NCBI GenBank assembly: GCA_019322435.1 | Contig: JAHWIR010000008.1 | Coordinates: 21,647 to 85,646 of the forward strand | Length of the DNA: 64,000 bases | Direction of reading: 5' to 3' | Origin: Candidatus Woesearchaeota archaeon | GTDB taxonomy: Archaea; Nanobdellota; Nanobdellia; Woesearchaeales; WJKL01 | Shown: positions 1 to 64,000 of the stretch, piece by piece | Position numbering within the stretch: position 1 is the first letter of the stretch | Layout: every line of letters begins with the position of its first letter | Made by a program: the position numbers and the translations under genes | Notes under the pieces: generated by a model | Database searches by the model: none | What the model was told of the DNA's origin: nothing | Seen by the model: only the letters and a program-made list of their open reading frames with translations

Positions 1-806
1 GGTTATTGAAAGATGAAGAGATAATGAAGGCTGTTTCTGAGGACAAGCAATATGATGATGTGCTTGTAAACCTGTTTGACTATACTGACATCAAATCTGA
101 AGAAGATGCAATGGACAGGATTGCTAAGAAGATAGGGATAACCCAGGCAAGGGAAATAAGACTGGAGAGGATGAATGAGATAGTTGACAAGTATCTGATG
201 CCTCATCTTGGAGTTGAAAAAGAAGACAGGCTGTTCAAAGCATATAACTTATGCAAGATGATAAAGAAGTTTGTTGATGTTTCTAACAGAGTATTGCCAA
301 CAGATGACAAAGACCATTATATGAACAAGAAATTGAAATTAAGCGGGGATCTGCTGTCTGATCTGGTAAGGATGAATCTTAAGGTGTTGATTGGGGACTT
401 GCTGTATAATTTCCAGAGGATTGTCAAGAGGGGGAAGTTCCCGTCAATCAAGGTTATTATAAGAGAGAAACTGCTTACTTCAAGGATCTACAGCGCAATG
501 GCAACAGGAAGCTGGGTTGGCGGCAGAAAGGGAATAAGCCAGAGAATCCAAAGACTGAATTTCCTGGATACAATGAGCCATCTGCAGAGAGTTGTAAGCC
601 CGCTGTCTGCTTCGCAGGAGAATTTTGAAGCCAGAGAACTGCATGCTACTCATCTTGGAAGATTATGCCCGATTGAAACGCCTGAAGGAACCAATATCGG
701 ACTGAGAAAGAATCTTGCATTGTTGTGCAAGACATCCCATGACTCTGATGAAGAGGAGTTATTGAAGCATATCAAGAATCTGGGAGCAAATCTTATCACA
801 AAATGA
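1..806 (+). CDS. rpoB2: DNA-directed RNA polymerase subunit B'' (N-terminal half of beta-like subunit), 3' part only; gene starts upstream of window
   Basis: The ORF is open to the window start, and its stop overlaps the start of the B' ORF (803), the arrangement typical of the archaeal split rpoB. The protein resembles RNAP subunit 2 fork/hybrid-binding regions. It sits directly upstream of rpoB'-rpoA'-rpoA''. Confidence 0.85.
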   Translation, partial: LLKDEEIMKAVSEDKQYDDVLVNLFDYTDIKSEEDAMDRIAKKIGITQAREIRLERMNEIVDKYLMPHLGVEKEDRLFKAYNLCKMIKKFVDVSNRVLPTDDKDHYMNKKLKLSGDLLSDLVRMNLKVLIGDLLYNFQRIVKRGKFPSIKVIIREKLLTSRIYSAMATGSWVGGRKGISQRIQRLNFLDTMSHLQRVVSPLSASQENFEARELHATHLGRLCPIETPEGTNIGLRKNLALLCKTSHDSDEEELLKHIKNLGANLITK

Positions 807-2611
807 CAATAACTGAACTTTATTTGAATGGAAAATATGTAGGAGGGGTTGAAGACCCTGTTTTGTTTATTGAGCAGTTCAAGAGCGAGAGAAGAAAAGG
901 GAATGTTTCAGCTAATAATAATATCTATTATGATGATAAATCAAATATAATCAAGATTGAGGGCGGCAAAGGAAGAGCAAGAAGGCCGCTGATCATAGTA
1001 AAAGATGGGATTCCAATGCTGACTGAGAAGCATGTCAAGCAGCTGGAGCAGGGAGAGATCTCCTGGAGCGACCTCATGCACCAGGGTGTTATCGAGTTCT
1101 TGGATGCGAGTGAAGAAGAAAATGCTCTTATTGCTTTTTCTGAAAAAGAATTGAGAACAGAGCATACTCATCTAGAATTAACTCCAATGGATATGTTTGG
1201 ATTATGCACTTCACTAGTGCCTTTTGCAAATCATACTCCTACTCCAAGGGTCAATATGGGAAGCAAGAACCAGAAGCAGGCTCTTGGATTTTATGCTGCA
1301 AACTATCTTGTAAGGATGGATATGGATGTTAATTTGCTGCACAGCCCGCAGGTGCCTGTTGTCAAGACAATGATGCATGATATCTATGGAGATGAGCATC
1401 ATCCTAGCGGGCAGAATATAATTGTTGCTGTGATGAGCTATGATGGTTATAATATGGAGGATGCTATTGTTGTCAACAAAAGTTCAATTGACAGGGGCTT
1501 TGGCAGGAGCAGCTATTACAGGCCAAGCATTGCTGAAGAGCTGAGATATTCAGGAGGACTGGTGGATGATATCAGCATTCCAGACAAAGATGTCAAAGGA
1601 TATAAAACCGAGCATGATTATAGATTACTGGAAAAGGATGGAATTATCTATCCTGAAGCAAAGATTGCAGAAGGAGATGTCATCATCGGAAAGACCTCTC
1701 CGCCAAGATTCTTGAGCAGCCTGGATGAATATAACTTAGCTGCTGCAACAAGAAGGGAGAGCTCTGTATCTGTAAGCCACGGAGAGCAGGGAGTCATTGA
1801 TTTTGTCCTGATAACTGAAAATGAGGAAGGAAACAAGTTAGTGCAGGTTAGAGTTAGGGACCAAAGAATTCCGGAGATTGGAGACAAGTTCACTTCAAGG
1901 CACGGGCAGAAAGGAGTCATTGGACTGATTGTCCCTTCATCTGACATGCCGTTCAGTGCAGATGGTATAACTCCTGATCTGATCTTCAGCCCTCATGGTA
2001 TTCCTTCTCGTATGACAATTTCCCATATGATTGAATTGCTAGGTGGAAAAGTAGGAGCATTAGGCGGAAGGTATATTGACGGAACTTCTTTCCATTCTGA
2101 GAAAGAAGAAGATCTGAGAAAGGAATTGCTTGCATTTGGATTTAGAGAAGATGGTGTTGAAACATTATATAATGGAAGGACAGGAGAGATGTACAAGGCC
2201 AAGATATTTATTGGAAATATGTATTATCTGAAACTGAAACACATGGTTGCTAACAAGATCCATGCAAGAGCAAGAGGTCCTATACAGCTGCTTACAAGGC
2301 AGCCGACAGAAGGAAGAGCAAAAGAAGGAGGATTGAGATTAGGAGAGATGGAGAAGGATACTTTTGTAGCGCACGGAGCTTCGCTGTTATTGAAAGAAAG
2401 GTTTGATGCAGACAAGACAATGGTGCCGGTGTGCGAGCAGTGCGGATTGATTGCAATCTATGATAGTCATAAGAACAAAAGCTATTGCCCGATATGCGGG
2501 GATAATGTAGAGGTAACAAATGTTGAGATGAGCTATGCATTCAAGCTGATATTGGATGAGTTCAAATCATTGTGCGTGTATCCTAAATTGGGGCTTGCTT
2601 ATAAATATTAA
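803..2611 (+). CDS. rpoB1: DNA-directed RNA polymerase subunit B' (C-terminal half of beta-like subunit)
   Basis: This 602-aa protein contains the conserved active-site/anchor motifs GDKFTSRHGQKGV and NGRTGEMYK and a C-terminal Cys4 Zn motif (CEQCG...CPICG). It lies within the canonical archaeal RNAP operon. Confidence 0.9.
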   Translation: MTITELYLNGKYVGGVEDPVLFIEQFKSERRKGNVSANNNIYYDDKSNIIKIEGGKGRARRPLIIVKDGIPMLTEKHVKQLEQGEISWSDLMHQGVIEFLDASEEENALIAFSEKELRTEHTHLELTPMDMFGLCTSLVPFANHTPTPRVNMGSKNQKQALGFYAANYLVRMDMDVNLLHSPQVPVVKTMMHDIYGDEHHPSGQNIIVAVMSYDGYNMEDAIVVNKSSIDRGFGRSSYYRPSIAEELRYSGGLVDDISIPDKDVKGYKTEHDYRLLEKDGIIYPEAKIAEGDVIIGKTSPPRFLSSLDEYNLAAATRRESSVSVSHGEQGVIDFVLITENEEGNKLVQVRVRDQRIPEIGDKFTSRHGQKGVIGLIVPSSDMPFSADGITPDLIFSPHGIPSRMTISHMIELLGGKVGALGGRYIDGTSFHSEKEEDLRKELLAFGFREDGVETLYNGRTGEMYKAKIFIGNMYYLKLKHMVANKIHARARGPIQLLTRQPTEGRAKEGGLRLGEMEKDTFVAHGASLLLKERFDADKTMVPVCEQCGLIAIYDSHKNKSYCPICGDNVEVTNVEMSYAFKLILDEFKSLCVYPKLGLAYKY

Positions 2612-2658
2612 AACAATGTTGGGCAAAGCCCAACAAGGTTAAAAATAAATTTTTAACA

Positions 2659-5259
2659 ATGGCAGAAGAAATAGAGATTCCACAAGAGTATGTGTACAAA
2701 AAGATAGAGAACATTGTATTCGGGGTAGCGAGCCCGCAGCTGATCAAGAAGATGGCCACTGCAAAGGTAGTTACACCTGAGCTTTATGACAAAGAAGGTT
2801 ATCCTGTTGACGGCGGATTGATGGATATAAGATTGGGAGTAATTGATCCTGGTTTAAGGTGCAAGACTTGCGGAAGCAAGCTGAAGGAATGCATCGGGCA
2901 TTTTGGTTATATTGAATTAGCAAGGCCTGTAATCCATATCAGTTTTGTGGGGGTTATTCTTGATCTGTTGAGAAGCACCTGCAAGGACTGCGGAAAGATA
3001 TTGATTCCAGGGGATAGGATAAACAGGTATAAAGATAAATTAGAGAAAGCTGAAGAAGAAGGGGATTTGGAAGGAAGAAGAGCAGCTGTAAAAGCTATTA
3101 TTGCCAGCCTGAAAACAGTAAACAAGTGCCCTCATTGCAAAGCAAGACAGCAAAAGATTTCACTGGAGAAGCCGACTACTTTCCTTGAGAATGATAAAAA
3201 GATAGGTCCTATTGAAGTAAGGGCAAGGCTGGAGAAGATACCTGATGAAGATTTGGATGTATTTGGATTAAGAGCTGGATATGTAAGGCCTGAATGGATG
3301 GTGCTGACTGTAATGCCGATTCCTCCTGTAACAATGAGGCCTTCTATTACTCTTGAAACTGGTGAGAGATCAGAGGATGATTTGACTCATAAATTAGGAG
3401 ATATAGTAAGGATCAACCAGAGGCTATTTGAGAATATTAATGCAGGAGCTCCTGAGATTATTATAGAGGATTTGTGGGATCTGCTGCAGTATCATATTAC
3501 TACATTCTTTGACAATAATGTTGCGCAATTGCCTCCTGCTAGGCATAGATCTGGGCAGCCGCTTAAGACAATAACTGAGAGAATCAAAAGCAAGGAAGGA
3601 AGAATTAGGCATAACCTTGCTGGAAAGAGAACAAACTTTAGTTCTAGAACTGTCATCAGCCCGGATCCAATGATTGAGCTGAATGAAGTTGGAGTTCCAA
3701 AAGTAGTGGCCAAGAAGCTGACCATACCAGAGAAAATAACTGAGTGGAATATCGATTATCTGAGGAAGTTTGTTGAAAGAGGACCTGCAAAATATCCAGG
3801 AGCTAATTATATAGTAAGGCCTGACGGCAAGAAGAAAAAGATAACAGATGAAACACAAGAAGCACTGCTTGAGGAGCTTGAACCTGGATTTATTGTTGAG
3901 AGGCATCTGATGGACGGAGATATTGCAATATTCAACAGGCAGCCTAGCCTGCACAGGATGAGCATGATGTGCCATAGGGTAAGGGTATTGGCTGGAAGGA
4001 CATTCAGGCTGAATCCTGCTGTATGCCATCCTTATAATGCTGATTTTGACGGGGATGAGATGAACCTGCATATTCCGCAGACAGAGGAATCAAGATCAGA
4101 AGCAGAGATGCTGATGGAAGTGCAGACACAGCTGATTTCTCCAAGATACGGGCTGAGTGTAATCGGCTGCGTGCAAGATGCTATATCTGGCAATTATCTG
4201 CTTACAAGAGGGACTAAATTGAGTAAAGCAGAGGCAGTTGATTTATTGATGGCTATTGGAGTTGATGATTTCTCAAAGCTTCCTTCAAAAGAAGCTATTA
4301 GCGGAAGGGATGTTTTCTCTTGTGTACTGCCTAAGGATTTTAGCTTTAAAGGAAAATCAAGAGGAGCTGACGAGCATGGAGAGAATGATGTTGTGATAAA
4401 GAGCGGCAGATTGGTAAAGGGGGTAATGGACAGGGATAATCTTGGAGAAGGGGCTGGATTGCTGCTGAGAAATATCCATAAAAAGTACGGGCAAAGAAGA
4501 GCTATAAAGATTCTCGGAAGGATATTCAAATTAGGCATAGTGTATCTGACAAGGCACGGATTTACAGCTGCTTTGTCTGACACTGACTTGCCAGAGCCTG
4601 CAAAGATAAAGATAAGAGAGATATTGAACAAGGCTGAGGATGATGTTAATAATCTGATTAATCTCTATCATCAGGGAAAATTAGAGATATTCCCAGGAAG
4701 GACTGCTGAGGAAACACTTGAATTGAAGATTTTAGAATTATTAAACAAAGCTAGGAACGAAACAGGAAAAGTAGTTGCAGAGCATTTGAATAAAAACACA
4801 GGAAGCTCTGTTATGAGTGATTCTGGAAGCAGAGGAGGTCCACTTAACTTAGCTCAAATGGCTGCTTGTGTTGGGCAGCAGGCTATGAGAGGAAAAAGGA
4901 TTGAGAAAGGCTATATTGGAAGAACAATGTCAAGCTTTAAGAGAGGAGATTTGAGTTCAAATGCCCGCGGATTTATAAGAGATGGCTATAAGGGCGGGCT
5001 GACTCCATATGAATTCTTTTTTGGAGCAATAACTGGAAGAGATTCATTGATGGATACTGCCTTAAGGACTCCAAAATCTGGCTATTTGTATCGTAGATTA
5101 GCCAATGCAATGCAGGATTTGAAGGTTGAGTATGATGGCACTGTAAGAGATGCCAGCGGAAAGGTTGTGCAGTTTAATTACGGGGAGGACGGAATTGATG
5201 TCTCAAAATCAGAAAATGGAATATTGAATGTTCAAAGAATAATTGATAATGTGAAATAA
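2659..5259 (+). CDS. rpoA1: DNA-directed RNA polymerase subunit A'
   Basis: This 866-aa protein has N-terminal Zn-binding CxxC pairs and the catalytic [10 protein letters not shown] motif. Its position after rpoB' matches the canonical operon order. Confidence 0.93.
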
Positions 5260-5261
5260 AG

Positions 5262-6389
5262 ATGGCTAAAGAATATCAAAAATACAAAGGAAAGATTCCA
5301 GGAAATATATTAGAAGAGGTTAAAGAGATAACTAAAGGGATGGGAGAAGGAAGAGTCAATAGGGTATTAAAGGAAGTTTATAAGGAATACAAGAAAACAA
5401 AGGTTGAGCCAGGAGAAAGTGTAGGATTAGTCAGTGCTGAATCAATTGGAGAGCCGGGCACGCAGATGACATTGAACACATTCCACTTTGCTGGTGTTGC
5501 AGAGATGAATGTTACAGTGGGGCTGCCTAGGATAATTGAGATTTTGGATGGAAGGAAGAATATCAAGACCCCTATGATGGAGATATTTTTGAAGAAACCG
5601 TGGAGCACTGGAAAGAACATAAGGCAATTAGCGCTTTCTATCAAAGAGACAACAATAAAAGAGGTCCTGGTTGATATTTCTGTAAGTATTGTTGATTCTA
5701 AGATTGAATTAAAGTTAGATAATGAGAAGATGAAAGAGATTGGAATCACCCCTTCACAGATTACAGCTTCTTTAGGCAAGCAATTGAAAGGGATATCTGT
5801 AAAGAAAAAGGATGATATGATTATACTGAAACAAAAAGGAAAAGAAGTTGGTGTAGGAGACATCTACAAGATAAAGGAAAAGATAAAGGATATCTATGTC
5901 AAAGGTGTAAAAGGGATAAAGCAAGTATTGCCTGTTAAAAGAGATGATGAATTTATTATTATTACTGCTGGAAGCAATTTGAATGATATACTCCCATTGA
6001 AAGAAGTTGATGAGACAAGGACTGTGAGTAATGATGTGTTTGAAACAGCTGATATTTTGGGTGTTGAGGCTGCAAGACAGGTTGTCATGAATGAGGTCAA
6101 CAAGGTCATTGAAGCGCAGGGATTGAATGTTGATCTAAGGCATGTCATGCTTGTGGCTGATACAATGTGCTTTAATGGAGAGGTAAAAGGCATCACAAGA
6201 TATGGTATTGTAAGCAAGAAAGCCTCTGTCTTGGCAAGAGCTTCTTTTGAGACTCCAATAAGGCATATAATCAATGCTGCTCTTGTTGGAGAGGTTGATG
6301 AACTGAATTCTGTTGTTGAGAATGTTATGCTGAACCAGCCTGTTCCAGTCGGAACTGGACTTCCTGGATTGATCACAAAGGTGAAATAG
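5262..6389 (+). CDS. rpoA2: DNA-directed RNA polymerase subunit A''
   Basis: This 375-aa protein follows A' directly and shows trigger-loop/jaw region similarity. The split A'/A'' arrangement is archaeal-specific. Confidence 0.9.
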
Positions 6390-6390
6390 C

Positions 6391-6654
6391 ATGGGAGCAA
6401 TAGATGATATTAAAAAAGTTGTAAAAGAAGGAAAAATTGTTATTGGCACTAATAATGTTTTGAAGAATTTGAAATCAGGGAAGTTATCCAAAGTGTTTAT
6501 TACTTCTAATTGCCCTGCTGATGTTAAAGAGAGTGTAAATCATTATGCTGAGCTGGCTAAGGTAGATGTTGTCCAGCTGAAGCAGCCAAATAGTGAATTA
6601 GGAGTTGTCTGCAAAAAACCATTTTCTATTTCTTTGCTAGGAGTAAAGGTGTAA
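6391..6654 (+). CDS. rpl30e: 50S ribosomal protein L30e
   Basis: This 87-aa L7Ae/L30e-fold protein lies between rpoA'' and nusA, its conserved archaeal position. Confidence 0.8.
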   Translation: MGAIDDIKKVVKEGKIVIGTNNVLKNLKSGKLSKVFITSNCPADVKESVNHYAELAKVDVVQLKQPNSELGVVCKKPFSISLLGVKV

Positions 6655-6658
6655 TAAG

Positions 6659-7078
6659 TTGGGAATAAAGATAAAATTTGACATTGATCTGATGAAGTTT
6701 ATTTCTCTTTTTGAGAAAATCACTAAAGTTAATGCAAAGGACTGTTTTAAGCAGCATGAGAAGATTGTCTTTATTGTTCCTGAGGGTAAGGCTGGAATTG
6801 CTGTTGGCAAGAAAGGAATGAATATCAAGAAATTGGAAGGCATATTGAAGAAGAAAGTGAAGATTGTTGAGTACAGTGATGATTTGATTGAGTTTGTCAA
6901 GAATGTAATCCATCCTCTTGGTGCAAAAGAGATAACTGAAGATGATGGTATTGTTACAATAATTCCTCCTGATTCACAGACAAGAGGTTATTTGATTGGC
7001 AGAGAAGCTATTAATTTGCGGGGATTTGAAGATATAGTTAAAAGGTATTTTGATATCAAAGAGATAAAAGTTGTATAA
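6659..7078 (+). CDS. nusA: Transcription termination/antitermination factor NusA (archaeal KH-only form)
   Basis: The 139-aa protein has two KH-like segments with GxxG loops (GKAGIAVGKKGMNIKK). It sits between L30e and S12. Confidence 0.8.
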   Translation: MGIKIKFDIDLMKFISLFEKITKVNAKDCFKQHEKIVFIVPEGKAGIAVGKKGMNIKKLEGILKKKVKIVEYSDDLIEFVKNVIHPLGAKEITEDDGIVTIIPPDSQTRGYLIGREAINLRGFEDIVKRYFDIKEIKVV

Positions 7079-7124
7079 TAGTAAGGTTTTTAAATATATT
7101 ATAAATCAAGAATGATACTAAACA

Positions 7125-7562
7125 ATGGCAAATAAATCAAGAGGATTAGGGTCAGTAAGAAGATTGAAGAAAAGAAGCAGATCTAATAGATGGCATTCTA
7201 GTAAATATACAAAGAGGACGCTTGGGTTGAAGAAAAAGGCTGATCCATTGGAAGGAAGTTCTCAGGCAAAGGGCATTGTTCTTGAGAAGGTTCAATTGGA
7301 GGCAAAACAGCCAAACTCTGCTATGAGGAAGTGTGTCAGAGTGCAGCTTATCAAGAATGGAAAGCAAGTCACTGCTTTTGCTCCTGGTGACGGAGCTACT
7401 AAGCTGATTGATGAGCACGATGAGGTTGTTATTGAGTGTATTGGCGGGAAGATGGGCAGAGCAAAAGGAGATATTCCAGGAGTAAGATGGTGTGTCAAGA
7501 AAGTTAATGATCAAAGCTTGAATGCATTACTAAGGGGAAAGATAGAGAAGGCTAGAAAATGA
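7125..7562 (+). CDS. rps12: 30S ribosomal protein S12 (uS12)
   Basis: Conserved [13 protein letters not shown]...GDGA core. Confidence 0.92.
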
Positions 7563-7608
7563 AATTTTTAAATAAAAATTTCAGTGTTAAAATCGGAGAT
7601 TTGAACAA

Positions 7609-8202
7609 ATGATTAAAGCATTTGACAGATGGGATACAGGAGATATCAAGATTAAAGATAAGGGTTTAATAGAATATATTGTTGTTGAACCAAAGATTGT
7701 TCCTAGGACAGGAGCAAGATATGCTGGAGAAAGATTCCACAAATCCAAAGTTTTTATTATTGAGAGACTGATGAATAAAGTGATGGTTCCAGGGCATAAA
7801 AGCAAGAAACATTTCAGAAGTTCAGGACATATCACTGGAAAAGCTGGAAATGCATACAAGATTGTTGAAAAGGCTCTTTTAAAGATTGAAGCTTTGACAA
7901 AAGAGAATCCAATAAAAGTATTTGTCCAGGCTCTGGAGAATGCTGCTCCAAGAGAAGAGATAATCACAATCGAATACGGAGGAGCAAGGTATCCAAAAGC
8001 AGTTGAGTGCGCTCCACAGAGAAGGATAGATATTGCATTGAGATATTTCTGCCAAGGTGCTTATCAAAAATCTTTTAATTCTAAGAAAGCAATTGAAGAT
8101 GCTCTTGCTGATGAGATAATGAATGCTTACAAGTTAAGCAATAATTCTGCAGCTATTTCTAAAAAGCTTGAGTTAGAAAGACAGGCTGACGCTTCTCGTT
8201 AG
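7609..8202 (+). CDS. rps7: 30S ribosomal protein S7 (uS7)
   Basis: The 197-aa protein sits in the str-operon position after S12 and has a uS7-like sequence. Confidence 0.9.
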   Translation: MIKAFDRWDTGDIKIKDKGLIEYIVVEPKIVPRTGARYAGERFHKSKVFIIERLMNKVMVPGHKSKKHFRSSGHITGKAGNAYKIVEKALLKIEALTKENPIKVFVQALENAAPREEIITIEYGGARYPKAVECAPQRRIDIALRYFCQGAYQKSFNSKKAIEDALADEIMNAYKLSNNSAAISKKLELERQADASR

Positions 8203-8245
8203 AGAAGTCTGTTGAGTTTAGTCAACTTTACTTCTAGATAAATTA

Positions 8246-8872
8246 TTATCCAATCACCACTATATGGTATGTTTTTATTTCTTTGTTGTCTTCATCAATT
8301 CCTGGATAATAAAACACTTCTTTGAACTTTTCAAATGAAATTTTGAGGTTTTCACCTAAATAAGAATCATTGCATATAAAATTAGATTCATCAAAACCTT
8401 TTATCAATATAAAATGTCCTTTGTATCCGCTTCCCCTAGTGAGTATGTTTCGATTAATAACTGCAATCACAAGCTTTTTTTGTTCAATCTGTGATTTGAT
8501 GAAATCAAGTGTTACTTCTCTTTTTTCAAATAGATTATTCTTCAAAACAAAATCAACGCTGGAGTCATAATGTTCTACGTCTACCTCTTCTCTAGGTCCT
8601 CCAACTTTTTTTAGTTCTTCTTCATCATTACCTATCTTCTTTAGGTCTTCGCTACTATGATATTTAGAGTTAATCCCAAATGAAGATAATAATTCAACAA
8701 TATACATCTCAAAGAACCACTTTCCTTTTTTGTATCTCATTCTCTTATAAAGCTCTGAAAAAGATACATCTATATCAAAGAACTTCAATATCATCATCAC
8801 AGTTGGTGGTCCTTGACATGAAGCGTATTCTTCTTTTTTGTCTCCTATAAAAGGAACATTTTTGATAATCAT
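8246..8872 (-). CDS. Papain-like cysteine peptidase, C39-like (Peptidase_C39_2/BtrH-like) domain protein
   Basis: A candidate nucleophile Cys sits in the ASCQGPPTVMMIL context and a candidate catalytic His downstream in GHFILIKGFDE. The gene is last in the minus-strand enzyme operon, separated from the preceding gene by a 95-bp gap. Confidence 0.45.
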   Translation of the reverse strand: MIIKNVPFIGDKKEEYASCQGPPTVMMILKFFDIDVSFSELYKRMRYKKGKWFFEMYIVELLSSFGINSKYHSSEDLKKIGNDEEELKKVGGPREEVDVEHYDSSVDFVLKNNLFEKREVTLDFIKSQIEQKKLVIAVINRNILTRGSGYKGHFILIKGFDESNFICNDSYLGENLKISFEKFKEVFYYPGIDEDNKEIKTYHIVVIG

Positions 8873-8967
8873 ATTAAGAATTATTTTTATTGAGTATATA
8901 AACCTATTTGTATTGTTAATTTTCTTCTATCCTTTTGAGAAAAAACTGAAGATTTATTTGCCATCTT

Positions 8968-10170
8968 TTACCTCAATAAATATTCTTTGGCTATTGGGTG
9001 GCTTAAGAAATTGTTTGCACCCATACTTGAACCATATGCTCCTGACTGATGTACTACAACCAAATCCCCAATATTAGCATTTTTAATCTGGATATCTTTA
9101 GCAAGAATATCTGCAGATAAACATAATGGTCCACCAATATCTATAATTTCGTTCCTTACGGAGGGTTGTCCAGGATGGAGTAATGGTTTTTTCATAGAAA
9201 TTATCTCTACTGGGTGGTTTGTTTCAGTTGCACATGGTCTTCTCTGATGATTGATTCCACCTGCTGTAATGATGTGCTTTTTGCCTTTAGACTCTTTTAT
9301 GTCTAATATTTCAGTAACATAATAACCAGATTCACCAACTATATATCTGCCTAATTCAAGAATTAATTCTTTGTTTTCATATCCTTGTTTTGATATTAGC
9401 TCAGACATGTTTTTTCCTAAAGATACTATATCCAAACTTCTTCCTTCGCCTTTATAATCTATTCCAAAACCACCACCAAGATCGATAATAGGTATGCCCT
9501 CTCCCTTATTTTCTAATCTATTAACCATCCCAAAAATATAATTAAAATAATCTAGAATGATTTCATGATCAAGCACCCCATTTCCAGCAAATACGTGTAT
9601 CCCTTGGAGGGAGATTCCTTCTAGATTAGATATTAATGCAGTTTGTTCTTCTATTCCCTTTTCATCTATTCCAAATTTAGAGGAAAAACCAGACATCAAA
9701 ATATGTGCTTTTTCTGGAGAATAATCAATATTAACTCTTACTAACACATCTACTGGGTGATTTGTAGTTTTTTTAACTATTTCTTTGATTCTTATTGCTT
9801 CAATATAAGACTCAACATTTATTTGTCTAATTCCCTCTTCAATATAGCGTTGAAGTTCATATCTATTCTTTCCAGGGCCTGTTGCAATTATTTCTTTAGG
9901 TTCAAAGAATTCTAAGGCTTTCTCCAGTTCTCCAGCAGAGGATACCTCAATACCATTAACTTTTTGAGATTTTTTCAGGTGGCACAATATTTCCTTATTA
10001 GGGTTAGCTTTCATGGCATAATACAAAGCAACATTTTCAGGAAGATTCTCCTTTAAACCAGAAAGTTGGGTATTGATTTTATCCATAGAATATAAATAAA
10101 AATAAGGCTCTCTATCAAAATCTGCGCTTCTTACAAGTTCTAATATCTTTCTCAATATATTGCTGTTCAT
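8968..10170 (-). CDS. PLP-dependent decarboxylase, Orn/DAP/Arg decarboxylase family (alanine-racemase-like fold III); LysA-like
   Basis: Motifs include YAMKANP with the PLP-binding Lys, a GGGFGIDY glycine-rich loop, an EPGR-like ELGRYIVGESG segment and a CLSAD segment. The 4-nt start overlaps the upstream gene. Confidence 0.8.
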   Translation of the reverse strand: MNSNILRKILELVRSADFDREPYFYLYSMDKINTQLSGLKENLPENVALYYAMKANPNKEILCHLKKSQKVNGIEVSSAGELEKALEFFEPKEIIATGPGKNRYELQRYIEEGIRQINVESYIEAIRIKEIVKKTTNHPVDVLVRVNIDYSPEKAHILMSGFSSKFGIDEKGIEEQTALISNLEGISLQGIHVFAGNGVLDHEIILDYFNYIFGMVNRLENKGEGIPIIDLGGGFGIDYKGEGRSLDIVSLGKNMSELISKQGYENKELILELGRYIVGESGYYVTEILDIKESKGKKHIITAGGINHQRRPCATETNHPVEIISMKKPLLHPGQPSVRNEIIDIGGPLCLSADILAKDIQIKNANIGDLVVVHQSGAYGSSMGANNFLSHPIAKEYLLR

Positions 10171-11387
10171 TTTAAGGAGTCTAAGACATTTCTAAGATTT
10201 AATGTAAATTTTGTAGGATCCATTGACATTGTAGTCCTAAACCAAAGCTCTTCTTCTTTTGTTTGAAATATGTGTCCTGGAGTAATACCTATATTTGTAG
10301 TTTCTAAAATATACTCAAACAATTCATGGGCATTCCCTATACCCTTTCTCCCTGCGTAATCTTTATTTATCTTTAAAAAGAATATATTGCCTGCTTCGGG
10401 TAGACATACTTTTTCAACAACTGGATGATTTTGACATAACTCCAGAGATGAGTTTACTCCTTGCTTAATTTTATTAAAAAAACTATCGAGTTCTTCAGAA
10501 TATTGTAAAGCTTCTGGAGATGTGGCTCCTACATCCATACTTGCTCTCAATCTCATCTCGGCTTTCATTATTTCATCTATTGTTTTTGAAACACAAAAAC
10601 CGGCGACCTCAGATGCTAAATTAAGGCTTTTTACAATGGAGGGGTCTCTAGAAATACTCCAGCCAATTCTAAAATCATTCATATGAGGTCGATCTTTACT
10701 TGGGCCTTTTATCTTTATCAATTTAGAGTAGTTTGATGTTGAAAAGAAATTGTGGCTTCTTGGATTTCTTGTTGCTTCTTCAAAGATAGCATCTAAAACA
10801 ACCACAATACCTGAGGATTCTGCTAAATTAATTACATCTTCCAATGTATTTTGATTAATATAGCTACAACATGGGTTTCCAGGAGATGTGAGAAATATAC
10901 ATGAGGTTTTCTCTGTTATGCAATTTTGAATATCTTTTACATTTGGTTGGAATCTGTTTTCAAAGTAAGTAGAGGTCAATACTGGCTTTAGACCATTATA
11001 AATTACTCCCCTTTCTATCTCTGGATATGCTGGTATTGGAATAATAATTTCATTTTTACCATTATTTTCAGATTCTTTCTTTAAATATCGGAAAATACTA
11101 TCAAAAGAACCAGTTACACCACCAGAATTTACAACTATATCTTCCTTAGAAAAGCCAGTTCCTTCATAATTAGATTCATGCAAGGCTACTAATTCTCTTA
11201 AAGAATAAGACCCTGCAGGATCATCATAACCTAACTCAACTTTGCCAGATTTTAATCTATCAAATGCGTCTTTTATGCAAGTCATAATAGGATATGATTC
11301 CATCCTAAAATTAGATGCATCTAATAGGACTGCTCCTTTTCTTTCTGCAATTTCAAAATAAGTTGACATGTCTGAAATTTTAATCAT
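10167..11387 (-). CDS. Class I/II (fold-type I) PLP aminotransferase; DapL/aspartate-aminotransferase-like
   Basis: LTSPGNPC and VVLDAIF motifs are present, together with SKDRPHMNDFRIGW, which carries the PLP-Lys followed by the conserved Arg-Gly. The protein is 406 aa. Confidence 0.75.
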   Translation of the reverse strand: MIKISDMSTYFEIAERKGAVLLDASNFRMESYPIMTCIKDAFDRLKSGKVELGYDDPAGSYSLRELVALHESNYEGTGFSKEDIVVNSGGVTGSFDSIFRYLKKESENNGKNEIIIPIPAYPEIERGVIYNGLKPVLTSTYFENRFQPNVKDIQNCITEKTSCIFLTSPGNPCCSYINQNTLEDVINLAESSGIVVVLDAIFEEATRNPRSHNFFSTSNYSKLIKIKGPSKDRPHMNDFRIGWSISRDPSIVKSLNLASEVAGFCVSKTIDEIMKAEMRLRASMDVGATSPEALQYSEELDSFFNKIKQGVNSSLELCQNHPVVEKVCLPEAGNIFFLKINKDYAGRKGIGNAHELFEYILETTNIGITPGHIFQTKEEELWFRTTMSMDPTKFTLNLRNVLDSLK

Positions 11388-12327
11388 CCTCCTTTGCTGG
11401 CTGTTTTTTATTTCTTGTAGCAGCTATTATAGGGATATTGCCTCCGCTATCTAATAAGTTTCTTTCATTTTTTCTAAATTTAGATGATAAAAATTCGAAA
11501 ATAAGATTGACTATATGGATACCAGTAACATTATTTGAATCAAATGAAGAGTTATACTCTACAAAATCTATGCCTTTTACATCTCCCTTCTTTCCTAGGT
11601 CGCAAATCAACCTTCTCGCAATACTATAATCAATGCCTGCTGGTTCTGGATAATTTGTCGCTGGTGCAATACTTGGATCTAAAACATCTATATCAAAAGA
11701 TAAATAAATTGGTTCATTTTCTTTAATCTTATCTAATAATGAAGCTGGACCTTTATCTTTCAGCTCAGTAGATGTTATCACTGTATTTTGATCTTTAATG
11801 GAATCTTCAATCCCTGGACCTGTATTGAGATTTCCACGCAGACCACAATGAATTACCTTTTGTACATTAGGTAATTTACTAACATACCTCATTACAGAGC
11901 CATTTGGAAAATTAGGTTCATTAAGATAATCACTATGGGCATCTAATTGAACTACAGTAATCTCGTTTTCATATGCAGACACTGCTGGAAAAGTTATATA
12001 ATGATCTCCTCCTAAAATAAGAGGAAAGCTATTTGAATCTAATATCTTTTTAATTTCCTTCTTTATTGTTTCTTCAATGGGTCTTGAACTAACATCTATA
12101 TTTCCAGTATCATTAAAAGTGATTCCATCTAAGATATATCCTCTTTCAGGATTATACATTTTTATAGGCTGTGCATTACCGTCTATATTAGAATATCTTT
12201 CACTAAGTTTTCTTAATGCGTCTGGACTTTTTTCTAAATTGGATCCTATCCCTACCACAGATACTATCTCACTGCATTTAGACCTATCTTTTAGATATGG
12301 CTGATTCAAGAAAGTTGGCTTAATCAT
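11380..12327 (-). CDS. Arginase/agmatinase/formiminoglutamase-family ureohydrolase
   Basis: The binuclear-Mn motifs GGDHYITFP, DAHSD and SFDIDVLDPS are present. The start is assigned to the internal ATG (MIKPTFL), which has a GAGGT Shine-Dalgarno sequence 7 nt upstream. The ORF track extends instead to an upstream GTG at 12351. Confidence 0.8.
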   Translation of the reverse strand: MIKPTFLNQPYLKDRSKCSEIVSVVGIGSNLEKSPDALRKLSERYSNIDGNAQPIKMYNPERGYILDGITFNDTGNIDVSSRPIEETIKKEIKKILDSNSFPLILGGDHYITFPAVSAYENEITVVQLDAHSDYLNEPNFPNGSVMRYVSKLPNVQKVIHCGLRGNLNTGPGIEDSIKDQNTVITSTELKDKGPASLLDKIKENEPIYLSFDIDVLDPSIAPATNYPEPAGIDYSIARRLICDLGKKGDVKGIDFVEYNSSFDSNNVTGIHIVNLIFEFLSSKFRKNERNLLDSGGNIPIIAATRNKKQPAKEDD

Positions 12328-12343
12328 TTTTACCTCTGAAATT

Positions 12344-13453
12344 TTAATCACCCTCCCCTATTGATTGATTTTTGTTATCCGCAGTAGCTATTAAAACAAT
12401 TATATCGTCCTCTTTTTTGATATTTCCTAATTCCTCTAAAGAAGCGTAAACCGATCTTGAAGAAAATTCTAAGTCAGGAAGTTCTTGTTCATGAGTTGCT
12501 TCTATTTGCTGATCTGTAACAGAAACCGCCACTCCTTTTGTTTTACTTAAAATATCCATTATTTTAAAGAAATTAAAGCAGGTATCTGATGCAATTGCTT
12601 CAGCTTTAGATTCTATTGGGTTCTCAATCACTACAATATCCATCCTATTTTCGATAGTATAGCCTTGTGTAATTGGGTCTGCTCCTTGTATTTGGACTGT
12701 CACAAATTTTGGCATTTTATCAGTCAGACCCATGTCTACCAAATCATTAAACCCATAATATTGAGCAACAATATTGCCACCACTACCTACAGGGATAACA
12801 ACCAAATCTGGAATATCCTGCATTTGAAGGAATATTTCATAAGCAATGGTCTTAAGTCCTTGTGAATAAGGAAGATTAGTAACAGGAAAACCATTATAGA
12901 CTGAATCATCAGATCCACAGAATTCGAAAAAATGTTCATAACTTCTAATTAAGTCTTGATCATATATTACTTCAGATTGTTTTTCTAATTTTTCTTTTTT
13001 TGGTGTGGGGGTGTCTTCAGGAACAAATACTATTGACTCTAATCCTGCTTTGCTTGCATAATATCCTAGAGATATTGCTGCGTTTCCTGTTGAAGGGATT
13101 GCTATTCTATTTTTTCCTGAGCTTAAAGCGTCAGAAACAAGCATAACCATTCCTCTATCTTTAAAACTTTGGGTTGGATTTTTCCCCTCATCTTTTAAGT
13201 AAATACCTTCCCGTAATTTCAATAAGGGCGTGCTTCCTTCTTCATCAGTAATTTTATCTACTATATCAAAAGGGATGCAATTCTTAAATCTCTTAATACC
13301 TTTTTCATCTGAGGTTAATGATTGTGGCAAAGTGTATGATGGAGTCCAAATATTCATTGGAACGCCACCAATAGACAATTCTGGATGCTTGTGTTCATTA
13401 GGATTGTTTGCCCTAAAGCTACAAACATCACAAGATAGATAATCTATTTTCAT
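12344..13453 (-). CDS. Threonine-synthase-like PLP enzyme (fold-type II, Trp-synthase-beta superfamily)
   Basis: The hallmark KDEGKNPTQSFKDRG PLP-lysine motif is present, and the 369-aa protein carries N-terminal CDVC cysteines. Confidence 0.8.
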   Translation of the reverse strand: MKIDYLSCDVCSFRANNPNEHKHPELSIGGVPMNIWTPSYTLPQSLTSDEKGIKRFKNCIPFDIVDKITDEEGSTPLLKLREGIYLKDEGKNPTQSFKDRGMVMLVSDALSSGKNRIAIPSTGNAAISLGYYASKAGLESIVFVPEDTPTPKKEKLEKQSEVIYDQDLIRSYEHFFEFCGSDDSVYNGFPVTNLPYSQGLKTIAYEIFLQMQDIPDLVVIPVGSGGNIVAQYYGFNDLVDMGLTDKMPKFVTVQIQGADPITQGYTIENRMDIVVIENPIESKAEAIASDTCFNFFKIMDILSKTKGVAVSVTDQQIEATHEQELPDLEFSSRSVYASLEELGNIKKEDDIIVLIATADNKNQSIGEGD

Positions 13454-13454
13454 T

Positions 13455-14630
13455 TTATTCTCTTATTAAATCCATTATTCTTTGAGATATTCTTCTTGAA
13501 TCTTTAATTGTAATTGCTGAATTCCAAATCGGTGAGCAATATTCACATTCTTGTTCATCATACAAAATATTGGCATTGTAAGTTTTATTGAATTCTTTTA
13601 TTGCATTGATTATTCTTTCATTGCAATTAGCACAGTTTCCTGAAGTTGTATGTGGGAATAATTCATTTCTTTCAATTCCTGGAGCAACTCCCTGGCTTCC
13701 GCTTAATATTTCTTCATCAAAATAACCACCAAGTCTTAAGTCTCTACCTGCTCCTAATTCCTTAGTTACTCCTCTAACAACTTCTATAACGCTCCACAAC
13801 CAAGGAACCCTATATGATCCTATTTGATATAGATAATCTGCGAGTGAATGTGCTTGTAAAGAAGTTGGCTCAATAGATACTGCATCAGAGCCATTATTGA
13901 AAGCGAATATTGAGGTTTCTACAGCATCATCTATTGCTTCTTTTTCAGTTAAAAAAGGCGGTTTTTGATTTACATAAGTTAAGGCCCTGAAATCATAGTC
14001 GTGCAGTGTTCTAATTGCTTCTAGATAAACATCTAAATTAGGCATATTTTTATGATGACATAGCTCTCTTATATCCGGGTTAGTAGATTCGAGTCCAATG
14101 CCTACTTCAATCAGACCTTTATTCACGCTTTTTATGTTCTCAATAACTTCTGGAGTTACATATTCTGCTCTAGATTCTATGATTGTTTTTTTAATTCCTA
14201 GCAAGGAGTCAATTGAAGAAAATATTTCTTTCATTGCTTCAATTGGAACCTCTTCTGGATTAAGAAAACTTCCCAGATTATATAAGCAAAGAACAGGATA
14301 ATCGTTAATGTCAAAATCAAGATTCCTTTCTATTGAGCTTCCATCAATTACGCTTTTCCATTGAGTAATATACTCTTCTGTAGTTACTGGGGTATCTGTT
14401 GTTCCTTCATAATGCCCGCATGTTGAGCAGCCTTGATTTAATCCATAATGACTGCATCCTGTGGATCTTAGAACAACCATAATCCTATCTATTGTTTTGT
14501 TCTCAAACCAAAATTTATTTATCTCAACTTCGGCAGGTTTGTTATGATCATATTTTCTAGGGGGTGATTGTTTTCTTAATTCTTTTAGCTTTTTTTCCAC
14601 AAGCTCCAAAGCTGTCTTGAATTCATCCAT
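13455..14630 (-). CDS. Fe-S / radical-SAM-like protein with atypical cysteine triad
   Basis: The protein has CSHYGLNQGCSTCGH (CX8CX2C, not the canonical CX3CX2C) near the N-terminus of a TIM-barrel-like region. It also has a C-terminal CANC...CEYC cluster. The assignment is tentative. Confidence 0.4.
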   Translation of the reverse strand: MDEFKTALELVEKKLKELRKQSPPRKYDHNKPAEVEINKFWFENKTIDRIMVVLRSTGCSHYGLNQGCSTCGHYEGTTDTPVTTEEYITQWKSVIDGSSIERNLDFDINDYPVLCLYNLGSFLNPEEVPIEAMKEIFSSIDSLLGIKKTIIESRAEYVTPEVIENIKSVNKGLIEVGIGLESTNPDIRELCHHKNMPNLDVYLEAIRTLHDYDFRALTYVNQKPPFLTEKEAIDDAVETSIFAFNNGSDAVSIEPTSLQAHSLADYLYQIGSYRVPWLWSVIEVVRGVTKELGAGRDLRLGGYFDEEILSGSQGVAPGIERNELFPHTTSGNCANCNERIINAIKEFNKTYNANILYDEQECEYCSPIWNSAITIKDSRRISQRIMDLIRE

Positions 14631-16008
14631 CCTGATCTCCTTGTATTCTGTTTAATAGAGAGATTATGGGCCTATATTTGTCTCCTGTATCTATTGGTGT
14701 TTCTTTAACCAAATGAACATTGACTTCCATATCTCTTGGGATTAATTGATATAGGCTTTCTTTTATTCTCCCTTTTTGAGCAGGACTTAGACCAAATCTA
14801 CCTTTAACTATAAATAAATCTAAGTCTCCTTTTGTATTTTGAACAAGCTGGTATTTCAACCCATGAATAGGAACATCTAATTCCAAATACCAATTATAAG
14901 CCACATCCATAAAACTGCCCGCAGGTATTATTTCTTTATCATTTACAACAATGGAATCCATATATCTCCCTTGAGGAGAATCTATAACCCTAAAATTACT
15001 TCCACAATCGCAGTTATTTGTTCTTTGTATAGATCCAATGTCTCCTTGTGAATAACGTATAATTGGCGTGGCTTCGTTTAGCAAATTTGTACCTATAACA
15101 AGGCCTCTTTTTCCATTTTCTACTACATTTGTTGTTTCTGGATCAACAACTTCAACATAACAAGCGTCTTCTTCCAAGTGATACTTTCTACTTGTACATT
15201 CAAGAGCGATTCTTGTGAGCTCTTCACTACTGAACTCATCCAGTACATTAACCTTAAAGAAATCAGAAAGTTCTTTTCTTTCAGCTTCTGTTGACTGTTC
15301 TGAATGTATAACAATCAGTTCAACCCCTGAATTTTCAAGATTACATCTTCTTCCCATGATTCTTTTCAAATAAGTGGGATAAGTGGATAGCACCTTGGGT
15401 CTTAATTTTTCTATTGTCTTAACAGCTTCCTCGACAGGGATAGTGGTGGGGGAAAATTCTGTAGGATATTCCCCATCAATTGAAGATACCCACCAAGGAC
15501 TTGTATAGATAAACAGAGCTAAATCTGTTGGATTATAATTGCCACCACTTTGAAAATAGAATTGCCTTGCTCCTTGAAGTGTGTCCATGTAAATAGCCTC
15601 AGAAGATACAGCAATAGTAACAAATTTTCCGGTTGATCCTGAACTTCTTGTAGTAAATTCTGTGCTGTGTTTTTTACTGATTGTTTTTTCAGGGAACCCG
15701 CTTATCAGTTCCTCCTTGGTCAATATAGGCAGTTTTTGAAAATCTTTCCATGTCTTAATGTCTTCTGGTTCAAAACCAACAGAAGAATATTTTTCTTTGT
15801 AAAGATCAACTGTCTCAAAAGCATGTTTAACTAATTCCTGGATTCTTTTAAATTGGAGATCTTTAATTTTCTCTAATGGTTGCTTATAGAAATCTCTTAT
15901 TTTTTCCCATCTAAGATTCATTATTCTTCGAAGTTGGGCATGGTCTCTTTCAGTTTCTTTTCTCTTATTGCTTGTTCCTAAATTTAAGTAGATTGATTCA
16001 CTAGTCAT
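14623..16008 (-). CDS. Adenylate-forming enzyme, phenylacetate-CoA ligase (PaaK)/coenzyme F390 synthetase/CapK family
   Basis: The P-loop-like SSGSTGKFVTIA matches the TSGSTGKP AMP-binding motif. The 461-aa length and overall pattern fit the family. Confidence 0.75.
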   Translation of the reverse strand: MTSESIYLNLGTSNKRKETERDHAQLRRIMNLRWEKIRDFYKQPLEKIKDLQFKRIQELVKHAFETVDLYKEKYSSVGFEPEDIKTWKDFQKLPILTKEELISGFPEKTISKKHSTEFTTRSSGSTGKFVTIAVSSEAIYMDTLQGARQFYFQSGGNYNPTDLALFIYTSPWWVSSIDGEYPTEFSPTTIPVEEAVKTIEKLRPKVLSTYPTYLKRIMGRRCNLENSGVELIVIHSEQSTEAERKELSDFFKVNVLDEFSSEELTRIALECTSRKYHLEEDACYVEVVDPETTNVVENGKRGLVIGTNLLNEATPIIRYSQGDIGSIQRTNNCDCGSNFRVIDSPQGRYMDSIVVNDKEIIPAGSFMDVAYNWYLELDVPIHGLKYQLVQNTKGDLDLFIVKGRFGLSPAQKGRIKESLYQLIPRDMEVNVHLVKETPIDTGDKYRPIISLLNRIQGDQDG

Positions 16009-16925
16009 TTTAGATTCACTTTATCTCCATCATTAAGCACATAATCCCTCCCAACCATTTCTCCGTCATGGGTTGTTGAACTTCCAAAGATTTTAGCACC
16101 TTTAATTTTGTCTTTACCTAGACCTATTTTTTTTGCAAAATCTCCTACTGTTACTTCTTGGTTTCTGGGAAATATTAAAGGATCGCCATCTACCTGGCCA
16201 TTTTTGAAACAGTATACCCTCCTGATATTTAGTAATCTATATATTTCATCTCCGATGTCAGTAGGAGAAGATATGTCCACTACATTATATTCTTCATAAT
16301 CAAATTTAGACCATGCAGCCACAAAAGAGGGTTTTTCTATGATATCCTCTTTTGATCTGTATTTATGCTTCTTAGACTCAGAAACATTTCCGGAGATTAT
16401 TATAAGATAATCTTCAAGAGTAGAGATAACAGAACTCAGCTCTTTTTTATCTCTTACAGCAACACAAATAACATCGGAATTTCTTATGAACTGAATTTTA
16501 TTTTTATCATTATCTCCCCCATATAAAGAAGGCACTTCTGCTATTTGTATAGGAACGTCGTTGTATACAAAAATGCCTGCTTCTGGTTTGTATGTAGTAA
16601 AAGGTGCATCAGATATCTTTGGATTTGAATTTGTCAGCATTTGCATTAAGGTACTTTTACCAGAATTTGCTTCACCTACAATTGCAACTTGCCTGTTATA
16701 TTTTATTGAACTGTAAATATTTTGGGGTGGTTGTTTTTTCTTAGAAGATGTTTTCTTTTTTAAGACATCTAATTCTTTTTTGAATTTTGTTCTCAATTCT
16801 AAGTCTCTGGAATCTTTTGGGTTAAGTACGACTAATTCTTCTAATAATCTTATTCTTTCTTGTTCTGTGCTTACATGATTGAGTTTTTGTTTTTTTAGTC
16901 TAAATGCTATATTCTGGTTTTTCAT
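16005..16925 (-). CDS. Divergent Obg/DRG-family GTPase with C-terminal TGS domain
   Basis: G1 is IVGEANSGKSTL and G2 is DAPFTT. The G3 position reads IAEVPSL, a degenerate form of DxxG. The C-terminus (TVGDFAKKIGLG...DGDKVNL) resembles a TGS domain. Confidence 0.65.
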   Translation of the reverse strand: MKNQNIAFRLKKQKLNHVSTEQERIRLLEELVVLNPKDSRDLELRTKFKKELDVLKKKTSSKKKQPPQNIYSSIKYNRQVAIVGEANSGKSTLMQMLTNSNPKISDAPFTTYKPEAGIFVYNDVPIQIAEVPSLYGGDNDKNKIQFIRNSDVICVAVRDKKELSSVISTLEDYLIIISGNVSESKKHKYRSKEDIIEKPSFVAAWSKFDYEEYNVVDISSPTDIGDEIYRLLNIRRVYCFKNGQVDGDPLIFPRNQEVTVGDFAKKIGLGKDKIKGAKIFGSSTTHDGEMVGRDYVLNDGDKVNLK

Positions 16926-16961
16926 ATTAATGCACCATGTTACCCCCGAGAATAATAAGAT

Positions 16962-16982
16962 AATGTACTTTAAAAACCTTCG
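16962..16982 (-). promoter_or_regulatory. Candidate archaeal TATA/BRE promoter element for the minus-strand enzyme operon
   Basis: The minus strand reads AAGGTTTTTAAAGTACATTA about 45 nt upstream of the GTPase ATG. Its T/A-rich box fits the TTTAWA consensus. Confidence 0.3.
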
Positions 16983-16987
16983 TCAAA

Positions 16988-17719
16988 TTACTCAGCCATC
17001 TTCCACAGCATCTCGAAAAAAGCTCTGTAACTATCTGCTACTTCTTTTGATGTTATCAAGAAGACTATTGGGAGTTTTTTAAGGACTAGGATTCCAACGT
17101 GATTTGCATAGATGTCGACTGCTGCTGGTGTTTTCATGTTTTTTGGCATGTATTTTACTTTTGTTAATGGCAAGCTGGAATAGAATTTTCCTGTGGTTTT
17201 TGCATCTGCATTGAAGATCATTCTCATTTTTATGCCTTTTTTGATTCTTCTTCTTGTGTATTGCTTGAAATAAGTCTTTGCCATGAAGGATTCATCCTGG
17301 CCTCTGGCTCCAAACACCAAAATTTCATCTCCTTTTTTTAGTGTTGCAACAATATTATCATAAACATTCCTTACTCCTTTGTAGCCTTCGTAGGTTGTTG
17401 CTTTTTCTTCTGGAAGATGCTCTTTTTCAATTGCTTTTAATCTTGGGATTATTTCCTGGATCTCTCTTTTTTCTTGTTCTAAGAGATTTAAAAGAGTATT
17501 TGGGTCTGCTGCTGAGAAATGTTTTCTGTTTGCTTTTAGATGGAAACTTACCAGTCCTTTTTCTATCAGTTTGTTCAAGGATTCGTATACTCTTGATGTA
17601 TGCAAGCCAGATTTGTGAGTTAGGGGGCCTGTTGTTGTGGTGCCTAATTCTAGCAAAGAAAGATAAATTATTATCTCATTCTTTGTAAGGCCTAGTTTTT
17701 CAAGTATTGGCTGCTCCAT
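16988..17719 (-). CDS. TrmB-family transcriptional regulator (wHTH + C-terminal effector domain)
   Basis: The N-terminal LTKNEIIIYLSLLELGTTTTGPLTHKSGLHTSRVYESLNKLIEKGLV segment is a TrmB-type HTH. The 243-aa length matches the family. Confidence 0.75.
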   Translation of the reverse strand: MEQPILEKLGLTKNEIIIYLSLLELGTTTTGPLTHKSGLHTSRVYESLNKLIEKGLVSFHLKANRKHFSAADPNTLLNLLEQEKREIQEIIPRLKAIEKEHLPEEKATTYEGYKGVRNVYDNIVATLKKGDEILVFGARGQDESFMAKTYFKQYTRRRIKKGIKMRMIFNADAKTTGKFYSSLPLTKVKYMPKNMKTPAAVDIYANHVGILVLKKLPIVFLITSKEVADSYRAFFEMLWKMAE

Positions 17720-17805
17720 AGCAAATATTAATGTTTGTAACTATATAAACTTTCTCCTTTTTAGGAGGAATATTATTTAAGCTAAACACTTCCCATCTAT
17801 ACTGT

Positions 17806-17937
17806 ATGAAGAAATGCCCATTATGCGGAAGGATTTTTGTTGGAGATTTTGATGCCAGCTGCATCGATTGCGGACATGACAATGGCTTAAAAATAAGCCA
17901 TCGAGCACATTTTATCCAAAACGATAAAATGTTTTAA
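17806..17937 (+). CDS. Possible small zinc-ribbon protein (43 aa)
   Basis: The ORF encodes MKKCPLCGRIFVGDFDASCIDCGHDNG..., with two CxxC pairs. It is below the ORF-track size cut-off and lies in the intergenic region between divergent genes. Confidence 0.2.
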   Translation: MKKCPLCGRIFVGDFDASCIDCGHDNGLKISHRAHFIQNDKMF

Positions 17938-18036
17938 ACTTTCACAATAATTTGAGCGGATTTTTTTTGGTTAGGGCTCAGGGCTTGATTTCTGTAAGGT
18001 TTAAATATAGCTAAATATTATTGGAGGTAGATTAAG

Positions 18037-19002
18037 ATGGTTAAAAAGATTTTTTTTAAAGACCCTATCAGAGGGAATCAAGTTGTAAGCGGAAAGCGAT
18101 TGATTTCTGCTAGTAGAAATCTAGTAGACAGAATTTTAGATCTTGAATCTGATGAAGCATTAGTTATTCAAAGAGACAGAGATATTATTCCAGGTGAGTA
18201 TTCTGACTCAAAGAAGTTTATGAAACACGGCAAAGAAGTCAAGCCGAAGAGAACATATACTTTAAGAGAGATGGTAAAGCAGAGAAAGATTCCTGTTAAA
18301 ATAAGGGAAGAGGCATTTGAAACTATTAAAAATCCATATTTCTGCGGATATTCTTTTGTTCCAGCAGGAAGAGACAAAGTAAAGAGAAAAGTAAGCCTTG
18401 TTGCTTGTTTAGAAGGAAACAGGATATACTGCTATGCGCACCAGGTTAGATTCACTGGGATTGACGTAGGACAATATGATGATGCAAGAAGAGTAGAGAT
18501 AGAAGGGGCTACTGTTCCTGTAAGGGTTCCTTCAAGAACAAAAGGCCAGAGAAAACATGAATTTAATTTAAATTCTGTTGCAATAGAGGATACTCCAGAC
18601 AAGTATTCTATTGCTTATGAAATTGAATCTGAAGGGCATCTTTGCAAGCATAAGCAATACATGTTCAGGTATAGGCCAAAGAGGGGCCATGAAAAATCTA
18701 AGATTATAAATATATGCCCTCATGAGATTGCAGCTTATATGGAAGCTGTTGACATGTACTGGAATGAAGACAAGAATATTATTCCTCTGCAGATGTCCCA
18801 GTTTGTTGTTCCGACACAATTCTTTGTTGACCAGTATAAGAAGATCTGCAGGCAGATTGCGTTTGAGAAAGACGGCAATTTAAAGGTTCCAAACTTTGCT
18901 CAAAAGGAGATTTTGCTGTGGGCAATTGTTCAAAGAGAAGGACATGATAAAACCTGCTTTGCTTCAGAAGGAACAAAAGTTAGAAGATATAATTGGTCTT
19001 AA
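18037..19002 (+). CDS. Hypothetical protein (321 aa), no recognisable family
   Basis: It is a long ORF with coding-like composition and a T-rich tract downstream. Confidence 0.5.
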   Translation: MVKKIFFKDPIRGNQVVSGKRLISASRNLVDRILDLESDEALVIQRDRDIIPGEYSDSKKFMKHGKEVKPKRTYTLREMVKQRKIPVKIREEAFETIKNPYFCGYSFVPAGRDKVKRKVSLVACLEGNRIYCYAHQVRFTGIDVGQYDDARRVEIEGATVPVRVPSRTKGQRKHEFNLNSVAIEDTPDKYSIAYEIESEGHLCKHKQYMFRYRPKRGHEKSKIINICPHEIAAYMEAVDMYWNEDKNIIPLQMSQFVVPTQFFVDQYKKICRQIAFEKDGNLKVPNFAQKEILLWAIVQREGHDKTCFASEGTKVRRYNWS

Positions 19003-19043
19003 TTACGAAGCTTTTTTAAACCGCTTTTTCTTTCTTTTTTCTT

Positions 19044-19688
19044 ATGGAGATGCTGTTTATTGAAGCCAAGAGCAAAGCTGATGTTAAGAAAGCTGTAGAG
19101 AAAGCTATGAAGTACTTACCCAAGAAAGTTGGAATAGTGACAACTGCTCAGCACAAGCATAAATTAAAAGAAGTTAAGAAGATATTAGAGGAAAAAGGAA
19201 TCAAAGCTGAGATTGGTGGACAAGTGTTGGGCTGCGATGCTTCTGCTGCTAAAAAGATAAAAGCAGATGTTATTTTATATGTTGGATCAGGAAGATTCCA
19301 TCCAATTGAAGTGCAGTTAGAGACAGGGAAAAAGGTTGTTATGGCAAATCCTTTGACAAATGAAGCAAAAGTGCTGGAGAAAGAGGAAGTTGAGAAATTA
19401 AAAAAACAGCAAAAAGGTGCTTTGATGAAGTTTTTGTCTTCTGATAATATAGGGATAATAGTCAGTACAAAGCCTGGGCAGGAAAAATTGAAAAAAGCAA
19501 TGGAATTAAAGAAAAGATTAAAAGATAAGAACTGCTATATATTCTTGGCTGACACTATAAACCCTGCTGAGTTTGAGAATTTTCCTTTTATCGAGTGCTG
19601 GGTCAATACTGCATGTCCGAGATTTGCAGATGGTAAAAAAGGTGTTGTGAATTATGGGATTGTGGAAAAAACTGTCAAAAAAGGCTAA
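19044..19688 (+). CDS. Dph2-like protein (2-(3-amino-3-carboxypropyl)histidine synthase family), unusually short
   Basis: VGSGRFHPIE resembles the GDGRFH motif of Dph1/Dph2. Several conserved Cys are present (GCDASAA, CWVNTACPR). The protein is only 214 aa, against about 330 aa for typical archaeal Dph2. Confidence 0.45.
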   Translation: MEMLFIEAKSKADVKKAVEKAMKYLPKKVGIVTTAQHKHKLKEVKKILEEKGIKAEIGGQVLGCDASAAKKIKADVILYVGSGRFHPIEVQLETGKKVVMANPLTNEAKVLEKEEVEKLKKQQKGALMKFLSSDNIGIIVSTKPGQEKLKKAMELKKRLKDKNCYIFLADTINPAEFENFPFIECWVNTACPRFADGKKGVVNYGIVEKTVKKG

Positions 19689-19784
19689 GAAGCCTATTGA
19701 ATGGATTGAGATAAAGATTCCTAAGTTTAGGATTCCTGGAATGAAGAACTGGGAGAAGGAAGACGAGAAGCAGAAGGAGGAAGA

Positions 19785-20468
19785 ATGAAGAAAGAGAAAT
19801 ATTTTGATAAATGGGCTGAAACATATTCAAGAGGAGAATATCCTTTGTTTGAACAGTGGAATATTGATAAATTGTTTGAGCAGATTGAGTTAAAAGATGA
19901 TGATGTTGTGCTAGATCTTGGAACTGGGAATGGAAAACTGCTTAGAGAAGTTGGTAAAAGAGATTTTGCATGCAGATTAATTGGTATTGATTTTTCAAAA
20001 GAGATGTTAGATGAAGCCAGGGAAAAACTAAAACAAGAGAATTTAAATGCTCAATTAATCCAAAGAACATTACCTGATATTGGTTTAAAGAAAGAATCTG
20101 TAGATTATGTGATAAGCAATATTGCATTGCATCATGTTAAAGATAAAAAGAAACTGTATTCTGCGATTTATAATGTGTTGAAGAAAGGAGGAAAATTAGT
20201 TTATGTTGATTCTCATGACAAACCAGATGAGTGGTTTGATAAAGCAAAAAAAGAATGGTTAAAGAAAGAAGAAAAGTTTGCTAAAGCTTATAAGAAAAGT
20301 GCTGATGATACATGGCAAGAAATTCCAGCAGAGATAAGAGAAAAACATCCTCCTGAGTATCATATAACAACAGAAGAGGCAAGGGAATTTTTAAGAGAAG
20401 CTGGATTTAAGAATATTGAGATAATACCAAGCCCTTCTTATTTTATAGTTGTTAAAGCAGAAAAATGA
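19785..20468 (+). CDS. Class I SAM-dependent methyltransferase
   Basis: Motif I is VLDLGTGNG and the post-I acidic residue is GIDFS. An LKKGGKLV segment follows. Confidence 0.8.
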   Translation: MKKEKYFDKWAETYSRGEYPLFEQWNIDKLFEQIELKDDDVVLDLGTGNGKLLREVGKRDFACRLIGIDFSKEMLDEAREKLKQENLNAQLIQRTLPDIGLKKESVDYVISNIALHHVKDKKKLYSAIYNVLKKGGKLVYVDSHDKPDEWFDKAKKEWLKKEEKFAKAYKKSADDTWQEIPAEIREKHPPEYHITTEEAREFLREAGFKNIEIIPSPSYFIVVKAEK

Positions 20469-21646
20469 AACCAGAACTGATATCTCCAGCAGGAGATTGG
20501 ATTTCTTTGAGAGCAGGGATTGATGCAGGAGCTGATGCTGTTTATTTTGGGTTGAAAGAGTTCAGCATGAGAGCTAAGGCTAAAAATTTTGATTTGAAAG
20601 AATTGAAAAAAGTTGTTGATGAATGCCATAAGAAAAAGGTCAAAGCATATCTTGCATTGAATACAATAATCTATGAAGATGAATTAGAGAAGATAAAGAA
20701 TATATTGAAGGAAGTTAAGAAAGCAAAGGTTGATGCTATCCATGCATGGGATCTAAGCATAGTGGGAGAAGCTTTGAAATTAAAGATTCCTGTTCATCTT
20801 TCTACACAAGCATCTGTCAGCAATTCAGAAGCTGCGAAATTCTATAAGAAATTAGGGATAAAAAGGATAATTTTGGCAAGGGAGTGCAGTTTAGAGCAGA
20901 TTAAAGAGATAAAGAAAGTCAAAGGATTGGAGATTGAGGTTTTTGTGCATGGAGCAATGTGTGTTTCTATATCAGGAAGGTGTTTTATTTCGCAGTTTGA
21001 GTTTGGAAAGTCTGCAAACAGAGGGGAATGCTTGCAGCCATGCAGAAGAGAGTATACTGTAAGTGATGAAGAAGGAAACAAATTGAAGCTTGGAAACAAT
21101 TATGTGATGTCTCCGAAGGATCTGTGTGCATTGCCTTTTATTGAGAAATTGAAATTTGTTGATGCATTCAAGATAGAAGGAAGGAACAGAAGCCCTGAAT
21201 ATGTCAAGACAGTTACTGAAGTTTACAGAGAGGCAATTGACAAGAAATTGACTAAAGCTAGAATAAAACAACTGATGAAAAAGCTGAAAACTGTGTATAA
21301 CAGAGGATTTAGTTCTGGTTTTTATTTAGGAAAGCCAATGCCAAAGGATTTCACAGATGTTTATGGAAGCAAAGCAACTAGGAAGAAAGTATATGCTGGG
21401 AAAGTGCTGCATTATTATGGAAATATCAAGGTTGCAGAAGTTAAAGTGGAAGCTGGAAGCCTAAAAACAGGGGATGAGATAATGATTCAAGGACCAACAA
21501 CAGGAGTGTATGAGCAGAAGCTGAAGTCAATGGAGATAAAGCATAAGAAAGTAAAAGAAGTAAAGAAAGGAAATGCAGTTGGTATTAAACTAGAGAAAGT
21601 TGTCAGAAAGAATGATAAAGTGTTTGTAATAAAAAAAGAAAAATAA
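20465..21646 (+). CDS. Peptidase U32 family protein (RlhA/TrhP-like RNA hydroxylase family)
   Basis: YFGLKEFSMRA, EVFVHGAMCVSISGRCF and KIEGR segments are characteristic of U32. Confidence 0.85.
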   Translation: MKPELISPAGDWISLRAGIDAGADAVYFGLKEFSMRAKAKNFDLKELKKVVDECHKKKVKAYLALNTIIYEDELEKIKNILKEVKKAKVDAIHAWDLSIVGEALKLKIPVHLSTQASVSNSEAAKFYKKLGIKRIILARECSLEQIKEIKKVKGLEIEVFVHGAMCVSISGRCFISQFEFGKSANRGECLQPCRREYTVSDEEGNKLKLGNNYVMSPKDLCALPFIEKLKFVDAFKIEGRNRSPEYVKTVTEVYREAIDKKLTKARIKQLMKKLKTVYNRGFSSGFYLGKPMPKDFTDVYGSKATRKKVYAGKVLHYYGNIKVAEVKVEAGSLKTGDEIMIQGPTTGVYEQKLKSMEIKHKKVKEVKKGNAVGIKLEKVVRKNDKVFVIKKEK

Positions 21647-21657
21647 AAAAAGGATTT

Positions 21658-23481
21658 TTATGATTTCCTTCTTCTTGTCATCAAATACCCGCCAATAGCA
21701 ACTACAGCTATGACCAAAGCCATTCCTATTGTTGAGAACTCTGGGATGACTCCTGGAGCTGGGATTACGACTCTGTTATCATAGGGGTCTGATGGAACAG
21801 GGGTTGTGCCACAGTAAGGAGCTTGGCCTGTACAGAACGTGAAAAACCAGGCTTCTATTGGATAATTTATCGGAGCGGTCACACTTATGGTAGCACTTCC
21901 TAAGGAAGCTGGTCCATTCCAAGAGCCAATAACATCTCCATAATCATCAATAACAAAGATATATACCTGCATCTCGGGGCATTCATTTACACCAATAGTC
22001 CAACCAGCATTTAGTTCTAATTCTTCTTCATCAAACTCAGCAGAAACACTGGACAGGCTCATTTCAGGGCATTCTTCCTCTGTAATAGTAACCTTATAGT
22101 CTTCTACTTCTCCGTTAGGCCAATAACCTACAGGAGTTAATCCTCCTTCAATGCTAATTCTAAATCTTGCATAAGTAGGACCTAATTCTGCGTCGCATGG
22201 CACCATAAAACTCAGATTGATTACTCCTGCTACTGGCTGACTAGCAAAAATCTGCTCTGCAGGATGATCAAAAACACCATTTTGATTAAAATCAATCCAA
22301 GCATCAAGTAATCCTCCTTGTGGTGCTGTAACTGTTATGATTGCTTGTTGACATGGTATCAAAGGTGTATTGAATACAACACCATCTTCGTCATCAAGAT
22401 TATTAATATCGTCTCCGTCTGCATTTGCTGTAGGTTGTCCATCCGGTTCAACATCTCTCTGATTCCCTAAGAAAGGTCCTATTGCAAGATGTCTTGCTCC
22501 ATCGCTTGCTAACAATGTTGAATAGCTGTCTGGTGCATCTCCGAAGTCAAGTTCTTCTTCAGGCGGTGGCAGTATACACTGCTCCTTGTATATCTCGTCC
22601 AAAGCAGTTATTGTATACAAGTGTCCATCAGTTCCGTCAAAATTATCACCTATGATAATTGGTTCTGAACAAGAAGTGTGTTTTGTTGCAGTTGCTATCA
22701 GCTGTCCGTTTCTCCATACTTCTATTTTTGTCTCTGGACTTATCTTGTCCTTAAAGTTTCCTTTTGCGTCGCTGTTGCTGACTGAATTTATAGTCATGCT
22801 GATTCCTGTTGTAGTTAATGAGTCTATTATCAAATCATGCTGGCCGACATTATTATCCACATTAGAAGATGAAACTGTTGCTGTCTCAGAGTCCTTTAAT
22901 TTTGTCTTTCCTGCGCCATATACCTTAACTTCAACTGAGTCTCCTTCAGTAAAGGAGTAATCAAAATCAACGCTGAGCGAGTTTAGTCCTTTGCACTCAG
23001 TACATACTGCTCCAGGAGGAGAATGATGAACATCTATGCAGACTTCATCTCCAGAGGATGGTTCTGGTATTGTTGCTGTATAGATTATTGGATTGTATTC
23101 AAGGTCAGCAGGATAGCCTGTTAATGTTATTTCTGGATCTTGGTCTCCGCCATAAACAATCCAGTCATATGATAAAGCTCCATTAATATAAATCCATTCG
23201 CCATCGCTTCTTAATTCATCAGCTTCAACTGTTCCATCACCATCATTGTCATGCTCTCCATATGATATATATGGCTTTGCTACTGAATCTAAAGTGGTCT
23301 TTATTTCGATGGTGGTTCCTTGGTCTGTAACTTCTACTTCACTGTGGTATCCTAATACAGAGTTATGGAGATAATAAACAGCATCTCCTGCATAATTAAA
23401 ACAAACAGAAGACTGGTCTCCACCAGCTAAAACAATAGTGCTTAATAATGCCAGCACAAGGGCGTATAAGAAAATTTTCAT
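21658..23481 (-). CDS. Secreted cell-surface protein with C-terminal PEF-CTERM-type archaeal sorting signal
   Basis: An N-terminal signal peptide is present. The C-terminus reads PEFSTIGMALVIAVVAIGGYLMTRRRKS, a PEF motif followed by a TM helix and a basic tail. GDAPDSY and Asp/Gly-rich segments are also present. Confidence 0.6.
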   Translation of the reverse strand: MKIFLYALVLALLSTIVLAGGDQSSVCFNYAGDAVYYLHNSVLGYHSEVEVTDQGTTIEIKTTLDSVAKPYISYGEHDNDGDGTVEADELRSDGEWIYINGALSYDWIVYGGDQDPEITLTGYPADLEYNPIIYTATIPEPSSGDEVCIDVHHSPPGAVCTECKGLNSLSVDFDYSFTEGDSVEVKVYGAGKTKLKDSETATVSSSNVDNNVGQHDLIIDSLTTTGISMTINSVSNSDAKGNFKDKISPETKIEVWRNGQLIATATKHTSCSEPIIIGDNFDGTDGHLYTITALDEIYKEQCILPPPEEELDFGDAPDSYSTLLASDGARHLAIGPFLGNQRDVEPDGQPTANADGDDINNLDDEDGVVFNTPLIPCQQAIITVTAPQGGLLDAWIDFNQNGVFDHPAEQIFASQPVAGVINLSFMVPCDAELGPTYARFRISIEGGLTPVGYWPNGEVEDYKVTITEEECPEMSLSSVSAEFDEEELELNAGWTIGVNECPEMQVYIFVIDDYGDVIGSWNGPASLGSATISVTAPINYPIEAWFFTFCTGQAPYCGTTPVPSDPYDNRVVIPAPGVIPEFSTIGMALVIAVVAIGGYLMTRRRKS

Positions 23482-23543
23482 TTTTTATCTCACCTTTAAA
23501 GTTTGAGTATTATTTAGGCTATACTCTCTAATCTTATTTAAAT

Positions 23544-24383
23544 TTATCTTTTTAGTTTGTTATACATCTTATAGAGATATAGGGAATCTTTGATTTGCTC
23601 TCTTTCCCAGCCTTTTTTTATTAGGATAGTTATAATTTGTTTTTCTGTTTTTCCTTTGCGCTTTAATTTTCTTACTTTGGAGAGCAGTATTTTTCTTGAC
23701 ATAATCCTTAATAAGCTTCTCTTTTTCATTACTGAAGAAAAGAAAGATGGTTCGGTTTCTTTTTCATCTTTTTCAGCCAGGTATTTGTCATATCTGTGGA
23801 GGGCATCAATCACATGCCTTTCTTGCCAGCCTTTTTCTATCAATAATTTCTTTATTTTTCTATTTTCCAGTTTTTTGCGCTTTAATTTTCTTATCCTGGT
23901 GAACAATAGCTGCCTTCTGAATTTTCTCCTTATCCTTCTGAAATGTTTCTTTTTTAGTGGCAGGACAAGCGCAGGGATCTCTTCCTCTTGTTTTTTGATC
24001 TCAGCATCATACCTGTAGATTGCATCAATCTCGTGTTTTTTCTTCCAGCCTTTTTTTAGCAGTATTGATTTAATCTCGGTGTTTTTCAGTTTTTTGCGCT
24101 TTAGTTTTCTTATCCTTGCAAACAATAATCTTCTTCTAAATTTCCTTCTTATCTTGTGGAAAAAACCTGATTCTCTTGGCGGAATAATTATAGCAGGGGT
24201 TTTATCTTCTTTTTTTAGATGACGTTTCTTATACCTATGGAGGGCATCACCTACATGTTTTGCATGCCACCCTTTAATAATCAGTAATTTTTTAATTTCC
24301 CTTTCAGGAAGGCCTTTTTTGGTTAATTTTATTATGCGGTTGAACAATACCTGCCTTCTTATTTTTCTTTTTATCTTATGAAG
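23544..24383. repeat. Intragenic tandem DNA repeat, ~220-bp period x4
   Basis: The TTTTTTGCGCTTTAATTTTCTTA core recurs near 23648, 23874, 24090 and 24330. Confidence 0.7.
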
Positions 24384-24716
24384 GAGCTTTCCCTTTTTCA
24401 ACACCAGGAAAAATAAGATGATGATGACAGCTGGAGGCAGTATCAATGCCCACCACTCTATTCTTTTTCTTTTCTCTTCTTCAATCTTTAACTCTATTTC
24501 TTTTTCTGCTTTCTTTGCTTTCAGGTATTCATTAAGAGCTTTTAGTACTGCTTCAGGGATTTCAGTTTGGTTATAATCTTCTTGAGAATCATCATAGACA
24601 CTGATTGTTTCTGCTTCTAGCTGGGGCTCATCTTGTATTGTTTCTTCCTGCGCAGCAGCTGGCATAATCAAAAGAAACAGCAATACAGTTAAGGATATCG
24701 CCTCTTTTTTACTCAT
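23544..24716 (-). CDS. Basic single-pass membrane protein with four tandem ~70-aa repeats ('KGW' module)
   Basis: The protein has a signal peptide, one TM helix and then four copies of an RRKFRRxLLFxRIRKLKRKKL...IKxLLIxKGWxxxHVIDALHRY module. The underlying DNA has a period of about 220 bp. Confidence 0.6.
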   Translation of the reverse strand: MSKKEAISLTVLLFLLIMPAAAQEETIQDEPQLEAETISVYDDSQEDYNQTEIPEAVLKALNEYLKAKKAEKEIELKIEEEKRKRIEWWALILPPAVIIILFFLVLKKGKLLHKIKRKIRRQVLFNRIIKLTKKGLPEREIKKLLIIKGWHAKHVGDALHRYKKRHLKKEDKTPAIIIPPRESGFFHKIRRKFRRRLLFARIRKLKRKKLKNTEIKSILLKKGWKKKHEIDAIYRYDAEIKKQEEEIPALVLPLKKKHFRRIRRKFRRQLLFTRIRKLKRKKLENRKIKKLLIEKGWQERHVIDALHRYDKYLAEKDEKETEPSFFSSVMKKRSLLRIMSRKILLSKVRKLKRKGKTEKQIITILIKKGWEREQIKDSLYLYKMYNKLKR

Positions 24717-24877
24717 TTTGAGGGTGATATGTATAGTATAGTATTTAAGCTTTTTTATAAATTCATTTTAAATATTTCCGACGAGAAGTAATCGATAGAT
24801 TTAAATACTAGTTCGATTTTAGACGAGAAATAAGACAAATTCTAGTCTTAATAAACATAAAACGGGGGTAAATTAAA

Positions 24878-25183
24878 ATGGCAACTAAATGTGCAAAAGT
24901 TGGTGTTAAGAAAGAAAAAGGCTTTCTTTACTTTGTTGACAAGAAAGGAAATGTAGCAAGAGCAAAGATGGCAAGAGGAAAGAAGAAAGGCAAAGCAAAG
25001 ATACAAGTTGTAGCTAAAGTTGGTGTTAAGAAGAAAGCTGGATTCTTGTACTTCATTGACAAGAAAGGAGATATTAGCTGTGCAAAGATGGTAAGAGGCG
25101 GCAAGAAGAAAAAGAAGAAAGCTGCTAAGAAGAAAAAGCCAGCTAAGAAAAAAGCTAAAAAGAAAGCAAAGAAAAAGCGATAA
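24878..25183 (+). CDS. Small lysine-rich basic protein with internally duplicated ~45-aa domain and histone H1-like KKAKKK tail
   Basis: Two copies of K(V)GVKKxxGFLYF(V/I)DKKG...AKM(A/V)RG are followed by a (K/A)-rich tail. A T-rich terminator-like tract lies downstream. Confidence 0.6.
   Translation: MATKCAKVGVKKEKGFLYFVDKKGNVARAKMARGKKKGKAKIQVVAKVGVKKKAGFLYFIDKKGDISCAKMVRGGKKKKKKAAKKKKPAKKKAKKKAKKKR
24893..25095. repeat. Intragenic direct duplication (~85 bp x2, spaced 120 bp)
   Basis: gcaaaagttggtgttaagaaagaaaaaggctttctttactttgttgacaagaaaggaaatg is near-repeated as gctaaagttggtgttaagaagaaagctggattcttgtacttcattgacaagaaaggagata. Confidence 0.6.
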
Positions 25184-25243
25184 ATTCTTTTTTTTATTTC
25201 TTTTATTTTTACAAAAATAAAAGTTTGAAAGCTTTTGCTTTCT

Positions 25244-26128
25244 TTATATTTTTTTTATTATTACTACTTCTTCAAGAAGTTTTTCAGCACTAGATATTAT
25301 TCTGGCTAATGCTCTTTCAAGTGATTTTTCTGTTGCAGAAAGTTTTTCTTCTATTCTTGCTGCTGCTGAGGATTCAACCAGATAAAGATCATTTCTTATT
25401 ACAGCCAATTGTTTTTTTAGTTCAGGGATAAGCGTGGAAACAGCAAGCTCTATTCTTTGAAGATCACGAAGTTCTTTTTCGATGTTTTTGGTTATTTCAT
25501 TGATATTTGCTATTTTCAGCCTGTCTAGTATCTTGTCCAGAGCTTCTATCTCCTTTCCCAGCAAAAAGATATTTTTAGAGACTTCAATCTTTTCTTTTGC
25601 AAGTGGTCTTTTGAGTATTTCAGGGGCTCCTGCTGTCTCGTACAGACGCCTGGCTGTTGTCTTGATCTCTTGTTTCAAAAGATTAAGCTGATTTGCTATC
25701 TGCGCTGATTGTTTTTTATCAGCCAACTTGTCTACTTCTCTGTGGAACTGGTCCAATGCTCTGGATTCCCGGTAGAGGATTGTGTCTGCGTCCAGGCAGA
25801 TGTTCTTTAGGTCTGATATGATGGAATCAATCTGTTTCAGCAGGTCAATTGTGTCATGCCTGATTATAGCAGAGAGCTCTTTAACAGTTGAGCTTTGTCT
25901 TGCGTATGTATCTCCAAGTTGAGGCTGCTTTTGTCTTAGTTTTACTTTTTGCACTGAAAGTTTTGATAATTCAGAATTTGCTTTTTTCAGTTTTTGAAAA
26001 TTTGGCTGAAGTCTTTTGCTTATCCTTGCAATCTCGTTCCTGGATTTCAGGATAGTTGCTGCATTTTCCTGGATAGACCTTGATAAAGAAGTGGAGGTTG
26101 CTAATCTGAGCTTGTATTGAGCAGCCAT
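25244..26128 (-). CDS. Hypothetical coiled-coil protein (294 aa)
   Basis: It is a long ORF encoding a heptad-rich, Lys/Glu/Leu-rich sequence. Confidence 0.5.
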   Translation of the reverse strand: MAAQYKLRLATSTSLSRSIQENAATILKSRNEIARISKRLQPNFQKLKKANSELSKLSVQKVKLRQKQPQLGDTYARQSSTVKELSAIIRHDTIDLLKQIDSIISDLKNICLDADTILYRESRALDQFHREVDKLADKKQSAQIANQLNLLKQEIKTTARRLYETAGAPEILKRPLAKEKIEVSKNIFLLGKEIEALDKILDRLKIANINEITKNIEKELRDLQRIELAVSTLIPELKKQLAVIRNDLYLVESSAAARIEEKLSATEKSLERALARIISSAEKLLEEVVIIKKI

Positions 26129-26129
26129 T

Positions 26130-27050
26130 TTAGGTCATGATTTTCAGTTCTTTTTGCGTGTTTTTTAATTCAGAGCCGATTCCCTTGCCTATTAAGAAGG
26201 ATTGCGGAGCAATGACTCCTGACAGCATATCTAAGATTGTTTTTTCTCTTTTGTATTCTGCAAATTCTATATCTTCTAATTCTAAGTTTGTTATCAGCCA
26301 TTGTTTTGCTGTTTCCTTGTCTCCTGTTGCATCAATCAATCCAAATTCCAAAGCTTCGATGCCTAGATAAAATTCTCCTGTTGAGAGATGTTTTGCTTTT
26401 TCATAATCCATGTTCCTGTTTTCTGCAACTGCTTTTATAAAGATTTCATGTATCTTATTTATCTTTGACTGTAGGATAGCTCTTTCATCCAAGCCTAATG
26501 GTTTGAATGGGTCTCCAATGTCTTTATATGCTCCTCCAACTAATCTTTGATAAGTCATATTGTATCTTTCTAACAATCCTGCGAATTCAATGTATGAGGA
26601 ATAGACACCAATAGAGCCTGTTACTGACATTTCATTTGCAATGATATAGTCTGTTGCAGAAGCAATCCAATAGCCTCCTGATGCGCCTACTTCTCTGATA
26701 ACTGCAACAGTTGTCTTGTTTACTCTTTTGACTACATCTGCTATCTCTTTTGAAGCTACTGCAGAGCCGCCAGGAGAGTTGATGTCGAGTACAATTGCTT
26801 CTATTGCTGGATTTTTATCTGCTTTTTGTATCTGCTCGATGATGTCTGTTGAGCTTGCTGCTTGTGTGCCAAATGAAGAAGCTCCTTCAACTGTGATCAC
26901 TCCCTTTATTGGAATTACAGCAACATTGCCAAATGGCTCCATGTCAATAAAAAAGATAGAGATAATAGAAACAAAGAAGAAACTTATTATTGCAAATAGG
27001 ATTAGTGCTATTATTACTGCTGTTAACCTCTTTTTTGGCTGCTGCTCCAT
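26130..27050 (-). CDS. sppA: Signal peptide peptidase SppA (peptidase S49), membrane-anchored
   Basis: An N-terminal TM helix is followed by an S49 core with GGSAVAS and GASGGYWIA segments. Confidence 0.8.
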   Translation of the reverse strand: MEQQPKKRLTAVIIALILFAIISFFFVSIISIFFIDMEPFGNVAVIPIKGVITVEGASSFGTQAASSTDIIEQIQKADKNPAIEAIVLDINSPGGSAVASKEIADVVKRVNKTTVAVIREVGASGGYWIASATDYIIANEMSVTGSIGVYSSYIEFAGLLERYNMTYQRLVGGAYKDIGDPFKPLGLDERAILQSKINKIHEIFIKAVAENRNMDYEKAKHLSTGEFYLGIEALEFGLIDATGDKETAKQWLITNLELEDIEFAEYKREKTILDMLSGVIAPQSFLIGKGIGSELKNTQKELKIMT

Positions 27051-27082
27051 CTTTATTTAATTTGTTTAGATTGTATATAAAA

Positions 27083-27574
27083 CTATCTAATCTTATATTT
27101 CTGTATAACAGTGATGTGGTTTAATTTTTGCATAAGTCTTTGATTTTTTGGGGAAGTGAGCATATAGAAAAAATCAACTGCCCACAGGATGATGAATATC
27201 TTTGCTGCAATAAATGTTATGTTGCTGAACAGATAGTTCCGGTAAGATGCTTTTCCTTCAGGCACAACATAGATCCCGAACAGTATCTGGCCTGGTGTCT
27301 GCTGGATCTTATACTGCAGGTAAGTAAAATAAAGCACTGCAATGAAACTCATCATAATCAAGACCGAATATAATCTAGAGACTATCAAGGGATTGCTTTG
27401 TATATAAGCCTGCTGCTGGGAAAATGTTCCTGGCGGGATGATCTTCCTGACTAGCCTGTCAAAAGGGAACAAGACAAAGAGGTCTAGGATTAAGATATCT
27501 ATTATGAAAGCAAAGATTCTTTTTGGAATTGATGCTGGTGCTAAGAAGAATTTATTACTACCTCTTTTTTTCAT
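27083..27574 (-). CDS. RDD-family membrane protein
   Basis: The KRIFAFIIDILILD RDD signature and TM helices are present. The start is placed at the internal Met so that the gene does not overlap the aIF-1A gene. Confidence 0.6.
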   Translation of the reverse strand: MKKRGSNKFFLAPASIPKRIFAFIIDILILDLFVLFPFDRLVRKIIPPGTFSQQQAYIQSNPLIVSRLYSVLIMMSFIAVLYFTYLQYKIQQTPGQILFGIYVVPEGKASYRNYLFSNITFIAAKIFIILWAVDFFYMLTSPKNQRLMQKLNHITVIQKYKIR

Positions 27575-27655
27575 AGAGATAGAGGGAGGGTATTTGTTTA
27601 AAAAAGTTGTTATTTTCGCAATGCTTATAAAGAAATCAGGGTTTTTAGAGGTAGT

Positions 27656-28000
27656 ATGAGCAAAAAGAAAGAAGAAGCTGCAAGGCAGGCTGCGATTGAG
27701 CGGCAGATTTCTAGAATCAGGCTTCCTAGAGGGAAGCAGACATTTGGCATTGTTGACCAAAGATTAGGCGGCAGCAGGATGAAGGTTAGATGCTTAGATG
27801 GAAAGACAAGGGTCTGCAGGATTCCTGGAAGGATGAAGAGATATTTGTGGGTGAGAGAAGGAGATGTCATCATTGTTGAGCCATGGGAATTGGGCGGAGA
27901 TGACAAAGGAGACGTCATCTACAAATATACAAAGAGCCAATTACAGTATATCAAAAGAAAAGGTTATCTAAAAAAGCTGGAAGAGTTTGAAGAGTTCTAA
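27656..28000 (+). CDS. eif1a: Translation initiation factor aIF-1A (S1/OB fold)
   Basis: The protein has an RLPRGKQ..G.V N-terminus, [38 protein letters not shown] and a C-terminal acidic end. Confidence 0.9.
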
Positions 28001-28054
28001 TTTACTACTCTAGAATAAAAATATTTAAATAAGAGTTCTTTTTTTGTATTTGAT

Positions 28055-28585
28055 ATGGGGGAAAACAAAGGTTCATTTATAATAACACTGATAGTGATGT
28101 TCATACTTTTCTTAAGCTGGATAGCTATTGTGTTCAACCTAGGCGGAAGATTCTATAAAGGAGAGCTGATATTGCTGGTATTATTCTTATTAGTGAGCCT
28201 TAAGCTGACTTTTGGCAGCAACCAATGGAGAGGGCTTATCAAGTTCTATTCATTAATATGGGTTAATTTTCTTTTTATCTATTTCATGAGATTCAGCATA
28301 AAAGAGGTTGTTTTGCCATTTGCAGTGAGCTTTATTGGATGGCTTGTTGCTATTGTCAAACTAGATTCAGATGATTTTGAAGAAGGTGATTGGGGAGAAG
28401 GGGAAAGTTTAGAAGTCAAAAAAGAGTTCAGTCCTGGAAAGTATGTTGCAAGCAAAACAGGAAAAAAGTTTCATGCGCCTAAATGCGACTGGGCAAAGAA
28501 GATAAAAAAAGACAATCAGATATGGTTTGAGAGCAAAGAAGAAGCTGAAACAGAGAATTTAAAGGCTTGTGATTGTGTTAATTAA
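28055..28585 (+). CDS. Membrane protein with C-terminal Ada-like/YHxxxC...CxC zinc-binding domain
   Basis: There are four or five N-terminal TM helices. The C-terminus reads YVASKTGKKFHAPKCDWAKKIKKDNQIWFESKEEAETENLKACDC. Confidence 0.5.
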   Translation: MGENKGSFIITLIVMFILFLSWIAIVFNLGGRFYKGELILLVLFLLVSLKLTFGSNQWRGLIKFYSLIWVNFLFIYFMRFSIKEVVLPFAVSFIGWLVAIVKLDSDDFEEGDWGEGESLEVKKEFSPGKYVASKTGKKFHAPKCDWAKKIKKDNQIWFESKEEAETENLKACDCVN

Positions 28586-28998
28586 GACAGTTTTTTTACC
28601 AATGCTTTAACCTGCTTGAGAATAAAGTCTCTTGTTTTTCTGAAGTCTTCAATTGGGTGGCCTACTACGTCAGGGGTTTGCCATTCGATTATCTTTCCTT
28701 TGGGTATCATTGAGGGAAAATTAGGAAGATGCTTGTTCATCTTGACTATCTTGTGTGCTGAGTCTAGTTCATCAAATTCCAGATGGGTTGGAGCTTTTTT
28801 AGTTACTTTTACTTTGATCTGTTTCAGCACTTCAACTGCATTGGGGTCTACAGTATGGATAGGAAGGGTTCCTGCGCTTGTTGCTCTATAGCCTTTTGGA
28901 GCAAATTTGTTGAAGATTGATTCTGCCATAATGCTTCTGATGGAGTTTCCGTGGCAGACAAATAATATTGTTTTTGACATTTTCTTCGAAAATTTCAA
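28582..28998 (-). CDS. Low-molecular-weight protein-tyrosine phosphatase / ArsC-family arsenate reductase
   Basis: LFVCHGNSIRSIMAE contains the CX5R P-loop. Confidence 0.8.
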   Translation of the reverse strand: MKFSKKMSKTILFVCHGNSIRSIMAESIFNKFAPKGYRATSAGTLPIHTVDPNAVEVLKQIKVKVTKKAPTHLEFDELDSAHKIVKMNKHLPNFPSMIPKGKIIEWQTPDVVGHPIEDFRKTRDFILKQVKALVKKLS

Positions 28999-29023
28999 AC
29001 CTTACTCATTTCATTCGTAAGTT

Positions 29024-29503
29024 TCATTTTTTCATGTTTGTTTTAATCATATATATAATTAACCTTATTACTCCTAATGTTATGGCTATGTCTGCGATAT
29101 TAAAAGCAGGCCATATCCTGAAATCAAGAAAATCAATCACATAGCCAAGATTGATCCTATCAATTAAATTGCCTAAAGTGCCTCCTAAGATTAATGCAGT
29201 TGCTATTTGCACGCATTTGTCATTAGGGACTGCATCATAGAAATAAAGGATAAGGCCTATGACAATTATTGAAAACCAAATCAGCAGGCTGGTGGATTGC
29301 TGGAACAATCCAAATCCAGCTCCTGTATTCTGGATATAGGTCAGATGGAATATATTTTGGATTATTGGGACTGATTGGAATAATTGAAGATTTCTTACTA
29401 CAGAGAATTTTGTTAACTGGTCTAGGAGGACTACTGCGACTGATGTCAGGAGGATTATAAGTGCCTTGTTTTTTTCAGTAGACTTCTTGTTTTTGAGATT
29501 CAT
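29024..29503 (-). CDS. lspA: Lipoprotein signal peptidase II (peptidase A8), bacterial-type
   Basis: Four TM helices are present. Conserved blocks are NTGAGFG, GGTLGNLIDR and FNIADIAI. Confidence 0.8.
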   Translation of the reverse strand: MNLKNKKSTEKNKALIILLTSVAVVLLDQLTKFSVVRNLQLFQSVPIIQNIFHLTYIQNTGAGFGLFQQSTSLLIWFSIIVIGLILYFYDAVPNDKCVQIATALILGGTLGNLIDRINLGYVIDFLDFRIWPAFNIADIAITLGVIRLIIYMIKTNMKK

Positions 29504-29738
29504 GTGCTATTCTCTCTATGTTTGCAAGCCGTTGGTTAATATTGTCTAAGATTGCTTTTAGTGAATCGAGTTTTGCATTAAGTAATTGTATGTCTCTTTC
29601 TACAGCTGCTGGCTGAGGCATAGCTGGCTGAGCCTGCGCATATGCTGATGGTGCAGGGGCTGGTGCTTCTGGCGGTGCTGGAGGAGCTCCTGGAGGAGTC
29701 AAACCTGTTGCTAATCCAGGTTCTGGCTCTACGCCCAA
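29475..29738 (-). CDS. Hypothetical Pro/Ala-rich + coiled-coil small protein; start uncertain (no upstream ATG; possible TTG start or internal ATG giving ~48 aa)
   Basis: The region is GC-rich and encodes PPGAPPAPPEAPAPAP followed by a predicted helix. It overlaps the lspA start by 29 nt. Confidence 0.25.
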   Translation of the reverse strand: MGVEPEPGLATGLTPPGAPPAPPEAPAPAPSAYAQAQPAMPQPAAVERDIQLLNAKLDSLKAILDNINQRLANIERIAHESQKQEVY

Positions 29739-29868
29739 AGCAATATCGCTTTCTTTTCCCAGTCCCAGGTCAACTGTAGGGGCTGGGGTCGACTCTGGCT
29801 CTTTATGCTTCCAGAAGAATAATTTATCTAAGATTGCGATTTTTATTCACCTCTTTTTTGCAATTCTA

Positions 29869-30012
29869 TCATTTTGCTATCAGGTATTTCAATACAAAAA
29901 ACACAACTCCAACAACTGCTAGGAAGAATGCTGTATGGATTAGTTTTTTAGTGAACTTCAGCAATACAAGTGCTATGATTATTGCCAGAATGACTAAAAT
30001 TATTGTTTTCAT
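29869..30012 (-). CDS. Tiny hydrophobic membrane protein (47 aa), paralogue A
   Basis: The ORF encodes MKTIILVILAIIIALVLLKFTKKLIHTAFFLAVVGVVFFVLKYLIAK. It is below the ORF-track cut-off. A tandem paralogue lies downstream. Confidence 0.35.
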   Translation of the reverse strand: MKTIILVILAIIIALVLLKFTKKLIHTAFFLAVVGVVFFVLKYLIAK

Positions 30013-30123
30013 TTTATCACCTGATTTATTATAAATTTACAGACTATATAAGTTTTTCGTAGAAAAACAATACTTGATTTGCTTTGCAAATCAATGTATA
30101 AACTTTTTGCAGAATTTATTATC

Positions 30124-30273
30124 TTACCAGCCTAAGAATAATTTTAATACAAAATAAACAACTGCGGCAATTACAATGAAAATAATCAATCCTATTATCT
30201 TTTTTGTTATCTTCCAGATAATTAAAGCTGCTATGATTGCAGCGATAATATAAATAATTGTTTTGATGTCCAT
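30124..30273 (-). CDS. Tiny hydrophobic membrane protein (49 aa), paralogue B
   Basis: The ORF encodes MDIKTIIYIIAAIIAALIIWKITKKIIGLIIFIVIAAVVYFVLKLFLGW, with the same WK.TKK...YFVLK pattern as paralogue A. Confidence 0.35.
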   Translation of the reverse strand: MDIKTIIYIIAAIIAALIIWKITKKIIGLIIFIVIAAVVYFVLKLFLGW

Positions 30274-30294
30274 TTTATCTTTTATAACCTGCAC

Positions 30295-30915
30295 TTATAT
30301 AAACTTTTTGCAGAATTTATTTATCGGGCAGGTTTTGCAAGAAGGTTTTTTTGTGCAGTTTTGTTTTGCTAGTTCTACTAATAAAGCGTGGTATTCATTG
30401 TAAAGTTTTGGGGATTTTTTTAATGATTTGTGGAATATATTTTGTAATTCATGATATTCGCATCTGTCTTTACACATCCCGATTCTTGAGAATATTCTTT
30501 TTGTGTAAGCGTCAATTACAAAAATAGGCTTATTGAAAGCGTATAATAGGATAGAGTCTGCTGTTTCTGGGCCTATTCCTTTTACAGCTAAGAGTTGCTC
30601 TCTTGTTGGATTTTTGTTTTTGCTGAAGAAGTTTGCTACAATCTTTAATCTCTCTGCTTTTTGGTTGTAATAGCCAGATGGCTTGATTAGTCTTGCTATT
30701 TTGTCTTTTCTTGTTGATTTTATTCTTTCAATTGAGATAAGATGCTCTTTTTCTAAGTTGGATAAAGCTTTTTCAACATTATACCAGGCTGTGTTTTGAG
30801 TTAGGATTGCTCCAATGATTACTTCAAACTGCTTATTGTTTGTTGAAGTCGGCCACCAGTTTTGAGGGCCAAACTTTTTGTGGAGAGCTTTGTAGATAGA
30901 TTGTATCTTGTTCAT
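30295..30915 (-). CDS. HhH-GPD superfamily DNA glycosylase (endonuclease III-like) with C-terminal 4Fe-4S cluster loop
   Basis: The helix-hairpin-helix reads LLAVKGIGPETADSILLYAF. The C-terminal CTKKPSCKTCPINKFC segment has a CX6CX2CX5C spacing. Confidence 0.75.
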   Translation of the reverse strand: MNKIQSIYKALHKKFGPQNWWPTSTNNKQFEVIIGAILTQNTAWYNVEKALSNLEKEHLISIERIKSTRKDKIARLIKPSGYYNQKAERLKIVANFFSKNKNPTREQLLAVKGIGPETADSILLYAFNKPIFVIDAYTKRIFSRIGMCKDRCEYHELQNIFHKSLKKSPKLYNEYHALLVELAKQNCTKKPSCKTCPINKFCKKFI

Positions 30916-30962
30916 ATAAAGAAGTATAAAATAAGTGATTATTATAATTATCTATATTTTGA

Positions 30963-32420
30963 TTAGGATAGAATCTTGGTTACCTTTTTTTTGAGCTTTT
31001 GATAAGAATTCAAACTTTTTTGAACTCCTTTGCCAGTCCAACAATATGTACATAATTTCTCTTTAGGAATGCCTATTGCTTTAACCATATCATCCAATAA
31101 CATATATCTCAAGGAAGTTACATCTATGTCTTTAGCAATCCAGTCAACCATTTTTTTATATTTTTCAGAATTTGGATCAAGGTATTCAGAAACATCTTCA
31201 ATATCCCTGCCTTCTAAAGCTCTTATTGCTCTTCTTGCAACTAACTCGTCAATGCTTCTGGTAGATAAGTTATACATACAGGGAAACATCAAAGGAGGAC
31301 AAGCAGGCCTTATATGAATTTCTTTAGCACCTGCACTTTTTAATTTAGTGACTGTAAAATTTTTGAGTTGTGTGCCTCTAACAATAGAATCATCACATAA
31401 AATTATTCTGTTGTCTTTGATTGTATCTTCGTTAGCTATTAATTTCATTAAAGCAATTCTATCCCTCTCTTCTTGCGATGGCGGGGTGTAGCTCCTGCCA
31501 TAACCCGGGGTGTATTTAAGTAAAACCCTTCTAAATGGTTTTCCAGATTCCATGGAATATCCAATAGCATGGGCTGTTCCTGAATCAGGAACACCTGAAA
31601 CAACATCTATTTCAACATTGTCGCGCATTGCTAAACATTTTCCGCAATTTTCTCTGACTTTCTCTACATTAATGCCTTCATAAGACGAAGCTGGAAATCC
31701 TGTATAAATCCACAAGAATGCACATATCTTGTTAATGTGGTTTCCTTTTTTCTTAATATCAATGCCTTTTTTATCAAGAAAAATTATTTCTCCTGGTTTA
31801 ATAAACTTTTTTATCTTCAAACCCAAATTAGGAAAGGAACATGTTTCACTGGCAATTGCTATTTCATCTTCTTTTTCACCAACAACCAAGGGTGTAACTC
31901 CATTTCTGTCTCTTGCAGCATATATTCCCTCTTTTGTTAATAAAAGCAGAGAGATAGAGCCTTGAATCTTATCATACATTTTTTCAATACCATCTATAAC
32001 AGAATCTCCTTGATTTATTAAGTTGGCAATAAGTTCTGCGCTGTTAACTTCTCCATCAATTACTTCACTAAAAGAAAAACCTTGTTTTATTAATTCTTTA
32101 ACCAACACTTCTTTATTTGTTATAAGACCAGCATAACATATTGAAAAAAACCCAAATCTGCTTTCAAAACTTAATGGCTGAGGATCTTTATCAGATATTA
32201 CGCCTATGCCTAGATTACCTTTTATTTCTTCAATCCATTTATGAAATCTTGATTTAAATTGTGAATTAGAAATAACATGGATCTTTTTAACAGGTTTTCC
32301 ATTTTCATCAATAAAAGCTATTCCTCCATATTCTGTACCTAAGTGAGTATGGTAATCTGTTCCATGGTATAAAGTAGAGATACAGTCATCATTGCTTACA
32401 ACACCAAATATTCCGCTCAT
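30963..32420 (-). CDS. purF: Amidophosphoribosyltransferase-like protein (PurF family) with Ser replacing the N-terminal Cys nucleophile
   Basis: The N-terminus is MSGIFGVVS, where PurF normally has MCGI(V/F)G. An Ntn-GATase-like domain is followed by a PRTase domain with the PRPP loop ILCDDSIVRGTQ. Confidence 0.8.
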   Translation of the reverse strand: MSGIFGVVSNDDCISTLYHGTDYHTHLGTEYGGIAFIDENGKPVKKIHVISNSQFKSRFHKWIEEIKGNLGIGVISDKDPQPLSFESRFGFFSICYAGLITNKEVLVKELIKQGFSFSEVIDGEVNSAELIANLINQGDSVIDGIEKMYDKIQGSISLLLLTKEGIYAARDRNGVTPLVVGEKEDEIAIASETCSFPNLGLKIKKFIKPGEIIFLDKKGIDIKKKGNHINKICAFLWIYTGFPASSYEGINVEKVRENCGKCLAMRDNVEIDVVSGVPDSGTAHAIGYSMESGKPFRRVLLKYTPGYGRSYTPPSQEERDRIALMKLIANEDTIKDNRIILCDDSIVRGTQLKNFTVTKLKSAGAKEIHIRPACPPLMFPCMYNLSTRSIDELVARRAIRALEGRDIEDVSEYLDPNSEKYKKMVDWIAKDIDVTSLRYMLLDDMVKAIGIPKEKLCTYCWTGKGVQKSLNSYQKLKKKVTKILS

Positions 32421-32563
32421 TATTAATACCCCCTAAATAAATCAAATTTTAGGTTATATAAAAAGTTTATTAAAGTGGATTAGTCATATCAGATTGATTT
32501 ACTATTTTAGAATACTAAAGAATAACAATATTTTTATATTAATTATTTATACCAAATATTAAT

Positions 32564-33061
32564 ATGGGGTTGGGGGAAGATCTTAGGGAATTTATGGATG
32601 AGCTTGAAGAGAATATCCCTTTAAGAGCGCCGTTGAGAAACGTAAATTGGACTGATACAATTTCTTTACCATATGGATCATGTCAAGAATGTCAAAAAGA
32701 GCCAGTGAGAGGCAGAATTCGGTTATATGATTTAATTGGTTTAATTGAATTTCATGAAAAAGAAGAAGATAAACCAGGCCTTGCACTTGTGAATTTTGCT
32801 CCTTATCTTGAGATTGCTGCTTGCAACGATCATTTAAAAAGAGCAATAAAAGAGTGTTTTCTTGGAACTTTTGAGTATCATGAAGATGGGAAAGACGCAT
32901 TGCATATAAGGGCTTATGACAATGTACTAATTCGTGTAGATCATTCTGATGGTCTGAGATATATTAAATTATCATATCCCCTTCATCCTTCAATTGATCA
33001 GAAAGCACGTTTTCTAGGGAAAATTTTTGAAGATATAATAATAAAGATAGAAAATATTTAG
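32564..33061 (+). CDS. Hypothetical protein (165 aa)
   Basis: ORF only; a CQEC pair is present. Confidence 0.45.
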   Translation: MGLGEDLREFMDELEENIPLRAPLRNVNWTDTISLPYGSCQECQKEPVRGRIRLYDLIGLIEFHEKEEDKPGLALVNFAPYLEIAACNDHLKRAIKECFLGTFEYHEDGKDALHIRAYDNVLIRVDHSDGLRYIKLSYPLHPSIDQKARFLGKIFEDIIIKIENI

Positions 33062-33084
33062 ACTTAAAAAATAAAAATTAATTT

Positions 33085-34383
33085 TTATTTGATCAAATGT
33101 TTTTCTTTATCCTGCTGTCCTTTCCATTCTGGGAATTGTCTTGTTTTCATCTCTATGTAATGCGCTGCTTTTTCTGCTTTTAGTTTTGCTTCTGCAACTG
33201 TAGATGCTGTTGCAAGAACAAGCCCCATTCTTCTGTTAATATGTGCTTCTGGCTTTCCAAAGGACATGAAGCTTATTCCTTTTCTATTCAAGGCGTTGAA
33301 TATATTGCCAAATGCAGGGTCCCAGCCTTCATAAGGGCTTAAAACAACATGTGTTGCTCCAGCTGTAAGTGATGGGACAACATTATAACCAAGCCGTTCC
33401 TCAGTTGGAACAGGCATTCCTGTTATTGCACGTACGTGCAGAGCTGTTTGTGAATATCCTACCTGGTGTGTTGCAAAAGTTACCATTCCTGTATCATGCG
33501 GTCTTGGAGAACACTCGTTTCCATAGACTTTATCGCCTTTGACAAAAAGCTCGCATCCAAAAAGGCCCATGCCTCCTAGAGCATCTGTTATTTTTTTTGC
33601 TGCTTCATAGATGCCTTTTTCAGCTTTCTCACTTACCTCTGCCATTTGCCAGCTTGAATGATAATCTCCTCCTCTTGTTTGATAATGGCCGACAGGTCTT
33701 GGGAAAGATGTTACGATTTTTCCATTTTCATCAAGATGCCTGACAGCTAGTTCAGTAACTTCAATGTCAAAAGGTATGTGCTGCTCAACAATCATCTTTT
33801 CTCCAGAGCCTCTTGCTTCGTTCTTTGCTTTTTCATAGGCTGCTTTGACGTCTTCTGGACCTTTCACAAAGCTTGAGCCATGGCCTGAGCTGTCCATTAT
33901 TGCCTTGACCCAGCAAGGATAGTTAAGTTTTTCACATGCATCTTTCATTTCATCTAAGGTTGTAGTATAGATGTATTTTGATGTTTCTACACCTGCTCCT
34001 CTTATTAATTCTCTTATTCTTTCACGCTGCATTGCTGCGTGTGTTGCCTTTGCATTTGGAATAATATTCCAGCCTTCTTTTTCCAGATCAAACAGCATGT
34101 CTAGATTTATTGCTTCAATCTCAGGAACAATAAAGTCTGGCTTTTCTTTTTCAATAATAGAACGAAGAAATCCTGCCTCCTTCATATTGCCTGCATAGAA
34201 CTTATGTGCAACCTGGTGACCAGGAGCATTCATATAACGATCAACACCTATTGTGTAGAAACCCATACGCTGCGCTTCAATTATAACTTCTTTTCCAAGC
34301 TCTCCGCAGCCAAGCAGCATTATTTTTGCAGCTTTGCCTGCTGGTTGTGAGAATAATACATTTCTCATCAATAACACCCCCAA
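33085..34383 (-). CDS. purT: Formate-dependent phosphoribosylglycinamide formyltransferase (ATP-grasp)
   Basis: The N-terminal KIMLLGCGELGKEV segment (PurT KVMLLGSGELGKEV) and an ATP-grasp body are present. Confidence 0.85.
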   Translation of the reverse strand: MGVLLMRNVLFSQPAGKAAKIMLLGCGELGKEVIIEAQRMGFYTIGVDRYMNAPGHQVAHKFYAGNMKEAGFLRSIIEKEKPDFIVPEIEAINLDMLFDLEKEGWNIIPNAKATHAAMQRERIRELIRGAGVETSKYIYTTTLDEMKDACEKLNYPCWVKAIMDSSGHGSSFVKGPEDVKAAYEKAKNEARGSGEKMIVEQHIPFDIEVTELAVRHLDENGKIVTSFPRPVGHYQTRGGDYHSSWQMAEVSEKAEKGIYEAAKKITDALGGMGLFGCELFVKGDKVYGNECSPRPHDTGMVTFATHQVGYSQTALHVRAITGMPVPTEERLGYNVVPSLTAGATHVVLSPYEGWDPAFGNIFNALNRKGISFMSFGKPEAHINRRMGLVLATASTVAEAKLKAEKAAHYIEMKTRQFPEWKGQQDKEKHLIK

Positions 34384-34505
34384 ATTTATTTATATTTTGA
34401 ATAGAAAAATATTCATATAAATATTTATTGGTTTTTTTCAATATATGTTTGATATCCACAACAATATTTATATATGAGTTATTTTTCAGTTAATTTGGGG
34501 GGAAG

Positions 34506-35582
34506 ATGCGAATAGTTGATGTTAATGGAGAATGTATAACAGAGGAGTCTTTTTCTTCTAAAAAAGATTTGATTATGGCGATGCATAAGCTTGGAGAAAG
34601 ATACTTGTCTCATGTCTATAGAGCCGGCAAGCTAACTACTGATATGGATGGTGTTATTATATATGATGATGGTGCTATGACTCTTACAAATCTTGTTGGA
34701 GGGGAAGAAGCTGAGAAAAAGTTTAGTGAATATGCTGGATTAAATATCAAAGCTGTTTCCGAAGGGCAAACTTGTTATTGCTGGTATGCTCCTAGTTTGT
34801 TTGGGTCTCAGTTATTAGAAGGGCTGTCTCCTGAGATTAATAGAGAGGTTGGGAAACATCTTCGGCTTATTCCAGGAATTGAAGAGTATATGGACAGACT
34901 TATTGACGGGCTTGGGTATGATGTTAGTGCTGTAACTGCAGGTCATCAGGAAGCTGCAGAAGAGGTTTCTAGAAGAGTAGGTATAGACAAGACAGTTGGA
35001 ATCCAACTTGGAGTTAATTCTAGATGCTATGATGGAACTATAGTAAGATTTATTGGAGGAGAGTATAAGCTTGGTGCTGTTGAAGATATTTTAGTCCATA
35101 ATGGCCGGTGTCTTGGAACACATGTGGGAGATAGCTGGTCTGATATTGAGACCTTAGCTGGAATTCCAAATTCTATTGCATTTAATCCAGGCTGCGAGCT
35201 TGCATTGAAGAATGCAAAGATTTCTATTATGGGTGTTTCTCAATTAGGGCTGCTGCCTTTTTTTGATTATATGGGAAAATATGATGAGGAATTAAAAGAA
35301 GAGGATTTGCCTCAAACAACAATAATAATGCAAGAAGGAAGCAATGGAGAGGGTAATTGGTTATCGGATTTATTGCAGGAGTCAAGGAAAGTAAAAAAAG
35401 AGGTTATTAGAAATATAATTGATCAAAGAGATGGACCTAGTTCAAAAGTAGAAGAAAGGATTAGGCATAGCTTAGTGCAGTCAGGCACAGATTTCCAAAC
35501 TAAACTTGAAAGGTTTATGGATAATGAAGAGTTTGATGCCTATGCAAAGAAAGCTTATGCAGAATTAGAGGGAGAAATATAA
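34506..35582 (+). CDS. HAD-superfamily hydrolase (phosphatase-like)
   Basis: Motif I is TDMDGVIIYDDG (DxDG) and motif IV is HVGDSWSD. Confidence 0.55.
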   Translation: MRIVDVNGECITEESFSSKKDLIMAMHKLGERYLSHVYRAGKLTTDMDGVIIYDDGAMTLTNLVGGEEAEKKFSEYAGLNIKAVSEGQTCYCWYAPSLFGSQLLEGLSPEINREVGKHLRLIPGIEEYMDRLIDGLGYDVSAVTAGHQEAAEEVSRRVGIDKTVGIQLGVNSRCYDGTIVRFIGGEYKLGAVEDILVHNGRCLGTHVGDSWSDIETLAGIPNSIAFNPGCELALKNAKISIMGVSQLGLLPFFDYMGKYDEELKEEDLPQTTIIMQEGSNGEGNWLSDLLQESRKVKKEVIRNIIDQRDGPSSKVEERIRHSLVQSGTDFQTKLERFMDNEEFDAYAKKAYAELEGEI

Positions 35583-36484
35583 TGCAAAGAGTTGTTTGTG
35601 TTGGATCATTGAATGTGGATACACAAGTATATGTGGAAAGATTTTGTGAAAATGATGAAGAACAGATTATAAGAGATATGTCTGTGGGCTCTGGAGGGCA
35701 AGCAGGCAATATTGCTGCTGGATTGGGGAAGCTTGGAAAGAAATCTTTTTTCTTTGGGAATATTGGAGAGGATGCATATACTTCGATGCTGACAAAGGAT
35801 TTTGATGACTGTAATGTGGATTACTCTTTTGCTAAAAGAACAAAGAATCCAAACAATGCTGTTGTTTCTTTGATTGACAAAGATGGAGAAAGAAGATTAT
35901 ATGCTTGTAATCATGTTGATCTTTCTCAGGCAGATTTTCCTGACAAACTTTTTGAGAATACAGCATTTATTGTGTTTACAAGTCTTATTAAAGAAGATGT
36001 TATTGAGCTGTATGTTGATATTGCAAAAAAAGCTAAAGAAAAAGGAATAAAGATTGCTCTAGATCCTGGGGGTATCCTTGCTCAGCTTGGTTTTGAAAGA
36101 TTAAGGCCTCTTCTTGAATTGACTGATTATTTTTTTCCAAGCAAAAGAGAGGCAGAATTGTTAGTCGGGGGTATAGGGAATATTGCTAAGATCTGTAAAT
36201 TGATTCTTAATGTTATAATTAGCTGTGGAAAAGAAGGACCAAGGGTTTTTGAGGATGGAGAGGAGATAACTAATTTTGAGGTAAAGCAGGCTAAGAAAAG
36301 AGTAGATACAACAGGAGCAGGTGATTGTTTTGCAGCTGCTTATATTTCAGCAATTATTGATGGGAAGAATAATGCAGAAGCAGCATGCTTTGCTAATTGT
36401 GCTGCAGCACTTTCAATTGAGAAGAAAGGCGCGAGGTCAATGCCAACTCAAAAAGAAGCGGAGGAGTTTATGAATGCAAGATAA
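35582..36484 (+). CDS. PfkB-family carbohydrate/nucleoside kinase (ribokinase-like)
   Basis: A CVGSLNVD N-terminus, a GG dipeptide and the DTTGAGDCFAAAY anion-hole/catalytic motif are present. Confidence 0.8.
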   Translation: MQRVVCVGSLNVDTQVYVERFCENDEEQIIRDMSVGSGGQAGNIAAGLGKLGKKSFFFGNIGEDAYTSMLTKDFDDCNVDYSFAKRTKNPNNAVVSLIDKDGERRLYACNHVDLSQADFPDKLFENTAFIVFTSLIKEDVIELYVDIAKKAKEKGIKIALDPGGILAQLGFERLRPLLELTDYFFPSKREAELLVGGIGNIAKICKLILNVIISCGKEGPRVFEDGEEITNFEVKQAKKRVDTTGAGDCFAAAYISAIIDGKNNAEAACFANCAAALSIEKKGARSMPTQKEAEEFMNAR

Positions 36485-39413
36485 TATCTTTAGAATATCC
36501 ATTGATTCAAAAGAGAAGAGTTCAGAAGCAAAGGTATTGGAAAAAAAGATAAAAAGCCTGGGTTATGATGTATCCTTAGATATTAGCAAGGTTTATACAA
36601 TTCAATATGATTTTGCTGAAGAGCAGATAAAAGAAATAGCTGATGCTTTATTTAATCCTGTTGTTGAAGTTCCGAGAATTAATTCTCCACTTCAAAAAGG
36701 GTTTGACTGGGCATTGGAGCTGGGATTTTTGCCTGGTGTAACTGATAATGTTGCAAACACAGCTGCTGAGATTATTAATGACCTTTTCAAAATCAATATA
36801 GGGAGGAACAAGGTATTTACTACAAAGGTTCTGTTTATTAAATCAGCTAATCTAACAAAAGAAGATATTGAGATTGTTGCCAAGGAGCTTATCAATATCT
36901 TGATAGAAAGATTCCATATAAAACATTATGATGAGTATAGTAGAGGGGATGGCATGGATTATATTGTGCCAAAGGTTAATCTTTCTCAAACACAGGATGT
37001 TATTGAGATTGATCTTGATATAAGTGATGAAGAATTAATTGAGCTAGGAAAAAAAGGAATTCTTGATCCTGAAACAAATACAAGAAGAGGGCCTCTTGCT
37101 TTGGATCTTGATTATTTCAAAGCAGTTCAAGCTTATTTTAGAAAAGAAGGGAGAAAGGCAACTGATATTGAGATCGAATCTATTGCCCAAACCTGGAGCG
37201 AGCATTGCAAGCACACAATATTTGCAGGACAGATGGATGATATTGAAGAAGGGATATACAAGAGATTCATAAGAGCTGCAACAATGAAGGTAAGAGAGGA
37301 GCTAGGAGAAAAGGATTTTTGCTTGTCTGTTTTTAAGGATAATTCCGGAGGCATTGTTTTTGATGATAATTATATGATCACTGATAAGACAGAGACCCAC
37401 AACAGCCCTTCTGCTTTGGATCCTTTTGGAGGATCAATAACTGGAATTGTTGGGGTTAATAGAGATACAATTGGTTTTGGGTTAGGAGCATTGCCTATTG
37501 TTAATAAATATGGTTTTTGTTTTGGGCGGCCTGAAGATAAAAGCATTATCTACAGGGGGCAGAACAAGACAAATGCTGCTCTTACACCAAGAAGGATAAT
37601 GGATGGTGTTGTGCATGGAGTTAATGTTGGAGGAAATTGCAGCGGGATTCCAACACCAGCTGGTTTTGTTTATTTTGATGATTGTTATAAAGGAAAGCCA
37701 TTGATTTTTGTAGGAACAGTTGGATTGATGCCAAGAAAGCTTCCTAATGGCAAAATAAGCCAGGAGAAAAAAGCAATGCCTGAAGATCATGTTGTTGTGA
37801 TTGGAGGCAGGGTTGGAAAAGATGGTATTCATGGAGCTACGTTTTCATCAGAAGCAATGGATGAAGGAAGTCCTGCTACTGCTGTTCAGATTGGAGATCC
37901 AATTACTCAAAAGAAATTATCAGATGCAGTGGTTAAGGAAGCAAGGAATAAGGGGCTTTACAATAGTATAACTGATAATGGGGCTGGCGGATTAAGCTGT
38001 TCTGTTGCAGAGATGGCAGAGGAATGTGGAGGATTTGTTGTTGAGCTAGAAAAGGTTCCTTTAAAATATCCTGGATTGCAGCCATGGGAGACCTGGATCT
38101 CAGAATCTCAGGAGAGAATGACTGTTGCTGTGCCTGATGACAAACTTGAGGAATTTAATAATCTCATGGAAAGCAGAGGTGTTGAATCAACTGTTATAGG
38201 CAAGTTTAATGATACGAGCAGAGCAATTGTTAATTTTAATGGAAAAGAGATATTTAATATTGACATAGATTTTCTGCATAATGGTTTGCCAAAAAGAAAA
38301 TTAGAAACAAAACCTTATCCATATAATACAGAAGAACCAGAGATTATTGTTGATAATCAGCAGGAATTATTTGAAAAAGTGTTGGGCAGCCATAATAATT
38401 GCAGTTTTGAGTTTATTTCAAAACAATATGATCATGAAGTTCAGAATAATTCTGCAATAAAACCTTTGCAAGGAAAAGGAAGAGTCAATGGAGATGCTTG
38501 CGTTGTTAAGCCTTTGTTTAATAGTAATAAATGTTTTGCAATATCACAGAGCTTATATCCAAGATTAAGTGAAATTAGCTGTTATGATACGGCTGCATGT
38601 GCAATTGATACAACAATAAGGAATTGTATTGCTGTTGGAGGAAATATAAATCATCTTGCGCTGCTTGATAATTTCTGCTGGTGCAGTTCAACTGAGCCTG
38701 AAAGATTAGCACAGCTAAAGGATGCTGCAAAAGCATGTTATGATTATGCTACTGTATATAAAACGCCATTTATTTCTGGAAAAGACAGTATGTTTAATGA
38801 TTTCAAAGGATTTGATGAGGAGAATAATCCTGTAAAGATCTCTGTTTTGCCAACATTATTGATTTCTGGCATTGGTGTGATTGAAGATGTAAATAATACA
38901 TGCACTATGGATTTAAAGATTCCAGGAGATGTTGTTTATATTATTGGAGAGACAAAAGATGAATGCGGTGGAAGTGAGTTTTATCATACTCTTGGAAAAA
39001 AAGGCGGAAAAAGTCCAAAAGTTGATGCTGAAAAAGCTAGAAGATTGTATGAAAAGGTATATGAATTGCATAAGAAAGGCATGTTTAGTGCTTGTGCTTC
39101 TGTTGGCAAAGGAGGATTATTGATTACACTGGCGAGGATGGCAATAGCTGGCCAGCTTGGGGTTGATGTTGATGTTAGTGGAGTAGCAGAGCTGCCTGTT
39201 GAGAGAATATTTTATTCAGAATCGCAGTCAAGATTTATTGTAACAATTGATCCTAAGAATAAAAAAGAGTTTGAAGAAGCTATGGATGCTATTGAGATTG
39301 GTGTTGTTAATGACAATGGGAGTGTTGTTGTGAAGAACAGCGGGGATGAGGTTATTAGCAGTGATGTTGAGGAATTGGGGAGAATTTATAGAGAGAGGTT
39401 TAAGGATTATTAG
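36474..39413 (+). CDS. purSL: Phosphoribosylformylglycinamidine synthase, PurS-PurL fusion
   Basis: An N-terminal ~80-aa PurS-like domain is followed by the PurL AIRS/AIRS_C duplicated domains. The protein is 979 aa. Confidence 0.85.
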   Translation: MQDNIFRISIDSKEKSSEAKVLEKKIKSLGYDVSLDISKVYTIQYDFAEEQIKEIADALFNPVVEVPRINSPLQKGFDWALELGFLPGVTDNVANTAAEIINDLFKINIGRNKVFTTKVLFIKSANLTKEDIEIVAKELINILIERFHIKHYDEYSRGDGMDYIVPKVNLSQTQDVIEIDLDISDEELIELGKKGILDPETNTRRGPLALDLDYFKAVQAYFRKEGRKATDIEIESIAQTWSEHCKHTIFAGQMDDIEEGIYKRFIRAATMKVREELGEKDFCLSVFKDNSGGIVFDDNYMITDKTETHNSPSALDPFGGSITGIVGVNRDTIGFGLGALPIVNKYGFCFGRPEDKSIIYRGQNKTNAALTPRRIMDGVVHGVNVGGNCSGIPTPAGFVYFDDCYKGKPLIFVGTVGLMPRKLPNGKISQEKKAMPEDHVVVIGGRVGKDGIHGATFSSEAMDEGSPATAVQIGDPITQKKLSDAVVKEARNKGLYNSITDNGAGGLSCSVAEMAEECGGFVVELEKVPLKYPGLQPWETWISESQERMTVAVPDDKLEEFNNLMESRGVESTVIGKFNDTSRAIVNFNGKEIFNIDIDFLHNGLPKRKLETKPYPYNTEEPEIIVDNQQELFEKVLGSHNNCSFEFISKQYDHEVQNNSAIKPLQGKGRVNGDACVVKPLFNSNKCFAISQSLYPRLSEISCYDTAACAIDTTIRNCIAVGGNINHLALLDNFCWCSSTEPERLAQLKDAAKACYDYATVYKTPFISGKDSMFNDFKGFDEENNPVKISVLPTLLISGIGVIEDVNNTCTMDLKIPGDVVYIIGETKDECGGSEFYHTLGKKGGKSPKVDAEKARRLYEKVYELHKKGMFSACASVGKGGLLITLARMAIAGQLGVDVDVSGVAELPVERIFYSESQSRFIVTIDPKNKKEFEEAMDAIEIGVVNDNGSVVVKNSGDEVISSDVEELGRIYRERFKDY

Positions 39414-39414
39414 A

Positions 39415-41526
39415 ATGATTCCAAAAGTATTAATCATGTCAGGATATGGTATTAATTGTGAAAGAGAAAGCGCTCATGCATTTAACAAAGCAGGAGCTGA
39501 ATGCGAGATTGTTCATATCAATGATCTTATATCAGGGAAAAGAAAGATGTCTGATTATGATATAATCATGTTTCCTGGAGGATTCTCATATGGAGATGAT
39601 ACTGGATCTGGCAATGCTTTTGCAAATAAAATCAAGGATAATCTGTGGGCAGATTTAACTGAGTTTATTGATTCAGGAAAATTAGTGTTTGGAGTATGTA
39701 ATGGATTCCAGGTTATGACTCATCTTGGGTTATTTGCACTGCCTTCAGGAGATTATGGCAAAAGGATAAATGCACTAGAAGCAAACAACAGCAATCGTTA
39801 TGAATGCAGATGGGTATATCTTAAAAATAATTCAGATTGTGTTTTTACAAAAGGAATTTCTTTAACACATCTTCCTGTTGCGCATGGAGAAGGAAGATTT
39901 GTTTGTGATAAAGAAACTTTAGAGGAATTAAAGCAGAATAATCAGATTGTGTTTAGTTATTGTGGTGAAAATGGGGAGAATGCAAATGGAGAGTATCCTG
40001 TAAATCCAAATGGTGCAATGGCTGATATTGCTGGGATATGTGATAAAACTGGAAGGATTATGGGAATGATGCCTCATCCAGAAAGAGCGCTTTATTCAAT
40101 AAGCGAGCCAGAGTTTCACTTGAAAAAGGAGATTGCAAATAGAGATGAGGAAGAAGTGCCTGAGTTGATTGAAACTAATTTTATGATTTTTAAGAATGCT
40201 GTGGATTTTGTTAAAAACAAACAGGGTGTAAAAATGGATAATATTAATGTCTTGATAATTGGAGGAGGCGGAAGAGAGCATGCTTTGGCATTAAAAGTGA
40301 GTGAAAGCGAGCGTCTTAATAAGTTATTTGCTATTCCTGGAAATCCAGGTATTGGAGTGGTTGCAGAATGTGCTGATGTTGATATAGGGGATAATGATGC
40401 TGTTGTGAATTTTGCAAAAGAAAACAAGATTGAGCTTGTTATTGTTGGTCCAGAGGTTCCGCTTGTGAATGGGGTGGCTGATGAACTGGAAAAGAATGGG
40501 ATAAGGGTGTTTGGTCCTAATAAAGTTGCTGCACAGTTTGAAGGCTCAAAGGCATTTGCCAGAAAATTCATGAAGAAATACAATCTTCCAACTGTTGAGT
40601 TTGAGGAGTTTACAGATTTTGAAGAGGCAAAGAGGTACATACGACGAAAAGGAGCTCCAATTGTTGTTAAGGCTGATGGGCTTGCTGCTGGCAAGGGTGT
40701 TTTTGTTGCAAGCAATGAAGAAGATGCAATTAATTTTACAAAGGAATGTTTAGAGAATAATAAGTTTGGAGAAGCGTCATCAAAGGTTGTAATAGAAGGG
40801 TGTTTGGTTGGAGAAGAAGCATCTTATCTGGTGTTTATGGATTCTAAAACATTCAAGCCAATGGTTTATTCCCAAGATCATAAGGCTGTCTATGAAGGAG
40901 ATAAAGGGCCTAATACAGGAGGAATGGGAGCTTATTCTCCTGCACCTATTTTAGATGGGCTGGAAGAGGAGATGGAAGAGAAGATTATCAAGCCATTTTT
41001 AAATGGGATAAAGCAGGAAGGGATTGAATATAAAGGGGTGCTTTATGTTGGGTTGATGAAAACAAAAGACGGGCTTAAGATACTTGAATTTAACTGCAGG
41101 TTTGGTGATCCTGAAACTCAGGTTATACTTCCTAGATTAAGAACTGATATAATCAAAGTGATGAATGCTGTGATTGATGGAAAACTGGAAAGTATTAATA
41201 TTGAATGGTCTGATGAACACTGTGTTTCTGTTGTTCTTGCATCAGGAGGCTATCCTGGGTCTTATGAAAAAGGAAAACTAATAACCGGCCTTGATAAGGT
41301 TGATAGATCACAGGTAATACATGCAGGAACTAAAAAGGATAATGGTAAGATATTGACAAACGGAGGAAGGGTGTTGAATATTGTCTGCCTTGGAAAGAGC
41401 TTAAAGGATGCTGTTGATACAGCTTATTCAAAGATAGATTATATTAATTTTGATGGCATGTATTTTAGGAGGGATATTGCAAAGAAAGAGCTGGATCGAG
41501 GTATGCTAGATGCCGGCAGATTATAA
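39415..41526 (+). CDS. purQD: PurQ (FGAM synthase glutaminase subunit) fused to PurD (phosphoribosylamine-glycine ligase)
   Basis: The N-terminal class-I GATase has GVCNGFQ, HGEGRF and MPHPER. From MDNINVLIIGGGGREHALA onward the sequence is a PurD ATP-grasp domain, with no stop between the two. The start is assigned at the ATG 1 nt after the purSL stop. Confidence 0.85.
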   Translation: MIPKVLIMSGYGINCERESAHAFNKAGAECEIVHINDLISGKRKMSDYDIIMFPGGFSYGDDTGSGNAFANKIKDNLWADLTEFIDSGKLVFGVCNGFQVMTHLGLFALPSGDYGKRINALEANNSNRYECRWVYLKNNSDCVFTKGISLTHLPVAHGEGRFVCDKETLEELKQNNQIVFSYCGENGENANGEYPVNPNGAMADIAGICDKTGRIMGMMPHPERALYSISEPEFHLKKEIANRDEEEVPELIETNFMIFKNAVDFVKNKQGVKMDNINVLIIGGGGREHALALKVSESERLNKLFAIPGNPGIGVVAECADVDIGDNDAVVNFAKENKIELVIVGPEVPLVNGVADELEKNGIRVFGPNKVAAQFEGSKAFARKFMKKYNLPTVEFEEFTDFEEAKRYIRRKGAPIVVKADGLAAGKGVFVASNEEDAINFTKECLENNKFGEASSKVVIEGCLVGEEASYLVFMDSKTFKPMVYSQDHKAVYEGDKGPNTGGMGAYSPAPILDGLEEEMEEKIIKPFLNGIKQEGIEYKGVLYVGLMKTKDGLKILEFNCRFGDPETQVILPRLRTDIIKVMNAVIDGKLESINIEWSDEHCVSVVLASGGYPGSYEKGKLITGLDKVDRSQVIHAGTKKDNGKILTNGGRVLNIVCLGKSLKDAVDTAYSKIDYINFDGMYFRRDIAKKELDRGMLDAGRL

Positions 41527-42640
41527 AAAAGCAGGAGTTAATATTGAGCTGGGAGATGATGCTTCAAAGATCTTGTATGAAGCTGCAAAGCTTAGTTTTG
41601 AAAACAGGCAGGGCAATATAGGAGAGATTATAGTTCCTTTTGATGATTTTTCTGGTGTAAGGGCGATTGATGTTAGCAAATTACCTAAGGGAAGCCTGAT
41701 GTGCATGGGTTTTGATGGAATTGGAACCAAGGTTGAGATTGCCCAGAGAATGAATAATCATAGAACAATTGCTTTTGATCTTTTTGCAATGGTTTGTGAT
41801 GATGCTATTGTAAGGGGGGCAGAGCCTGTTTTGGTTGGAAGTGTTTTGGATGTAAATTCCTTGGGAAGTGATGAAGAGCCTCATATAGAAAAGTTAAAAG
41901 AGCTGGCTGAGGGCTATGTTGCTGCTGCAAAAGCTGCAAATGTTGCTGTTATTAATGGAGAACTTGCTGAATTAGGAAAAGGTGTTGGTGGATTTGGAGA
42001 ATTTAATTATAATTGGTGCTCAGCTGTTGTTTGGTTTGCTAATAAAGACAAACTGTTTACTGGAAAAGAGATCAAAGCAGGAGATTCTATTGTTGTTTTA
42101 GAGGAAAAAGGATTTAGATCAAATGGATTGTCATTAGTTAGAAAGGTTTTTGAGAGTGAGCATGGAGAAGAGTGGCATAATGTTGAGCTTGATGGAGAGA
42201 AATTAGGCAATTTGGTGCTAGAGCCTTCAACAATATATTCTAAAGCTGTTGTTCATATGCATGGTGGTTTTAGGACAGATGGGTGTTGTAAGATAAATGG
42301 TGTTGTGCATATTACTGGAGGAGGGATTCCTGGAAAACTGGGAAGGATATTGAAGCCTTCTGGATTAGGAGCAGAACTTAATGATTTATTTGAACCATGC
42401 AAAGCAATGCAGTACTGCCAGAGATTAGGAGAGGTTAGTGATAAAGAAGCCTATAAAACCTGGAATATGGGGCAGGGCCTTGCTATAATAACACCAGAGC
42501 CTGAGAAGGTTATTCAAGAAGCTGAGAAGTTTGGGATTAAAGCAAAGACTGCTGGAAAGGTTGTTTTGGTTCCTGGAATAAGGATTAAAAGCAAAGGTGC
42601 TTTTGATAAAGGCAGGGATTTGGTTTTTGGGATTGATTAG
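41510..42640 (+). CDS. purM: Phosphoribosylformylglycinamidine cyclo-ligase (AIR synthetase)
   Basis: YKKAGVNIELGDD N-terminus and AIRS domains. Confidence 0.9.
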   Translation: MPADYKKAGVNIELGDDASKILYEAAKLSFENRQGNIGEIIVPFDDFSGVRAIDVSKLPKGSLMCMGFDGIGTKVEIAQRMNNHRTIAFDLFAMVCDDAIVRGAEPVLVGSVLDVNSLGSDEEPHIEKLKELAEGYVAAAKAANVAVINGELAELGKGVGGFGEFNYNWCSAVVWFANKDKLFTGKEIKAGDSIVVLEEKGFRSNGLSLVRKVFESEHGEEWHNVELDGEKLGNLVLEPSTIYSKAVVHMHGGFRTDGCCKINGVVHITGGGIPGKLGRILKPSGLGAELNDLFEPCKAMQYCQRLGEVSDKEAYKTWNMGQGLAIITPEPEKVIQEAEKFGIKAKTAGKVVLVPGIRIKSKGAFDKGRDLVFGID

Positions 42641-42670
42641 TTAATAATTTGCTATCATTATTGATAAAGT

Positions 42671-43411
42671 TTATTCAGAAGGATAGAAGCTTCTTAGTGT
42701 TTCATAATTTTTTTCGTTTTTTGATCTTGTTAGATAGCCAGGCATTTTCTTGAATACAAAAGCAGCGCGGATGAACTTAAGTAATTCTGTATCTAGTTCA
42801 TGTTTTTTCACTTCTGTTCTTTTCCATGTTTTTTCTTTTTCACTTCTTGCTCTTTCTTGCAAATCTCTTAAATCATCCAAAGAGAATCCTCCAATCCTTC
42901 TGTAATCTGGTTCGAATTCTGGTTTGATCTCAATCTCATACATTCTGGATTCTAGGGTCTTTGATGTTTTTAGTGGCTCTTTAAGTTTTTCTTCATCACC
43001 TAGCCAGTGATTGTAATCTTTAACTGCTTCTCTAAATACATTAACAGGAGATGTTCCTAATACATTGCTTTTATAGGTTCTTTTAGCTATGTCGTATTCC
43101 TTTTCAAGAACATCTAATGATATTTTTTCATTGTTTTCAATTCTCTCAGAGATATACTCCTTTAATCCGCGTTTGTCTTTTTTGGGTATTACTTGAGGAT
43201 TTTCTGATATATGTTCTTTAAATGCTTTTTTAACTGTTTCAGAAACATCTGAAAAAGAAGGGCCTTTTTTGAAAGAAGCTACTTTTGGTTCTATTTTTCC
43301 ATATTGCTGTTCAAGAGAACTATATTCAGAGTGAAGTGCCTCTATGTTTAATAACTGTTCTACATTATCTAATACAGTCCAAAAATACCTTGTATTTAAT
43401 GTATCTGCCAT
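42671..43411 (-). CDS. Hypothetical protein (246 aa)
   Basis: ORF only. Confidence 0.45.
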   Translation of the reverse strand: MADTLNTRYFWTVLDNVEQLLNIEALHSEYSSLEQQYGKIEPKVASFKKGPSFSDVSETVKKAFKEHISENPQVIPKKDKRGLKEYISERIENNEKISLDVLEKEYDIAKRTYKSNVLGTSPVNVFREAVKDYNHWLGDEEKLKEPLKTSKTLESRMYEIEIKPEFEPDYRRIGGFSLDDLRDLQERARSEKEKTWKRTEVKKHELDTELLKFIRAAFVFKKMPGYLTRSKNEKNYETLRSFYPSE

Positions 43412-43455
43412 ACAAATATAAGAGAATTTTCCCTTTATAAACTTTTCTATTTTAA

Positions 43456-43842
43456 CTACTTTTCAGTAATTAAAACAGCATTAATTACGCCTTCTTGGCC
43501 TGGTCTAGAAGTAATTCTGGCTTTTCCTTTGTCTGTTTGGATTATAGTGCCTTTAACTAGTATATTTCGCCTTATAAAATGCCTATTTGCTGAAGACTTT
43601 AGAACAGTCTCGATCTTTGCTTTTACTGTTTTTTTTGTGTTAGGGTCAACAAGATTTGCAGTATCAGCTGTCAAAAGCCTGGTTTTTAGTTTTCCAGCTT
43701 TGGTTTTTTCTGTTTTTTGCTTGGATTCTGCTATTCTAGTCAAAGTAGGTCCTTTTCCGCTTTCAAATAGTTTCTTCTTTCTAGCAGCAATATATCTTCC
43801 GCCTGATACCTTTCTCTTTGATCTTGTTTGTGTGAAAACCAT
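43456..43842 (-). CDS. rps8e: 30S ribosomal protein S8e
   Basis: The RSKRKVSGGRYIAARKKK N-terminus is typical of eS8. Confidence 0.85.
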   Translation of the reverse strand: MVFTQTRSKRKVSGGRYIAARKKKLFESGKGPTLTRIAESKQKTEKTKAGKLKTRLLTADTANLVDPNTKKTVKAKIETVLKSSANRHFIRRNILVKGTIIQTDKGKARITSRPGQEGVINAVLITEK

Positions 43843-44020
43843 GTTAAATAGAGAAATTTTAAGTAATTTATAAAGATTTCTATATAAAGTATGTTTTATA
43901 GTAAATAAAGTTGAGCAAGCTCAATAGACTTACTAAAATCCGAGATATTTTAGTAAGTTTTATATATAAACAGGCAATTTAAGTGTTATTTTAATTTAAT
44001 TTATATGGGGGTGTCAATAA

Positions 44021-44251
44021 ATGACTCCAGAAGCATCAAGACCTTTAGACGCACTGAACAAGGCGAAAGGCAAAAGAGTAATAGTAGAATTGAAGAACAA
44101 CAAATCATTGATAGGAACACTAAATGCTTTTGACATACACATTAATGTTGTATTAGAAGAAGCAGAAGAGATAATTGATGGTGAAGTTAAGAGAAAACTA
44201 GGTGTTGTCTTCATAAGGGGAGATACTATTATAATAATCTCACCAGAATAG
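44021..44251 (+). CDS. Sm-like archaeal protein (LSm/SmAP)
   Basis: Sm1 is [43 protein letters not shown] and Sm2 is [17 protein letters not shown]. Confidence 0.85.
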
Positions 44252-44260
44252 AGCATACAA

Positions 44261-44426
44261 AATGGTAAAAGGAACTCCTTCTATGGGGAAGAAGTCTGGA
44301 AAGAAGAATATGATTAGATGTAGAAGGTGCGGTAAATCTACATATCATATCAGAAAAAAGAAGTGTGCTAGCTGCGGTTATGGCAAATCTGCAAAGATGA
44401 GAAGCTATAATTGGCAAAAAAAGTAG
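44261..44426 (+). CDS. rpl37e: 50S ribosomal protein L37e, apparently interrupted by a +1 frameshift (or truncated to start at 44283)
   Basis: Frame A encodes MVKGTPS then runs on to a stop after 18 codons. Frame B from ATG 44283 encodes [47 protein letters not shown]. Removing one C in CCTTCC (~44278-44281) gives a perfect eL37 sequence. Confidence 0.7.
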
Positions 44427-44526
44427 TTCTTTTAGTAACTAAAGTTGAGGCAAGCTCAACAAACTTGCTAAAATTCTTTAAATTTTAGCAAGATTTAAAT
44501 AGAAATTACATACTAGATAAGAATAT

Positions 44527-44629
44527 GCGGAGGTGCCGGAGTGGCCAAACGGGATAGGCTTAGGGCATTTTCAGATGTTAGAAACCTATTGGCTTAGTGC
44601 CTACGAGGGTTCGAACCCCTTCCTCCGCA
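44527..44629 (+). tRNA. tRNA-Leu (anticodon UAG) with a 19-nt intron at the canonical 37/38 position (44565-44583)
   Basis: The acceptor stem is GCGGAGG/CCTCCGC with discriminator A. The 3-bp D stem is class II, the anticodon stem is ATAGG/CCTAT, and the long variable arm is GGCttagtGCC. The T arm reads GAGGG-TTCGAAC-CCCTT. No CCA is encoded, and a T7 tract follows. Confidence 0.8.
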
Positions 44630-45308
44630 TTTTTTTGCTTATTTATAAAGAGATTTTTGGCACAAATCTGCCTTTTTTTATGAAAAATTGAGTTTTATTT
44701 TGTTGATTTTTAGAGCAAATTATTAATTTAATAATAAAATAATAGCGAGAATATAGTTGTTTAGAAGCATAATTATTGTAATATATTATTACTATCAGAA
44801 TACTGATTTTGAAATTTGGTTTTTAGACGGAAGAAAAATCATTTAAAGACGACAAATTGGCAAAAGAGGCGAAAAAGTCACAAAAAACATGGTGTATACC
44901 AGTATACAAAAATCCACAACAACTTTGGGTTTTTGTTGTGAAAACAGTGTAGTTTTTGATTATCTATTTTAAAGTGACAACGTGCTAAAATGCTTGAATT
45001 TGCATAAAAGAGCTGGAAATGGGGGTTTTAAGGGTCAAATATGGGTCTGAGTTGCGAAAAATTTATAAAGAAAATAAGGTATATGATGCTCACCGGTTTA
45101 AAAAAGTCCAAGTTTTGTAGGCCAAAATCAGATGGTATGTACGAATATAGTACACTATATCGTGCATAATTAATGATTCTATAAGGACTTCTTGGACTTA
45201 AAGCGGGATCTTTCGGGATTTCGTGTTGCTGAAATAAGCAACGAAACAGATAGCCTAAAAAAAGATAGCCAAAGAAAACGAAAAAATAAACACGGAGGTG
45301 TTTAGTAT

Positions 45309-47681
45309 ATGAAAGCAATCAAAAAGATTGTGGCTCTTGCAACGGGCGCAACAATGCTCGGAGCAACAATTATGGGCGCAATGGCAGCGGATTTAGCTGA
45401 CTACCCAGCACCATTTGTAGAAGGATGTTCCTTCAGCGGTGCAATTGTAGTTGGTGAAAAAGCGGCTGCTGAAGACGTAGTTGGTGCAGTAGATATTGCA
45501 TCGGCACTTGCAGTGAGTGGTACAACCACAGCCACTACTGGAACTGGAACAATGGTTACTGTAAGTGGAGAAGCTTATAAAATAGAGAGAAGCACTAATA
45601 AGCTAAATCTTGGAGAAGATGTAGCAGATGTGGCTACAAAAGTAGATAGTGGAGATCTCCCAGTTGTTTTAGCAGATGGAACATTCACTAACGACGAAGG
45701 AAAAGACTTTGACTACGAACAAACAATAGATCTAACTAGTGCTACATTTACAGCAATAAGTGACAAAGATCTAAATGACAATGACCCAACAATTGGTGTT
45801 CAGTATGCTGATAGTGCTGGAGTGTTAGTATATGATCTAGAATTCACAACAGCTGCTGAAAGTGATGTAATTACAGATGATGGATTAGAAGACCTTGAAG
45901 ACACAACAATAGTGATGTTAGGCAATACTTATGATATTGTTGAAGCTACTAACGCAAGCGGCGGATACTTTGAAATCATGGGTGGAGCTACAAAAGATGT
46001 TATGGAACAAGGAGAAATAAAATCCTTTACAGTGAATGACAAAGAATATGAAGTTGAAGTAACTTATATTGGAGGCTTAGCTGTTTCAGAAGTTAAGATG
46101 AAAGTCAATGGTGAAGTTACAAAAGCTTTAGAAGAAGGCGACACTTATAAACTAGCAGACGGCACACAAGTTGGTATTAGAGAGATTCTAGAAGAGGAAG
46201 CAGGAGAAGTCACAGCTGACCAAGTAGAATTCTATATTGGAGCTGAAAAGATGACTCTTGAAGATGGTGGAGCAGAACTACAGTTAAATGATGAGGATGT
46301 AGATGACATCACTGTAGAAATTGACTCAACCCAAACAGGAGCCGAGTATGAGCTGAATGGAATAACTCTAACATGGACTGCAGATGATGAATTCTTTGTA
46401 ACAGAAGAAAGCTCTGCACTAATGCCTGGACTAGAAAGTGTAAAGCTTAGCTTTGAAGGATTGACAACACCAGCTGAAGAAATCATTGAAGTTAAAGTTG
46501 ATGGAGATGACACAATTGCATTGAAAGCACCTGTAAAAGGAGATGCAGATGGATTTGAATTTGCTGTGCTTTCTGACAGTGGAGTAGGTGCAGGGTTAGA
46601 TTTCCAAGGAGAAGACAATGAAAGTCAATTAGTAATAACACCTGCTGGAACTGCGGATATTGCATTTGATGGAGACACTGATGATATGATGGTTATCTCT
46701 AACAACGATAGTTATGAAACACACTTCTTGGAAGTAACTGGATATGATGATCCAGATGGTGCAGACTTTGAAGATGTTGTTACAGGAGCAGACTATCTAA
46801 AGAAAAAAGTTGGAGATACATTTGAAATTGCTGACATCACATTTAATGTGACTGCATTCGACAAAGCATTAAAAGAAGTGACTATAACAGCAATTACAAA
46901 TGCAGAAGATTTCCAAGGAGATGCTGTCTTTACACCAGAAGGATTGAAGATAACTCTGGCAACAGTTGCAACACCAACATTTACATTTGATGAAGAAGCA
47001 GACGATACTGACTTAGATAGAGCATCAATCTCATTTGATGTAGAGAGTGATGTACTCAATGGAACTGATGCCACTGTTGATAGTAGTACTATCGCAGGAA
47101 TTTCAGACATCCACGAAATAGGAGACACTGATATAGATGTGTACTATGCTTTGTTGGTTCCTGATGGTTCAGAAGTTGGTACAAGACTAGAGTTAGACAG
47201 AGGAGACACTGACCAGAAAACAGTTAAAATCTTCTATCCAGGTGGAGAAAGCTATGGTAACTTGTATTTAGCAGAAAGTGAAGCTGGATTTGGTACAGCA
47301 GCAGGTGTTAGTGGAGAAGCTGTATGTAAAGTATCTATTCCACCAGCAAAGCTTGACAGCGAAGTATCAAGTGTGAGCGCACAAAACCTAATAGTTGTAG
47401 GTGGACCATGTGCTAACACAGTTGCAGCTGAAGTCATGGGCGTTGCTTCAACAGTTCCTGAGTGTTTAGCAGGATTTGAAGAAGGCAAAGCTATGATTAA
47501 GTTGATGGATACAGGAGCTGGAAAGACTGCTATGCTAGTTGCAGGATACAGTGCAATGGACACTAGAAGAGCAACAAGAGTTGTTGCAAATGCTGGTGAC
47601 TATGACTTATCTGGCGACGAAGTGGAAGTTACTGGAACTACATTAACAGACATCTCAGTTAGTGCTGTTACAGCAGAATAA
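45309..47681 (+). CDS. S-layer-like surface protein (790 aa) with Methanococcales-type S-layer N- and C-terminal regions flanking a ~600-aa acidic insert
   Basis: A signal peptide is followed by ADLADYPAPFVEGCSFSGAIVVGEKAAAEDVVGAVDIASALA. The C-terminal VSAQNLIVVGGPCANTVAAE...DTRRATRVVANAGDYDLSGDEVEVTG segment is shared with two paralogues. A GGAGGTG Shine-Dalgarno lies 8 nt upstream, a long 5' intergenic region precedes the gene, and a hairpin plus T-tract follows it. Confidence 0.6.
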   Translation: MKAIKKIVALATGATMLGATIMGAMAADLADYPAPFVEGCSFSGAIVVGEKAAAEDVVGAVDIASALAVSGTTTATTGTGTMVTVSGEAYKIERSTNKLNLGEDVADVATKVDSGDLPVVLADGTFTNDEGKDFDYEQTIDLTSATFTAISDKDLNDNDPTIGVQYADSAGVLVYDLEFTTAAESDVITDDGLEDLEDTTIVMLGNTYDIVEATNASGGYFEIMGGATKDVMEQGEIKSFTVNDKEYEVEVTYIGGLAVSEVKMKVNGEVTKALEEGDTYKLADGTQVGIREILEEEAGEVTADQVEFYIGAEKMTLEDGGAELQLNDEDVDDITVEIDSTQTGAEYELNGITLTWTADDEFFVTEESSALMPGLESVKLSFEGLTTPAEEIIEVKVDGDDTIALKAPVKGDADGFEFAVLSDSGVGAGLDFQGEDNESQLVITPAGTADIAFDGDTDDMMVISNNDSYETHFLEVTGYDDPDGADFEDVVTGADYLKKKVGDTFEIADITFNVTAFDKALKEVTITAITNAEDFQGDAVFTPEGLKITLATVATPTFTFDEEADDTDLDRASISFDVESDVLNGTDATVDSSTIAGISDIHEIGDTDIDVYYALLVPDGSEVGTRLELDRGDTDQKTVKIFYPGGESYGNLYLAESEAGFGTAAGVSGEAVCKVSIPPAKLDSEVSSVSAQNLIVVGGPCANTVAAEVMGVASTVPECLAGFEEGKAMIKLMDTGAGKTAMLVAGYSAMDTRRATRVVANAGDYDLSGDEVEVTGTTLTDISVSAVTAE

Positions 47682-47683
47682 GG

Positions 47684-47715
47684 CTGAAAAGCCTTTTTTT
47701 CTTTCTTTTTTTTAT
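47684..47715 (+). terminator. Hairpin + T-tract terminator-like element
   Basis: GGCTGAAAAGCC is followed by TTTTTTTCTTTCTTTTTTTT. Confidence 0.4.
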
Positions 47716-47773
47716 TTTAATTCTTTAAAATTAACAAAAACTTTTTAAATTAGGTATTCTAAATCCCTAGTAT

Positions 47774-48301
47774 ATGGTAAATAAGGTATTTTTAGGCATT
47801 TTAGTGATGTTATTGCTAGTTTCACCTGTTCTAGCTGTTGATCTGAGTAATTTTCCAGGGGTTTTTCTGGATGAAGTCAGAGTAGTTGTTGGAAGGTCTG
47901 CAAAAGCAGAGGATGTGCTGGGAGCAATAGATATTGTGGCTGCATTGCAGCAGAGAGTAGGGACATGCAAAAGAGTTGGCGGAGCAGTATTAGATACTGA
48001 AGTAGAGTCCTTGGAATCAATGAATACTATAGTTGTTGGAGGGCCTTGCATTAATTCAGCTGCTGCCAGGTTATTAGGATATCCAGAGAACTGCTTAGAA
48101 GGATTTGAGATGGGAAAAGGCATAATAAGGATATATGAGTTTGATACTGGCAAATACGGGCTGTTGGCTGCTGGAACAACTGCATTAGACACAAGAAGAG
48201 TGACTAGTGTTCTTGCTAATTACAATGATTATGCTCTTAGTGGAGCAGAGATGATGGTGACTGGGCTTAGTATCAGTGATATAGAGATTGATTCTAAATA
48301 A
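47774..48301 (+). CDS. Small secreted protein (175 aa) consisting only of the shared S-layer terminal domain (N- and C-parts contiguous)
   Basis: A signal peptide is followed by DLSNFPGVFLDEVRVVVGRSAKAEDVLGAIDIVAAL...IVVGGPCINSAAARLLG...DTRRVTSVLANYNDYALSG. Confidence 0.55.
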   Translation: MVNKVFLGILVMLLLVSPVLAVDLSNFPGVFLDEVRVVVGRSAKAEDVLGAIDIVAALQQRVGTCKRVGGAVLDTEVESLESMNTIVVGGPCINSAAARLLGYPENCLEGFEMGKGIIRIYEFDTGKYGLLAAGTTALDTRRVTSVLANYNDYALSGAEMMVTGLSISDIEIDSK

Positions 48302-48464
48302 GTGCTGCAGCAAATATATTGTGTTTTTCTCTTATTATTTTTAGTTTTACAGTGGAATTTACAGCTGCATCGGAATTATAGACTGAGATAATTCTGTCTT
48401 TTGCTGTTGCAAGCATCTCATTGTATAATCTTCCAGGAGCAATGATTTTTGCCTTGATTGTATC

Positions 48465-49496
48465 TCATTTTCTGAATGGTTTTGGCAGTTTTTTTGTCTG
48501 TCTTATATTGAAGTCTTCTTTGAAATTGAAAAGAAGGTGTGCATTGTATTTTTCTTCTAAAGCTTTCATTTTATCTATAAATTCTTGCCAAGGCATCTGT
48601 TTTACTGGATTTCTGCCAAATTTATAGTTCAAAAAGTTCTGGATTCCTATTTTGCAGCTTAATTTCTTAGATAATTCTATCAGTTTTGAGATTTCTTTGT
48701 CATTTATACCTGGAATCCAGACAGGAGTTAGGATTAATTCAACATCTTGTTTTGAGATGTAATTAAGAATTTCTAGGATATAATCTAGATTATATGGTTT
48801 ATTTGCTATTTTTTTAGCTAATTTTTGGTCTAAAGCATTGATTGAAAAACAAAATCTTGTTAATCCTGCATTGATTAACTCATCAACTTTCTCTTTTGTT
48901 AGCAATGTTCCGTTTGTGTCTATAGCAATTGTAGAAACTTCTGGCATTGAAGAAAGGTCTTTTATTAGTTCTGCTAAAGGCTGATATAACAAAGGCTCGC
49001 CTTGTGTGCCAATATGGGCTTCTATTTCATTTATTTGCTTATGATTGAGCAGTTTTCTGAATTCTTGAATTAAATAGTCTTTTTCTACAACAAAATCAAC
49101 AGGTCTTTTGTCTTGGCTAACAGAACAATAGATACAATCGATATTGCAGCCTGTTATTGGCCTTACTTCAATTATTGATGTATTCCTGTCAATCAAGCCA
49201 AAAGCATTGTGGCCAATCAAAGGAATTCCTGAATTTTGATGGATATATATTGTTTTTTGTTTTGTTATTTTGTTTTTTAATGATCTGAATGCAGTTGAAA
49301 GCAAAAAATTGAATTTTTTATCTGCTTTTGCTCCAGAAACAGCTGGAAAACTTATTGAATTTTTAGTTATTGTGAATCTTCCAATGCTTTGTAAATCTTT
49401 TTTTGAAATCTCTGCAGAGAAAATTCTAAGGAAACTGATTTTTATCTTGTCTTTTTTATCTTCAAATGAGATATCTTTGAATTTTAATGATGCCAT
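48465..49496 (-). CDS. Radical SAM domain protein (canonical CX3CX2C)
   Basis: The canonical triad lies in ITGCNIDCIYCS at about residue 115. GTQGEPLL fits the SAM-binding 'GGEP' motif. Confidence 0.75.
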   Translation of the reverse strand: MASLKFKDISFEDKKDKIKISFLRIFSAEISKKDLQSIGRFTITKNSISFPAVSGAKADKKFNFLLSTAFRSLKNKITKQKTIYIHQNSGIPLIGHNAFGLIDRNTSIIEVRPITGCNIDCIYCSVSQDKRPVDFVVEKDYLIQEFRKLLNHKQINEIEAHIGTQGEPLLYQPLAELIKDLSSMPEVSTIAIDTNGTLLTKEKVDELINAGLTRFCFSINALDQKLAKKIANKPYNLDYILEILNYISKQDVELILTPVWIPGINDKEISKLIELSKKLSCKIGIQNFLNYKFGRNPVKQMPWQEFIDKMKALEEKYNAHLLFNFKEDFNIRQTKKLPKPFRK

Positions 49497-49566
49497 AGGG
49501 CTGTGAGGTAAACTAGTTTTAAAAAACTAACTGTTTCATTACATAAAAATTTAAATAGATAATTAA

Positions 49567-50208
49567 TTGTTGAATTCTGGGATGGGAGAAGAAATCAATA
49601 TCACTTATGAGACTTTGTTTGAGTTATTAAGACGGGAAAAGAACAGGGATGAGCTGCAGAGATTGGATGAGAAATTCTTTGCAGATGTTGCAGCTTATCT
49701 GAAAGGCAAAGAGGAAGTTCTAGAGCAGCTGAAAACAAAGCAGGACCTGTTTGTGAATGAGGAAAAAGAGAAGGCTGAGAAACAGATTGAGGATATAAGG
49801 GGGATTTTGAAGAGGCTTTATGAAAAAAGAGAGAAAAAGATCATTGAGATGGCGGTTGATGCGTCAAGGACTCCTTCTGTCATAATAGACAAATCAATAA
49901 TGCTTGATGAAGAGAAGATGCTTTATGAAAAGACCTTAAGATTACTGAACAGTTTTAGAGAGGGTATTTTGCTGAATATACAGCATGCCAGGCTGCCTGA
50001 GATTAAAGGGGTACAAGATATTGTGGATAAAGAGCCGGAAGTTGAAGAAAAACCAGAAGAGATATTCAGACCAATCATATTCACTCATGAAGTGCCAAGG
50101 TTTGTAGGCATTGATCTAAAAGAATACGGGCCTTTTGAAGTTGGAGAAAGTGCTGAGCTGCCTTATAAGATAGCTGATGTTCTTATTAATAAGGGAAGGG
50201 CAGAGTAG
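49567..50208 (+). CDS. GINS-like replication protein (Gins51/Gins15-type) - tentative
   Basis: The N-terminal helical A-domain (ITYETLFELLRREKNRDELQRLDEKFFADVAAYL) is followed by a C-terminal beta-rich domain. The 213-aa size fits the family. Confidence 0.45.
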   Translation: MLNSGMGEEINITYETLFELLRREKNRDELQRLDEKFFADVAAYLKGKEEVLEQLKTKQDLFVNEEKEKAEKQIEDIRGILKRLYEKREKKIIEMAVDASRTPSVIIDKSIMLDEEKMLYEKTLRLLNSFREGILLNIQHARLPEIKGVQDIVDKEPEVEEKPEEIFRPIIFTHEVPRFVGIDLKEYGPFEVGESAELPYKIADVLINKGRAE

Positions 50209-50246
50209 AAACCTTTTTAAACCACTTCTAATTTGCATATTCACAG

Positions 50247-50564
50247 ATGAAATTACCTAAAACAGTCAAAAGATACTGTCCTTATTGCAAGAAGCACACT
50301 GAACATAAGATAACTAACTCTAAGAAGAAAACTATGGGAAGTGTACACCCTATGAGTTATGGAAGCAAGAAAAGAGCTAAATTAAGAGGGGCTGCAAGAG
50401 GGCATGGAAATTTAGGAAGGTATTCAAAGCCAGCTATTTCAAAGTGGAAGATGACTGGGAAGAAGACAAGCAAGAAGCTGGATTTAAGATATCAGTGCAA
50501 GGAATGCAAGAAATCCCATGTTCAGAAGAAAGGGGTAAGAGCAAAGAGGGTTGAATTTAAATGA
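50247..50564 (+). CDS. rpl44e: 50S ribosomal protein L44e (eL42)
   Basis: [10 protein letters not shown]...KP...YQCKECKK Zn-ribbon. Confidence 0.9.
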
Positions 50565-50740
50565 AGAAAGAACCTACTAGCAAATTTGTAAAGATAAGAT
50601 GTCCTAAATGCAAGAATGAGCAGATCATATTTGGCAAATCAAGCAGCAATATCAAGTGTTTGGTGTGCGGAAAGATACTAGCAGAGCCTCAAGGAGGGAA
50701 AAGCAGGATAAAAGCAAGGATCCTGGAGGTTCTTGAGTAA
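50561..50740 (+). CDS. rps27e: 30S ribosomal protein S27e
   Basis: The ORF encodes [47 protein letters not shown]. Its ATG overlaps the rpl44e stop in an ATGA pattern. Confidence 0.85.
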
Positions 50741-51520
50741 ATGTTGTATAAAAAAGAAGGCATGCCTGAAGAAAACGAGATAGTTCTTTGTACTGTAACA
50801 AATGTTCAGCACCATTCTGTTTTTGCAAAACTTGATGAATACGGCAAATCTGGAATGATCCATATTTCTGAAGTAAGTCCTGGAAGGATCAGGAATTTGC
50901 GTGATTATGTCCAGGAAGGCAAGAAAGTCATCTGCAAGATTTTAAGAATAGATAGAGTTAAAGGGCATATTGACTTAAGCTTGAGAAGGGTCAGTGAAGG
51001 AAACAGAAGAAAGAAGAATGAAGCGATAAAGCAGGAGCAGAAAGCTGAGAAGATAATTGAGACTGTTGCAAAGAAAAGAGAAAAAACTCTTGAAGAATTG
51101 TATGAAGATGTAAGCAGCAAGGTATTTGAGAAATATGAATATATCTTCCAGTGTTTTAATGATATTGTTGAAAAAGATTATGACCTGAAGAAATTAGGGA
51201 TTGAGGCTGGGTTGGCTGATGAGCTGACAGCTGTTGTCAAGGAAAAGATAAAGCCAGTTGAAGTCTCTATCAGAGGGATATTGAATATCAGTTCTCAGGC
51301 TCCTGATGGAATTGAGGTTGTGAAGAAAACACTGCAGAGAGCCATTACAATTGGGAAAAATAATGTTGATATCAGTTATGCTGGAGCTGGAAAGTATAAT
51401 GTTGTTGTAAAAGCTCCTGATTACAAGACAGCTGAGAAGATTTTGACAAGCTCAACTGAATCTGCGATCAAGTTTGCAGAGAAGAATGAAGGAGAAGCCA
51501 GTTTTCTAAGAGCTGATTAA
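50741..51520 (+). CDS. eif2a: Translation initiation factor 2 alpha subunit (aIF-2alpha)
   Basis: The S1 domain has MIHISEVSPGRIRNLRDYV, and the protein has the eIF2alpha domain order. Confidence 0.9.
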   Translation: MLYKKEGMPEENEIVLCTVTNVQHHSVFAKLDEYGKSGMIHISEVSPGRIRNLRDYVQEGKKVICKILRIDRVKGHIDLSLRRVSEGNRRKKNEAIKQEQKAEKIIETVAKKREKTLEELYEDVSSKVFEKYEYIFQCFNDIVEKDYDLKKLGIEAGLADELTAVVKEKIKPVEVSIRGILNISSQAPDGIEVVKKTLQRAITIGKNNVDISYAGAGKYNVVVKAPDYKTAEKILTSSTESAIKFAEKNEGEASFLRAD

Positions 51521-52128
51521 TTCTTTCTATTTCTGAACCAGTCAATTAACAAGTATAAGACAATAGTGGAAGCTGCTCCTATAAAGAACCACAATGCGAT
51601 GTTTGAATATAATGGGAATTTATCAGCTACAACAGGGACTGTTTCAACTGCAGTAGAAGCTACTCCTGCTGCTGTATCAGCTGATTCTTCTGCAAGCATT
51701 CTTGGAGCTGCTTCTTGGACAGCTGCAAATTTTGCTGTTGTTTTTGTGAAATACTGGATAAAAGCAGTTCCTGCTGCTACAATCAAGGCAACTGGAAGCA
51801 CTGATTTCAGCTTTTCTTTTATTCCATAAGTTGATTTTGGAGCGATTATAATGTATTTATTAGCCAGTTTGTAGTGGTTGACTTCTTTTCCTTTTTCAGA
51901 ATAATGATATTCATCTGCAACAACTAAGTTGCCTTTTTGCAGTTGCTGGAGATTGTAATGTACTGTTGAAATAGGTATGTTTAATTTTTCTGAGAGTTCT
52001 GATTCTGTTGCTTCTTTGTCTGCTAAATAATCTAATATTTTTCTGCATGTTTCATTGGAAATAGCTTGAGCTAATTGTTTTGCTTTATTTTCACTTAATG
52101 AAACTAATAGGAATTTTTCCTTTGCCAT
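51517..52128 (-). CDS. ArsR-type wHTH transcriptional regulator with C-terminal TM segment(s)
   Basis: The HTH reads CRKILDYLADKEATESELSEKLNIPISTVHYNLQQL, and a hydrophobic C-terminus follows. Confidence 0.6.
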   Translation of the reverse strand: MAKEKFLLVSLSENKAKQLAQAISNETCRKILDYLADKEATESELSEKLNIPISTVHYNLQQLQKGNLVVADEYHYSEKGKEVNHYKLANKYIIIAPKSTYGIKEKLKSVLPVALIVAAGTAFIQYFTKTTAKFAAVQEAAPRMLAEESADTAAGVASTAVETVPVVADKFPLYSNIALWFFIGAASTIVLYLLIDWFRNRKN

Positions 52129-52225
52129 GTATTTGAAGAATACTTATATGTTTATAAAGGTTGCAGATAAGTTCAATTTGAGTTGAACCTAAAACTTTTT
52201 ATATAGAGTTGAGATTACAAAGAAA

Positions 52226-52387
52226 ATGAAGCACATTCTAAAGTGTGAGGAGTGCAACCAATATACAATGCAGGCAAAATGTCCTAAGTGCGGAGCTCCC
52301 ACGCAAAATCCGAAGCCTGCAAAATATGATCCTACTGACAGGATGGGAAAATACCGAAGAAAAGCCAAGGAGAAGATGGGAATATGA
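52226..52387 (+). CDS. nop10: H/ACA ribonucleoprotein subunit Nop10
   Basis: The ORF encodes MKHILKCEECNQYTMQAKCPKCGAPTQNPKPAKYDPTDRMGKYRRKAKE. It is below the ORF-track cut-off, and its stop overlaps the next start in an ATGA pattern. Confidence 0.8.
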   Translation: MKHILKCEECNQYTMQAKCPKCGAPTQNPKPAKYDPTDRMGKYRRKAKEKMGI

Positions 52388-53178
52388 GCTGGAAGATAAA
52401 GCTGGTTGGAGAAAAACCAAAACTTAACAAACCAATCCTTATTGAAGGTTTGCCTGGAATAGGCAATGTAGGGAAGGTTGCTGTTGATTTTCTTATTGAT
52501 GAATTAAAAGCTGTTAAACTGTATGAATTATTCTCATATACATTTCCGCATTCTGTTTTTGTCAATGAAAAGAATCTTGTTGAACTGCCAAAGATAGAGA
52601 TATATTACAAGAAGATGGAGAATGGGAATGATTTGCTGCTGTTGGCAGGAGATGTGCAGCCGATTGATGAGGTCAGCTGCTATGAGTTTTCTGATAAAAT
52701 ATTAGAGATAATGGAAGAATTTGCAGGAGCTGAAATAATCACTTTGGGAGGCATTGGGCTGGAAAGTGTTCCTAAAAAACCAAAGGTGTTCTGCACTGGA
52801 AATAATATAAAAATAATTGAAAAATACAAGAAAGATACAATGCTTAATGACAGCATATATGGTGTTGTCGGACCGATAGTGGGTGTTTCTGGGCTGTTGT
52901 TGGGATTGGCTGATAAAAAAAATATTCCTGCTATTGCTATGCTGTCAGAAACCTATGGCCATCCAATGTATTTAGGAGTAAAGGGAGCAAGAGAAATCCT
53001 TAAGATTCTGAACAAGAAAGTAGGTGTTGATGTTAAACTAGAAGATTTGGATAAAGAGATCAAGGATTTAGAAAAAGAGATGATGAAGAGAACTGAAGAT
53101 TTGAGTCAAGTAAGCAAACAGACAGCAAGGAAGAAACTGAAAGGAAGATTAGGCGAAGAAACAAGTTATATAGGATAA
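52384..53178 (+). CDS. PAC2-family proteasome assembly chaperone-like protein
   Basis: ILIEGLPGIGNVGKVAVDFLI matches the family motif. Confidence 0.7.
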   Translation: MSWKIKLVGEKPKLNKPILIEGLPGIGNVGKVAVDFLIDELKAVKLYELFSYTFPHSVFVNEKNLVELPKIEIYYKKMENGNDLLLLAGDVQPIDEVSCYEFSDKILEIMEEFAGAEIITLGGIGLESVPKKPKVFCTGNNIKIIEKYKKDTMLNDSIYGVVGPIVGVSGLLLGLADKKNIPAIAMLSETYGHPMYLGVKGAREILKILNKKVGVDVKLEDLDKEIKDLEKEMMKRTEDLSQVSKQTARKKLKGRLGEETSYIG

Positions 53179-53234
53179 TTCTGCACAACTAACAAAAAGG
53201 TTTATATAGATTATTTCTTAATTTAATAAAAAAG

Positions 53235-54071
53235 ATGGTGTTAGAAAGATTATATTCCTCTAAATGGATTGAGCAGAAAAGCAGGTATGCTTTTTTAATG
53301 GGGTTAAGTTATTCTATAATTGGGATTTTCTCTGCAATGTTTTTGTTTCCTAAGGATCCTGGATTGGTTGCAATTGCTTTTACTTCTTTATTGATACTGC
53401 CTAGTTTGAACAGCTTGTTGTCAGTAGAGGCAAATGAGGCTGCGAGGAGCAATAAGTTTGATATTATTGGATTGTTTAAGGACCATAATGATATCTTTAG
53501 AGTTTATTTGTTTTTGTTTTTAGGGATATTGCTGAGTTTTTCATTCTTTTCAGTTGTATGGCCTTCTATTGCTACAAGCCAGATATTTGCACAGCAGGTT
53601 AATGTTTTAGGATGGGCAACAGGAGAGGCTTATACCAAGGCAGGGTTGTTTGGAGGGCTGCTTACAAATAATCTTAAGGTTTTGGTGTTTTGCTTGCTTG
53701 CTTCTTTTATCTATGGAAGCGGAGCAATATTTATCATAACATGGAATGCTTCTGTATGGGGAACAATATTTGGGATAATTGCAAGGGACAGTGCTGCTGC
53801 TGTTGGGCAGAATCCTTTTGTTTATTTTGGGCTGACATTATTAGCAGTATTTCCTCATCTGATATTAGAAGCTAGCTCTTATTTCTTAGCTGCTATTTCT
53901 GGCGGTGTTGTAAGCAAAGCGGTTTTAAGAGAGAAACCTTTTTCAAAAAGGTTTTCACAGATAATAGAAGATGGATTAATGATGTTTGTTATTGCAATCA
54001 TTGTTTTGGTTATTGCTGTTTATATTGAAGCATATGTAACTGGTTCTATTGTTCGGTTTTTTGGGTTGTGA
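53235..54071 (+). CDS. SpoIIM/DUF95-family membrane protein
   Basis: The protein has multiple TM helices and a FPHLILEASSYFLAAISG segment. Confidence 0.55.
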   Translation: MVLERLYSSKWIEQKSRYAFLMGLSYSIIGIFSAMFLFPKDPGLVAIAFTSLLILPSLNSLLSVEANEAARSNKFDIIGLFKDHNDIFRVYLFLFLGILLSFSFFSVVWPSIATSQIFAQQVNVLGWATGEAYTKAGLFGGLLTNNLKVLVFCLLASFIYGSGAIFIITWNASVWGTIFGIIARDSAAAVGQNPFVYFGLTLLAVFPHLILEASSYFLAAISGGVVSKAVLREKPFSKRFSQIIEDGLMMFVIAIIVLVIAVYIEAYVTGSIVRFFGL

Positions 54072-54098
54072 TTCACGAAGGTTTTTAAAGTAAATAAT

Positions 54099-54992
54099 AT
54101 GTTTTTTTATATGAGATGGAGATATATTGCTTTGGGTTCATTAGTATTGGTCTTAGGAGGAGCGATTTATTTAGAAAATGTTCTAACTAAAAAAAGACTT
54201 GAGAGGCCTGTTGTTAAAGAGCATGGTATTGAGAAGATAATTAAAAAAACAACTATCTCTTTTGAAGAAGCTTGCAGGGATCATGCGAAAAGAGAGAAAT
54301 ATATTTTGGATATTAAAAATAAGATTTCTTTGCCTGAATTTGCTGATCTTGAATATGTGAGTAGAGGTAGATTAGAAGATATTCTGAAATATAATAAGGA
54401 AGCATTAAAGCAGGATGTTAAATTATCTGATAAACTAAACGCTATGACTGCACCTGGCGGCAAGAAGGTTAAAGATTTCTTTGCAAAAAAAATGCATCCA
54501 AAGATATTGGTGTTTTATCATGCTTTTGAAAGTGATAGTGTAAAGAATGAAGCTGATTTAAGAAGCGTTATAATTCAAGAAATAGATCATGCTAGATTTT
54601 ATCATGAAGGTGATGAAAGAATAGATAGTGATAAATTAAGAAAATATCTAAAACAGGATTATGATAGGAAGCCTAAGGATAAATTTGGCCACATAGTAAA
54701 TATTTTTATGGAATTAAGAGGAACTGAGATTCAAATGAAAAAGTTTACAAAGAAAAATTCTCAGAAGTATATGAACCATGTTCTTAATTATAATTTTGAA
54801 AATTATGTTGCATTATGGAGACATGATAAAAAACCCTTGGCTAATGATCTTAAGATGTTATTTTTCAGAAAATATATGTTAACATACCTTGGACAAGATG
54901 AAAAAGGATTTTACCTTGAACCTGTTGAAGAATTTAAACCAATAACAAAGAGACTGTATCTTCCTGAAGGAATTAAGATTGAATTTAAATAA
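54099..54992 (+). CDS. Hypothetical N-terminally anchored protein (297 aa)
   Basis: ORF with an N-terminal TM helix. Confidence 0.45.
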   Translation: MFFYMRWRYIALGSLVLVLGGAIYLENVLTKKRLERPVVKEHGIEKIIKKTTISFEEACRDHAKREKYILDIKNKISLPEFADLEYVSRGRLEDILKYNKEALKQDVKLSDKLNAMTAPGGKKVKDFFAKKMHPKILVFYHAFESDSVKNEADLRSVIIQEIDHARFYHEGDERIDSDKLRKYLKQDYDRKPKDKFGHIVNIFMELRGTEIQMKKFTKKNSQKYMNHVLNYNFENYVALWRHDKKPLANDLKMLFFRKYMLTYLGQDEKGFYLEPVEEFKPITKRLYLPEGIKIEFK

Positions 54993-55116
54993 AAACAATT
55001 ATACAATGTAAGCTGGTAATTGTGAGCGAGTTTATGAGCGCACTCGCAAGTCACTGCTTACAAGCATAAATATTTTGTTAAAACAAAATATTTATATAGT
55101 AGATTATTCTAAATTA

Positions 55117-55131
55117 TTCTGAATATCAGAA
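55117..55131. promoter_or_regulatory. Inverted repeat TTCTGA-N3-TCAGAA, candidate operator upstream of abrB-like gene
   Basis: The half-site TCAGAA recurs at 55183-55188, overlapping the start codon, and in inverted orientation near 55165. Confidence 0.25.
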
Positions 55132-55186
55132 ATATTGATATTTTGATTGATTAATTTACTTATTATCTGATATTCTTATTTTCAGA

Positions 55187-55345
55187 ATGAAGAACTTTAA
55201 AGTAGTACAAGCTGATAAAAGAGGACAGATAGTTATTCCTAAATCTATTAGAAAAGAACTTAAGATAGAGGAAGGTGCTGCATTCTGGATATATAAGACT
55301 GAGGAAGGCATTGTTCTGAAAAAGATTCAAGCTCCTAAAAGGTGA
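55187..55345 (+). CDS. AbrB/MazE/SpoVT-family (swapped-hairpin) small DNA-binding protein, 52 aa
   Basis: The ORF encodes MKNFKVVQADKRGQIVIPKSIRKELKIEEGAAFWIYKTEEGIVLKK. It is below the ORF-track cut-off and ends 5 nt before the giant protein's ATG. Confidence 0.65.
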   Translation: MKNFKVVQADKRGQIVIPKSIRKELKIEEGAAFWIYKTEEGIVLKKIQAPKR

Positions 55346-55350
55346 TACCC

Positions 55351-58300
55351 ATGGCAAAAAAGAAAAAAACTCCTAAAAAAGCTGCTAAAAAACATGTAAT
55401 TCCAAAAGATGTCAAAGGTTTTGTTTTAACTTTGTTGTTTGCAGTTATTGTACTTGTTTTAGTTGTTGGTGTAGTTAGATTAACCAGGCTGGGAGTTGTT
55501 GGAAAGGCATTTGAATATGAAGGAACAGAAGTTGATTTATCTGATTATCCTTATCCTTTTGTTGACGGGTGTGATTTTAATGGAGCTATTGTAGTTGGAG
55601 ATAATGCTCCTGCTGAAGATGTTACTGGTGCTACAGATATTTCTTCAACTCTGGCAGTGAGTGGAGAGATAGATGGTGAAGCTTGTAATGTTGACATGCC
55701 TCCTAATAAGCTGGCTTCTGAAGTAACAGATGTTTCTGCGCAGAATGTAATTTCAGTTGGAAATCCTTGCGATAATGCTATTTCAGGAGAATTGTGGGGG
55801 AATCCTATTGATTGTGATATGGGCTTAAGTGAAGGCCAGGCAAGGATTAAGATGTATAATCTAGGAGGAAATATTCAATTATTAGTTGCAGGGCCTACTA
55901 CTGAAGATACAAGAAGAGCAGCAAGAGTATTGTATAATTATACTGATTTTATTTTAAGCGGAGAAGAGGTTTGTGTTACTGGAACCACTTTAGATGATAT
56001 GGAAGTTAGTGCAGGGGCTTGTGTTGTGGGAGTAAATCCACTTTATTTAGCTGATGGCGAGATTACAGAAGGAATTTTAGTGGATAATTATGACGCAGGA
56101 TGGATAAGTTTGGAACCAGTAACCTCAAATTTAGGCAAGGGTCAAGCAGATTATGCTTATTTCAATGCTCAAGGGGATTTGGTAGGGCTTTTTAATATAA
56201 TTCCAGGTAAAAATTTAAGAGTGCGTACTTTTGAAGAAGAAAGTGAATTTGAAATAGATATAGTTGCTGATGGAAGATCTTTAAGGATATACATGCCTTC
56301 TTCTTCTGCAGAACTAATAAATGGAACAGTAGTTTATGTGGCTGATGATGGATCTACATATTATGATACTGATCTAACACAATCAGCAAGGATTGCTCCA
56401 AAACCAGAGTGCACAGATACTGATGGTGGAATGGACTATTATACAAAAGGCACTTGTGTAGATTCTAATGCATATCCAACTGGCGCAACTGACCATTGTC
56501 AGGTAGATGAGGGAGTAATGCATCTATATGAGATGTATTGTCATTCAGAGTATGAATGCCATAGTGCTGAAGGTTATGAATGTCCAAATGGCTGTGCAGA
56601 TGGTGCTTGTATACCTACAAATGTGGAAGATTGTACTACAGTGCCTTTCCAAGATGCAGACAGGGATGGGTGTCATGCAGGACTTGATTCTGATTGTGGA
56701 GGAATAGAAGGAGTTAATGATCCATCACCAGAAATAACTTGTTTTGATGGTATAGATAATGATTGCGATGGAATGATTGATGGAGATGATGATGATTTAA
56801 GTTGTCAAAAAGAATGCACAGATTCTGATGATGGAAGACAGTACTATAAAGAAGGAAGCATATTTGGATGTTTAGGGACTGGATGTACTGTTCCTGTTGT
56901 AGACAGCTGTGTTGATGGAGTTATTTTAGAAGAAGGGTATTGTGACAAGGAAACAATGAAGTTTGAAGAATATAGCTGTCCAAATGGTTGTGAAGGCACT
57001 GCTTGTGTTTCTGATTTTGCAGTTAATGGCTGCAAAGCAATAGAGTTGAATACAAATGTTGTTGATGGACAAATCTTTTTTGATGTATTAGCAGGAAATG
57101 GAACAGAGTTTACTCAGTTTGGTGAAGCAGATACAACTGATCATATTCCAATGAGTGATGATGAAAATCCAACATTTGTATATGACGCGGATTTGCATGG
57201 GTTGTTTATTGTATCAGATGTATTAGCTAAGAATACTTATTTTATGGAAGTTACTAGAATTAATAATGAAGATGGAATTGATTTCAAAAATGTTGTTACA
57301 GGACTGGTGTGGGATGATGTAAAAGCAGGAGATATATTTAGTGTTGGAGAAAGTATAGTAGAAGTTATTGATTATGATGCTTCTATTGAAAATAGTGTAA
57401 CAATAAAATTATATGATGCTTATATGAACAGAGTTTATACAGCAGATGGAAGAGAGATTTTGCTGACTGCTGGCGGATCCTTACCTAATGAAATATATAA
57501 GATGTGGGTGAATGAGGCAGATGGTGGCCAAACAGTATATTACTTTGAATGGGAAGATGGTTGTGCTGTTATTGAAAATATTGTGAGTGTTCCAGTGCCT
57601 ATTGAAGAATGCACAGATACTGACGGCGGAAGAAATTATTATGAAGCAGGAAGTGTATATACTTGTGCAGGAGATTTATGTGTTATTCCTGTTGCAGACA
57701 GCTGTATAGATGGATTTACTTTACAAGAAGGATTTTGTGATAAGGAAACAATGCAGTTTGAAGAACATACTTGTCCAAACGGCTGTGAAAATGGTGCTTG
57801 TGTTGGGGAATGCACAGATTCTGATGGCGGGTTAAATTATTATGGAAGAGGAACTGTGCATGGCTTAGAATTGCCAGATGTCTGGGATACATGGACTGAT
57901 TACTGCGGTGAGGCAGGTGAAGAAGAAGGCAAGCTTGTAGAGTATGTATGCAGAACAGACGATTATGGAGAAAAAGTTCTTTATGAATGCCCTCAAGGCT
58001 GTGAATATGGTGCCTGTATTGATCCTGAATGTTACGTGACAGGCACATTAGAACAAGGAGAAACTGCAATATATATTATAGGAGAAAAGGAATATGAAGT
58101 TGAAGCAACATTTATTGGTGAAGTAGAAGTTGTTACAATAGCTAAACTTAAAATTAATGGAGAGGTTACAAAAGCATTAGAAGAAGGTGAGTCTTATATA
58201 TTAAATGATGGAACTGAGATTAAGATTCTGACATTAATTGAAAATGATATCCCTCTAATGGATGTAGTGACTTTTTGTTTTATGAAGGCAGAAGGAATTT

Positions 58301-59040
58301 GCACAGATACTGATGATGGAAAGGATTACTATAAAAAAGGAGAGTTTAGTGGTTTTTGGCAAGGGGAATTAATAACAAATACAGATTCTTGTGTAGATGC
58401 TCTTGATGAAACTGGAGATGATGTTTATTCAAGTGATTATTTAGGAGAAGGGTATTGCGAAAATGGAGAACTAAAAGTAGAAAGAATTGTTTGCGAATAC
58501 GGCTGTGAAGATGGCGCTTGCATTATATCTCCAGAACCGCAGGAATTTACAGTTGAGCTTGATGAAGAATGGAATCTTATTTCACTTCCATTGGTATTAG
58601 AAGACAGGGCTGTGGAAGCTGTATTTTCAGGAATAGAGGGTAATGTTAGGGTAGTTTATGCTTATGATCCTTTAGAAGAATGGAAGGTGTGGTATCCTGA
58701 TCCAGATGTGCCAAGCAATCTGGAAACAATAGATCCAGGAAAGGGCTATTGGATTTATATGAAAGAAGAAGATAAACTGACTGTTGAAGGGACAGTGGGA
58801 GAAGGAGATCCTCCAAAACCACCAAGGATTGATGTAAAACCTGGCTGGAATTTGATTGGAGTTCATTCAATAGCACCAAGGCAGATATCTAGTGCGCTTG
58901 CGAGTATTGAAGGAAAGTACATCTCATTATGGGGCTATGGTGTGGAATTGATAAAGTTGGATATAGAGGCTAATCCATACCTAGAGCCAGGAAAGGGGTA
59001 TTGGATTTATATAACTGAAGAAGGAGAGATAATACCATGA
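55351..59040 (+). CDS. Giant (1229 aa) membrane-anchored surface protein with S-layer terminal domain, five Cys-rich CTD(T/S)DGG..YY repeats, a MopE-like metal-binding motif and twin C-terminal 'PGKGYWIY' modules
   Basis: The start is at the ATG after a GGTGA Shine-Dalgarno; the ORF track's GTG lies 9 nt upstream. A Lys-rich N-terminus and a TM helix precede the domains. See findings for the repeat listing. Confidence 0.7.
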   Translation: MAKKKKTPKKAAKKHVIPKDVKGFVLTLLFAVIVLVLVVGVVRLTRLGVVGKAFEYEGTEVDLSDYPYPFVDGCDFNGAIVVGDNAPAEDVTGATDISSTLAVSGEIDGEACNVDMPPNKLASEVTDVSAQNVISVGNPCDNAISGELWGNPIDCDMGLSEGQARIKMYNLGGNIQLLVAGPTTEDTRRAARVLYNYTDFILSGEEVCVTGTTLDDMEVSAGACVVGVNPLYLADGEITEGILVDNYDAGWISLEPVTSNLGKGQADYAYFNAQGDLVGLFNIIPGKNLRVRTFEEESEFEIDIVADGRSLRIYMPSSSAELINGTVVYVADDGSTYYDTDLTQSARIAPKPECTDTDGGMDYYTKGTCVDSNAYPTGATDHCQVDEGVMHLYEMYCHSEYECHSAEGYECPNGCADGACIPTNVEDCTTVPFQDADRDGCHAGLDSDCGGIEGVNDPSPEITCFDGIDNDCDGMIDGDDDDLSCQKECTDSDDGRQYYKEGSIFGCLGTGCTVPVVDSCVDGVILEEGYCDKETMKFEEYSCPNGCEGTACVSDFAVNGCKAIELNTNVVDGQIFFDVLAGNGTEFTQFGEADTTDHIPMSDDENPTFVYDADLHGLFIVSDVLAKNTYFMEVTRINNEDGIDFKNVVTGLVWDDVKAGDIFSVGESIVEVIDYDASIENSVTIKLYDAYMNRVYTADGREILLTAGGSLPNEIYKMWVNEADGGQTVYYFEWEDGCAVIENIVSVPVPIEECTDTDGGRNYYEAGSVYTCAGDLCVIPVADSCIDGFTLQEGFCDKETMQFEEHTCPNGCENGACVGECTDSDGGLNYYGRGTVHGLELPDVWDTWTDYCGEAGEEEGKLVEYVCRTDDYGEKVLYECPQGCEYGACIDPECYVTGTLEQGETAIYIIGEKEYEVEATFIGEVEVVTIAKLKINGEVTKALEEGESYILNDGTEIKILTLIENDIPLMDVVTFCFMKAEGICTDTDDGKDYYKKGEFSGFWQGELITNTDSCVDALDETGDDVYSSDYLGEGYCENGELKVERIVCEYGCEDGACIISPEPQEFTVELDEEWNLISLPLVLEDRAVEAVFSGIEGNVRVVYAYDPLEEWKVWYPDPDVPSNLETIDPGKGYWIYMKEEDKLTVEGTVGEGDPPKPPRIDVKPGWNLIGVHSIAPRQISSALASIEGKYISLWGYGVELIKLDIEANPYLEPGKGYWIYITEEGEIIP

Positions 59041-59903
59041 AGAAATTAGTTTTACTTTTAATTTTTGTATTTATTGGAACAGTTTATGCCCAGCCGCAGT
59101 TTCCAATACAGATTTATGGAGATATAACTCCTGCAATATCAGATGGTTCTGAGATTCGTTTTGAAGTAGATGGATTAGAGGTTGGCTCTGGAGAAATAAT
59201 GGATAATAAATATGGTGATCCTCCTTTATTTATTGAAGTAGATGATACAGCAACAATTGAAAAAGAAGGATATGCTGATGGAGATGTTGTTGATGTTTAT
59301 ATAGAAGATGTCAAGGTAGATGAAATAACTTTAGAAGGAAATCTTGTTGAAAAAGACATAACCATCTCTGGTGATGATTTTGATGAAGTACAAAAGGAGA
59401 CAACCACTGCTGATACTAGAAGAGGAAGTGTTGGAACTAGTATAGCATGTGATCCAAGCTGGGAATGCAGTGATTGGGAAGAATGTATAAATGGAAAGCA
59501 AACAAGAACTTGTATTGATAAATGGGAATGCGGAACTGATGATGGAAAACCTGCTGAGATTCAAACCTGCATTGAACCTGCTGCAGCAGAGCCTAAAATA
59601 ATTCCATCTATAGAAGAACCCCTAGTGATTGAAGAAAAAGGTAGGGCCTGGATTTATATCATAATAACCATAATTGTGTTGGGATTAGCAGGAGGATTAG
59701 GATTTGTAATCTATGAAAGAGAAAGAGCTCATAAATCATTACAGCAAGAAAAACAACAGCCCAAGTTAGAAGATCAATCATTTATTAGGCTGCAAAGCTA
59801 TGTAAAACAAACTTTAGATCAAGGTTATACCCGAGAACAAATTAGGGCTGTGCTTTTAAGAGAAGGATGGTCTCAAAGTGTAATAAACAAGGCATTAAAA
59901 TGA
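59037..59903 (+). CDS. Secreted single-pass membrane protein with Cys-rich CxxWxCxxWxxC...C.D.W.CG module and cytoplasmic 'GW' tail
   Basis: A signal peptide is followed by ACDPSWECSDWEECINGKQTRTCIDKWECGTDDGKP and a TM helix. The tail reads [25 protein letters not shown]. The start ATG overlaps the upstream stop in an ATGA pattern. Confidence 0.55.
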   Translation: MKKLVLLLIFVFIGTVYAQPQFPIQIYGDITPAISDGSEIRFEVDGLEVGSGEIMDNKYGDPPLFIEVDDTATIEKEGYADGDVVDVYIEDVKVDEITLEGNLVEKDITISGDDFDEVQKETTTADTRRGSVGTSIACDPSWECSDWEECINGKQTRTCIDKWECGTDDGKPAEIQTCIEPAAAEPKIIPSIEEPLVIEEKGRAWIYIIITIIVLGLAGGLGFVIYERERAHKSLQQEKQQPKLEDQSFIRLQSYVKQTLDQGYTREQIRAVLLREGWSQSVINKALK

Positions 59904-60643
59904 AAAAAATAATCAAAAATGTGGATTTGGCAGTAAGTTCATCAGTACTGTATATCTTGCTAGTAGGGGCTATACTTGTGTTTGCAATGGGCTATGATCC
60001 CTGGGAAAGCAATGATCTGGTTGGAAAGGCTGCTTATACCCCTGTGCAGGTGTATGGAACAATATTTCCTGACCTTCCTGATGAGACTGATATCAGCTTT
60101 AGGATTAATGGAATTACTATTGCTTCTACAACATTGAAGAACAATTCATATGGCTATGATCCAGAAGTGTATTTTGAAATGGATAATCCTATAACCTCAA
60201 AGATAGAGGGCTATGCAGAAGGATATATTGTAGGAGTCTATATTGAAGGGGTACAAGTTGCTGAATTCTCTTATTTTGACCCGTGGGCTACTGAAAAAAA
60301 TATCAATGTTCCTGCAAGCATAAGAGAAGAAGTGGCTACCAAGGCTGCACAGTCTGATATAGAAAGAGAATGTGCTGCTAATTGGCAATGTGAAGGCTGG
60401 GATGCCTGCATAAGCGGAATCCAGAAAAGAAACTGTATTGACTTGAACGGATGCGGATATGACTGGGACAAGCCTGATGAGGAAAGGGGGTGTACTGTGT
60501 CTCCTACTTTAGAGGCTGCTTTGGCAACTGCAAGCAATATGTTCTCATTTGAAGTCATTGTTTTGATATCACTGATGGTGCTGCTGATTGCATATGTGAT
60601 AATCCTATTGGTTAGAGGCAGAGGCTTAGAACCTGAAAAATGA
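59900..60643 (+). CDS. Paralogue of preceding Cys-rich single-pass membrane protein
   Basis: [36 protein letters not shown] is followed by a C-terminal TM helix. The start ATG overlaps the upstream stop. Confidence 0.55.
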
Positions 60644-61902
60644 TAAAGAATATCAAAGCAAGGGAGATTTTGGATTCAAGAGGAAATCCTACAATAGAAG
60701 TAGAGGTTATCACAAACAAGGCATATGCAAGAGCTGCTGTTCCTTCTGGAGCATCTACTGGAAAGCATGAAGCTTTGGAATTAAGAGATAAGGGGAAAAG
60801 ATATGATGGAAAGGGTGTTTTAAATGCTGTCAATAATGTTAATAGGAAAATTGCTGGGAAGCTTATTAGAATGGATGCAAGGAATCAAAGCGAAATAGAC
60901 AATATAATGCTAGAGTTAGACGGAACTTCTAATAAAAGGAAATTGGGAGCAAATGCTATTTTAGGGGTATCGATGGCTGTGTGCAAAGCAGGAGCACTGG
61001 AAAAAGGAATGCCTTTGTACAAGCATATTGCTAATCTAGCTGGGGTGAAGGAAGCTGTAATGCCTGTTCCTAGCTTTAATGTCATCAATGGTGGAAAGCA
61101 TGCTGGGAATAAATTAGATATCCAAGAATATATGATCTTACCTGTTGGCGCAAAGAGCTTTAAACAAGCAATGCAGATTGGAGCTGAAGTGTATCATGCT
61201 TTGAAAGGGATAATCAAGGCAAAGTATGGTGTTAATGCTGTAAATGTTGGAGATGAAGGTGGGTTTGCTCCTGGATTAAAAACAATTGAAGAGCCTTTGA
61301 AGCTGTTAAAACAGGCAATCAGAAAAGCTGGTTATAGTAATCAGGTTAAGATTGCAATGGATTGCGCTGCTTCTGAGTTTTTTAAAGCTGGAAAGTATAA
61401 TATTGAAGGAAAGAAGTTAAGTGGTGAGAAATTAATTGAGGTTTATAAGAAATTAATCAGGAAATATCCTATTGCAAGCATTGAAGATCCTTTTAATCAG
61501 GATGATTTTAAAAATTGGGGTAAGTTCGCAGGAAAAATAGGTGATAAGGTGCAGATTGTCGGAGATGATCTGCTTTGCACAAATGTAAAAAGAATGGAAA
61601 AAGCAATCAATAAGGATTGCTGCAATGCCCTGCTTTTGAAAGTGAACCAGATAGGAACAGTTTCAGAAGCAATTGAAGCAGCAAGATTAGCGCAGGAAAA
61701 AGAGTGGGGTGTGATGGTCAGCCATAGAAGCGGTGAAACATGCGATGATTTTATCGCTGACCTGGCTGTGGGGTTAAAAGCAGGGCAAATCAAATCAGGA
61801 GCTCCTTGCAGAGGGGAGAGATTGGCAAAATACAACCAACTTCTTAGGATAGAAGAAGAGTCTAAGGCAAGGTATGCTGGGAAAGGATTTAGAAGACCAT
61901 GA
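60640..61902 (+). CDS. eno: Enolase
   Basis: An [20 protein letters not shown]-terminus, an SHRSGET segment and full length at 420 aa. Confidence 0.95.
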
Positions 61903-62564
61903 AATTGCATATTTATCTTTTTAGACATGGACAGACTTATTTTAACAGAGACAAGATATTTACTGGGTGGAAGGATTCCAAGCTAACACCAAAAGGGATA
62001 AGGGATGCAAAGAAAGTTGCTTTGAAATTAAAAAATAAGAAATTCCAGGTTGCTTACCAGACAAGACTTTCTAGGAGCAAAGATACATTAAAGCCTGTGC
62101 TGAAATATCATCCAGAATGCAAAGAAGTTATTACAGATGACAGGATGATAGAAAGAAGCTATGGAAAATTACAAGGGAGATCGCACAAAGCATTTGTAAA
62201 AAAAGAAGGGACAGACACTTACAAGACATTACTGCACTGGCATAAGATTGACCATCTGGCTGGAAGAGAAAAACGAGAATTTATCAAAAAAACAGGAGAA
62301 GCTGAACTGCAGATAATAAGAAGAAGCTATAATGTTGGGCCGCCAGGAGGAGAGAGTGTAAAGATGGTTGAGAAAAGAGTTAATTCTTTTATCAAAGATT
62401 TATTGAAGAAGATGAAAAAAGAGAAAGTAAGTGTTGCAATAAGTGCCCATGGAAATTCAATGAGGCCATTCAGAAGATATTTTGAAAAGCTTACTGTGAA
62501 GGAGATGATGAAGCTGGAGAATCCGTGGGATGATTATTTTCATTATCAGATTGAGGTAAAATAG
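61899..62564 (+). CDS. Histidine phosphatase superfamily protein (phosphoglycerate-mutase-like)
   Basis: [10 protein letters not shown] contains the RHG motif. It sits adjacent to enolase. Confidence 0.75.
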
Positions 62565-62949
62565 GTTGTTCTTTTTCTTTTAATTTTTCTGCTAATAATT
62601 CTTCTTCTTTTATTTTTAATCTAAGATCATCAGTCCTGAATTTGATATAGTCTGGGCTGAGATATCTTGGATCGTCAACGGGCGAGACAATATATTCTTT
62701 TTTCTCAACAATGTTTAGTATTGTGCTATAAAGCTCAAGTGCAGCTAGTTCTATGCCAGCATACTTTTTGGTTTCATTTCTTATTAATGAACTTAATTGG
62801 ATCAAAGCTGTCTTAAGATACTCTGTGTGAGGATTAAGTTCTAATGTGACTCCTAGAGAAGACAAGCGGTTTCTTTGCAAATCCTTCTTCATATGCTTTT
62901 TCTTTAATGTCATGTATTGTTGCCAGACTTCATCTATTCTTTTATCCAT
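62491..62949 (-). CDS. Hypothetical protein; start set at internal Met; C-terminus overlaps convergent gene by ~70 nt
   Basis: ORF only, with a low-complexity C-terminus. Confidence 0.3.
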   Translation of the reverse strand: MDKRIDEVWQQYMTLKKKHMKKDLQRNRLSSLGVTLELNPHTEYLKTALIQLSSLIRNETKKYAGIELAALELYSTILNIVEKKEYIVSPVDDPRYLSPDYIKFRTDDLRLKIKEEELLAEKLKEKEQPILPQSDNENNHPTDSPASSSPSQ

Positions 62950-63081
62950 GAAAAGAGGTGTAGTAGGAGAAATATAAAAAGTTAATGCAAATAACTTTAT
63001 AAAATTTATATACAAAGTTTGATTAGAAAATAACAAAAAGGTTTATATAATTCTTTTAAATAGTCTTGTTGGGTGGTATAA

Positions 63082-63525
63082 ATGTTTGGATTTGGAAAAG
63101 GAAAAATTGAAATCAAATTGAATAAATATGAGTTTGCACCCGGAGAAGTTATAGAAGGGACTTTGGTTCTTACGCTAAAAAAGCCTATGGAAGCAGGCGG
63201 GTTGACTATTGGACTTGTTGGCTATCAAAAAACAGTTCAAGGATTTGGAACTCATAGAAGGTATAGAACTATAAAGGTGTTTGATTTTGAAAAACCAATT
63301 GATGGAGCAAAAGGATATTCTACTCAGCCAATGGAATACAAATTCACATTAAAGATTCCTGCAAACGTAGCAACTGGAAAAATGCCAGAAGGTGCTTTAG
63401 GAGGAGTTGTTAAAGCAGCTCAGTTGTTAACACAAACAAGGAGCAGAGTTGATTGGAGGGTTGTTGGAAGATTAAAAGTAAAGGGGATTGATGTGTCTAA
63501 GAAAGTTAAGGTTAATGTTGCATAA
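63082..63525 (+). CDS. Spo0M/arrestin-N-like domain protein - tentative
   Basis: MFGFGKGKIEIKLNKYEFAPGEVIEGTLVLTL resembles the Spo0M N-terminus. Confidence 0.4.
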   Translation: MFGFGKGKIEIKLNKYEFAPGEVIEGTLVLTLKKPMEAGGLTIGLVGYQKTVQGFGTHRRYRTIKVFDFEKPIDGAKGYSTQPMEYKFTLKIPANVATGKMPEGALGGVVKAAQLLTQTRSRVDWRVVGRLKVKGIDVSKKVKVNVA

Positions 63526-64000
63526 TGAAATTAGATGATATTAAAAAGAATATTCCGCAGCCATTGTATAATTCTTTATTGCCTGACATAGATGAATTAA
63601 GACCTAGCCAAGAGAAGTCAATCAAAAATGGGGTGTTGGAGAGGAAGAATCTGCTTGTCTGCACGCCAACTGCTTCTGGAAAGACATTGATTGCAGAGCT
63701 GGCAATGGTTAAATCAATACTAGAGGGAAATGGCAAAGCTATTTACATTGTTCCTTTGAAGGCTTTGGCTAATGAGAAATTTAAGGATTTCAAAAAAAGA
63801 TATGGTTTATACTTAAGAGTTGCATTATCAATTGGAGATCTGGATTCTGCTGATCCTTATCTAGAAGGATATGATTTGATTGTGTGCACTGCAGAAAAAC
63901 TGGATTCATTGATAAGGCATCATGCTCCTTGGCTAGGCATGGTTGGAACTGTTATTGTTGATGAAGTGCATCTGATGAATGATGCTGGCAGGGGTCCTAC
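63525..64000 (+). CDS. Hel308/Ski2-like superfamily-2 DNA helicase, 5' part (runs off window)
   Basis: LRPSQEKSI (Q-motif region) and LLVCTPTASGKTLIAE (Walker A) are present. The sequence ends at IVDEVH (DEVH box) with no stop before the window end. Confidence 0.8.
   Translation, partial: MKLDDIKKNIPQPLYNSLLPDIDELRPSQEKSIKNGVLERKNLLVCTPTASGKTLIAELAMVKSILEGNGKAIYIVPLKALANEKFKDFKKRYGLYLRVALSIGDLDSADPYLEGYDLIVCTAEKLDSLIRHHAPWLGMVGTVIVDEVHLMNDAGRGP

What the first reader, a model, noticed from the sequence alone, without database searches (positions are those of the whole stretch)
30963..32420. PurF-like protein lacks the catalytic N-terminal cysteine (MSGIFG instead of MCGI(V/F)G)
Class-II (Ntn) glutamine amidotransferases use Cys1 as the nucleophile, and here it is Ser. 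The PRTase domain and PRPP loop look intact. The protein may use ammonia directly. It may be a Ser-nucleophile variant, or it may have a different function such as a PurF paralogue. Either way this affects how de novo purine synthesis starts in this organism.
Basis: partly seen in the sequence, partly recalled or inferred. Interest (0 to 1): 0.5.

Follow-up and report, generated by a model that had tools for sequence, protein, structure and literature searches.

The report
Cysteine-less PurF paralogue in purine cluster
The gene encodes a conserved copy of the first purine-synthesis enzyme whose glutamine-splitting site is dismantled, and close relatives carry it next to a normal copy, so it is an under-studied paralogue rather than the organism's ordinary PurF.

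Summary
The ORF at 30963..32420 (-) starts M-S-G-I-F-G. An in-frame stop lies five codons upstream, and Ser is conserved in 115 of 118 close homologues.

Ser is not an isolated substitution. Arg26, the Arg-Tyr glutamine loop, the oxyanion Asn and Asp127 are all lost too. The PRPP loop, flexible loop, four Fe-S cysteines and overall PurF fold are retained.

The protein belongs to a large family of Cys-less PurF paralogues with S, G, A or T at position 2. The family occurs in Woesearchaeota, Thermoplasmatota, Omnitrophota, Planctomycetota and Muribaculaceae, usually inside purine clusters.

In six Woesearchaeota-type relatives and five bacterial loci a canonical Cys-PurF lies beside it or in the same cluster. 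This matches the PurF' described in Crenarchaeota in 2011, whose function was never tested.

The most likely role is ammonia-dependent PRA synthesis. A Ser-nucleophile glutaminase is unlikely.

One local twist: the closest relatives encode PurQ followed by a canonical PurF-PurD fusion, but this window has a PurQ-PurD fusion without the PurF module. Whether a canonical PurF exists elsewhere in this genome could not be tested.

The parts
30963..32420 (-). PurF'-type gene: a Cys-less PurF paralogue of 485 aa, starting MSGIFGVV
   Evidence: ORF. TIGR01134 purF scores 228 bits against a cutoff of 350. Best PDB sequence match is B. subtilis PurF, E 7e-59. AF2 model has pLDDT 85 and Foldseek TM 0.79/0.84 to 1ao0.
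31725..32420 (-). N-terminal Ntn-type (class II amidotransferase-like) domain, aa 1-232, with a degenerate glutamine site. Ser2 replaces Cys1, and DYHTHLG (32337..32357) replaces LQHRGQ. The Arg-Tyr loop is deleted, YAGL replaces HNGN, and NSAE replaces (S/N)DTE.
   Evidence: PF13537 GATase_7 at 56 bits. Residue-by-residue comparison with B. subtilis PurF and with canonical Woesearchaeota PurF. This half is less conserved than the PRTase half: mean top-residue frequency 0.59 against 0.69.
32415..32417 (-). Ser2 codon (AGC) at the position of the catalytic Cys1
   Evidence: Conserved as Ser in 115 of 118 close homologues.
32433..32435 (-). In-frame stop codon (TAG) five codons upstream of the ATG. 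It excludes a longer N-terminus or a propeptide.
31026..31724 (-). Type I phosphoribosyltransferase domain, aa 233-465. It carries the PRPP loop DDSIVRGT (31371..31394), the flexible loop LKYTPGYGRSYTPPSQEERDRIALMKL (31440..31520), and four Cys aligned with the B. subtilis 4Fe-4S ligands: C233 (31722..31724), C381 (31278..31280) and C457/C460 (31041..31052).
   Evidence: (invariant columns shared with canonical PurF).
32564..33061 (+). orf165, a conserved neighbour of unknown function
   Evidence: No Pfam or NCBIfam hit. Homologues lie next to PurF' in L001 (32% identity) and L155 (42% identity).
33085..34383 (-). PurT, formate-dependent GAR transformylase
   Evidence: NF006766 scores 470.7 bits against a cutoff of 339. 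It is 88% identical to the PurT that directly precedes PurF' in L155.
36474..39413 (+). PurL, the FGAM synthetase subunit, 979 aa with an N-terminal extension
   Evidence: Pfam AIRS, AIRS_C and FGAR-AT_linker. TIGR01736 scores 518 bits. It is 76% identical to L155 PurL.
39415..41526 (+). PurQ-PurD fusion ORF of 703 aa, joining the glutaminase subunit of FGAM synthetase to GAR synthetase. The two closest relatives with long contigs (L072, L155) have PurQ followed by a canonical PurF-PurD fusion at this position, so the canonical PurF module is missing exactly here.
   Evidence: GATase_5 plus GARS_N/A/C. purD scores 548 bits and TIGR01737 203 bits. The PurQ triad motifs GVCNGFQ and HPER are present. 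Residues 3-267 match L072 PurQ 26-290 at 74% identity. Residues 274-695 match L072 PurF-PurD 466-888 at 77% identity. L155 gives the same result.
41510..42640 (+). PurM-like AIR synthetase
   Evidence: Pfam AIRS and AIRS_C. TIGR00878 scores 198.5 bits, below the cutoff of 236.

Best explanation
The gene encodes a PurF'-type paralogue of glutamine PRPP amidotransferase.

Shown here:
- It has the complete two-domain PurF fold.
- The phosphoribosyltransferase half keeps every motif shared with working PurF: the PRPP loop, the flexible loop Gly-Arg and Lys, the VPDS loop, and four Cys aligned with the Fe-S ligands.
- The glutamine-hydrolysing half has lost the nucleophile Cys, Arg26, the Arg-Tyr 'glutamine loop', the oxyanion Asn and Asp127.
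- It keeps only a small residue at position 2, which permits removal of the initiator Met.
- It has gained a conserved DYHxHLG motif.
- The family is widespread in anaerobic archaea and bacteria and sits in purine gene clusters. In about half of the archaeal relatives examined, and in a few bacterial loci, it lies beside a canonical Cys-PurF.

Inferred:
- It cannot hydrolyse glutamine.
- It most likely condenses PRPP with ammonia to give phosphoribosylamine for PurD. The ammonia could be free, or could enter through the opened former glutamine pocket and the inter-domain channel.
- It would therefore be an ammonia-dependent isozyme working alongside the glutamine-dependent PurF.

In this particular genome the canonical PurF module is missing from its usual place between PurQ and PurD. 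PurF' may therefore carry the step alone, but that depends on the unseen rest of the genome.
For: - Start and Ser are verified.
- Family-wide conservation of Ser.
- Loss of the whole glutamine-site residue set, with retention of PRTase and Fe-S residues.
- TIGR01134 scores below its cutoff (228 against 350), whereas the neighbouring canonical copy in L060 passes (351.3).
- PurF fold over the full length.
- Purine-cluster context in the window: PurT, PurL, PurQ-PurD and PurM.
- Purine-cluster context in relatives from Woesearchaeota, Omnitrophota, Planctomycetota and Muribaculum.
- A canonical PurF with Cys, LQ(H/N)RGQ and GHVRY lies beside it in L038, L042, L046, L052, L056, L060, L068, L070 and L154. 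It is in the same cluster as a PurF-PurD fusion in L072 and L155.
- E. coli PurF with Cys1 changed to Ser or Ala loses glutamine-dependent activity but keeps ammonia-dependent activity. This is Mei & Zalkin 1989 as summarised in PMC3261824.
- The same paper proposed ammonia-dependent activity for crenarchaeal PurF'.
- The window's PurQ-PurD ORF lacks exactly the canonical PurF module that L072 and L155 have. That fits PurF' being catalytically sufficient.
Against: - No biochemical or genetic data exist for any member, and literature searches found no study after 2011.
- Constant pairing with a canonical PurF would also fit a non-catalytic partner.
- A strongly conserved Ser and a new conserved DYHxH motif hint that the N-domain still does something specific. 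A purely passive ammonia port does not explain this.
- Many loci show no purine genes within 10 kb, including L073.
- PurC, PurE, PurB and the last two steps are absent from the window. The pathway genes are therefore dispersed or partly lost, and a canonical PurF may simply lie elsewhere.
Confidence: 0.5

Rival explanations
1. Non-catalytic or regulatory partner. PurF' would assemble with canonical PurF, which is normally a homodimer or homotetramer, or with PurD. It would act as a pseudoenzyme subunit for nucleotide feedback sensing, stabilisation or PRA hand-over, rather than making PRA itself.
For: - It lies next to a canonical PurF across very distant phyla.
- It is in the same operon as PurF-PurD fusions.
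- Half of the enzyme is demonstrably degenerate.
- It is much more conserved across the archaea-bacteria divide than the canonical copy in the same genomes: 59-63% against 35-37%. That would suit an interaction scaffold.
Against: - All PRTase catalytic and PRPP-binding motifs and the flexible loop are invariant between PurF' and canonical PurF. A non-catalytic subunit would not need them.
- Many loci have no canonical PurF within 10 kb.
- The window's own cluster has PurF' without a canonical module.
Confidence: 0.2
2. A different reaction. The PRTase half would transfer the phosphoribosyl group of PRPP to another nucleophile, or the remodelled N-domain (free N-terminal Ser plus DYHxH) would release ammonia from a donor other than glutamine.
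For: - It scores below the curated PurF cutoff.
- A new motif, conserved at 80-95%, sits where the glutamine site used to be.
- More distant Cys-less relatives occur in Patescibacteria. From my own knowledge, these generally lack de novo purine synthesis.
- Frequent neighbours outside the pur genes include a 522-aa protein of unidentified family, a 1079-aa carbamoyl-phosphate-synthase-like protein, and a 241-aa protein of unidentified family. These identifications come from sequence inspection only and were not family-scanned.
Against: - The dominant and phylogenetically widest context is purL/purQ/purF/purM/purD.
- PurF-specific features are kept: the flexible loop and the Fe-S cysteines.
- No alternative substrate is suggested by any evidence.
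Confidence: 0.15
3. Ser-nucleophile glutaminase. After Met removal, Ser1 would act as an N-terminal nucleophile, as Ser or Thr do in other Ntn hydrolases. The enzyme would still be a glutamine-dependent PurF.
For: - Ser is conserved in 115 of 118 close homologues, with Thr as the main alternative.
- The Ntn fold and the N-terminal beta-strand are retained.
- No propeptide is present, so the alpha-amino group would be free.
Against: - E. coli PurF C1S has no detectable glutamine-dependent activity (PMC3261824).
- The oxyanion Asn, Arg26, the Arg-Tyr glutamine loop and Asp127 are all lost.
- Among 62 Cys-less representatives of 50%-identity clusters, position 1 is G in 22, S in 17, A in 11 and T in 7. 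A nucleophile is therefore not a family requirement.
Confidence: 0.07
4. Artefact or decaying gene. This would be a mis-called start, a sequencing error at codon 2, or a pseudogene.
For: Brown et al. found that 3 of 58 archaeal purF genes had mis-called starts hiding the Cys.
Against: - An in-frame stop lies five codons upstream.
- The ORF is intact at 485 aa.
- More than 100 independent assemblies have the same MSG start, at 74-81% identity.
- The structure model is confident.
Confidence: 0.02

Closest known systems
Canonical glutamine PRPP amidotransferase PurF (EC 2.4.2.14), the B. subtilis 4Fe-4S type (PDB 1GPH, 1AO0)
   Same: It has the same two-domain architecture and fold, with Foldseek TM 0.79-0.84 and about 29-30% identity. 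The PRPP loop, the flexible loop and four Cys aligned with the Fe-S ligands are the same. So is the purine-cluster context.
   Different: It lacks the Cys1 nucleophile, Arg26, the Arg-Tyr glutamine loop (a 6-8 residue deletion), the oxyanion Asn and Asp127. It has no propeptide. It falls below the TIGR01134 cutoff.
PurF' of Crenarchaeota (Brown, Hoopes, White & Sarisky 2011, Biol Direct 6:63, PMC3261824)
   Same: It is a PurF homologue without the N-terminal Cys. It is encoded close to a canonical purF and other pur genes. An ammonia-dependent PRPP aminotransferase role was proposed but never tested.
   Different: Crenarchaeal PurF' mostly has Ala or Val at the position, whereas this clade has Ser. 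This clade is found in DPANN archaea, Thermoplasmatota and many bacterial phyla. Orthology with the crenarchaeal cluster could not be tested here because no crenarchaeal sequences were available.
Mlab_0150 of Methanocorpusculum labreanum (same paper)
   Same: [quoted passage not shown]
   Different: The authors described it as a recent duplicate of the organism's own PurF. The family here is an old, separately conserved clade that is 59-63% identical across domains.
E. coli PurF Cys1 to Ser/Ala mutants (Mei & Zalkin 1989, as cited in PMC3261824)
   Same: These are engineered equivalents of the substitution. They abolish glutamine use and retain ammonia-dependent PRA synthesis.
   Different: They are laboratory point mutants with the rest of the glutamine site intact. 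The natural family has remodelled the whole site and keeps it under selection.

Membership tests
Canonical PurF (TIGR01134, EC 2.4.2.14) | N-terminal catalytic Cys, exposed by Met or propeptide removal | tested here: not met
   Ser2 is encoded by AGC at 32415..32417, and an in-frame stop 5 codons upstream excludes another start.
Canonical PurF (TIGR01134, EC 2.4.2.14) | Glutamine-site residues: Arg26/Gly27, Arg73-Tyr74 loop, Asn101-Gly102 oxyanion hole, Asp127. Numbering is E. coli, and the roles are from my knowledge of the PurF structures. | tested here: not met
   Arg26 is Leu, the Arg-Tyr loop is deleted, Asn is Ala and Asp127 is Ser. Only the two Gly residues are kept. The same pattern holds across 62 Cys-less cluster representatives: Arg26 is kept in 11, Arg72 in 2 and Asn102 in 3.
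Canonical PurF (TIGR01134, EC 2.4.2.14) | Score at or above the curated equivalog cutoff | tested here: not met
   It scores 228.2 bits against a cutoff of 350. The canonical neighbour in L060 scores 351.3.
Canonical PurF (TIGR01134, EC 2.4.2.14) | Type I PRTase domain with PRPP loop and PurF flexible loop | tested here: met
   DDSIVRGT, GR and K of the flexible loop, and (V)PDS are invariant with canonical PurF in alignment A1.
Canonical PurF (TIGR01134, EC 2.4.2.14) | Two-domain PurF fold (Ntn domain plus PRTase domain) | tested here: met
   The AF2 model has pLDDT 85 and pTM 0.85. The top 17 Foldseek PDB hits are all PurF, with TM 0.77-0.84.
Canonical PurF (TIGR01134, EC 2.4.2.14) | Glutamine-dependent PRA synthesis | not testable with these tools
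   This needs an enzyme assay.
B. subtilis-type Fe-S PurF | Four Cys ligands of the 4Fe-4S cluster (Cys236, 382, 437, 440 in B. subtilis; numbering from my knowledge) | tested here: met
   Query C233, C381, C457 and C460 align with them and are invariant in A1. Actual cluster binding was not tested.
PurF' (Cys-less PurF paralogue; Brown et al. 2011) | PurF homologue lacking the N-terminal Cys nucleophile | tested here: met
PurF' (Cys-less PurF paralogue; Brown et al. 2011) | Encoded near other purine biosynthesis genes | tested here: met
   The window has PurT, PurL, PurQ-PurD and PurM within 10 kb. Relatives show the same.
PurF' (Cys-less PurF paralogue; Brown et al. 2011) | Co-exists with a canonical Cys-PurF in the same genome | tested here: inconclusive
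   Met in relatives L038, L042, L046, L052, L056, L060, L068, L070, L072, L154 and L155. There is no canonical PurF in this 64-kb window.
PurF' (Cys-less PurF paralogue; Brown et al. 2011) | Same orthologous cluster as the crenarchaeal PurF' proteins | not tested
Ser/Thr N-terminal-nucleophile hydrolases | Nucleophilic residue at position 1 conserved throughout the family | tested here: not met
   Position 1 in Cys-less relatives is G in 22, S in 17, A in 11 and T in 7.

The most novel reading that the evidence does not exclude
In this Woesearchaeote the canonical PurF was excised from a PurQ | PurF-PurD arrangement, leaving a PurQ-PurD fusion. The Cys-less PurF' would then be the only enzyme for step 1. 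It would take ammonia either from the environment or from the PurQ glutaminase now tethered to PurD. That would amount to a trans-acting, shared glutaminase feeding two amidotransfer steps inside a PurL-PurQ-PurD-PurF' assembly that also channels the unstable PRA.
Probability: 0.12. Interest if true: 0.75.

Novelty: new member of a known kind. Interest (0 to 1): 0.4.

Why it matters
Databases name thousands of these proteins 'amidophosphoribosyltransferase', although they cannot use glutamine the way PurF does. Metabolic reconstructions of DPANN archaea, Omnitrophota, Planctomycetota and gut Bacteroidales may therefore mis-score step 1 of purine synthesis.

The family is strongly conserved. 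It is about 60% identical between archaea and bacteria, whereas the canonical enzyme in the same genomes is about 36% identical. It is tied to purine operons and has never been characterised.

If it is an ammonia-dependent PRA synthase, it would be a second entry into purine synthesis that spares glutamine and ATP in ammonium-rich anoxic habitats.

This window adds a possible natural test of sufficiency, because its cluster keeps PurF' but lacks the canonical module.

Tried and rejected
- **Upstream start giving M-C-G.** Rejected, because an in-frame TAG lies 5 codons upstream.
- **Second PurF in the window.** None was found by tblastn with PurF', with two kinds of canonical Woesearchaeota PurF, or with a PurF-PurD fusion.
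- **Extending beyond the window to find a canonical PurF in the same MAG.** The look-up of encoding contigs has no record of P0001 or of the 803..2611 product. It returned only a 1.2-kb contig for the 61899..62564 product.
- **Testing whether the PurQ-PurD fusion recurs elsewhere.** The metagenome scan with the junction peptide returned only PurD-part matches, because the generic IGGGGREH pattern dominated. Nothing spanned the junction. The fusion is so far unique, and an assembly artefact cannot be fully excluded.
- **AFDB fold search for named cultured homologues.** The library was not available.
- **Literature after 2011 on PurF' or Cys-less PurF.** Six searches found nothing beyond PMC3261824. 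The Fibro-purF riboswitch paper is not relevant to the Cys question.
- **Rfam and tRNA scans.** Rfam found no regulatory RNA in the window and the tRNA scan found no tRNA genes.
- **Cluster look-ups to name distant Cys-less groups.** They gave only Muribaculaceae and Patescibacteria labels and no Crenarchaeota, so orthology with the original PurF' stays untested.
- **Asp127.** I first took it to be retained, from the HMMER pairwise alignment. Multiple alignments anchored on the invariant Glu129 place Ser there instead.
Full report
**1. The observation**

The ORF at 30963..32420 on the minus strand encodes 485 aa and begins ATG AGC GGA ATA TTT GGT, giving MSGIFG. Five codons upstream in the same frame is a TAG at 32433..32435, so no longer N-terminus or propeptide containing Cys can be translated. 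The protein is identical to an NCBI entry annotated 'amidophosphoribosyltransferase [Candidatus Woesearchaeota archaeon]'.

The window is archaeal. It carries split RpoB and RpoA genes, NusA-KH, S12/S7, Gins51 and aIF2-alpha.

Ser at position 2 is not noise. Of the 120 closest database homologues (74-81% identity), 115 of 118 informative N-termini read MSG, two MTG and one MGG. Of 58 full-length orthologues translated from GTDB genomes, 55 have Ser.

**2. What else is different in the protein**

The best solved relative is B. subtilis PurF (E 7e-59). An AlphaFold model (pLDDT 85, pTM 0.85) superimposes on PurF structures over both domains (TM 0.77-0.84). Yet the curated PurF model TIGR01134 gives only 228 bits against a cutoff of 350.

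I aligned the protein with B. subtilis PurF and with canonical PurF proteins from Woesearchaeota. The whole glutamine site is dismantled, not just Cys1:

- LQHRGQ (Arg26) has become DYHTHLG.
- The GHVRYAT segment carrying the Arg-Tyr 'glutamine loop' is shortened by 6-8 residues, to GVI-S.
- The oxyanion HNGN is YAGL.
- (S/N)DTE (Asp127) is NSAE.

The roles of these residues come from my knowledge of the E. coli and B. subtilis PurF structures.

The PRTase half, in contrast, keeps every column that is invariant between the paralogues:

- the PRPP loop DDSIVRGT
- Gly-Arg and Lys of the flexible loop
- the VPDS loop
- four Cys aligned with the 4Fe-4S ligands (C233, C381, C457, C460)

Within the family the N-domain is less conserved than the PRTase domain. 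The mean top-residue frequency is 0.59 against 0.69, with 14 against 28 positions at 95% or more. The N-domain is still clearly under selection, and it includes a new motif: D22, Y23 and H24 at 80% or more, and H26 at 95% or more.

**3. The family**

An exhaustive search of 1.8 billion cluster representatives shows that the nearest relatives are all Cys-less. Among 86 full-length representatives in the top 150, 62 lack Cys at position 1. The residue there is G in 22, S in 17, A in 11 and T in 7. Almost all of these also lack Arg26, the Arg-Tyr loop and the oxyanion Asn. The first fully canonical PurF appears only at about rank 95.

S, G, A and T are residues that allow removal of the initiator Met. 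That fits a structural need for a short free N-terminus at the start of the central Ntn beta-strand. It does not fit a need for a nucleophile.

A scan of GTDB genomes found 66 loci. Archaeal hits were Woesearchaeota/Nanoarchaeia and Thermoplasmatota at 73-79% identity. Most hits, however, were bacterial at 51-66% identity: Omnitrophota, Planctomycetota, Krumholzibacteriota, Acidobacteriota and others.

A more distant Gly-type branch (43% identity) occurs in Muribaculaceae, including the cultured Muribaculum intestinale. There the gene directly follows the large purL.

**4. Genomic context: it is a paralogue that travels with a real PurF**

In bacterial loci L038, L042, L046, L052 and L056, the Ser-type gene lies within 1.7 kb of a second PurF homologue that is about 30% identical. 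In L042, L046 and L052 the two are directly adjacent. This second copy has a propeptide followed by CG(L/V)FG, LQHRG(Q/E) and GHVRYS. The typical gene order is purL-purQ-purF'-purF-purM...purD.

The same holds for the closest archaeal relatives:

- In L060, L068, L070 and L154 (78-81% identity), a 510-529-aa canonical PurF is transcribed divergently from PurF'. It has the N-terminus MSGEIxDEC-GIAAV and passes the TIGR01134 cutoff at 351 bits. It is flanked by two PurP homologues. In L060, L068 and L070 GuaA is also nearby, and in L060 and L068 PurD is too.
- In L072 and L155 (78-79% identity), PurF' sits next to purL-purQ and an 889-891-aa canonical PurF-PurD fusion that starts MCGIIGV.

This is the situation Brown et al. 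(2011, PMC3261824) described for Crenarchaeota as PurF/PurF', and for Methanocorpusculum as Mlab_0150 (Ser) alongside Mlab_0202. They suggested PurF' might be an ammonia-dependent PRPP aminotransferase. They also recalled that E. coli PurF C1S and C1A lose glutamine-dependent but not ammonia-dependent activity. I found no later experimental work.

**5. The window's own cluster**

Around the gene lie these features:

- orf165 at 32564..33061, of unknown family but with homologues next to PurF' in L001 and L155
- PurT
- a HAD hydrolase
- a PfkB ribokinase/ribose-1-phosphate-kinase-like gene
- PurL
- a single ORF fusing PurQ to PurD (39415..41526), with the PurQ catalytic motifs intact
- PurM

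No canonical PurF, PurC, PurE, PurB, PurN, PurP or PurH homologue is in the 64 kb.

Residues 3-267 of the PurQ-PurD ORF match L072 PurQ 26-290 at 74% identity. Residues 274-695 match residues 466-888 of the L072 PurF-PurD fusion at 77% identity (same against L155). The window therefore lacks precisely the ~465-aa canonical PurF module that the two closest relatives with long contigs (L072 and L155) have between PurQ and PurD.

Either that module was deleted in frame in this lineage, or it was inserted in the relatives. I could not find the fusion elsewhere. I also could not inspect the rest of the MAG. It remains open whether this organism has a canonical PurF at another locus. That is plausible, because PurC, PurE and PurB must also be elsewhere if the pathway works.

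**6. Evolutionary note**

Between the archaeal locus L060 and five bacterial loci, PurF' is 59-63% identical. The canonical PurF proteins encoded next to them are only 35-37% identical. Among close bacteria the two evolve at similar rates (about 72% against 77%). The plateau near 60% therefore points to inter-domain transfer of PurF', to an unusually constrained core, or to both.

**7. Mechanism**

Shown: a PurF fold, an intact PRTase and Fe-S half, a dismantled glutaminase site, a purine-operon context, and frequent co-occurrence with canonical PurF in relatives.

Inferred: the protein cannot hydrolyse glutamine. Its default chemistry, as in Cys1 mutants of E. coli PurF, is PRPP + NH3 -> PRA + PPi. 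Deletion of the glutamine loop would leave the former pocket open as an ammonia entrance to the inter-domain channel. The conserved Asp-Tyr-His-x-His could bind or deprotonate ammonium, but that is speculation.

I give this ammonia-dependent isozyme model about 0.5. The rivals are:

- a non-catalytic partner of PurF or PurD (0.2), disfavoured by the invariant catalytic PRTase motifs
- a different PRPP-dependent or donor-dependent reaction (0.15)
- a Ser-nucleophile glutaminase (0.07), disfavoured by the loss of all other site residues and by Gly or Ala in sister clades
- an artefact (0.02)

**8. Verdict**

The finding is not a new kind of enzyme. It is a new, well-conserved and very widespread member of the already noted but uncharacterised PurF' class, currently mis-named as PurF in databases.

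The window-specific absence of the canonical PurF module and the PurQ-PurD fusion make this contig a useful test case. The strong claim that the organism starts purine synthesis without a glutamine-dependent PurF is not established.

Noticed in passing
window 39415..41526 (+): PurQ (glutaminase subunit of FGAM synthetase, catalytic motifs intact) and PurD are fused in one 703-aa ORF. The relatives L072 and L155 have PurQ followed by a canonical PurF-PurD fusion instead. The junction reads ...FKNAVDFVKNKQGVKMDNINVLIIGGGG. A metagenome scan found no other example.
   Followed up: partly
L072 3455..6130 (-); L155 2129..4798 (-): Canonical PurF-PurD fusion proteins of 889-891 aa occur in Woesearchaeota relatives. 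They join the producer and the consumer of the unstable PRA in one polypeptide.
   Followed up: partly
window 32564..33061 (+): orf165 has no Pfam or NCBIfam match. Homologues sit next to PurF' in L001 (32% identity) and L155 (42% identity), so it may be a functional partner.
   Followed up: partly
window 34506..36484 (+): A HAD-family hydrolase and a PfkB kinase lie inside the purine cluster, between PurT and PurL. The kinase's best NCBIfam matches, all below cutoff, are ribose-1-phosphate kinase and ribokinase. The pair might feed ribose phosphate into PRPP.
   Followed up: no
window 36474..39413 (+): PurL is 979 aa. About 220 residues precede the region that matches the PurL subunit model, which may be a fused PurS-like or N-terminal FGAR-AT domain.
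   Followed up: no
L060 versus L038, L042, L046, L052, L056: PurF' is 59-63% identical between an archaeon and bacteria. The canonical PurF proteins encoded beside them are only 35-37% identical. This suggests inter-domain transfer or extreme constraint on PurF'.
   Followed up: partly
window 29024..29503 (-) and 29475..29738 (-): A strong lipoprotein signal peptidase II (LspA, Peptidase_A8, 135 bits) is present in an archaeal genome. It is preceded by an 87-aa ORF with a Pro/Ala-rich N-terminal half that stands out in this AT-rich sequence.
   Followed up: no
window 8968..16925 (-): A co-directional run of seven ORFs. The first five are an Orn/Arg/DAP-type decarboxylase, a class I/II aminotransferase, an arginase-family enzyme, a PALP enzyme and a radical-SAM-like protein. 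The last two are a 461-aa protein with no family and a GTPase. The run may be a polyamine or modified-amino-acid pathway.
   Followed up: no
window 45309..47681 (+) and 55342..59040 (+): Two very large proteins (790 and 1232 aa) have S-layer-like outer-domain matches.
   Followed up: no
L004-L019 and others (bacterial loci): Recurrent neighbours immediately upstream of bacterial PurF' outside the pur genes. One is a 522-aa protein of unidentified family, in 10 loci. Another is a 1079-aa carbamoyl-phosphate-synthase-large-subunit-like protein, in 9 loci. A third is a 241-aa protein of unidentified family, in 8 loci. These identifications are from sequence inspection only and were not family-scanned.
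   Followed up: no
window 1..64000: The whole 64 kb has no tRNA gene and no Rfam family above its gathering score. GC skew is persistently positive from about 36 kb onward, matching the run of plus-strand genes.
   Followed up: no

What the first reader, a model, noticed from the sequence alone, without database searches (positions are those of the whole stretch)
34506..41526. Unusual purine-gene fusions (purS-purL; purQ-purD) with a HAD phosphatase and PfkB kinase embedded in the cluster
PurS is fused to the N-terminus of PurL in a 979-aa protein. PurQ, the glutaminase partner of PurL, is fused instead to PurD, an ATP-grasp ligase with no functional link to PurQ, in a 703-aa protein. The fused ORF has no stop between the PurQ and PurD domains. 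A HAD hydrolase and a ribokinase-family kinase sit between purT and purSL. They might supply or salvage a ribose-phosphate or aminoimidazole intermediate.
Basis: seen in the sequence. Interest (0 to 1): 0.5.

Follow-up and report, generated by a model that had tools for sequence, protein, structure and literature searches.

The report
Fused purine-synthesis genes in a Woesearchaeote
A small-genome archaeon carries a tight operon for the first five steps of purine synthesis; one of its two gene fusions has been known since 2011, and the other (PurQ-PurD) is real but rare and arose when a stop codon was lost between neighbouring genes, and a conserved phosphatase-kinase gene pair of unknown role sits in the same operon.

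Summary
Window 34506-42640 (+) is one translationally coupled operon: HAD-IB phosphatase, PfkB kinase, a 979-aa PurL, a 703-aa PurQ-PurD fusion and PurM. purT and a PurF-like gene lie divergently upstream.

- **"PurS-PurL"** is the already described mdPurL/PurSL form (Brown 2011). It is widespread in DPANN archaea and in Methanococcus. Its N-terminus folds like the double PurS-like N-domain of large PurL.
- **PurQ-PurD** is real and rare. I found at least 5 distinct junctions, all in one Woesearchaeota clade, and none elsewhere among 1.84 billion representative proteins.
  - The 5-residue linker (QGVKM) is the former stop codon, a 9-nt Shine-Dalgarno spacer and the old purD start. A relative still has TGA-ggtgttaat-ATG at the same place.
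  - Closest relatives carry purQ followed by a purF::purD fusion, so the PurF part was lost first.
  - PurQ is also fused to PurM in other lineages, which fits fusion by adjacency rather than a special PurQ-PurD chemistry.
- **GenBank** annotates only PurD for this contig (427 aa, ATT start), so PurQ is missing from the public record.
- **The HAD-PfkB pair** belongs to a small DPANN-only family and sits in pur clusters in 7 of 8 contexts examined. Its function is unresolved; ribose salvage towards PRPP is my best guess.

Overall this is a new variant of a known kind, of modest interest.

The parts
30963..32420 (-). PurF-like gene (PurF'), 485 aa. The N-terminal nucleophile Cys is replaced by Ser (MSGIFG). 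The PRPP-binding motif (ILCDDSIVRGT) and the Fe-S cysteines are kept.
   Evidence: TIGR01134 gives 228 bits against a cut-off of 350. Sequence. The alignment with canonical PurF and with orthologues from L001 and L003 shows Ser in all three PurF' copies and Cys in both canonical copies. It is the only PurF homologue in the window.
33085..34383 (-). purT, the formate-dependent GAR formyltransferase (step 3). This is the maximal ORF; the real start is probably a few codons in.
   Evidence: NF006766 gives 471 bits against a cut-off of 339. Pfam finds the ATP-grasp and PurT_C domains.
34384..34505 (.). Divergent intergenic region between purT and the HAD operon. It holds two conserved AT-rich TATA-like boxes (ATATAAATATTTATTG and AATATTTATATATGAGTTATTT) and a GGGGGG Shine-Dalgarno-like run before the HAD start.
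   Evidence: Blocks are identical between the window and L002, although the surrounding sequence is diverged. Their promoter function is inferred, not tested.
34506..35582 (+). HAD-IB phosphatase, 358 aa. It has all four catalytic motifs, a C1 cap, and a helical extension of about 90 residues at the C-terminus.
   Evidence: Pfam HAD. Invariant D46, D48, K188 and D209 and nearly invariant T144 and D213 across 38 homologues. AF2 model pLDDT 96. Nearest folds are SerB phosphoserine phosphatases, AF1437 and cytosolic 5'-nucleotidase III. TIGR00338 serB gives only 27.5 bits against a cut-off of 144.
35582..36484 (+). PfkB (ribokinase-family) kinase, 300 aa. Its start overlaps the HAD stop.
   Evidence: Pfam PfkB 162 bits. 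Best NCBIfam hits are ribose-1-phosphate kinase (134 bits, cut-off 330) and ribokinase (125 bits, cut-off 300), both below cut-off. Best solved relatives are ribokinases. Motifs GSLNVD8, GGQAGN38 and GAGD245 are present.
36474..39413 (+). purSL (mdPurL), 979 aa. The N-domain is residues 1-160 (36474-36953), the FGAR-AT linker is 204-247 (37083-37214), and the FGAM synthetase core is 223-978 (37140-39407). There is no glutaminase domain.
   Evidence: AF2 of residues 1-200 gives pLDDT 91.5 with two beta-alpha-beta-alpha-beta halves. The 18 best Foldseek hits are all large PurL (Salmonella 1t3t and others; human PFAS 9nb3), with E from 3e-5 to 1e-3. PurS 1vq3 matches with probability 0.95. All full-length proteins among the 120 homologues listed are about 950-1020 aa.
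39415..40221 (+). PurQ glutaminase domain of the fusion, residues 1-269, complete to its native C-terminus (...FVKNK).
   Evidence: GATase_5 270 bits and TIGR01737 203 bits against a cut-off of 178. Triad motifs GVC95NGFQ and MPH221PE223R are present. It is 81-82% identical to the free-standing PurQ of L002 and L003.
40222..40236 (+). Linker QGVKM. It consists of the former purQ stop position (CAG), a 9-nt spacer with a GGTG Shine-Dalgarno-like motif, and the former purD start ATG (40234-40236).
   Evidence: Window: AAA CAG GGT GTA AAA ATG GAT AAT. L140: AAA TGA ggtgttaat ATG TTG GAT AAC, with purQ and purD as separate genes. The L002 spacer is taa gatggttaata ATG.
40237..41526 (+). PurD (GAR synthetase, step 2) domain of the fusion, residues 275-703, plus the stop codon.
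   Evidence: TIGR00877 548 bits; Pfam GARS_N, GARS_A and GARS_C. Best PDB match is PurD 2yrw at 463 bits. GenBank annotates only 40243-41526 as a 427-aa PurD.
41510..42640 (+). purM (AIR synthetase, step 5). It overlaps the purQ-purD stop by 17 nt.
   Evidence: Pfam AIRS and AIRS_C. TIGR00878 gives 198 bits, below its cut-off of 236. It is 76% identical to the PurM of L003. Overlaps.

Best explanation
**What it is.** The region is a compact operon of a Woesearchaeota (DPANN) genome. Together with the divergent purT and PurF' genes it encodes steps 1-5 of de novo purine synthesis, from PRPP to AIR.

**purSL.** This is the known mdPurL form. The double PurS-like N-domain and the linker are built into the synthetase, so only the glutaminase has to dock.

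**The PurQ-PurD protein.** It supplies that glutaminase from its first 269 residues and carries a complete GAR synthetase behind a 5-residue linker.

**How the fusion arose.**
1. The ancestral order in this clade was purSL, purQ, purF::purD, as in the closest relatives.
2. The PurF moiety was lost. That left purQ, a 9-nt in-frame spacer and purD, a state preserved in relative L140.
3. The purQ stop was then replaced by a sense codon, so the spacer and the old start codon are now read as QGVKM.

**How it most likely works (inferred).** The product is bifunctional, with both domains working as they do when separate. Free PurD may also be made from the retained Shine-Dalgarno motif and ATG inside the linker. 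The fusion is most likely a tolerated or mildly useful consequence of operon compaction (fixed 1:1 expression, PurD tethered to the FGAM synthetase complex) and not new chemistry.

**The HAD-PfkB pair.** It is a conserved DPANN gene pair that travels with pur clusters. My best guess is that the phosphatase and the ribokinase-type kinase salvage ribose from nucleotides or sugar phosphates into ribose 5-phosphate, and hence PRPP, for the pathway.

**Shown:** domain content, junction homology, distribution, and gene linkage. **Inferred:** enzymatic activity, complex formation, internal initiation, and the substrates of HAD and PfkB.
For: **Domains and operon**
- Domains and their scores.
- Operon spacers are -1, -11, +1 and -17 nt, and every start is preceded by a GAGG/GGAGG-like motif.

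**mdPurL**
- Described by Brown 2011.
- All full-length proteins among the 120 listed homologues are the long form.
- The N-domain fold matches large PurL.

**The fusion is real**
- Five distinct PurQ-PurD junctions from independent assemblies: the window, P0001, P0002 (= L001), P0006 and L135.

**Origin of the fusion**
- L002 and L003 have purQ followed by purF::purD.
- L140 has purQ, TGA, ggtgttaat, ATG, purD, matching the window's CAG GGT GTA AAA ATG.
- The PurD tree places WINDOW_QD as sister to a PurF-PurD form with 99% bootstrap. The other PurQ-PurD forms are nested among PurF-PurD forms.

**Adjacency rather than specific coupling**
- PurQ is fused to PurM in L133 and L137.
- purQ and purD are adjacent but unfused in two MAGs labelled bacterial.

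**The PurQ domain is not decaying**
- It is 81-82% identical to free PurQ, against 85% for PurD and 84% for PurSL, and the triad motifs are intact.

**HAD-PfkB linkage**
- The pair lies beside pur genes in the window, L002, L132, L133, L135, L136 and L137; only L134 lacks them.
- PfkB::PurD fusions occur in L138.
- Ribokinases are the nearest solved relatives of the kinase.
- 5'-nucleotidase III is among the nearest folds of the HAD.
- Yeast ribose salvage starts with a HAD nucleotidase (PMC4039369).
Against: - No reads were available, so the one codon that makes the fusion in this contig (CAG at 40222) is not independently verified.
- The order of events (PurF loss, then stop loss) and the number of independent origins rest on a distance tree of one domain. 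Linker homology among the window, L001 and P0001 could instead mean one origin followed by allele exchange.
- The recurrence and retention of the fusion over about 23% protein divergence could indicate selection that I cannot measure.
- No activity, complex or expression data exist.
- For HAD-PfkB: both proteins score below every curated equivalog cut-off. The nearest HAD relatives are phosphoserine phosphatases, not nucleotidases. The pair is absent from the L001, L003 and L140 clusters. A phosphatase and a kinase in one operon can also form a futile cycle.
Confidence: 0.75

Rival explanations
1. The fusion in this contig is an assembly or base-calling artefact. The true sequence would have a TAG stop at 40222-40224, and purQ and purD would be separate genes as in L140.
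For: A single C-to-T change at 40222 restores a stop. TAG is used as a stop by the neighbouring purSL. GenBank annotators did not call the fused protein.
Against: The same architecture occurs in at least four other independent assemblies, each with a different sense codon at the ex-stop position. The spacer is in frame. Consensus errors at a given base are rare. The GenBank call is explained by homology-guided start choice, since it uses an ATT start.
Confidence: 0.04
2. The fusion is adaptive and rewires step 1. After canonical PurF is lost, the remaining PurF' has no cysteine nucleophile and cannot use glutamine. The PurQ glutaminase, tethered to PurD, would then supply ammonia to PurF' as well as to PurL, and PurD would capture the unstable phosphoribosylamine on the spot.
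For: PurF' has Ser at the nucleophile position in the window, L001, L003, L135 and L136. The three PurQ-PurD loci with fetched DNA (the window, L001 and L135) hold no canonical PurF there, whereas L002 and L003 do. E. coli PurF with Cys1 changed to Ser keeps only ammonia-dependent activity (cited in PMC3261824). PurF-PurD fusions in sister lineages suggest that phosphoribosylamine hand-over matters.
Against: Loss of PurF and purQ-purD adjacency are the same event, so their co-occurrence is not independent evidence. PurF' coexists with canonical PurF in L003, so it has some role of its own. L140 lacks the PurF moiety but keeps purQ and purD unfused. PurQ also fuses with PurM. Whole genomes were not searched, so a canonical purF may lie elsewhere. 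There is no structural evidence for a PurQ-PurF' contact.
Confidence: 0.07
3. The locus still behaves as two genes. PurD is made mainly by internal initiation at the retained Shine-Dalgarno motif and ATG (40234). The read-through fusion is a minor or neutral by-product that simply carries the PurQ activity.
For: The linker keeps AGGGTG 7 nt before an in-frame ATG in the window, and GGAGGAGAT before an ATG in L001. This resembles the initiation sites of the other operon genes.
Against: In P0001 the old ATG has become Ile (..PDVKIVDNKM..), and in L135 the spacer is gone (FFKENK|MNVL). Internal initiation is therefore not conserved. PurQ has no stop of its own, so every PurQ molecule must carry PurD.
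Confidence: 0.2
4. The HAD is a phosphoserine phosphatase that supplies serine, and through it glycine and one-carbon units, to the pathway. On this view the PfkB kinase has a separate or unrelated role.
For: The nearest sequence and fold relatives are SerB enzymes. JGI names some members phosphoserine phosphatase. Related pur clusters include SHMT, FolD and 5-formyl-THF cyclo-ligase.
Against: TIGR00338 gives 27.5 bits against a cut-off of 144. The family has its own invariant cap residues (C92, W93, R120) and N- and C-terminal additions. It always sits immediately upstream of the PfkB gene, often overlapping it, which argues for a joint function.
Confidence: 0.2

Closest known systems
mdPurL / PurSL (Brown et al. 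2011, Biol Direct 6:63; Methanococcus maripaludis and M. vannielii, Methanospirillum and others)
   Same: Same architecture: about 200 extra N-terminal residues on a small-PurL core, no glutaminase domain, and a separate PurQ. The window protein is 72% and 69% identical to the two Methanococcus proteins.
   Different: Nothing essential. Here the fold of the N-terminal extension was modelled and shown to match the large-PurL N-domain, which Brown et al. only suspected.
Large PurL (Salmonella FGAM synthetase 1t3t; human PFAS 9nb3)
   Same: The N-domain, linker and synthetase core are all present and in the same order.
   Different: The C-terminal glutaminase domain is not attached to PurL. It is on a separate polypeptide that also carries PurD.
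Small PurL-PurS-PurQ complex (Thermotoga maritima 3d54)
   Same: The glutaminase is a separate subunit that must dock on the synthetase. The PurQ domain matches 3d54 chain D at 94 bits.
   Different: No free PurS is needed, and PurQ carries a 47-kDa passenger at its C-terminus.
Multifunctional PurD proteins: animal trifunctional GARS-AIRS-GART (2qk4), and PurF-PurD, PurN-PurD, PurM-PurD and PurD-PurC-PurE found in this survey
   Same: PurD is joined to another enzyme of the same pathway that does not catalyse the adjacent step.
   Different: The partner here is a glutaminase subunit belonging to a different enzyme complex. I found no report of this combination in the literature searches, and it was absent from the 150 best hits of the representative library.
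PurF' (PurF paralogues lacking the N-terminal cysteine; Brown et al. 2011)
   Same: A PurF-like protein with an intact phosphoribosyltransferase part but no Cys nucleophile. Ser at that position occurs in Mlab_0150.
   Different: Brown et al. reported PurF' as a class in Crenarchaeota. Here it is the only PurF homologue in the cluster after the canonical PurF domain was lost.
Yeast nucleotide degradation and ribose salvage (Phm8 HAD nucleotidase; Xu et al. 2013, PMC4039369)
   Same: A HAD phosphatase starts a route that returns ribose to ribose 5-phosphate. This is a working analogy for the HAD-PfkB pair.
   Different: No homology was shown between Phm8 and this HAD subfamily. The archaeal pair is operon-linked to de novo purine genes, and its substrates are unknown.

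Membership tests
mdPurL / PurSL | Small-PurL core (two AIRS and AIRS_C repeats plus the FGAR-AT linker) with an N-terminal extension of about 200 aa | tested here: met
   TIGR01736 matches residues 223-978 and the linker lies at 204-247. Total length is 979 aa, against a 718-position PurL model.
mdPurL / PurSL | The N-terminal extension adopts the PurS-like or large-PurL N-domain fold | tested here: met
   AF2 pLDDT 91.5. The top 18 PDB fold hits are all large PurL, and PurS 1vq3 matches with probability 0.95. By sequence alone the test is not met: Pfam PurS gives 19.7 bits against a cut-off of 22.2, and the profile finds no PDB sequence hit.
mdPurL / PurSL | No fused glutaminase domain; no separate purS needed | tested here: inconclusive
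   The protein ends at the synthetase core. There is no second PurS-like region in the 64-kb window, but the rest of the genome was not available.
PurQ (FGAM synthetase glutaminase subunit) | Score above the curated equivalog cut-off, and the Cys-His-Glu triad | tested here: met
   TIGR01737 gives 202.7 bits against a cut-off of 177.8. Motifs GVC95NGFQ and H221-P-E223 are present. Their assignment as triad residues comes from established knowledge of the family.
PurD (GAR synthetase) | All three GARS domains and a score above the equivalog cut-off | tested here: met
   TIGR00877 gives 548 bits against a cut-off of 288. GARS_N, GARS_A and GARS_C are all full length.
PurF (glutamine PRPP amidotransferase) | N-terminal cysteine nucleophile and a score above the equivalog cut-off | tested here: not met
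   For ORF 30963-32420, TIGR01134 gives 228 bits against a cut-off of 350, and the N-terminus is MSG, not MCG. It is a PurF' paralogue.
HAD superfamily phosphatase | Motifs I-IV: DxD, S/T, K and GDxxxD | tested here: met
   D46, D48, K188 and D209 are invariant and T144 and D213 nearly invariant across 38 homologues.
Phosphoserine phosphatase SerB | Score above the equivalog cut-off | tested here: not met
   TIGR00338 gives 27.5 bits against a cut-off of 144. SerB is only the nearest fold.
Ribokinase / ribose-1-phosphate kinase | Score above the equivalog cut-off; substrate specificity | tested here: not met
   TIGR02152 gives 124.6 bits against a cut-off of 299.65, and NF053626 gives 134 against 330. 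PfkB-family membership is met (162 bits). The substrate cannot be tested with these tools.
Functional FGAM synthetase complex (PurSL plus the PurQ domain) | PurQ docks on PurL and its glutaminase is activated | not testable with these tools
   No complex prediction or assay was possible. The inference rests only on intact domains and on the absence of another purQ in the window.

The most novel reading that the evidence does not exclude
In these streamlined archaea the entry into purine synthesis is rewired in two linked ways.

1. HAD-PfkB is an unrecognised feeder module that turns salvaged nucleotides or pentose phosphates into ribose 5-phosphate and PRPP for the pathway. Independent PfkB::PurD fusions in another lineage echo this link.
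2. After canonical PurF is lost, the cysteine-less PurF' works with the PurQ-PurD protein. One glutaminase then serves two amidotransferase reactions, and PurD captures phosphoribosylamine directly.
Probability: 0.07. Interest if true: 0.75.

Novelty: new variant of a known kind. Interest (0 to 1): 0.35.

Why it matters
- **Practical.** The public record of this genome annotates only PurD and omits PurQ. Automated metabolic reconstructions would therefore score the organism as lacking a step of purine synthesis. Such gaps feed directly into claims that DPANN archaea are auxotrophic.
- **Evolutionary.** The locus is a clean, sequence-resolved example of how multifunctional enzymes arise in compact operons. 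All three states survive in close relatives: a fused partner lost, a separate gene behind an in-frame spacer, and the stop-less fusion.
- **Biochemical.** Two things deserve an assay. One is a conserved, DPANN-restricted HAD-PfkB pair tied to purine clusters. The other is a PurF paralogue without its cysteine that may be the only first-step enzyme left in these genomes.

None of this overturns current understanding of the pathway.

Tried and rejected
- A profile of the PurSL N-terminus against PDB sequences found nothing meaningful. Only the fold search worked.
- The first literature search for 'PurSL' returned papers on purslane.
It gave one candidate, L092, which looks like a truncated PurQ fused to a PurM-like protein and not to PurD (not checked against Pfam).
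Its two apparent full-length hits (L004, L006) turned out to be adjacent, unfused purQ and purD in MAGs labelled bacterial.
- The word-indexed protein search missed the L135 fusion, so the counts of fusions are lower bounds.
- The exhaustive representative search showed no protein covering both domains. Clustering at 50% identity can hide fused members behind unfused representatives.
- P0259 (704 aa) looked like a possible distant PurQ-PurD but is DegV-PurD.
- The GenBank contig itself could not be retrieved by exact look-up of P0003.
- The afdb50 fold library was unavailable.
- A Biopython bootstrap run timed out and was replaced by a numpy implementation.
- No Rfam family and no tRNA were found in the window, so no riboswitch explains the operon's regulation.
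- The 165-aa ORF between PurF' and purT has no family and is unrelated to the ORFs at that position in relatives.

Full report
**1. Observation.** ORFs lie at 34506-35582, 35582-36484, 36474-39413, 39346-41526 and 41510-42640 on the + strand. purT (33085-34383) and a 485-aa gene (30963-32420) lie on the - strand. Pfam and NCBIfam confirm the following:
- a HAD hydrolase;
- a PfkB kinase;
- a 979-aa PurL whose curated model starts only at residue 223;
- an ORF that contains a complete PurQ (GATase_5, residues 26-289 of the 726-aa frame) directly followed by a complete PurD (residues 301-716);
- PurM.

The five + strand genes are separated by -1, -11, +1 and -17 nt, and each start is preceded by a GAGG-like motif, so this is one translationally coupled operon. 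No Rfam family and no tRNA were found in the window.

**2. Source.** Proteins identical to the HAD, PurSL and PurD parts are in GenBank as MBW2996207.1, MBW2996209.1 and MBW2996210.1. They come from a 91,420-bp contig of a Candidatus Woesearchaeota MAG. The rest of the window is ordinary archaeal housekeeping: RNA polymerase subunits, NusA, ribosomal proteins S12, S7 and S8e, aIF2-alpha, GINS and S-layer proteins.

**3. "PurS-PurL".**
- Brown et al. 2011 described exactly this form as mdPurL. It has about 200 extra N-terminal residues, suspected to replace PurS, and was found in Methanococcus, Methanospirillum and others (PMC3261824).
- All full-length proteins among the 120 best homologues listed are about 950-1020 aa. 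They include Woese-, Pace- and Nanoarchaeota and Methanococcus maripaludis (72% identity). JGI already names the protein PurSL.
- By sequence the PurS signal is sub-threshold, and a profile of the N-terminus finds nothing in PDB sequences.
- An AlphaFold model of residues 1-200 is confident (pLDDT 91.5) and shows two beta-alpha-beta-alpha-beta halves.
- Its 18 best PDB fold matches are all large PurL: Salmonella (1t3t and its mutants and complexes) and human PFAS. PurS 1vq3 matches one half.

The protein is therefore large PurL without its glutaminase domain. This part of the finding is already known.

**4. PurQ-PurD: is it real, and how common is it?**
- The word-indexed search of 5.8 billion protein clusters returned three other proteins with both domains: P0001, P0002 and the truncated P0006, at 76-77% identity.
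- A fifth, 693-aa example turned up in the context of a HAD homologue (L135). Counts are therefore lower bounds.
- All five come from different assemblies and have different junction sequences.
- An exhaustive HMMER pass over 1.84 billion representatives found no protein covering both domains among the best 150 hits. Long PurD proteins there are fused to PurN, PurM, PurF, DegV or PfkB instead.
- In two MAGs labelled bacterial, purQ and purD are adjacent but separate.
- I found no paper describing the fusion.

**5. PurQ-PurD: anatomy and origin.**
- The closest relative (L002; PurSL 84%, PurD 85%, HAD 82% identical) has the same gene order. There, however, PurQ ends ...FVKNK-TAA and is followed after 11 nt by an 889-aa PurF::PurD fusion.
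- PurF::PurD is the prevalent state in this clade.
- Relative L140 lacks the PurF moiety and has purQ ...AAG AAT AAA TGA ggtgttaat ATG TTG GAT AAC AAA, with purD as a separate gene behind a 9-nt in-frame spacer.
- The window reads ...AAA AAC AAA CAG GGT GTA AAA ATG GAT AAT. The linker QGVKM is therefore the ex-stop, the same spacer with its GGTG Shine-Dalgarno-like motif, and the old start codon.
- L001 (GGA GGA GAT GTT AAT ATG TCT GAC AAT AAA) and P0001 (PDVKIVDNK) look like the same spacer read through. L135 joins ...FFKENK directly to MNVL.
- A bootstrapped neighbour-joining tree of the PurD domain puts the window's PurQ-PurD with L002's PurF-PurD (99%). The L135 form falls inside a different 100% clade, and P0001 falls among other PurF-PurD forms (77%). 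This suggests repeated origin or allele exchange. A single-domain distance tree cannot decide between the two.
- PurQ is fused to PurM in two other lineages (L133, L137).
- The fused PurQ domain is as conserved as its neighbours (81-82% to free PurQ) and keeps the triad motifs.

The simplest reading is that fusion follows adjacency in a very compact operon and that the product is bifunctional. Internal initiation of PurD at 40234 is possible here and in L001, but it is not conserved in P0001 or L135.

**6. Annotation gap.** GenBank's PurD for this contig starts MNVLIIGG. That corresponds to the ATT codon at 40243, three codons after the in-frame ATG. Its accession number directly follows that of PurSL, and neither the 703-aa nor the 726-aa translation exists in the 15-billion-protein collection. 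The complete PurQ domain (39415-40221) is therefore unannotated in the public record.

**7. PurF'.**
- The 485-aa gene at 30963-32420 scores 228 bits on the purF equivalog model, against a cut-off of 350.
- It begins MSGIFG, where canonical PurF has MCG. It keeps the PRPP motif and the Fe-S cysteines.
- Orthologues with the same Ser occur in L001, L003, L135 and L136.
- Canonical PurF is found only as the PurF::PurD moiety in L002 and L003. The fetched PurQ-PurD loci and the window have only PurF'.
- Brown et al. described such PurF' paralogues. They also cite that E. coli PurF with Cys1 changed to Ser keeps only ammonia-dependent activity.
- Whether a canonical purF lies elsewhere in these genomes could not be checked.

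**8. HAD-PfkB.**
- The HAD family is small: 39 hits, all Woese-, Pace- or Nanoarchaeota, mostly 340-380 aa, with invariant catalytic motifs and its own invariant cap residues.
- The model is very confident (pLDDT 96). Its nearest folds are SerB phosphatases, the uncharacterised AF1437 and cytosolic 5'-nucleotidase III. It is far below the SerB equivalog cut-off.
- The kinase is closest to ribokinases and ribose-1-phosphate kinases but is below their cut-offs.
- In all eight contexts read, the HAD gene is immediately followed by the PfkB gene. In seven of them the pair sits in a pur cluster. It lies directly before purSL in the window, L002, L132, L133 and L137, and directly after purB in L132, L135 and L136. 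L134 has the pair without pur genes.
- The pair is absent from the L001, L003 and L140 clusters.
- An unrelated lineage with an F-type ATPase has two PfkB::PurD fusions next to an mdPurL.

The linkage is strong evidence for a role connected to purine synthesis, but the substrates are not determined. I favour ribose salvage into ribose 5-phosphate and PRPP, by analogy with the HAD nucleotidase that starts ribose salvage in yeast. A SerB-like supply of serine, glycine and one-carbon units, or a nucleotide-nucleoside cycle, remain open.

**9. Verdict.**
- PurSL is already known.
- PurQ-PurD is a genuine, rare, lineage-restricted domain architecture whose origin can be read from the sequences of relatives. 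It is most likely an ordinary operon-compaction fusion.
- The more interesting leads are the conserved HAD-PfkB module and the cysteine-less PurF' left after the loss of canonical PurF.
- Interest 0.35; new variant of a known kind.

Noticed in passing
window 39415-40242: The GenBank record of this contig annotates only a 427-aa PurD (MBW2996210.1), started at an ATT codon at 40243. The complete PurQ domain upstream in the same frame has no protein entry, so the genome appears to lack purQ in public databases.
   Followed up: yes
window 30963-32420 (-): A PurF paralogue with Ser instead of the N-terminal Cys nucleophile, conserved as MSGIFG in four related loci. It is the only PurF homologue in the window and in the fetched loci that carry the PurQ-PurD fusion.
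   Followed up: partly
L133 9620-11788; L137 13941-15866: PurQ::PurM fusions (722 and 641 aa), one from a Pacearchaeota MAG and one from an unnamed sequencing-run assembly. Each lies directly after HAD-PfkB-purSL. L092 (a truncated 593-aa ORF) looks like another example.
   Followed up: partly
L002 7820-10489; L003 10001-12670; many proteins: PurF::PurD fusions of about 889 aa are the prevalent form in this Woesearchaeota clade. They join the two enzymes that make and consume the unstable phosphoribosylamine. I found no description of them in the searched literature.
   Followed up: partly
L136 13082-14894 (P0012, 922 aa): A triple fusion PurD::PurC::PurE. PurC::PurE fusions of about 500 aa are common in the related clusters (L001, L003, L132, L140).
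   Followed up: no
L138 8001-10202 and 11815-14010: Two PfkB::PurD fusion genes in one pur cluster that also holds mdPurL, purQ and purB, on a contig with F-type ATP synthase genes (probably bacterial). The kinase part is only 21% identical to the window's PfkB.
   Followed up: partly
window 36474-39413: The Woesearchaeota mdPurL is 72% identical to that of Methanococcus maripaludis and 69% to that of M. vannielii. This is as close as many DPANN homologues and suggests lateral transfer between methanogens and DPANN archaea.
   Followed up: no
window 34384-34505: Two AT-rich boxes containing the near-palindrome AAATATTTAT are conserved exactly between the window and L002 in the divergent purT/HAD spacer. 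They are probably the two TATA boxes, or possibly a shared operator.
   Followed up: partly
window 8968-13453 (-): A run of genes for an Orn/DAP/Arg decarboxylase, a class I/II aminotransferase, an arginase-family enzyme and a PALP enzyme, followed by a radical-SAM protein and a 461-aa protein without family. It may be a polyamine or amino-acid modification cluster.
   Followed up: no
window 32564-33061 (+): A 165-aa ORF between PurF' and purT with no Pfam or NCBIfam match. It is unrelated to the ORFs that occupy this position in L003, L136 and L002.
   Followed up: partly

What the first reader, a model, noticed from the sequence alone, without database searches (positions are those of the whole stretch)
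45309..60643. Surface-protein locus built around a shared, splittable S-layer terminal domain
Three proteins share the same ~150-aa domain. They are the 790-aa protein (45309-47681), the 175-aa protein (47774-48301) and the N-terminus of the giant protein (~55500-56030). The shared signature is DLS(D/N)YP.PFV...F.GAIVVG..A.AEDV.GA.DI..L ... SAQN.I.VGGPC.N..A..... C..GF/L.EG.A.I........LVAG....DTRRA.RVL.NY.D..LSGEE V.VTG. In the 175-aa protein the domain is contiguous. In the 790-aa protein its two halves are separated by a ~600-aa acidic insert. In the giant protein it is contiguous and followed by ~1000 aa of Cys-rich repeats. The N-half (GAIVVG.KAAAEDVVGA.DIA) resembles what I recall of the Methanococcales S-layer N-region, so the family may be an S-layer scaffold that tolerates very large insertions. 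The 790-aa and giant proteins also share an internal module (EYEVE.T.IG....K.K.NGEVTKALEEG..Y.L.DGT). The coexistence of a domain-only 'minimal' version with two decorated versions suggests a modular cell-envelope system rather than a single S-layer gene.
Basis: partly seen in the sequence, partly recalled or inferred. Interest (0 to 1): 0.75.

Follow-up and report, generated by a model that had tools for sequence, protein, structure and literature searches.

The report
Woesearchaeal S-layer gene plus anchor-domain paralogues
The 790-aa protein is the ordinary, already annotated S-layer protein of a Woesearchaeota archaeon, with its known two-piece "anchor" domain; what is less ordinary is that the same domain also exists as a conserved free-standing 175-aa secreted protein next door and as the head of a one-off giant surface protein.

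Summary
Three proteins (790, 175 and 1232 aa) share one ~155-aa alpha/beta domain, Pfam PF05124. It is contiguous in two of them and interrupted by a ~590-aa beta-rich insert in the 790-aa protein.

The split is not new. The 790-aa protein is the S-layer protein of a Candidatus Woesearchaeota archaeon, and NCBI already names it so. Its N and C pieces fold into the same domain as PDB 9FSA. That entry is the Methanococcus voltae S-layer "anchor" dimerisation domain, which crystallographers built in 2024 by joining residues 24-75 and 484-576 with a linker.

The 175-aa protein is a natural counterpart of that construct. It is not a pseudogene:
- It belongs to a conserved family under purifying selection (dN/dS 0.14-0.28).
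- It has a signal peptide and a likely promoter of its own.
- It lies directly downstream of the S-layer gene in 16 of 26 cases.

The giant protein is a singleton mosaic that reuses the domain and two S-layer insert modules.

The "locus" is not one unit. About 6.5 kb of housekeeping genes lie between the S-layer pair and the giant gene, and syntenic giant genes in relatives lack the domain.

The most likely role is a shared docking and dimerisation module at the membrane-facing side of the S-layer. This role is inferred, not shown. Verdict: a new variant of a known kind, of moderate interest.

The parts
45309..47681 (+). p790, the S-layer protein (790 aa): signal peptide, terminal domain in two pieces, beta-rich insert
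   Evidence: NCBI name 'S-layer protein'; 253+ homologues of 780-920 aa. PF05124 64.7 bits. TIGR01564 25.8 bits against a cut-off of 25. AF2 model pLDDT 86.4. Preceded by a GGAGGTG ribosome-binding site.
45387..45524 (+). N piece of the terminal (anchor/'outer') domain, p790 residues 27-72 (strand plus helix)
   Evidence: Aligns to p175 20-58 and p1232 65-110. The AF2 low-confidence linker at residues 73-78 marks the junction.
45543..47303 (+). Inserted all-beta region, p790 residues 79-665: acidic, the fastest-evolving part, presumed lattice canopy
   Evidence: AF2 secondary structure is all strands. Mean pairwise identity 0.30 against 0.53 for the terminal domain. No PF05123 hit. No confident PDB match.
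47322..47678 (+). C piece of the terminal domain, p790 residues 672-790
47682..47720 (+). Hairpin (ggctgaaaagcc) followed by a long T-run: probable terminator of the S-layer transcript
   Evidence: Read directly from the sequence. Its function is inferred.
47741..47752 (+). A/T-rich TATA-like box ~25 nt upstream of the p175 start codon: probable separate promoter
   Evidence: Read directly from the sequence. Inferred, not tested.
47774..48301 (+). p175: signal peptide plus one uninterrupted copy of the domain; the 'minimal' paralogue
   Evidence: 59 homologues of 165-188 aa, down to 44% identity. AF2 pLDDT 86.5, pTM 0.81. Top PDB hit 9FSA. dN/dS 0.14-0.28. S-layer gene directly upstream in 16 of 26 cases.
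55187..55345 (+). 52-aa MazE/AbrB-type (SpoVT) ORF whose stop overlaps the GTG start of the giant gene
   Evidence: PF04014 34.7 bits. The same pairing occurs upstream of unrelated giant surface proteins in L001 and L003-L005.
55342..59040 (+). p1232, a giant mosaic surface protein
   Evidence: No full-length homologue apart from itself. 52 Cys, five C[TS]D[ST]D[DG]G repeats, and an N-terminal hydrophobic segment at residues 19-57.
55531..56016 (+). Uninterrupted copy of the domain in p1232 (residues 64-225), directly after the membrane/signal segment
   Evidence: PF05124 37.6 bits. 55% identical to the spliced p790 domain against 40% to p175. In the tree it nests within the S-layer clade beside this genome's own p790.
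57079..57474 (+). S-layer-derived module B' (p1232 residues 580-711, matching p790 ~418-552)
   Evidence: phmmer E 5e-8 to 6e-9; S-layer family profile E 7e-15.
58045..58254 (+).
   Evidence: 52% identity, E 6e-16. Family profile E 7e-19. The order of A and B is reversed relative to p790.
59037..60643 (+). Two overlapping paralogous genes (288 and 258 aa): small membrane proteins with a 6-Cys motif and a C-terminal TM helix; they do not carry the S-layer domain
   Evidence: 33% identity, E 5e-34. No PF05124 hit. TM segments. The start overlaps the p1232 stop codon.

Best explanation
p790 is the main S-layer protein of this Woesearchaeon. It has a nested architecture: a ~155-aa flavodoxin-like alpha/beta domain is made from its first ~50 and last ~120 mature residues, and a ~590-aa all-beta region is inserted into one loop of that domain. 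The M. voltae homologue (PDB 9FSA) is described as the dimerising 'cell wall anchoring' domain at the lattice two-fold axis. By homology, the terminal domain here is taken to be the membrane-facing, dimerising foot of the S-layer, and the insert to be the canopy.

p175 is an old paralogue that consists of the foot domain only. It is secreted through a Sec signal peptide and is probably transcribed from its own promoter just downstream of the S-layer gene. p1232 carries the same domain right after an N-terminal membrane or signal segment, together with two modules copied from the S-layer insert.

The proposed mechanism is that the domain is a shared docking module. Through the same interface that pairs S-layer subunits, p175 and p1232 would bind the feet of S-layer subunits, or the ligand those feet bind. 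p175 would then act as a sub-stoichiometric cap or spacer. p1232 would be plugged into, or would tether, the lattice.

Shown: the homology, the fold, the nested architecture, the conservation, the selection and the gene adjacency. Inferred: the dimerisation, the orientation relative to the membrane, and every interaction among the three proteins.
For: Homology and Pfam membership of all three proteins.

Fold:
- The p175 model has 9FSA as top PDB hit: E 3.7e-6, TM 0.67 normalised on the target, 27% identity.
- The low-pLDDT linkers in p790 fall exactly at residues 73-78 and 666-671.

S-layer identity of p790: the NCBI name, hundreds of orthologues, and S-layer genes among the top-expressed Woesearchaeota genes in situ (PMC11606122).

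p175 is functional:
- 59 close homologues, and 79 minimal-type proteins among those fetched.
- dN/dS 0.14-0.28.
- 26 positions are conserved at 85% or more in both families and kept in p1232. They include the N-terminal DLxx[FY]P motif, GGPCxN, a second Cys and the DT motif.

Linkage of p175 to the S-layer gene:
- The S-layer gene lies directly upstream in 16 of 26 cases, including divergent genomes that have lost the other neighbours.
- p175 is more similar to its own genome's S-layer domain than to those of other genomes: 0.439 against 0.401, permutation P below 1e-4.

Modularity of the domain: 3356 cluster representatives and several architectures.
Against:
- Only 14 of 66 assessable S-layer genes have the small gene downstream, so it is not an obligatory partner, at least not in cis.
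- The small protein evolves faster than the S-layer terminal domain (0.42 against 0.53 mean identity).
- The own-genome similarity excess could come from gene conversion or shared composition rather than from co-evolving interfaces.
- p1232 is a singleton, and its N-terminal segment could be a cleaved signal peptide rather than a membrane anchor.
- The membrane-proximal orientation of the domain comes from a predicted lattice model, not from imaging. Pfam labels the domain 'outer domain'.
- The dimer-interface residues of 9FSA could not be mapped onto p175.
Confidence: 0.55

Rival explanations
1. The domain is an envelope-ligand-binding module (membrane lipid, glycan or another cell-surface polymer) rather than a protein-protein docking module. 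On this view p175, p790 and p1232 each bind the same ligand independently, and p175 is simply a small soluble or peripheral envelope protein with no direct contact to the S-layer protein.
For: - The PDB entry title calls it a 'cell wall anchoring domain'.
- None of p790, p175 or their consensus sequences has a TM helix, lipobox or C-terminal sorting signal, so some other means of attachment is needed.
- Most S-layer genes lack an adjacent small gene.
Against: - Woesearchaeota have no known wall polymer (own knowledge).
- The crystallised homologue was designed and interpreted as the two-fold dimerisation unit.
- The structural similarity to the glycosidase N-domains is at 8-15% identity and concerns a generic alpha/beta fold.
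- This view does not explain why p1232 also copies two S-layer insert modules.
Confidence: 0.25
2. p175 is an export or assembly chaperone, or a lattice-edge cap. It would transiently occupy the dimer interface of newly secreted S-layer subunits to prevent premature or misplaced polymerisation, and would not be a stable envelope component.
For: It has the same fold and the same conserved positions as the S-layer foot. It has its own promoter after an S-layer terminator-like element, which suggests lower expression. It is tightly adjacent to the S-layer gene.
Against: There is no precedent for this in this S-layer family in the papers read. The gene is absent next to most S-layer genes. With the present data this view cannot be told apart from the main explanation.
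Confidence: 0.12
3. One reading: 45309-60643 is one coherent multi-component cell-envelope locus, whose three domain-bearing proteins were selected to work together.
For: All three proteins carry the domain and lie within 15 kb on one strand. The head of p1232 is closest to this genome's own S-layer protein.
Against: - About 6.5 kb of conserved housekeeping genes lie in between.
- That block is syntenic in relatives, where the downstream giant proteins (PKD/Big_9/cadherin or FG-GAP types) lack the domain.
- p1232 has no orthologue.
Confidence: 0.06
4. p175 is a pseudogene fragment or a mis-called ORF derived from the neighbouring S-layer gene.
For: It lies directly downstream of the S-layer gene and is homologous to the ends of that gene.
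Against: - It belongs to a conserved family with an intact signal peptide and 21 invariant columns.
- dN/dS is 0.14-0.28.
- The small proteins form a single clade in the NJ domain tree, although bootstrap support is only 46/100.
- Truncating the neighbour cannot produce a joined N+C domain. That would need a precise in-frame excision of the insert.
- The gene is also found away from any S-layer gene (L003, L010, L015).
Confidence: 0.02

Closest known systems
Methanococcus voltae S-layer protein (UniProt Q50833) and its 'anchor' domain, PDB 9FSA; more broadly the Methanococcales/Thermococcales S-layer proteins (Pfam PF05123 + PF05124, NCBIfam TIGR01564); SymProFold paper, PMC11410804
   Different: - The insert is longer here (~590 aa against ~410 aa) and does not match PF05123.
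- The DPANN domain has two conserved Cys that M. voltae lacks, as seen in the alignment.
- In Methanococcus the contiguous domain exists only as a laboratory construct. Here it is a natural, conserved gene (p175) and also a head piece on other proteins.
MSTP-like beta-sandwich S-layer class of class I methanogens and DPANN, including Nanoarchaeota (Johnston et al., bioRxiv 10.1101/2024.05.28.596244)
   Same: That study already predicts S-layer proteins and lattices for Nanoarchaeota and calls them orthologous to those of class I methanogens. It lists 'co-expressed accessory proteins' among archaeal anchoring modes.
   Different: The text I could read mentions neither a stand-alone foot-domain paralogue nor reuse of the domain on giant proteins. 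My fold searches did not return an MSTP structure for the insert, so membership of the insert in that fold class is untested here.
Bacterial shared-anchor families: SLH-domain proteins of Bacillus and other Firmicutes, and the CWB2 cell-wall-protein family of Clostridioides difficile (own knowledge, not tested here)
   Same: The logic is the same. One anchoring module is shared by the main S-layer protein and by many accessory surface proteins, which lets them co-localise in the same layer.
   Different: The folds are unrelated and the ligands differ (secondary cell-wall polymers). Those anchors are terminal and contiguous, never split by the lattice domains.
Flavodoxin-like domains of the cellulose-synthase subunit BcsB (for example PDB 7L2Z, 6YG8)
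   Different: 15-19% identity and no sequence-level relationship detected. A fold resemblance only.

Membership tests
Pfam PF05124 (S_layer_C, 'S-layer like family, outer domain') | Whole-protein score at or above the gathering cut-off of 23.9 bits | tested here: met
   p790 64.7 bits, p1232 37.6 bits, p175 30.6 bits. All listed homologues of p175 and nearly all of p790 carry precomputed PF05124.
NCBIfam TIGR01564 (S_layer_MJ, Methanococcales-type S-layer protein) | Whole-protein score at or above the cut-off of 25 bits, ideally over the full 571-position model | tested here: inconclusive
   p790 scores 25.8 bits, just above the cut-off, but only model positions 485-565 align. p175 (18.3) and p1232 (19.4) are below the cut-off.
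Methanococcales/Thermococcales-type S-layer protein | N- and C-terminal segments fold into one domain of the 9FSA type | tested here: met
Methanococcales/Thermococcales-type S-layer protein | Central region matches Pfam PF05123 (S_layer_N) | tested here: not met
   No PF05123 hit at E up to 1 for p790.
Methanococcales/Thermococcales-type S-layer protein | The terminal domain homodimerises at the lattice two-fold axis | not testable with these tools
   Only monomer prediction is available. Known for M. voltae from the crystal structure and lattice model.
S-layer protein in general | Secreted: N-terminal signal peptide | tested here: met
   A hydrophobic N-terminal segment followed by an A-x-A-type site directly before the conserved DLxx[FY]P motif, in p790 and in the whole p175 family. 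This is a sequence-based inference; no dedicated signal-peptide predictor was run.
S-layer protein in general | Abundant protein that self-assembles into a 2-D lattice on the cell | not testable with these tools
   Indirect support only: a strong ribosome-binding site, and S-layer genes among the top-10 expressed Woesearchaeota genes in a metatranscriptome (PMC11606122).
MSTP-like beta-sandwich S-layer class (Johnston et al. 2024) | Lattice region made of MSTP/DUF1608-like beta-sandwich domains | tested here: inconclusive

The most novel reading that the evidence does not exclude
The free-standing 175-aa foot domain is a genuine second subunit of the Woesearchaeal S-layer. It would heterodimerise with the foot of the main S-layer protein at two-fold positions. 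The same domain would then act as a general 'plug' by which these host-dependent DPANN cells insert large, fast-evolving adhesin-like proteins such as p1232 into the lattice, or tether the lattice to the membrane. This would be an archaeal, protein-protein analogue of the bacterial SLH/CWB2 shared-anchor systems.
Probability: 0.25. Interest if true: 0.65.

Novelty: new variant of a known kind. Interest (0 to 1): 0.4.

Why it matters
How S-layers of the Methanococcales, Thermococcales and DPANN type are held to the cell is not settled. The main protein has no membrane anchor, and the 'dimeric anchor' was recognised only in 2024.

A natural, conserved, separately encoded copy of that anchor domain offers a ready-made probe for what the foot binds. 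So do larger proteins that carry the domain next to a membrane segment, or in tandem. If the domain is a docking tag, it would explain how symbiotic DPANN cells display large variable surface proteins through an otherwise closed lattice.

The practical gain is small but real. p175-type proteins are soluble, ~155-aa natural versions of a construct that had to be engineered for crystallography.

Tried and rejected
1. Junction duplication. p790 85-111 looked like a repeat of 666-692, which would hint at how the insert arose. A profile-profile comparison gave P 0.52, no better than 20 control segments. Rejected.

2. Pseudogene origin of p175. Rejected on family conservation and dN/dS.

3. Conserved orthologues of the giant protein. 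None were found: the best partial hits cover 5-17% of the query, and one at 26% identity covers 58%.

4. Whether giant proteins at the syntenic site in relatives carry the domain. They do not.

5. Radical-SAM neighbour as a maturase of p175. It matches only generic radical-SAM cores, far below every family cut-off, and no SPASM domain was seen. No support.

8. A full-text search for 'PF05124' found no paper.

9. RNA gene in the long leader of the S-layer gene. None was found there, but a nearby intron-containing tRNA was.


Full report
**What is there.**

The window is archaeal: it has a split rpoB, rpoA'/A'', and ribosomal proteins S8e and L44e. Exact protein matches place it in a Candidatus Woesearchaeota archaeon MAG, on a 91,420-bp contig with locus tags KY332_02845 and KY332_02905.

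Pairwise BLASTP shows one shared domain of about 155 aa:
- p175 matches the C-terminal 113 residues of p790 at 49% identity (E 1e-29), and the N-terminal 43 residues at 44% (E 1e-7).
- p175 matches p1232 residues 64-222 at 39% (E 2e-27).
- p790 and p1232 match over both pieces at 49-52%.

Pfam PF05124 ('S-layer like family, outer domain', 177 positions) exceeds its gathering score in all three. In p790 one envelope runs from residue 28 to residue 758 while covering profile positions 1-172, so the Pfam model itself represents the joined domain. A profile built from the three copies finds no fourth copy in the window.

**Structure.**

An AlphaFold2 model of p175 was built on 27 family members. 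It is confident (pLDDT 86.5, pTM 0.81) and shows an alpha/beta fold.

A model of p790 built on 50 homologues is also confident (pLDDT 86.4). Apart from the signal peptide, its only low-confidence stretches are residues 73-78 and 666-671. These are the two junctions between the terminal pieces and an all-beta region at residues 79-665.

**What is already known.**

9FSA comes from the SymProFold paper (PMC11410804). It is the Methanococcus voltae S-layer protein, residues 24-75 and 484-576, joined artificially by a GGS linker. [quoted passage not shown] They state that a dimeric anchor of this kind is predicted for M. voltae, M. vannielii, Pyrococcus and Thermococcus S-layers and 'has not been described previously'.

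A 2024 preprint (10.1101/2024.05.28.596244) already predicts S-layer lattices for Nanoarchaeota and other DPANN phyla, and regards them as orthologous to those of class I methanogens.

NCBI already names p790 'S-layer protein'. It has more than 250 homologues of 780-920 aa in Woesearchaeota and Nanoarchaeota. S-layer genes are among the ten most expressed Woesearchaeota genes in a lake metatranscriptome (PMC11606122).

The split terminal domain and the S-layer identity of p790 are therefore known biology. One difference from Methanococcales is that the insert here does not match Pfam PF05123. TIGR01564 is passed only marginally, and only over the C-terminal ~80 residues.

**The 175-aa protein.**

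The 175-aa protein is the less ordinary part.
- It has 59 close homologues of 165-188 aa, down to 44% identity, and all carry PF05124.
- The alignment has 21 invariant columns and a conserved signal peptide that ends just before a DLxx[FY]P motif.
- dN/dS against three relatives is 0.14-0.28.
- In a tree of spliced S-layer domains and small proteins, the 27 small proteins form one clade, though bootstrap support is only 46/100.
- A hairpin plus T-run follows the p790 stop codon, and a TATA-like box precedes the p175 start. This suggests separate transcription (inferred).

Across 85 related loci, 26 small genes were found. Sixteen have an S-layer-type gene directly upstream on the same strand, with a gap of -1 to 240 nt. 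These include divergent genomes that have lost the otherwise conserved convergent radical-SAM neighbour. Conversely, only 14 of 66 assessable S-layer genes have a small gene downstream.

In 11 genomes that carry the pair, mean pairwise identity is 0.53 for the S-layer terminal domain, 0.42 for the small protein and 0.30 for the insert. The small protein is more similar to its own genome's S-layer domain than to those of other genomes (0.439 against 0.401, permutation P below 1e-4). That fits co-evolution or gene conversion but proves neither.

Twenty-six positions are conserved in both families and kept in p1232, including GGPCxN and a second Cys.

**The domain as a module.**

A profile of the contiguous domain finds 3356 cluster representatives at E up to 0.001 among 1.84 billion proteins, and 482 at E up to 1e-30.

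| Architecture | Proteins |
|---|---|
| Split into N and C pieces | 191 |
| Minimal, one whole copy | 79 |
| Two or more whole copies | 15 |
| One whole copy at the N-terminus of a larger protein | 4 |
| One whole copy inside a larger protein | 8 |
| One whole copy at the C-terminus of a larger protein | 6 called by the script; only P0283 lacks a separate N piece |
| Partial copy only | 13 |

The multi-copy class includes ~400-aa tandem pairs and a 1779-aa protein with three copies.

In 62 split genes from species-representative genomes the insert is 503-851 aa (median 623). It always sits at the same place in the profile: the N piece ends at median position 72 and the C piece starts at median position 69.

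**The giant protein.**

p1232 has no full-length relative among 5.8 billion clusters. It is built as follows:
- a basic N-terminus and a hydrophobic segment at residues 19-57;
- the domain at residues 64-225;
- five Cys-rich repeats of about 65 aa;
- two modules homologous to conserved parts of the S-layer insert, in reversed order (p790 231-298 matches p1232 902-971, and p790 ~418-552 matches p1232 580-711);
- two C-terminal beta repeats.

Its domain is 55% identical to this genome's own p790 domain, against 40% to p175, and it nests within the S-layer clade. p1232 is therefore a recent, lineage-specific mosaic made partly from S-layer gene material.

Giant genes at the same syntenic position in relatives are PKD/Big_9/cadherin or FG-GAP proteins without the domain. 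They share only the small MazE/AbrB-type upstream ORF.

The ~6.5 kb between p175 and the MazE-type ORF upstream of p1232 holds a conserved housekeeping block. The two genes at 59037-60643 are paralogous small membrane proteins without the domain.

**Mechanism.**

I consider it most likely (0.55) that the domain is the membrane-facing, dimerising foot of the S-layer, and that p175 and p1232 use it to associate with that layer. p175 would be a cap, spacer or minor subunit. p1232 would be a docked or tethering giant protein.

The homology, fold, nested architecture, selection and adjacency are shown. The dimerisation, the orientation and all interactions are inferred from the M. voltae work.

The main rival (0.25) is that the domain binds an envelope ligand rather than another copy of itself. 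This is suggested by the PDB title 'cell wall anchoring domain' and by the structural neighbours BcsB and glycosidase N-domains. A transient chaperone or cap role (0.12) cannot be told apart from the main explanation with present data. The single-locus reading (0.06) and the pseudogene reading (0.02) are essentially refuted.

**Verdict.**

The S-layer gene and its split domain are already known. The conserved stand-alone foot-domain gene and the reuse of the domain on other surface proteins form a new variant of a known kind, of moderate interest (0.4).

The decisive tests are multimer prediction or binding assays of p175 and the p1232 head with the joined p790 foot, and envelope proteomics.

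Noticed in passing
window 44527-44629 (+): An intron-containing class II tRNA with a long variable arm and an insert of about 20 nt in the anticodon loop, probably tRNA-Leu(UAG). It scores 43.9 bits for Rfam RF00005 in a focused search. ARAGORN missed it, and so did the whole-window Rfam run at gathering threshold. The segment is conserved, up to 100% over 33 nt, near S-layer genes in dozens of related loci and in either orientation.
   Followed up: partly
window 44630-45308 (+), upstream of the S-layer gene: About 680 nt with no convincing ORF lie between the tRNA and the S-layer start codon. Positions 44673-45307 are 81% identical to L006 and 68% to L001, which is high for non-coding DNA at this divergence. 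This may be a long leader or promoter region of the S-layer gene. No Rfam family matches. Two small unlisted genes sit just upstream: an LSM protein at 44021-44251 and ribosomal protein L37e at 44262-44426.
   Followed up: partly
window 55187-55345 (+); L001 16477-16674; L003 12025-12219; L005 8803-8994: A 52-65-aa MazE/AbrB (SpoVT) type ORF directly precedes, and overlaps the start of, a giant surface-protein gene in every related genome examined, even though the giant proteins themselves are unrelated. It could be a conserved small regulator of variable giant surface genes.
   Followed up: partly
window 59037-59903 and 59867-60643 (+): Two paralogous membrane proteins (33% identity, E 5e-34). 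Each has an N-terminal hydrophobic segment, a beta domain, a CxxxWxCxxWxxCxxGxQxRxCxDxxxCG motif and a C-terminal TM helix. The first overlaps the stop codon of the giant gene, so they are probably co-transcribed with it. No family match.
   Followed up: partly
window 48465-49496 (-): A radical-SAM gene lies convergent with the small S-layer-domain gene in 18 of 25 assessable loci, often with 3' ends that overlap by 1-5 nt. It matches only generic radical-SAM cores, far below every NCBIfam cut-off, so its function is unknown.
   Followed up: partly
proteins P0181-P0183, P0186-P0188, P0190 (~380-420 aa), P0180 (1779 aa), P0184 (2624 aa), P0192 (736 aa): Other architectures of the same domain in metagenomes: tandem pairs of whole copies, three whole copies inside a 1779-aa protein, and a protein (P0192, Nanoarchaeota) with two copies, each interrupted by a short insert of ~50-85 aa at the same site.
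   Followed up: partly
window 21658-23481 (-) and 23544-24716 (-): A 607-aa secreted, C-terminally anchored protein with GEVED and DUF7467 domains. Next to it is a 390-aa protein with four repeats of a basic 'KGW..H..DAL.RY' motif. A similar motif ends the cytoplasmic tail of the 288-aa protein at 59037-59903.
   Followed up: no
loci L008, L013, L016, L018 and many others: Many genome records that carry Woesearchaeota-type S-layer and small-protein genes are titled 'uncultured Methanosarcinales archaeon' (TPA 'binchicken' assemblies), and one is titled 'Candidatus Binatia bacterium'. Given the gene content, these record titles look unreliable as taxonomy.
   Followed up: no
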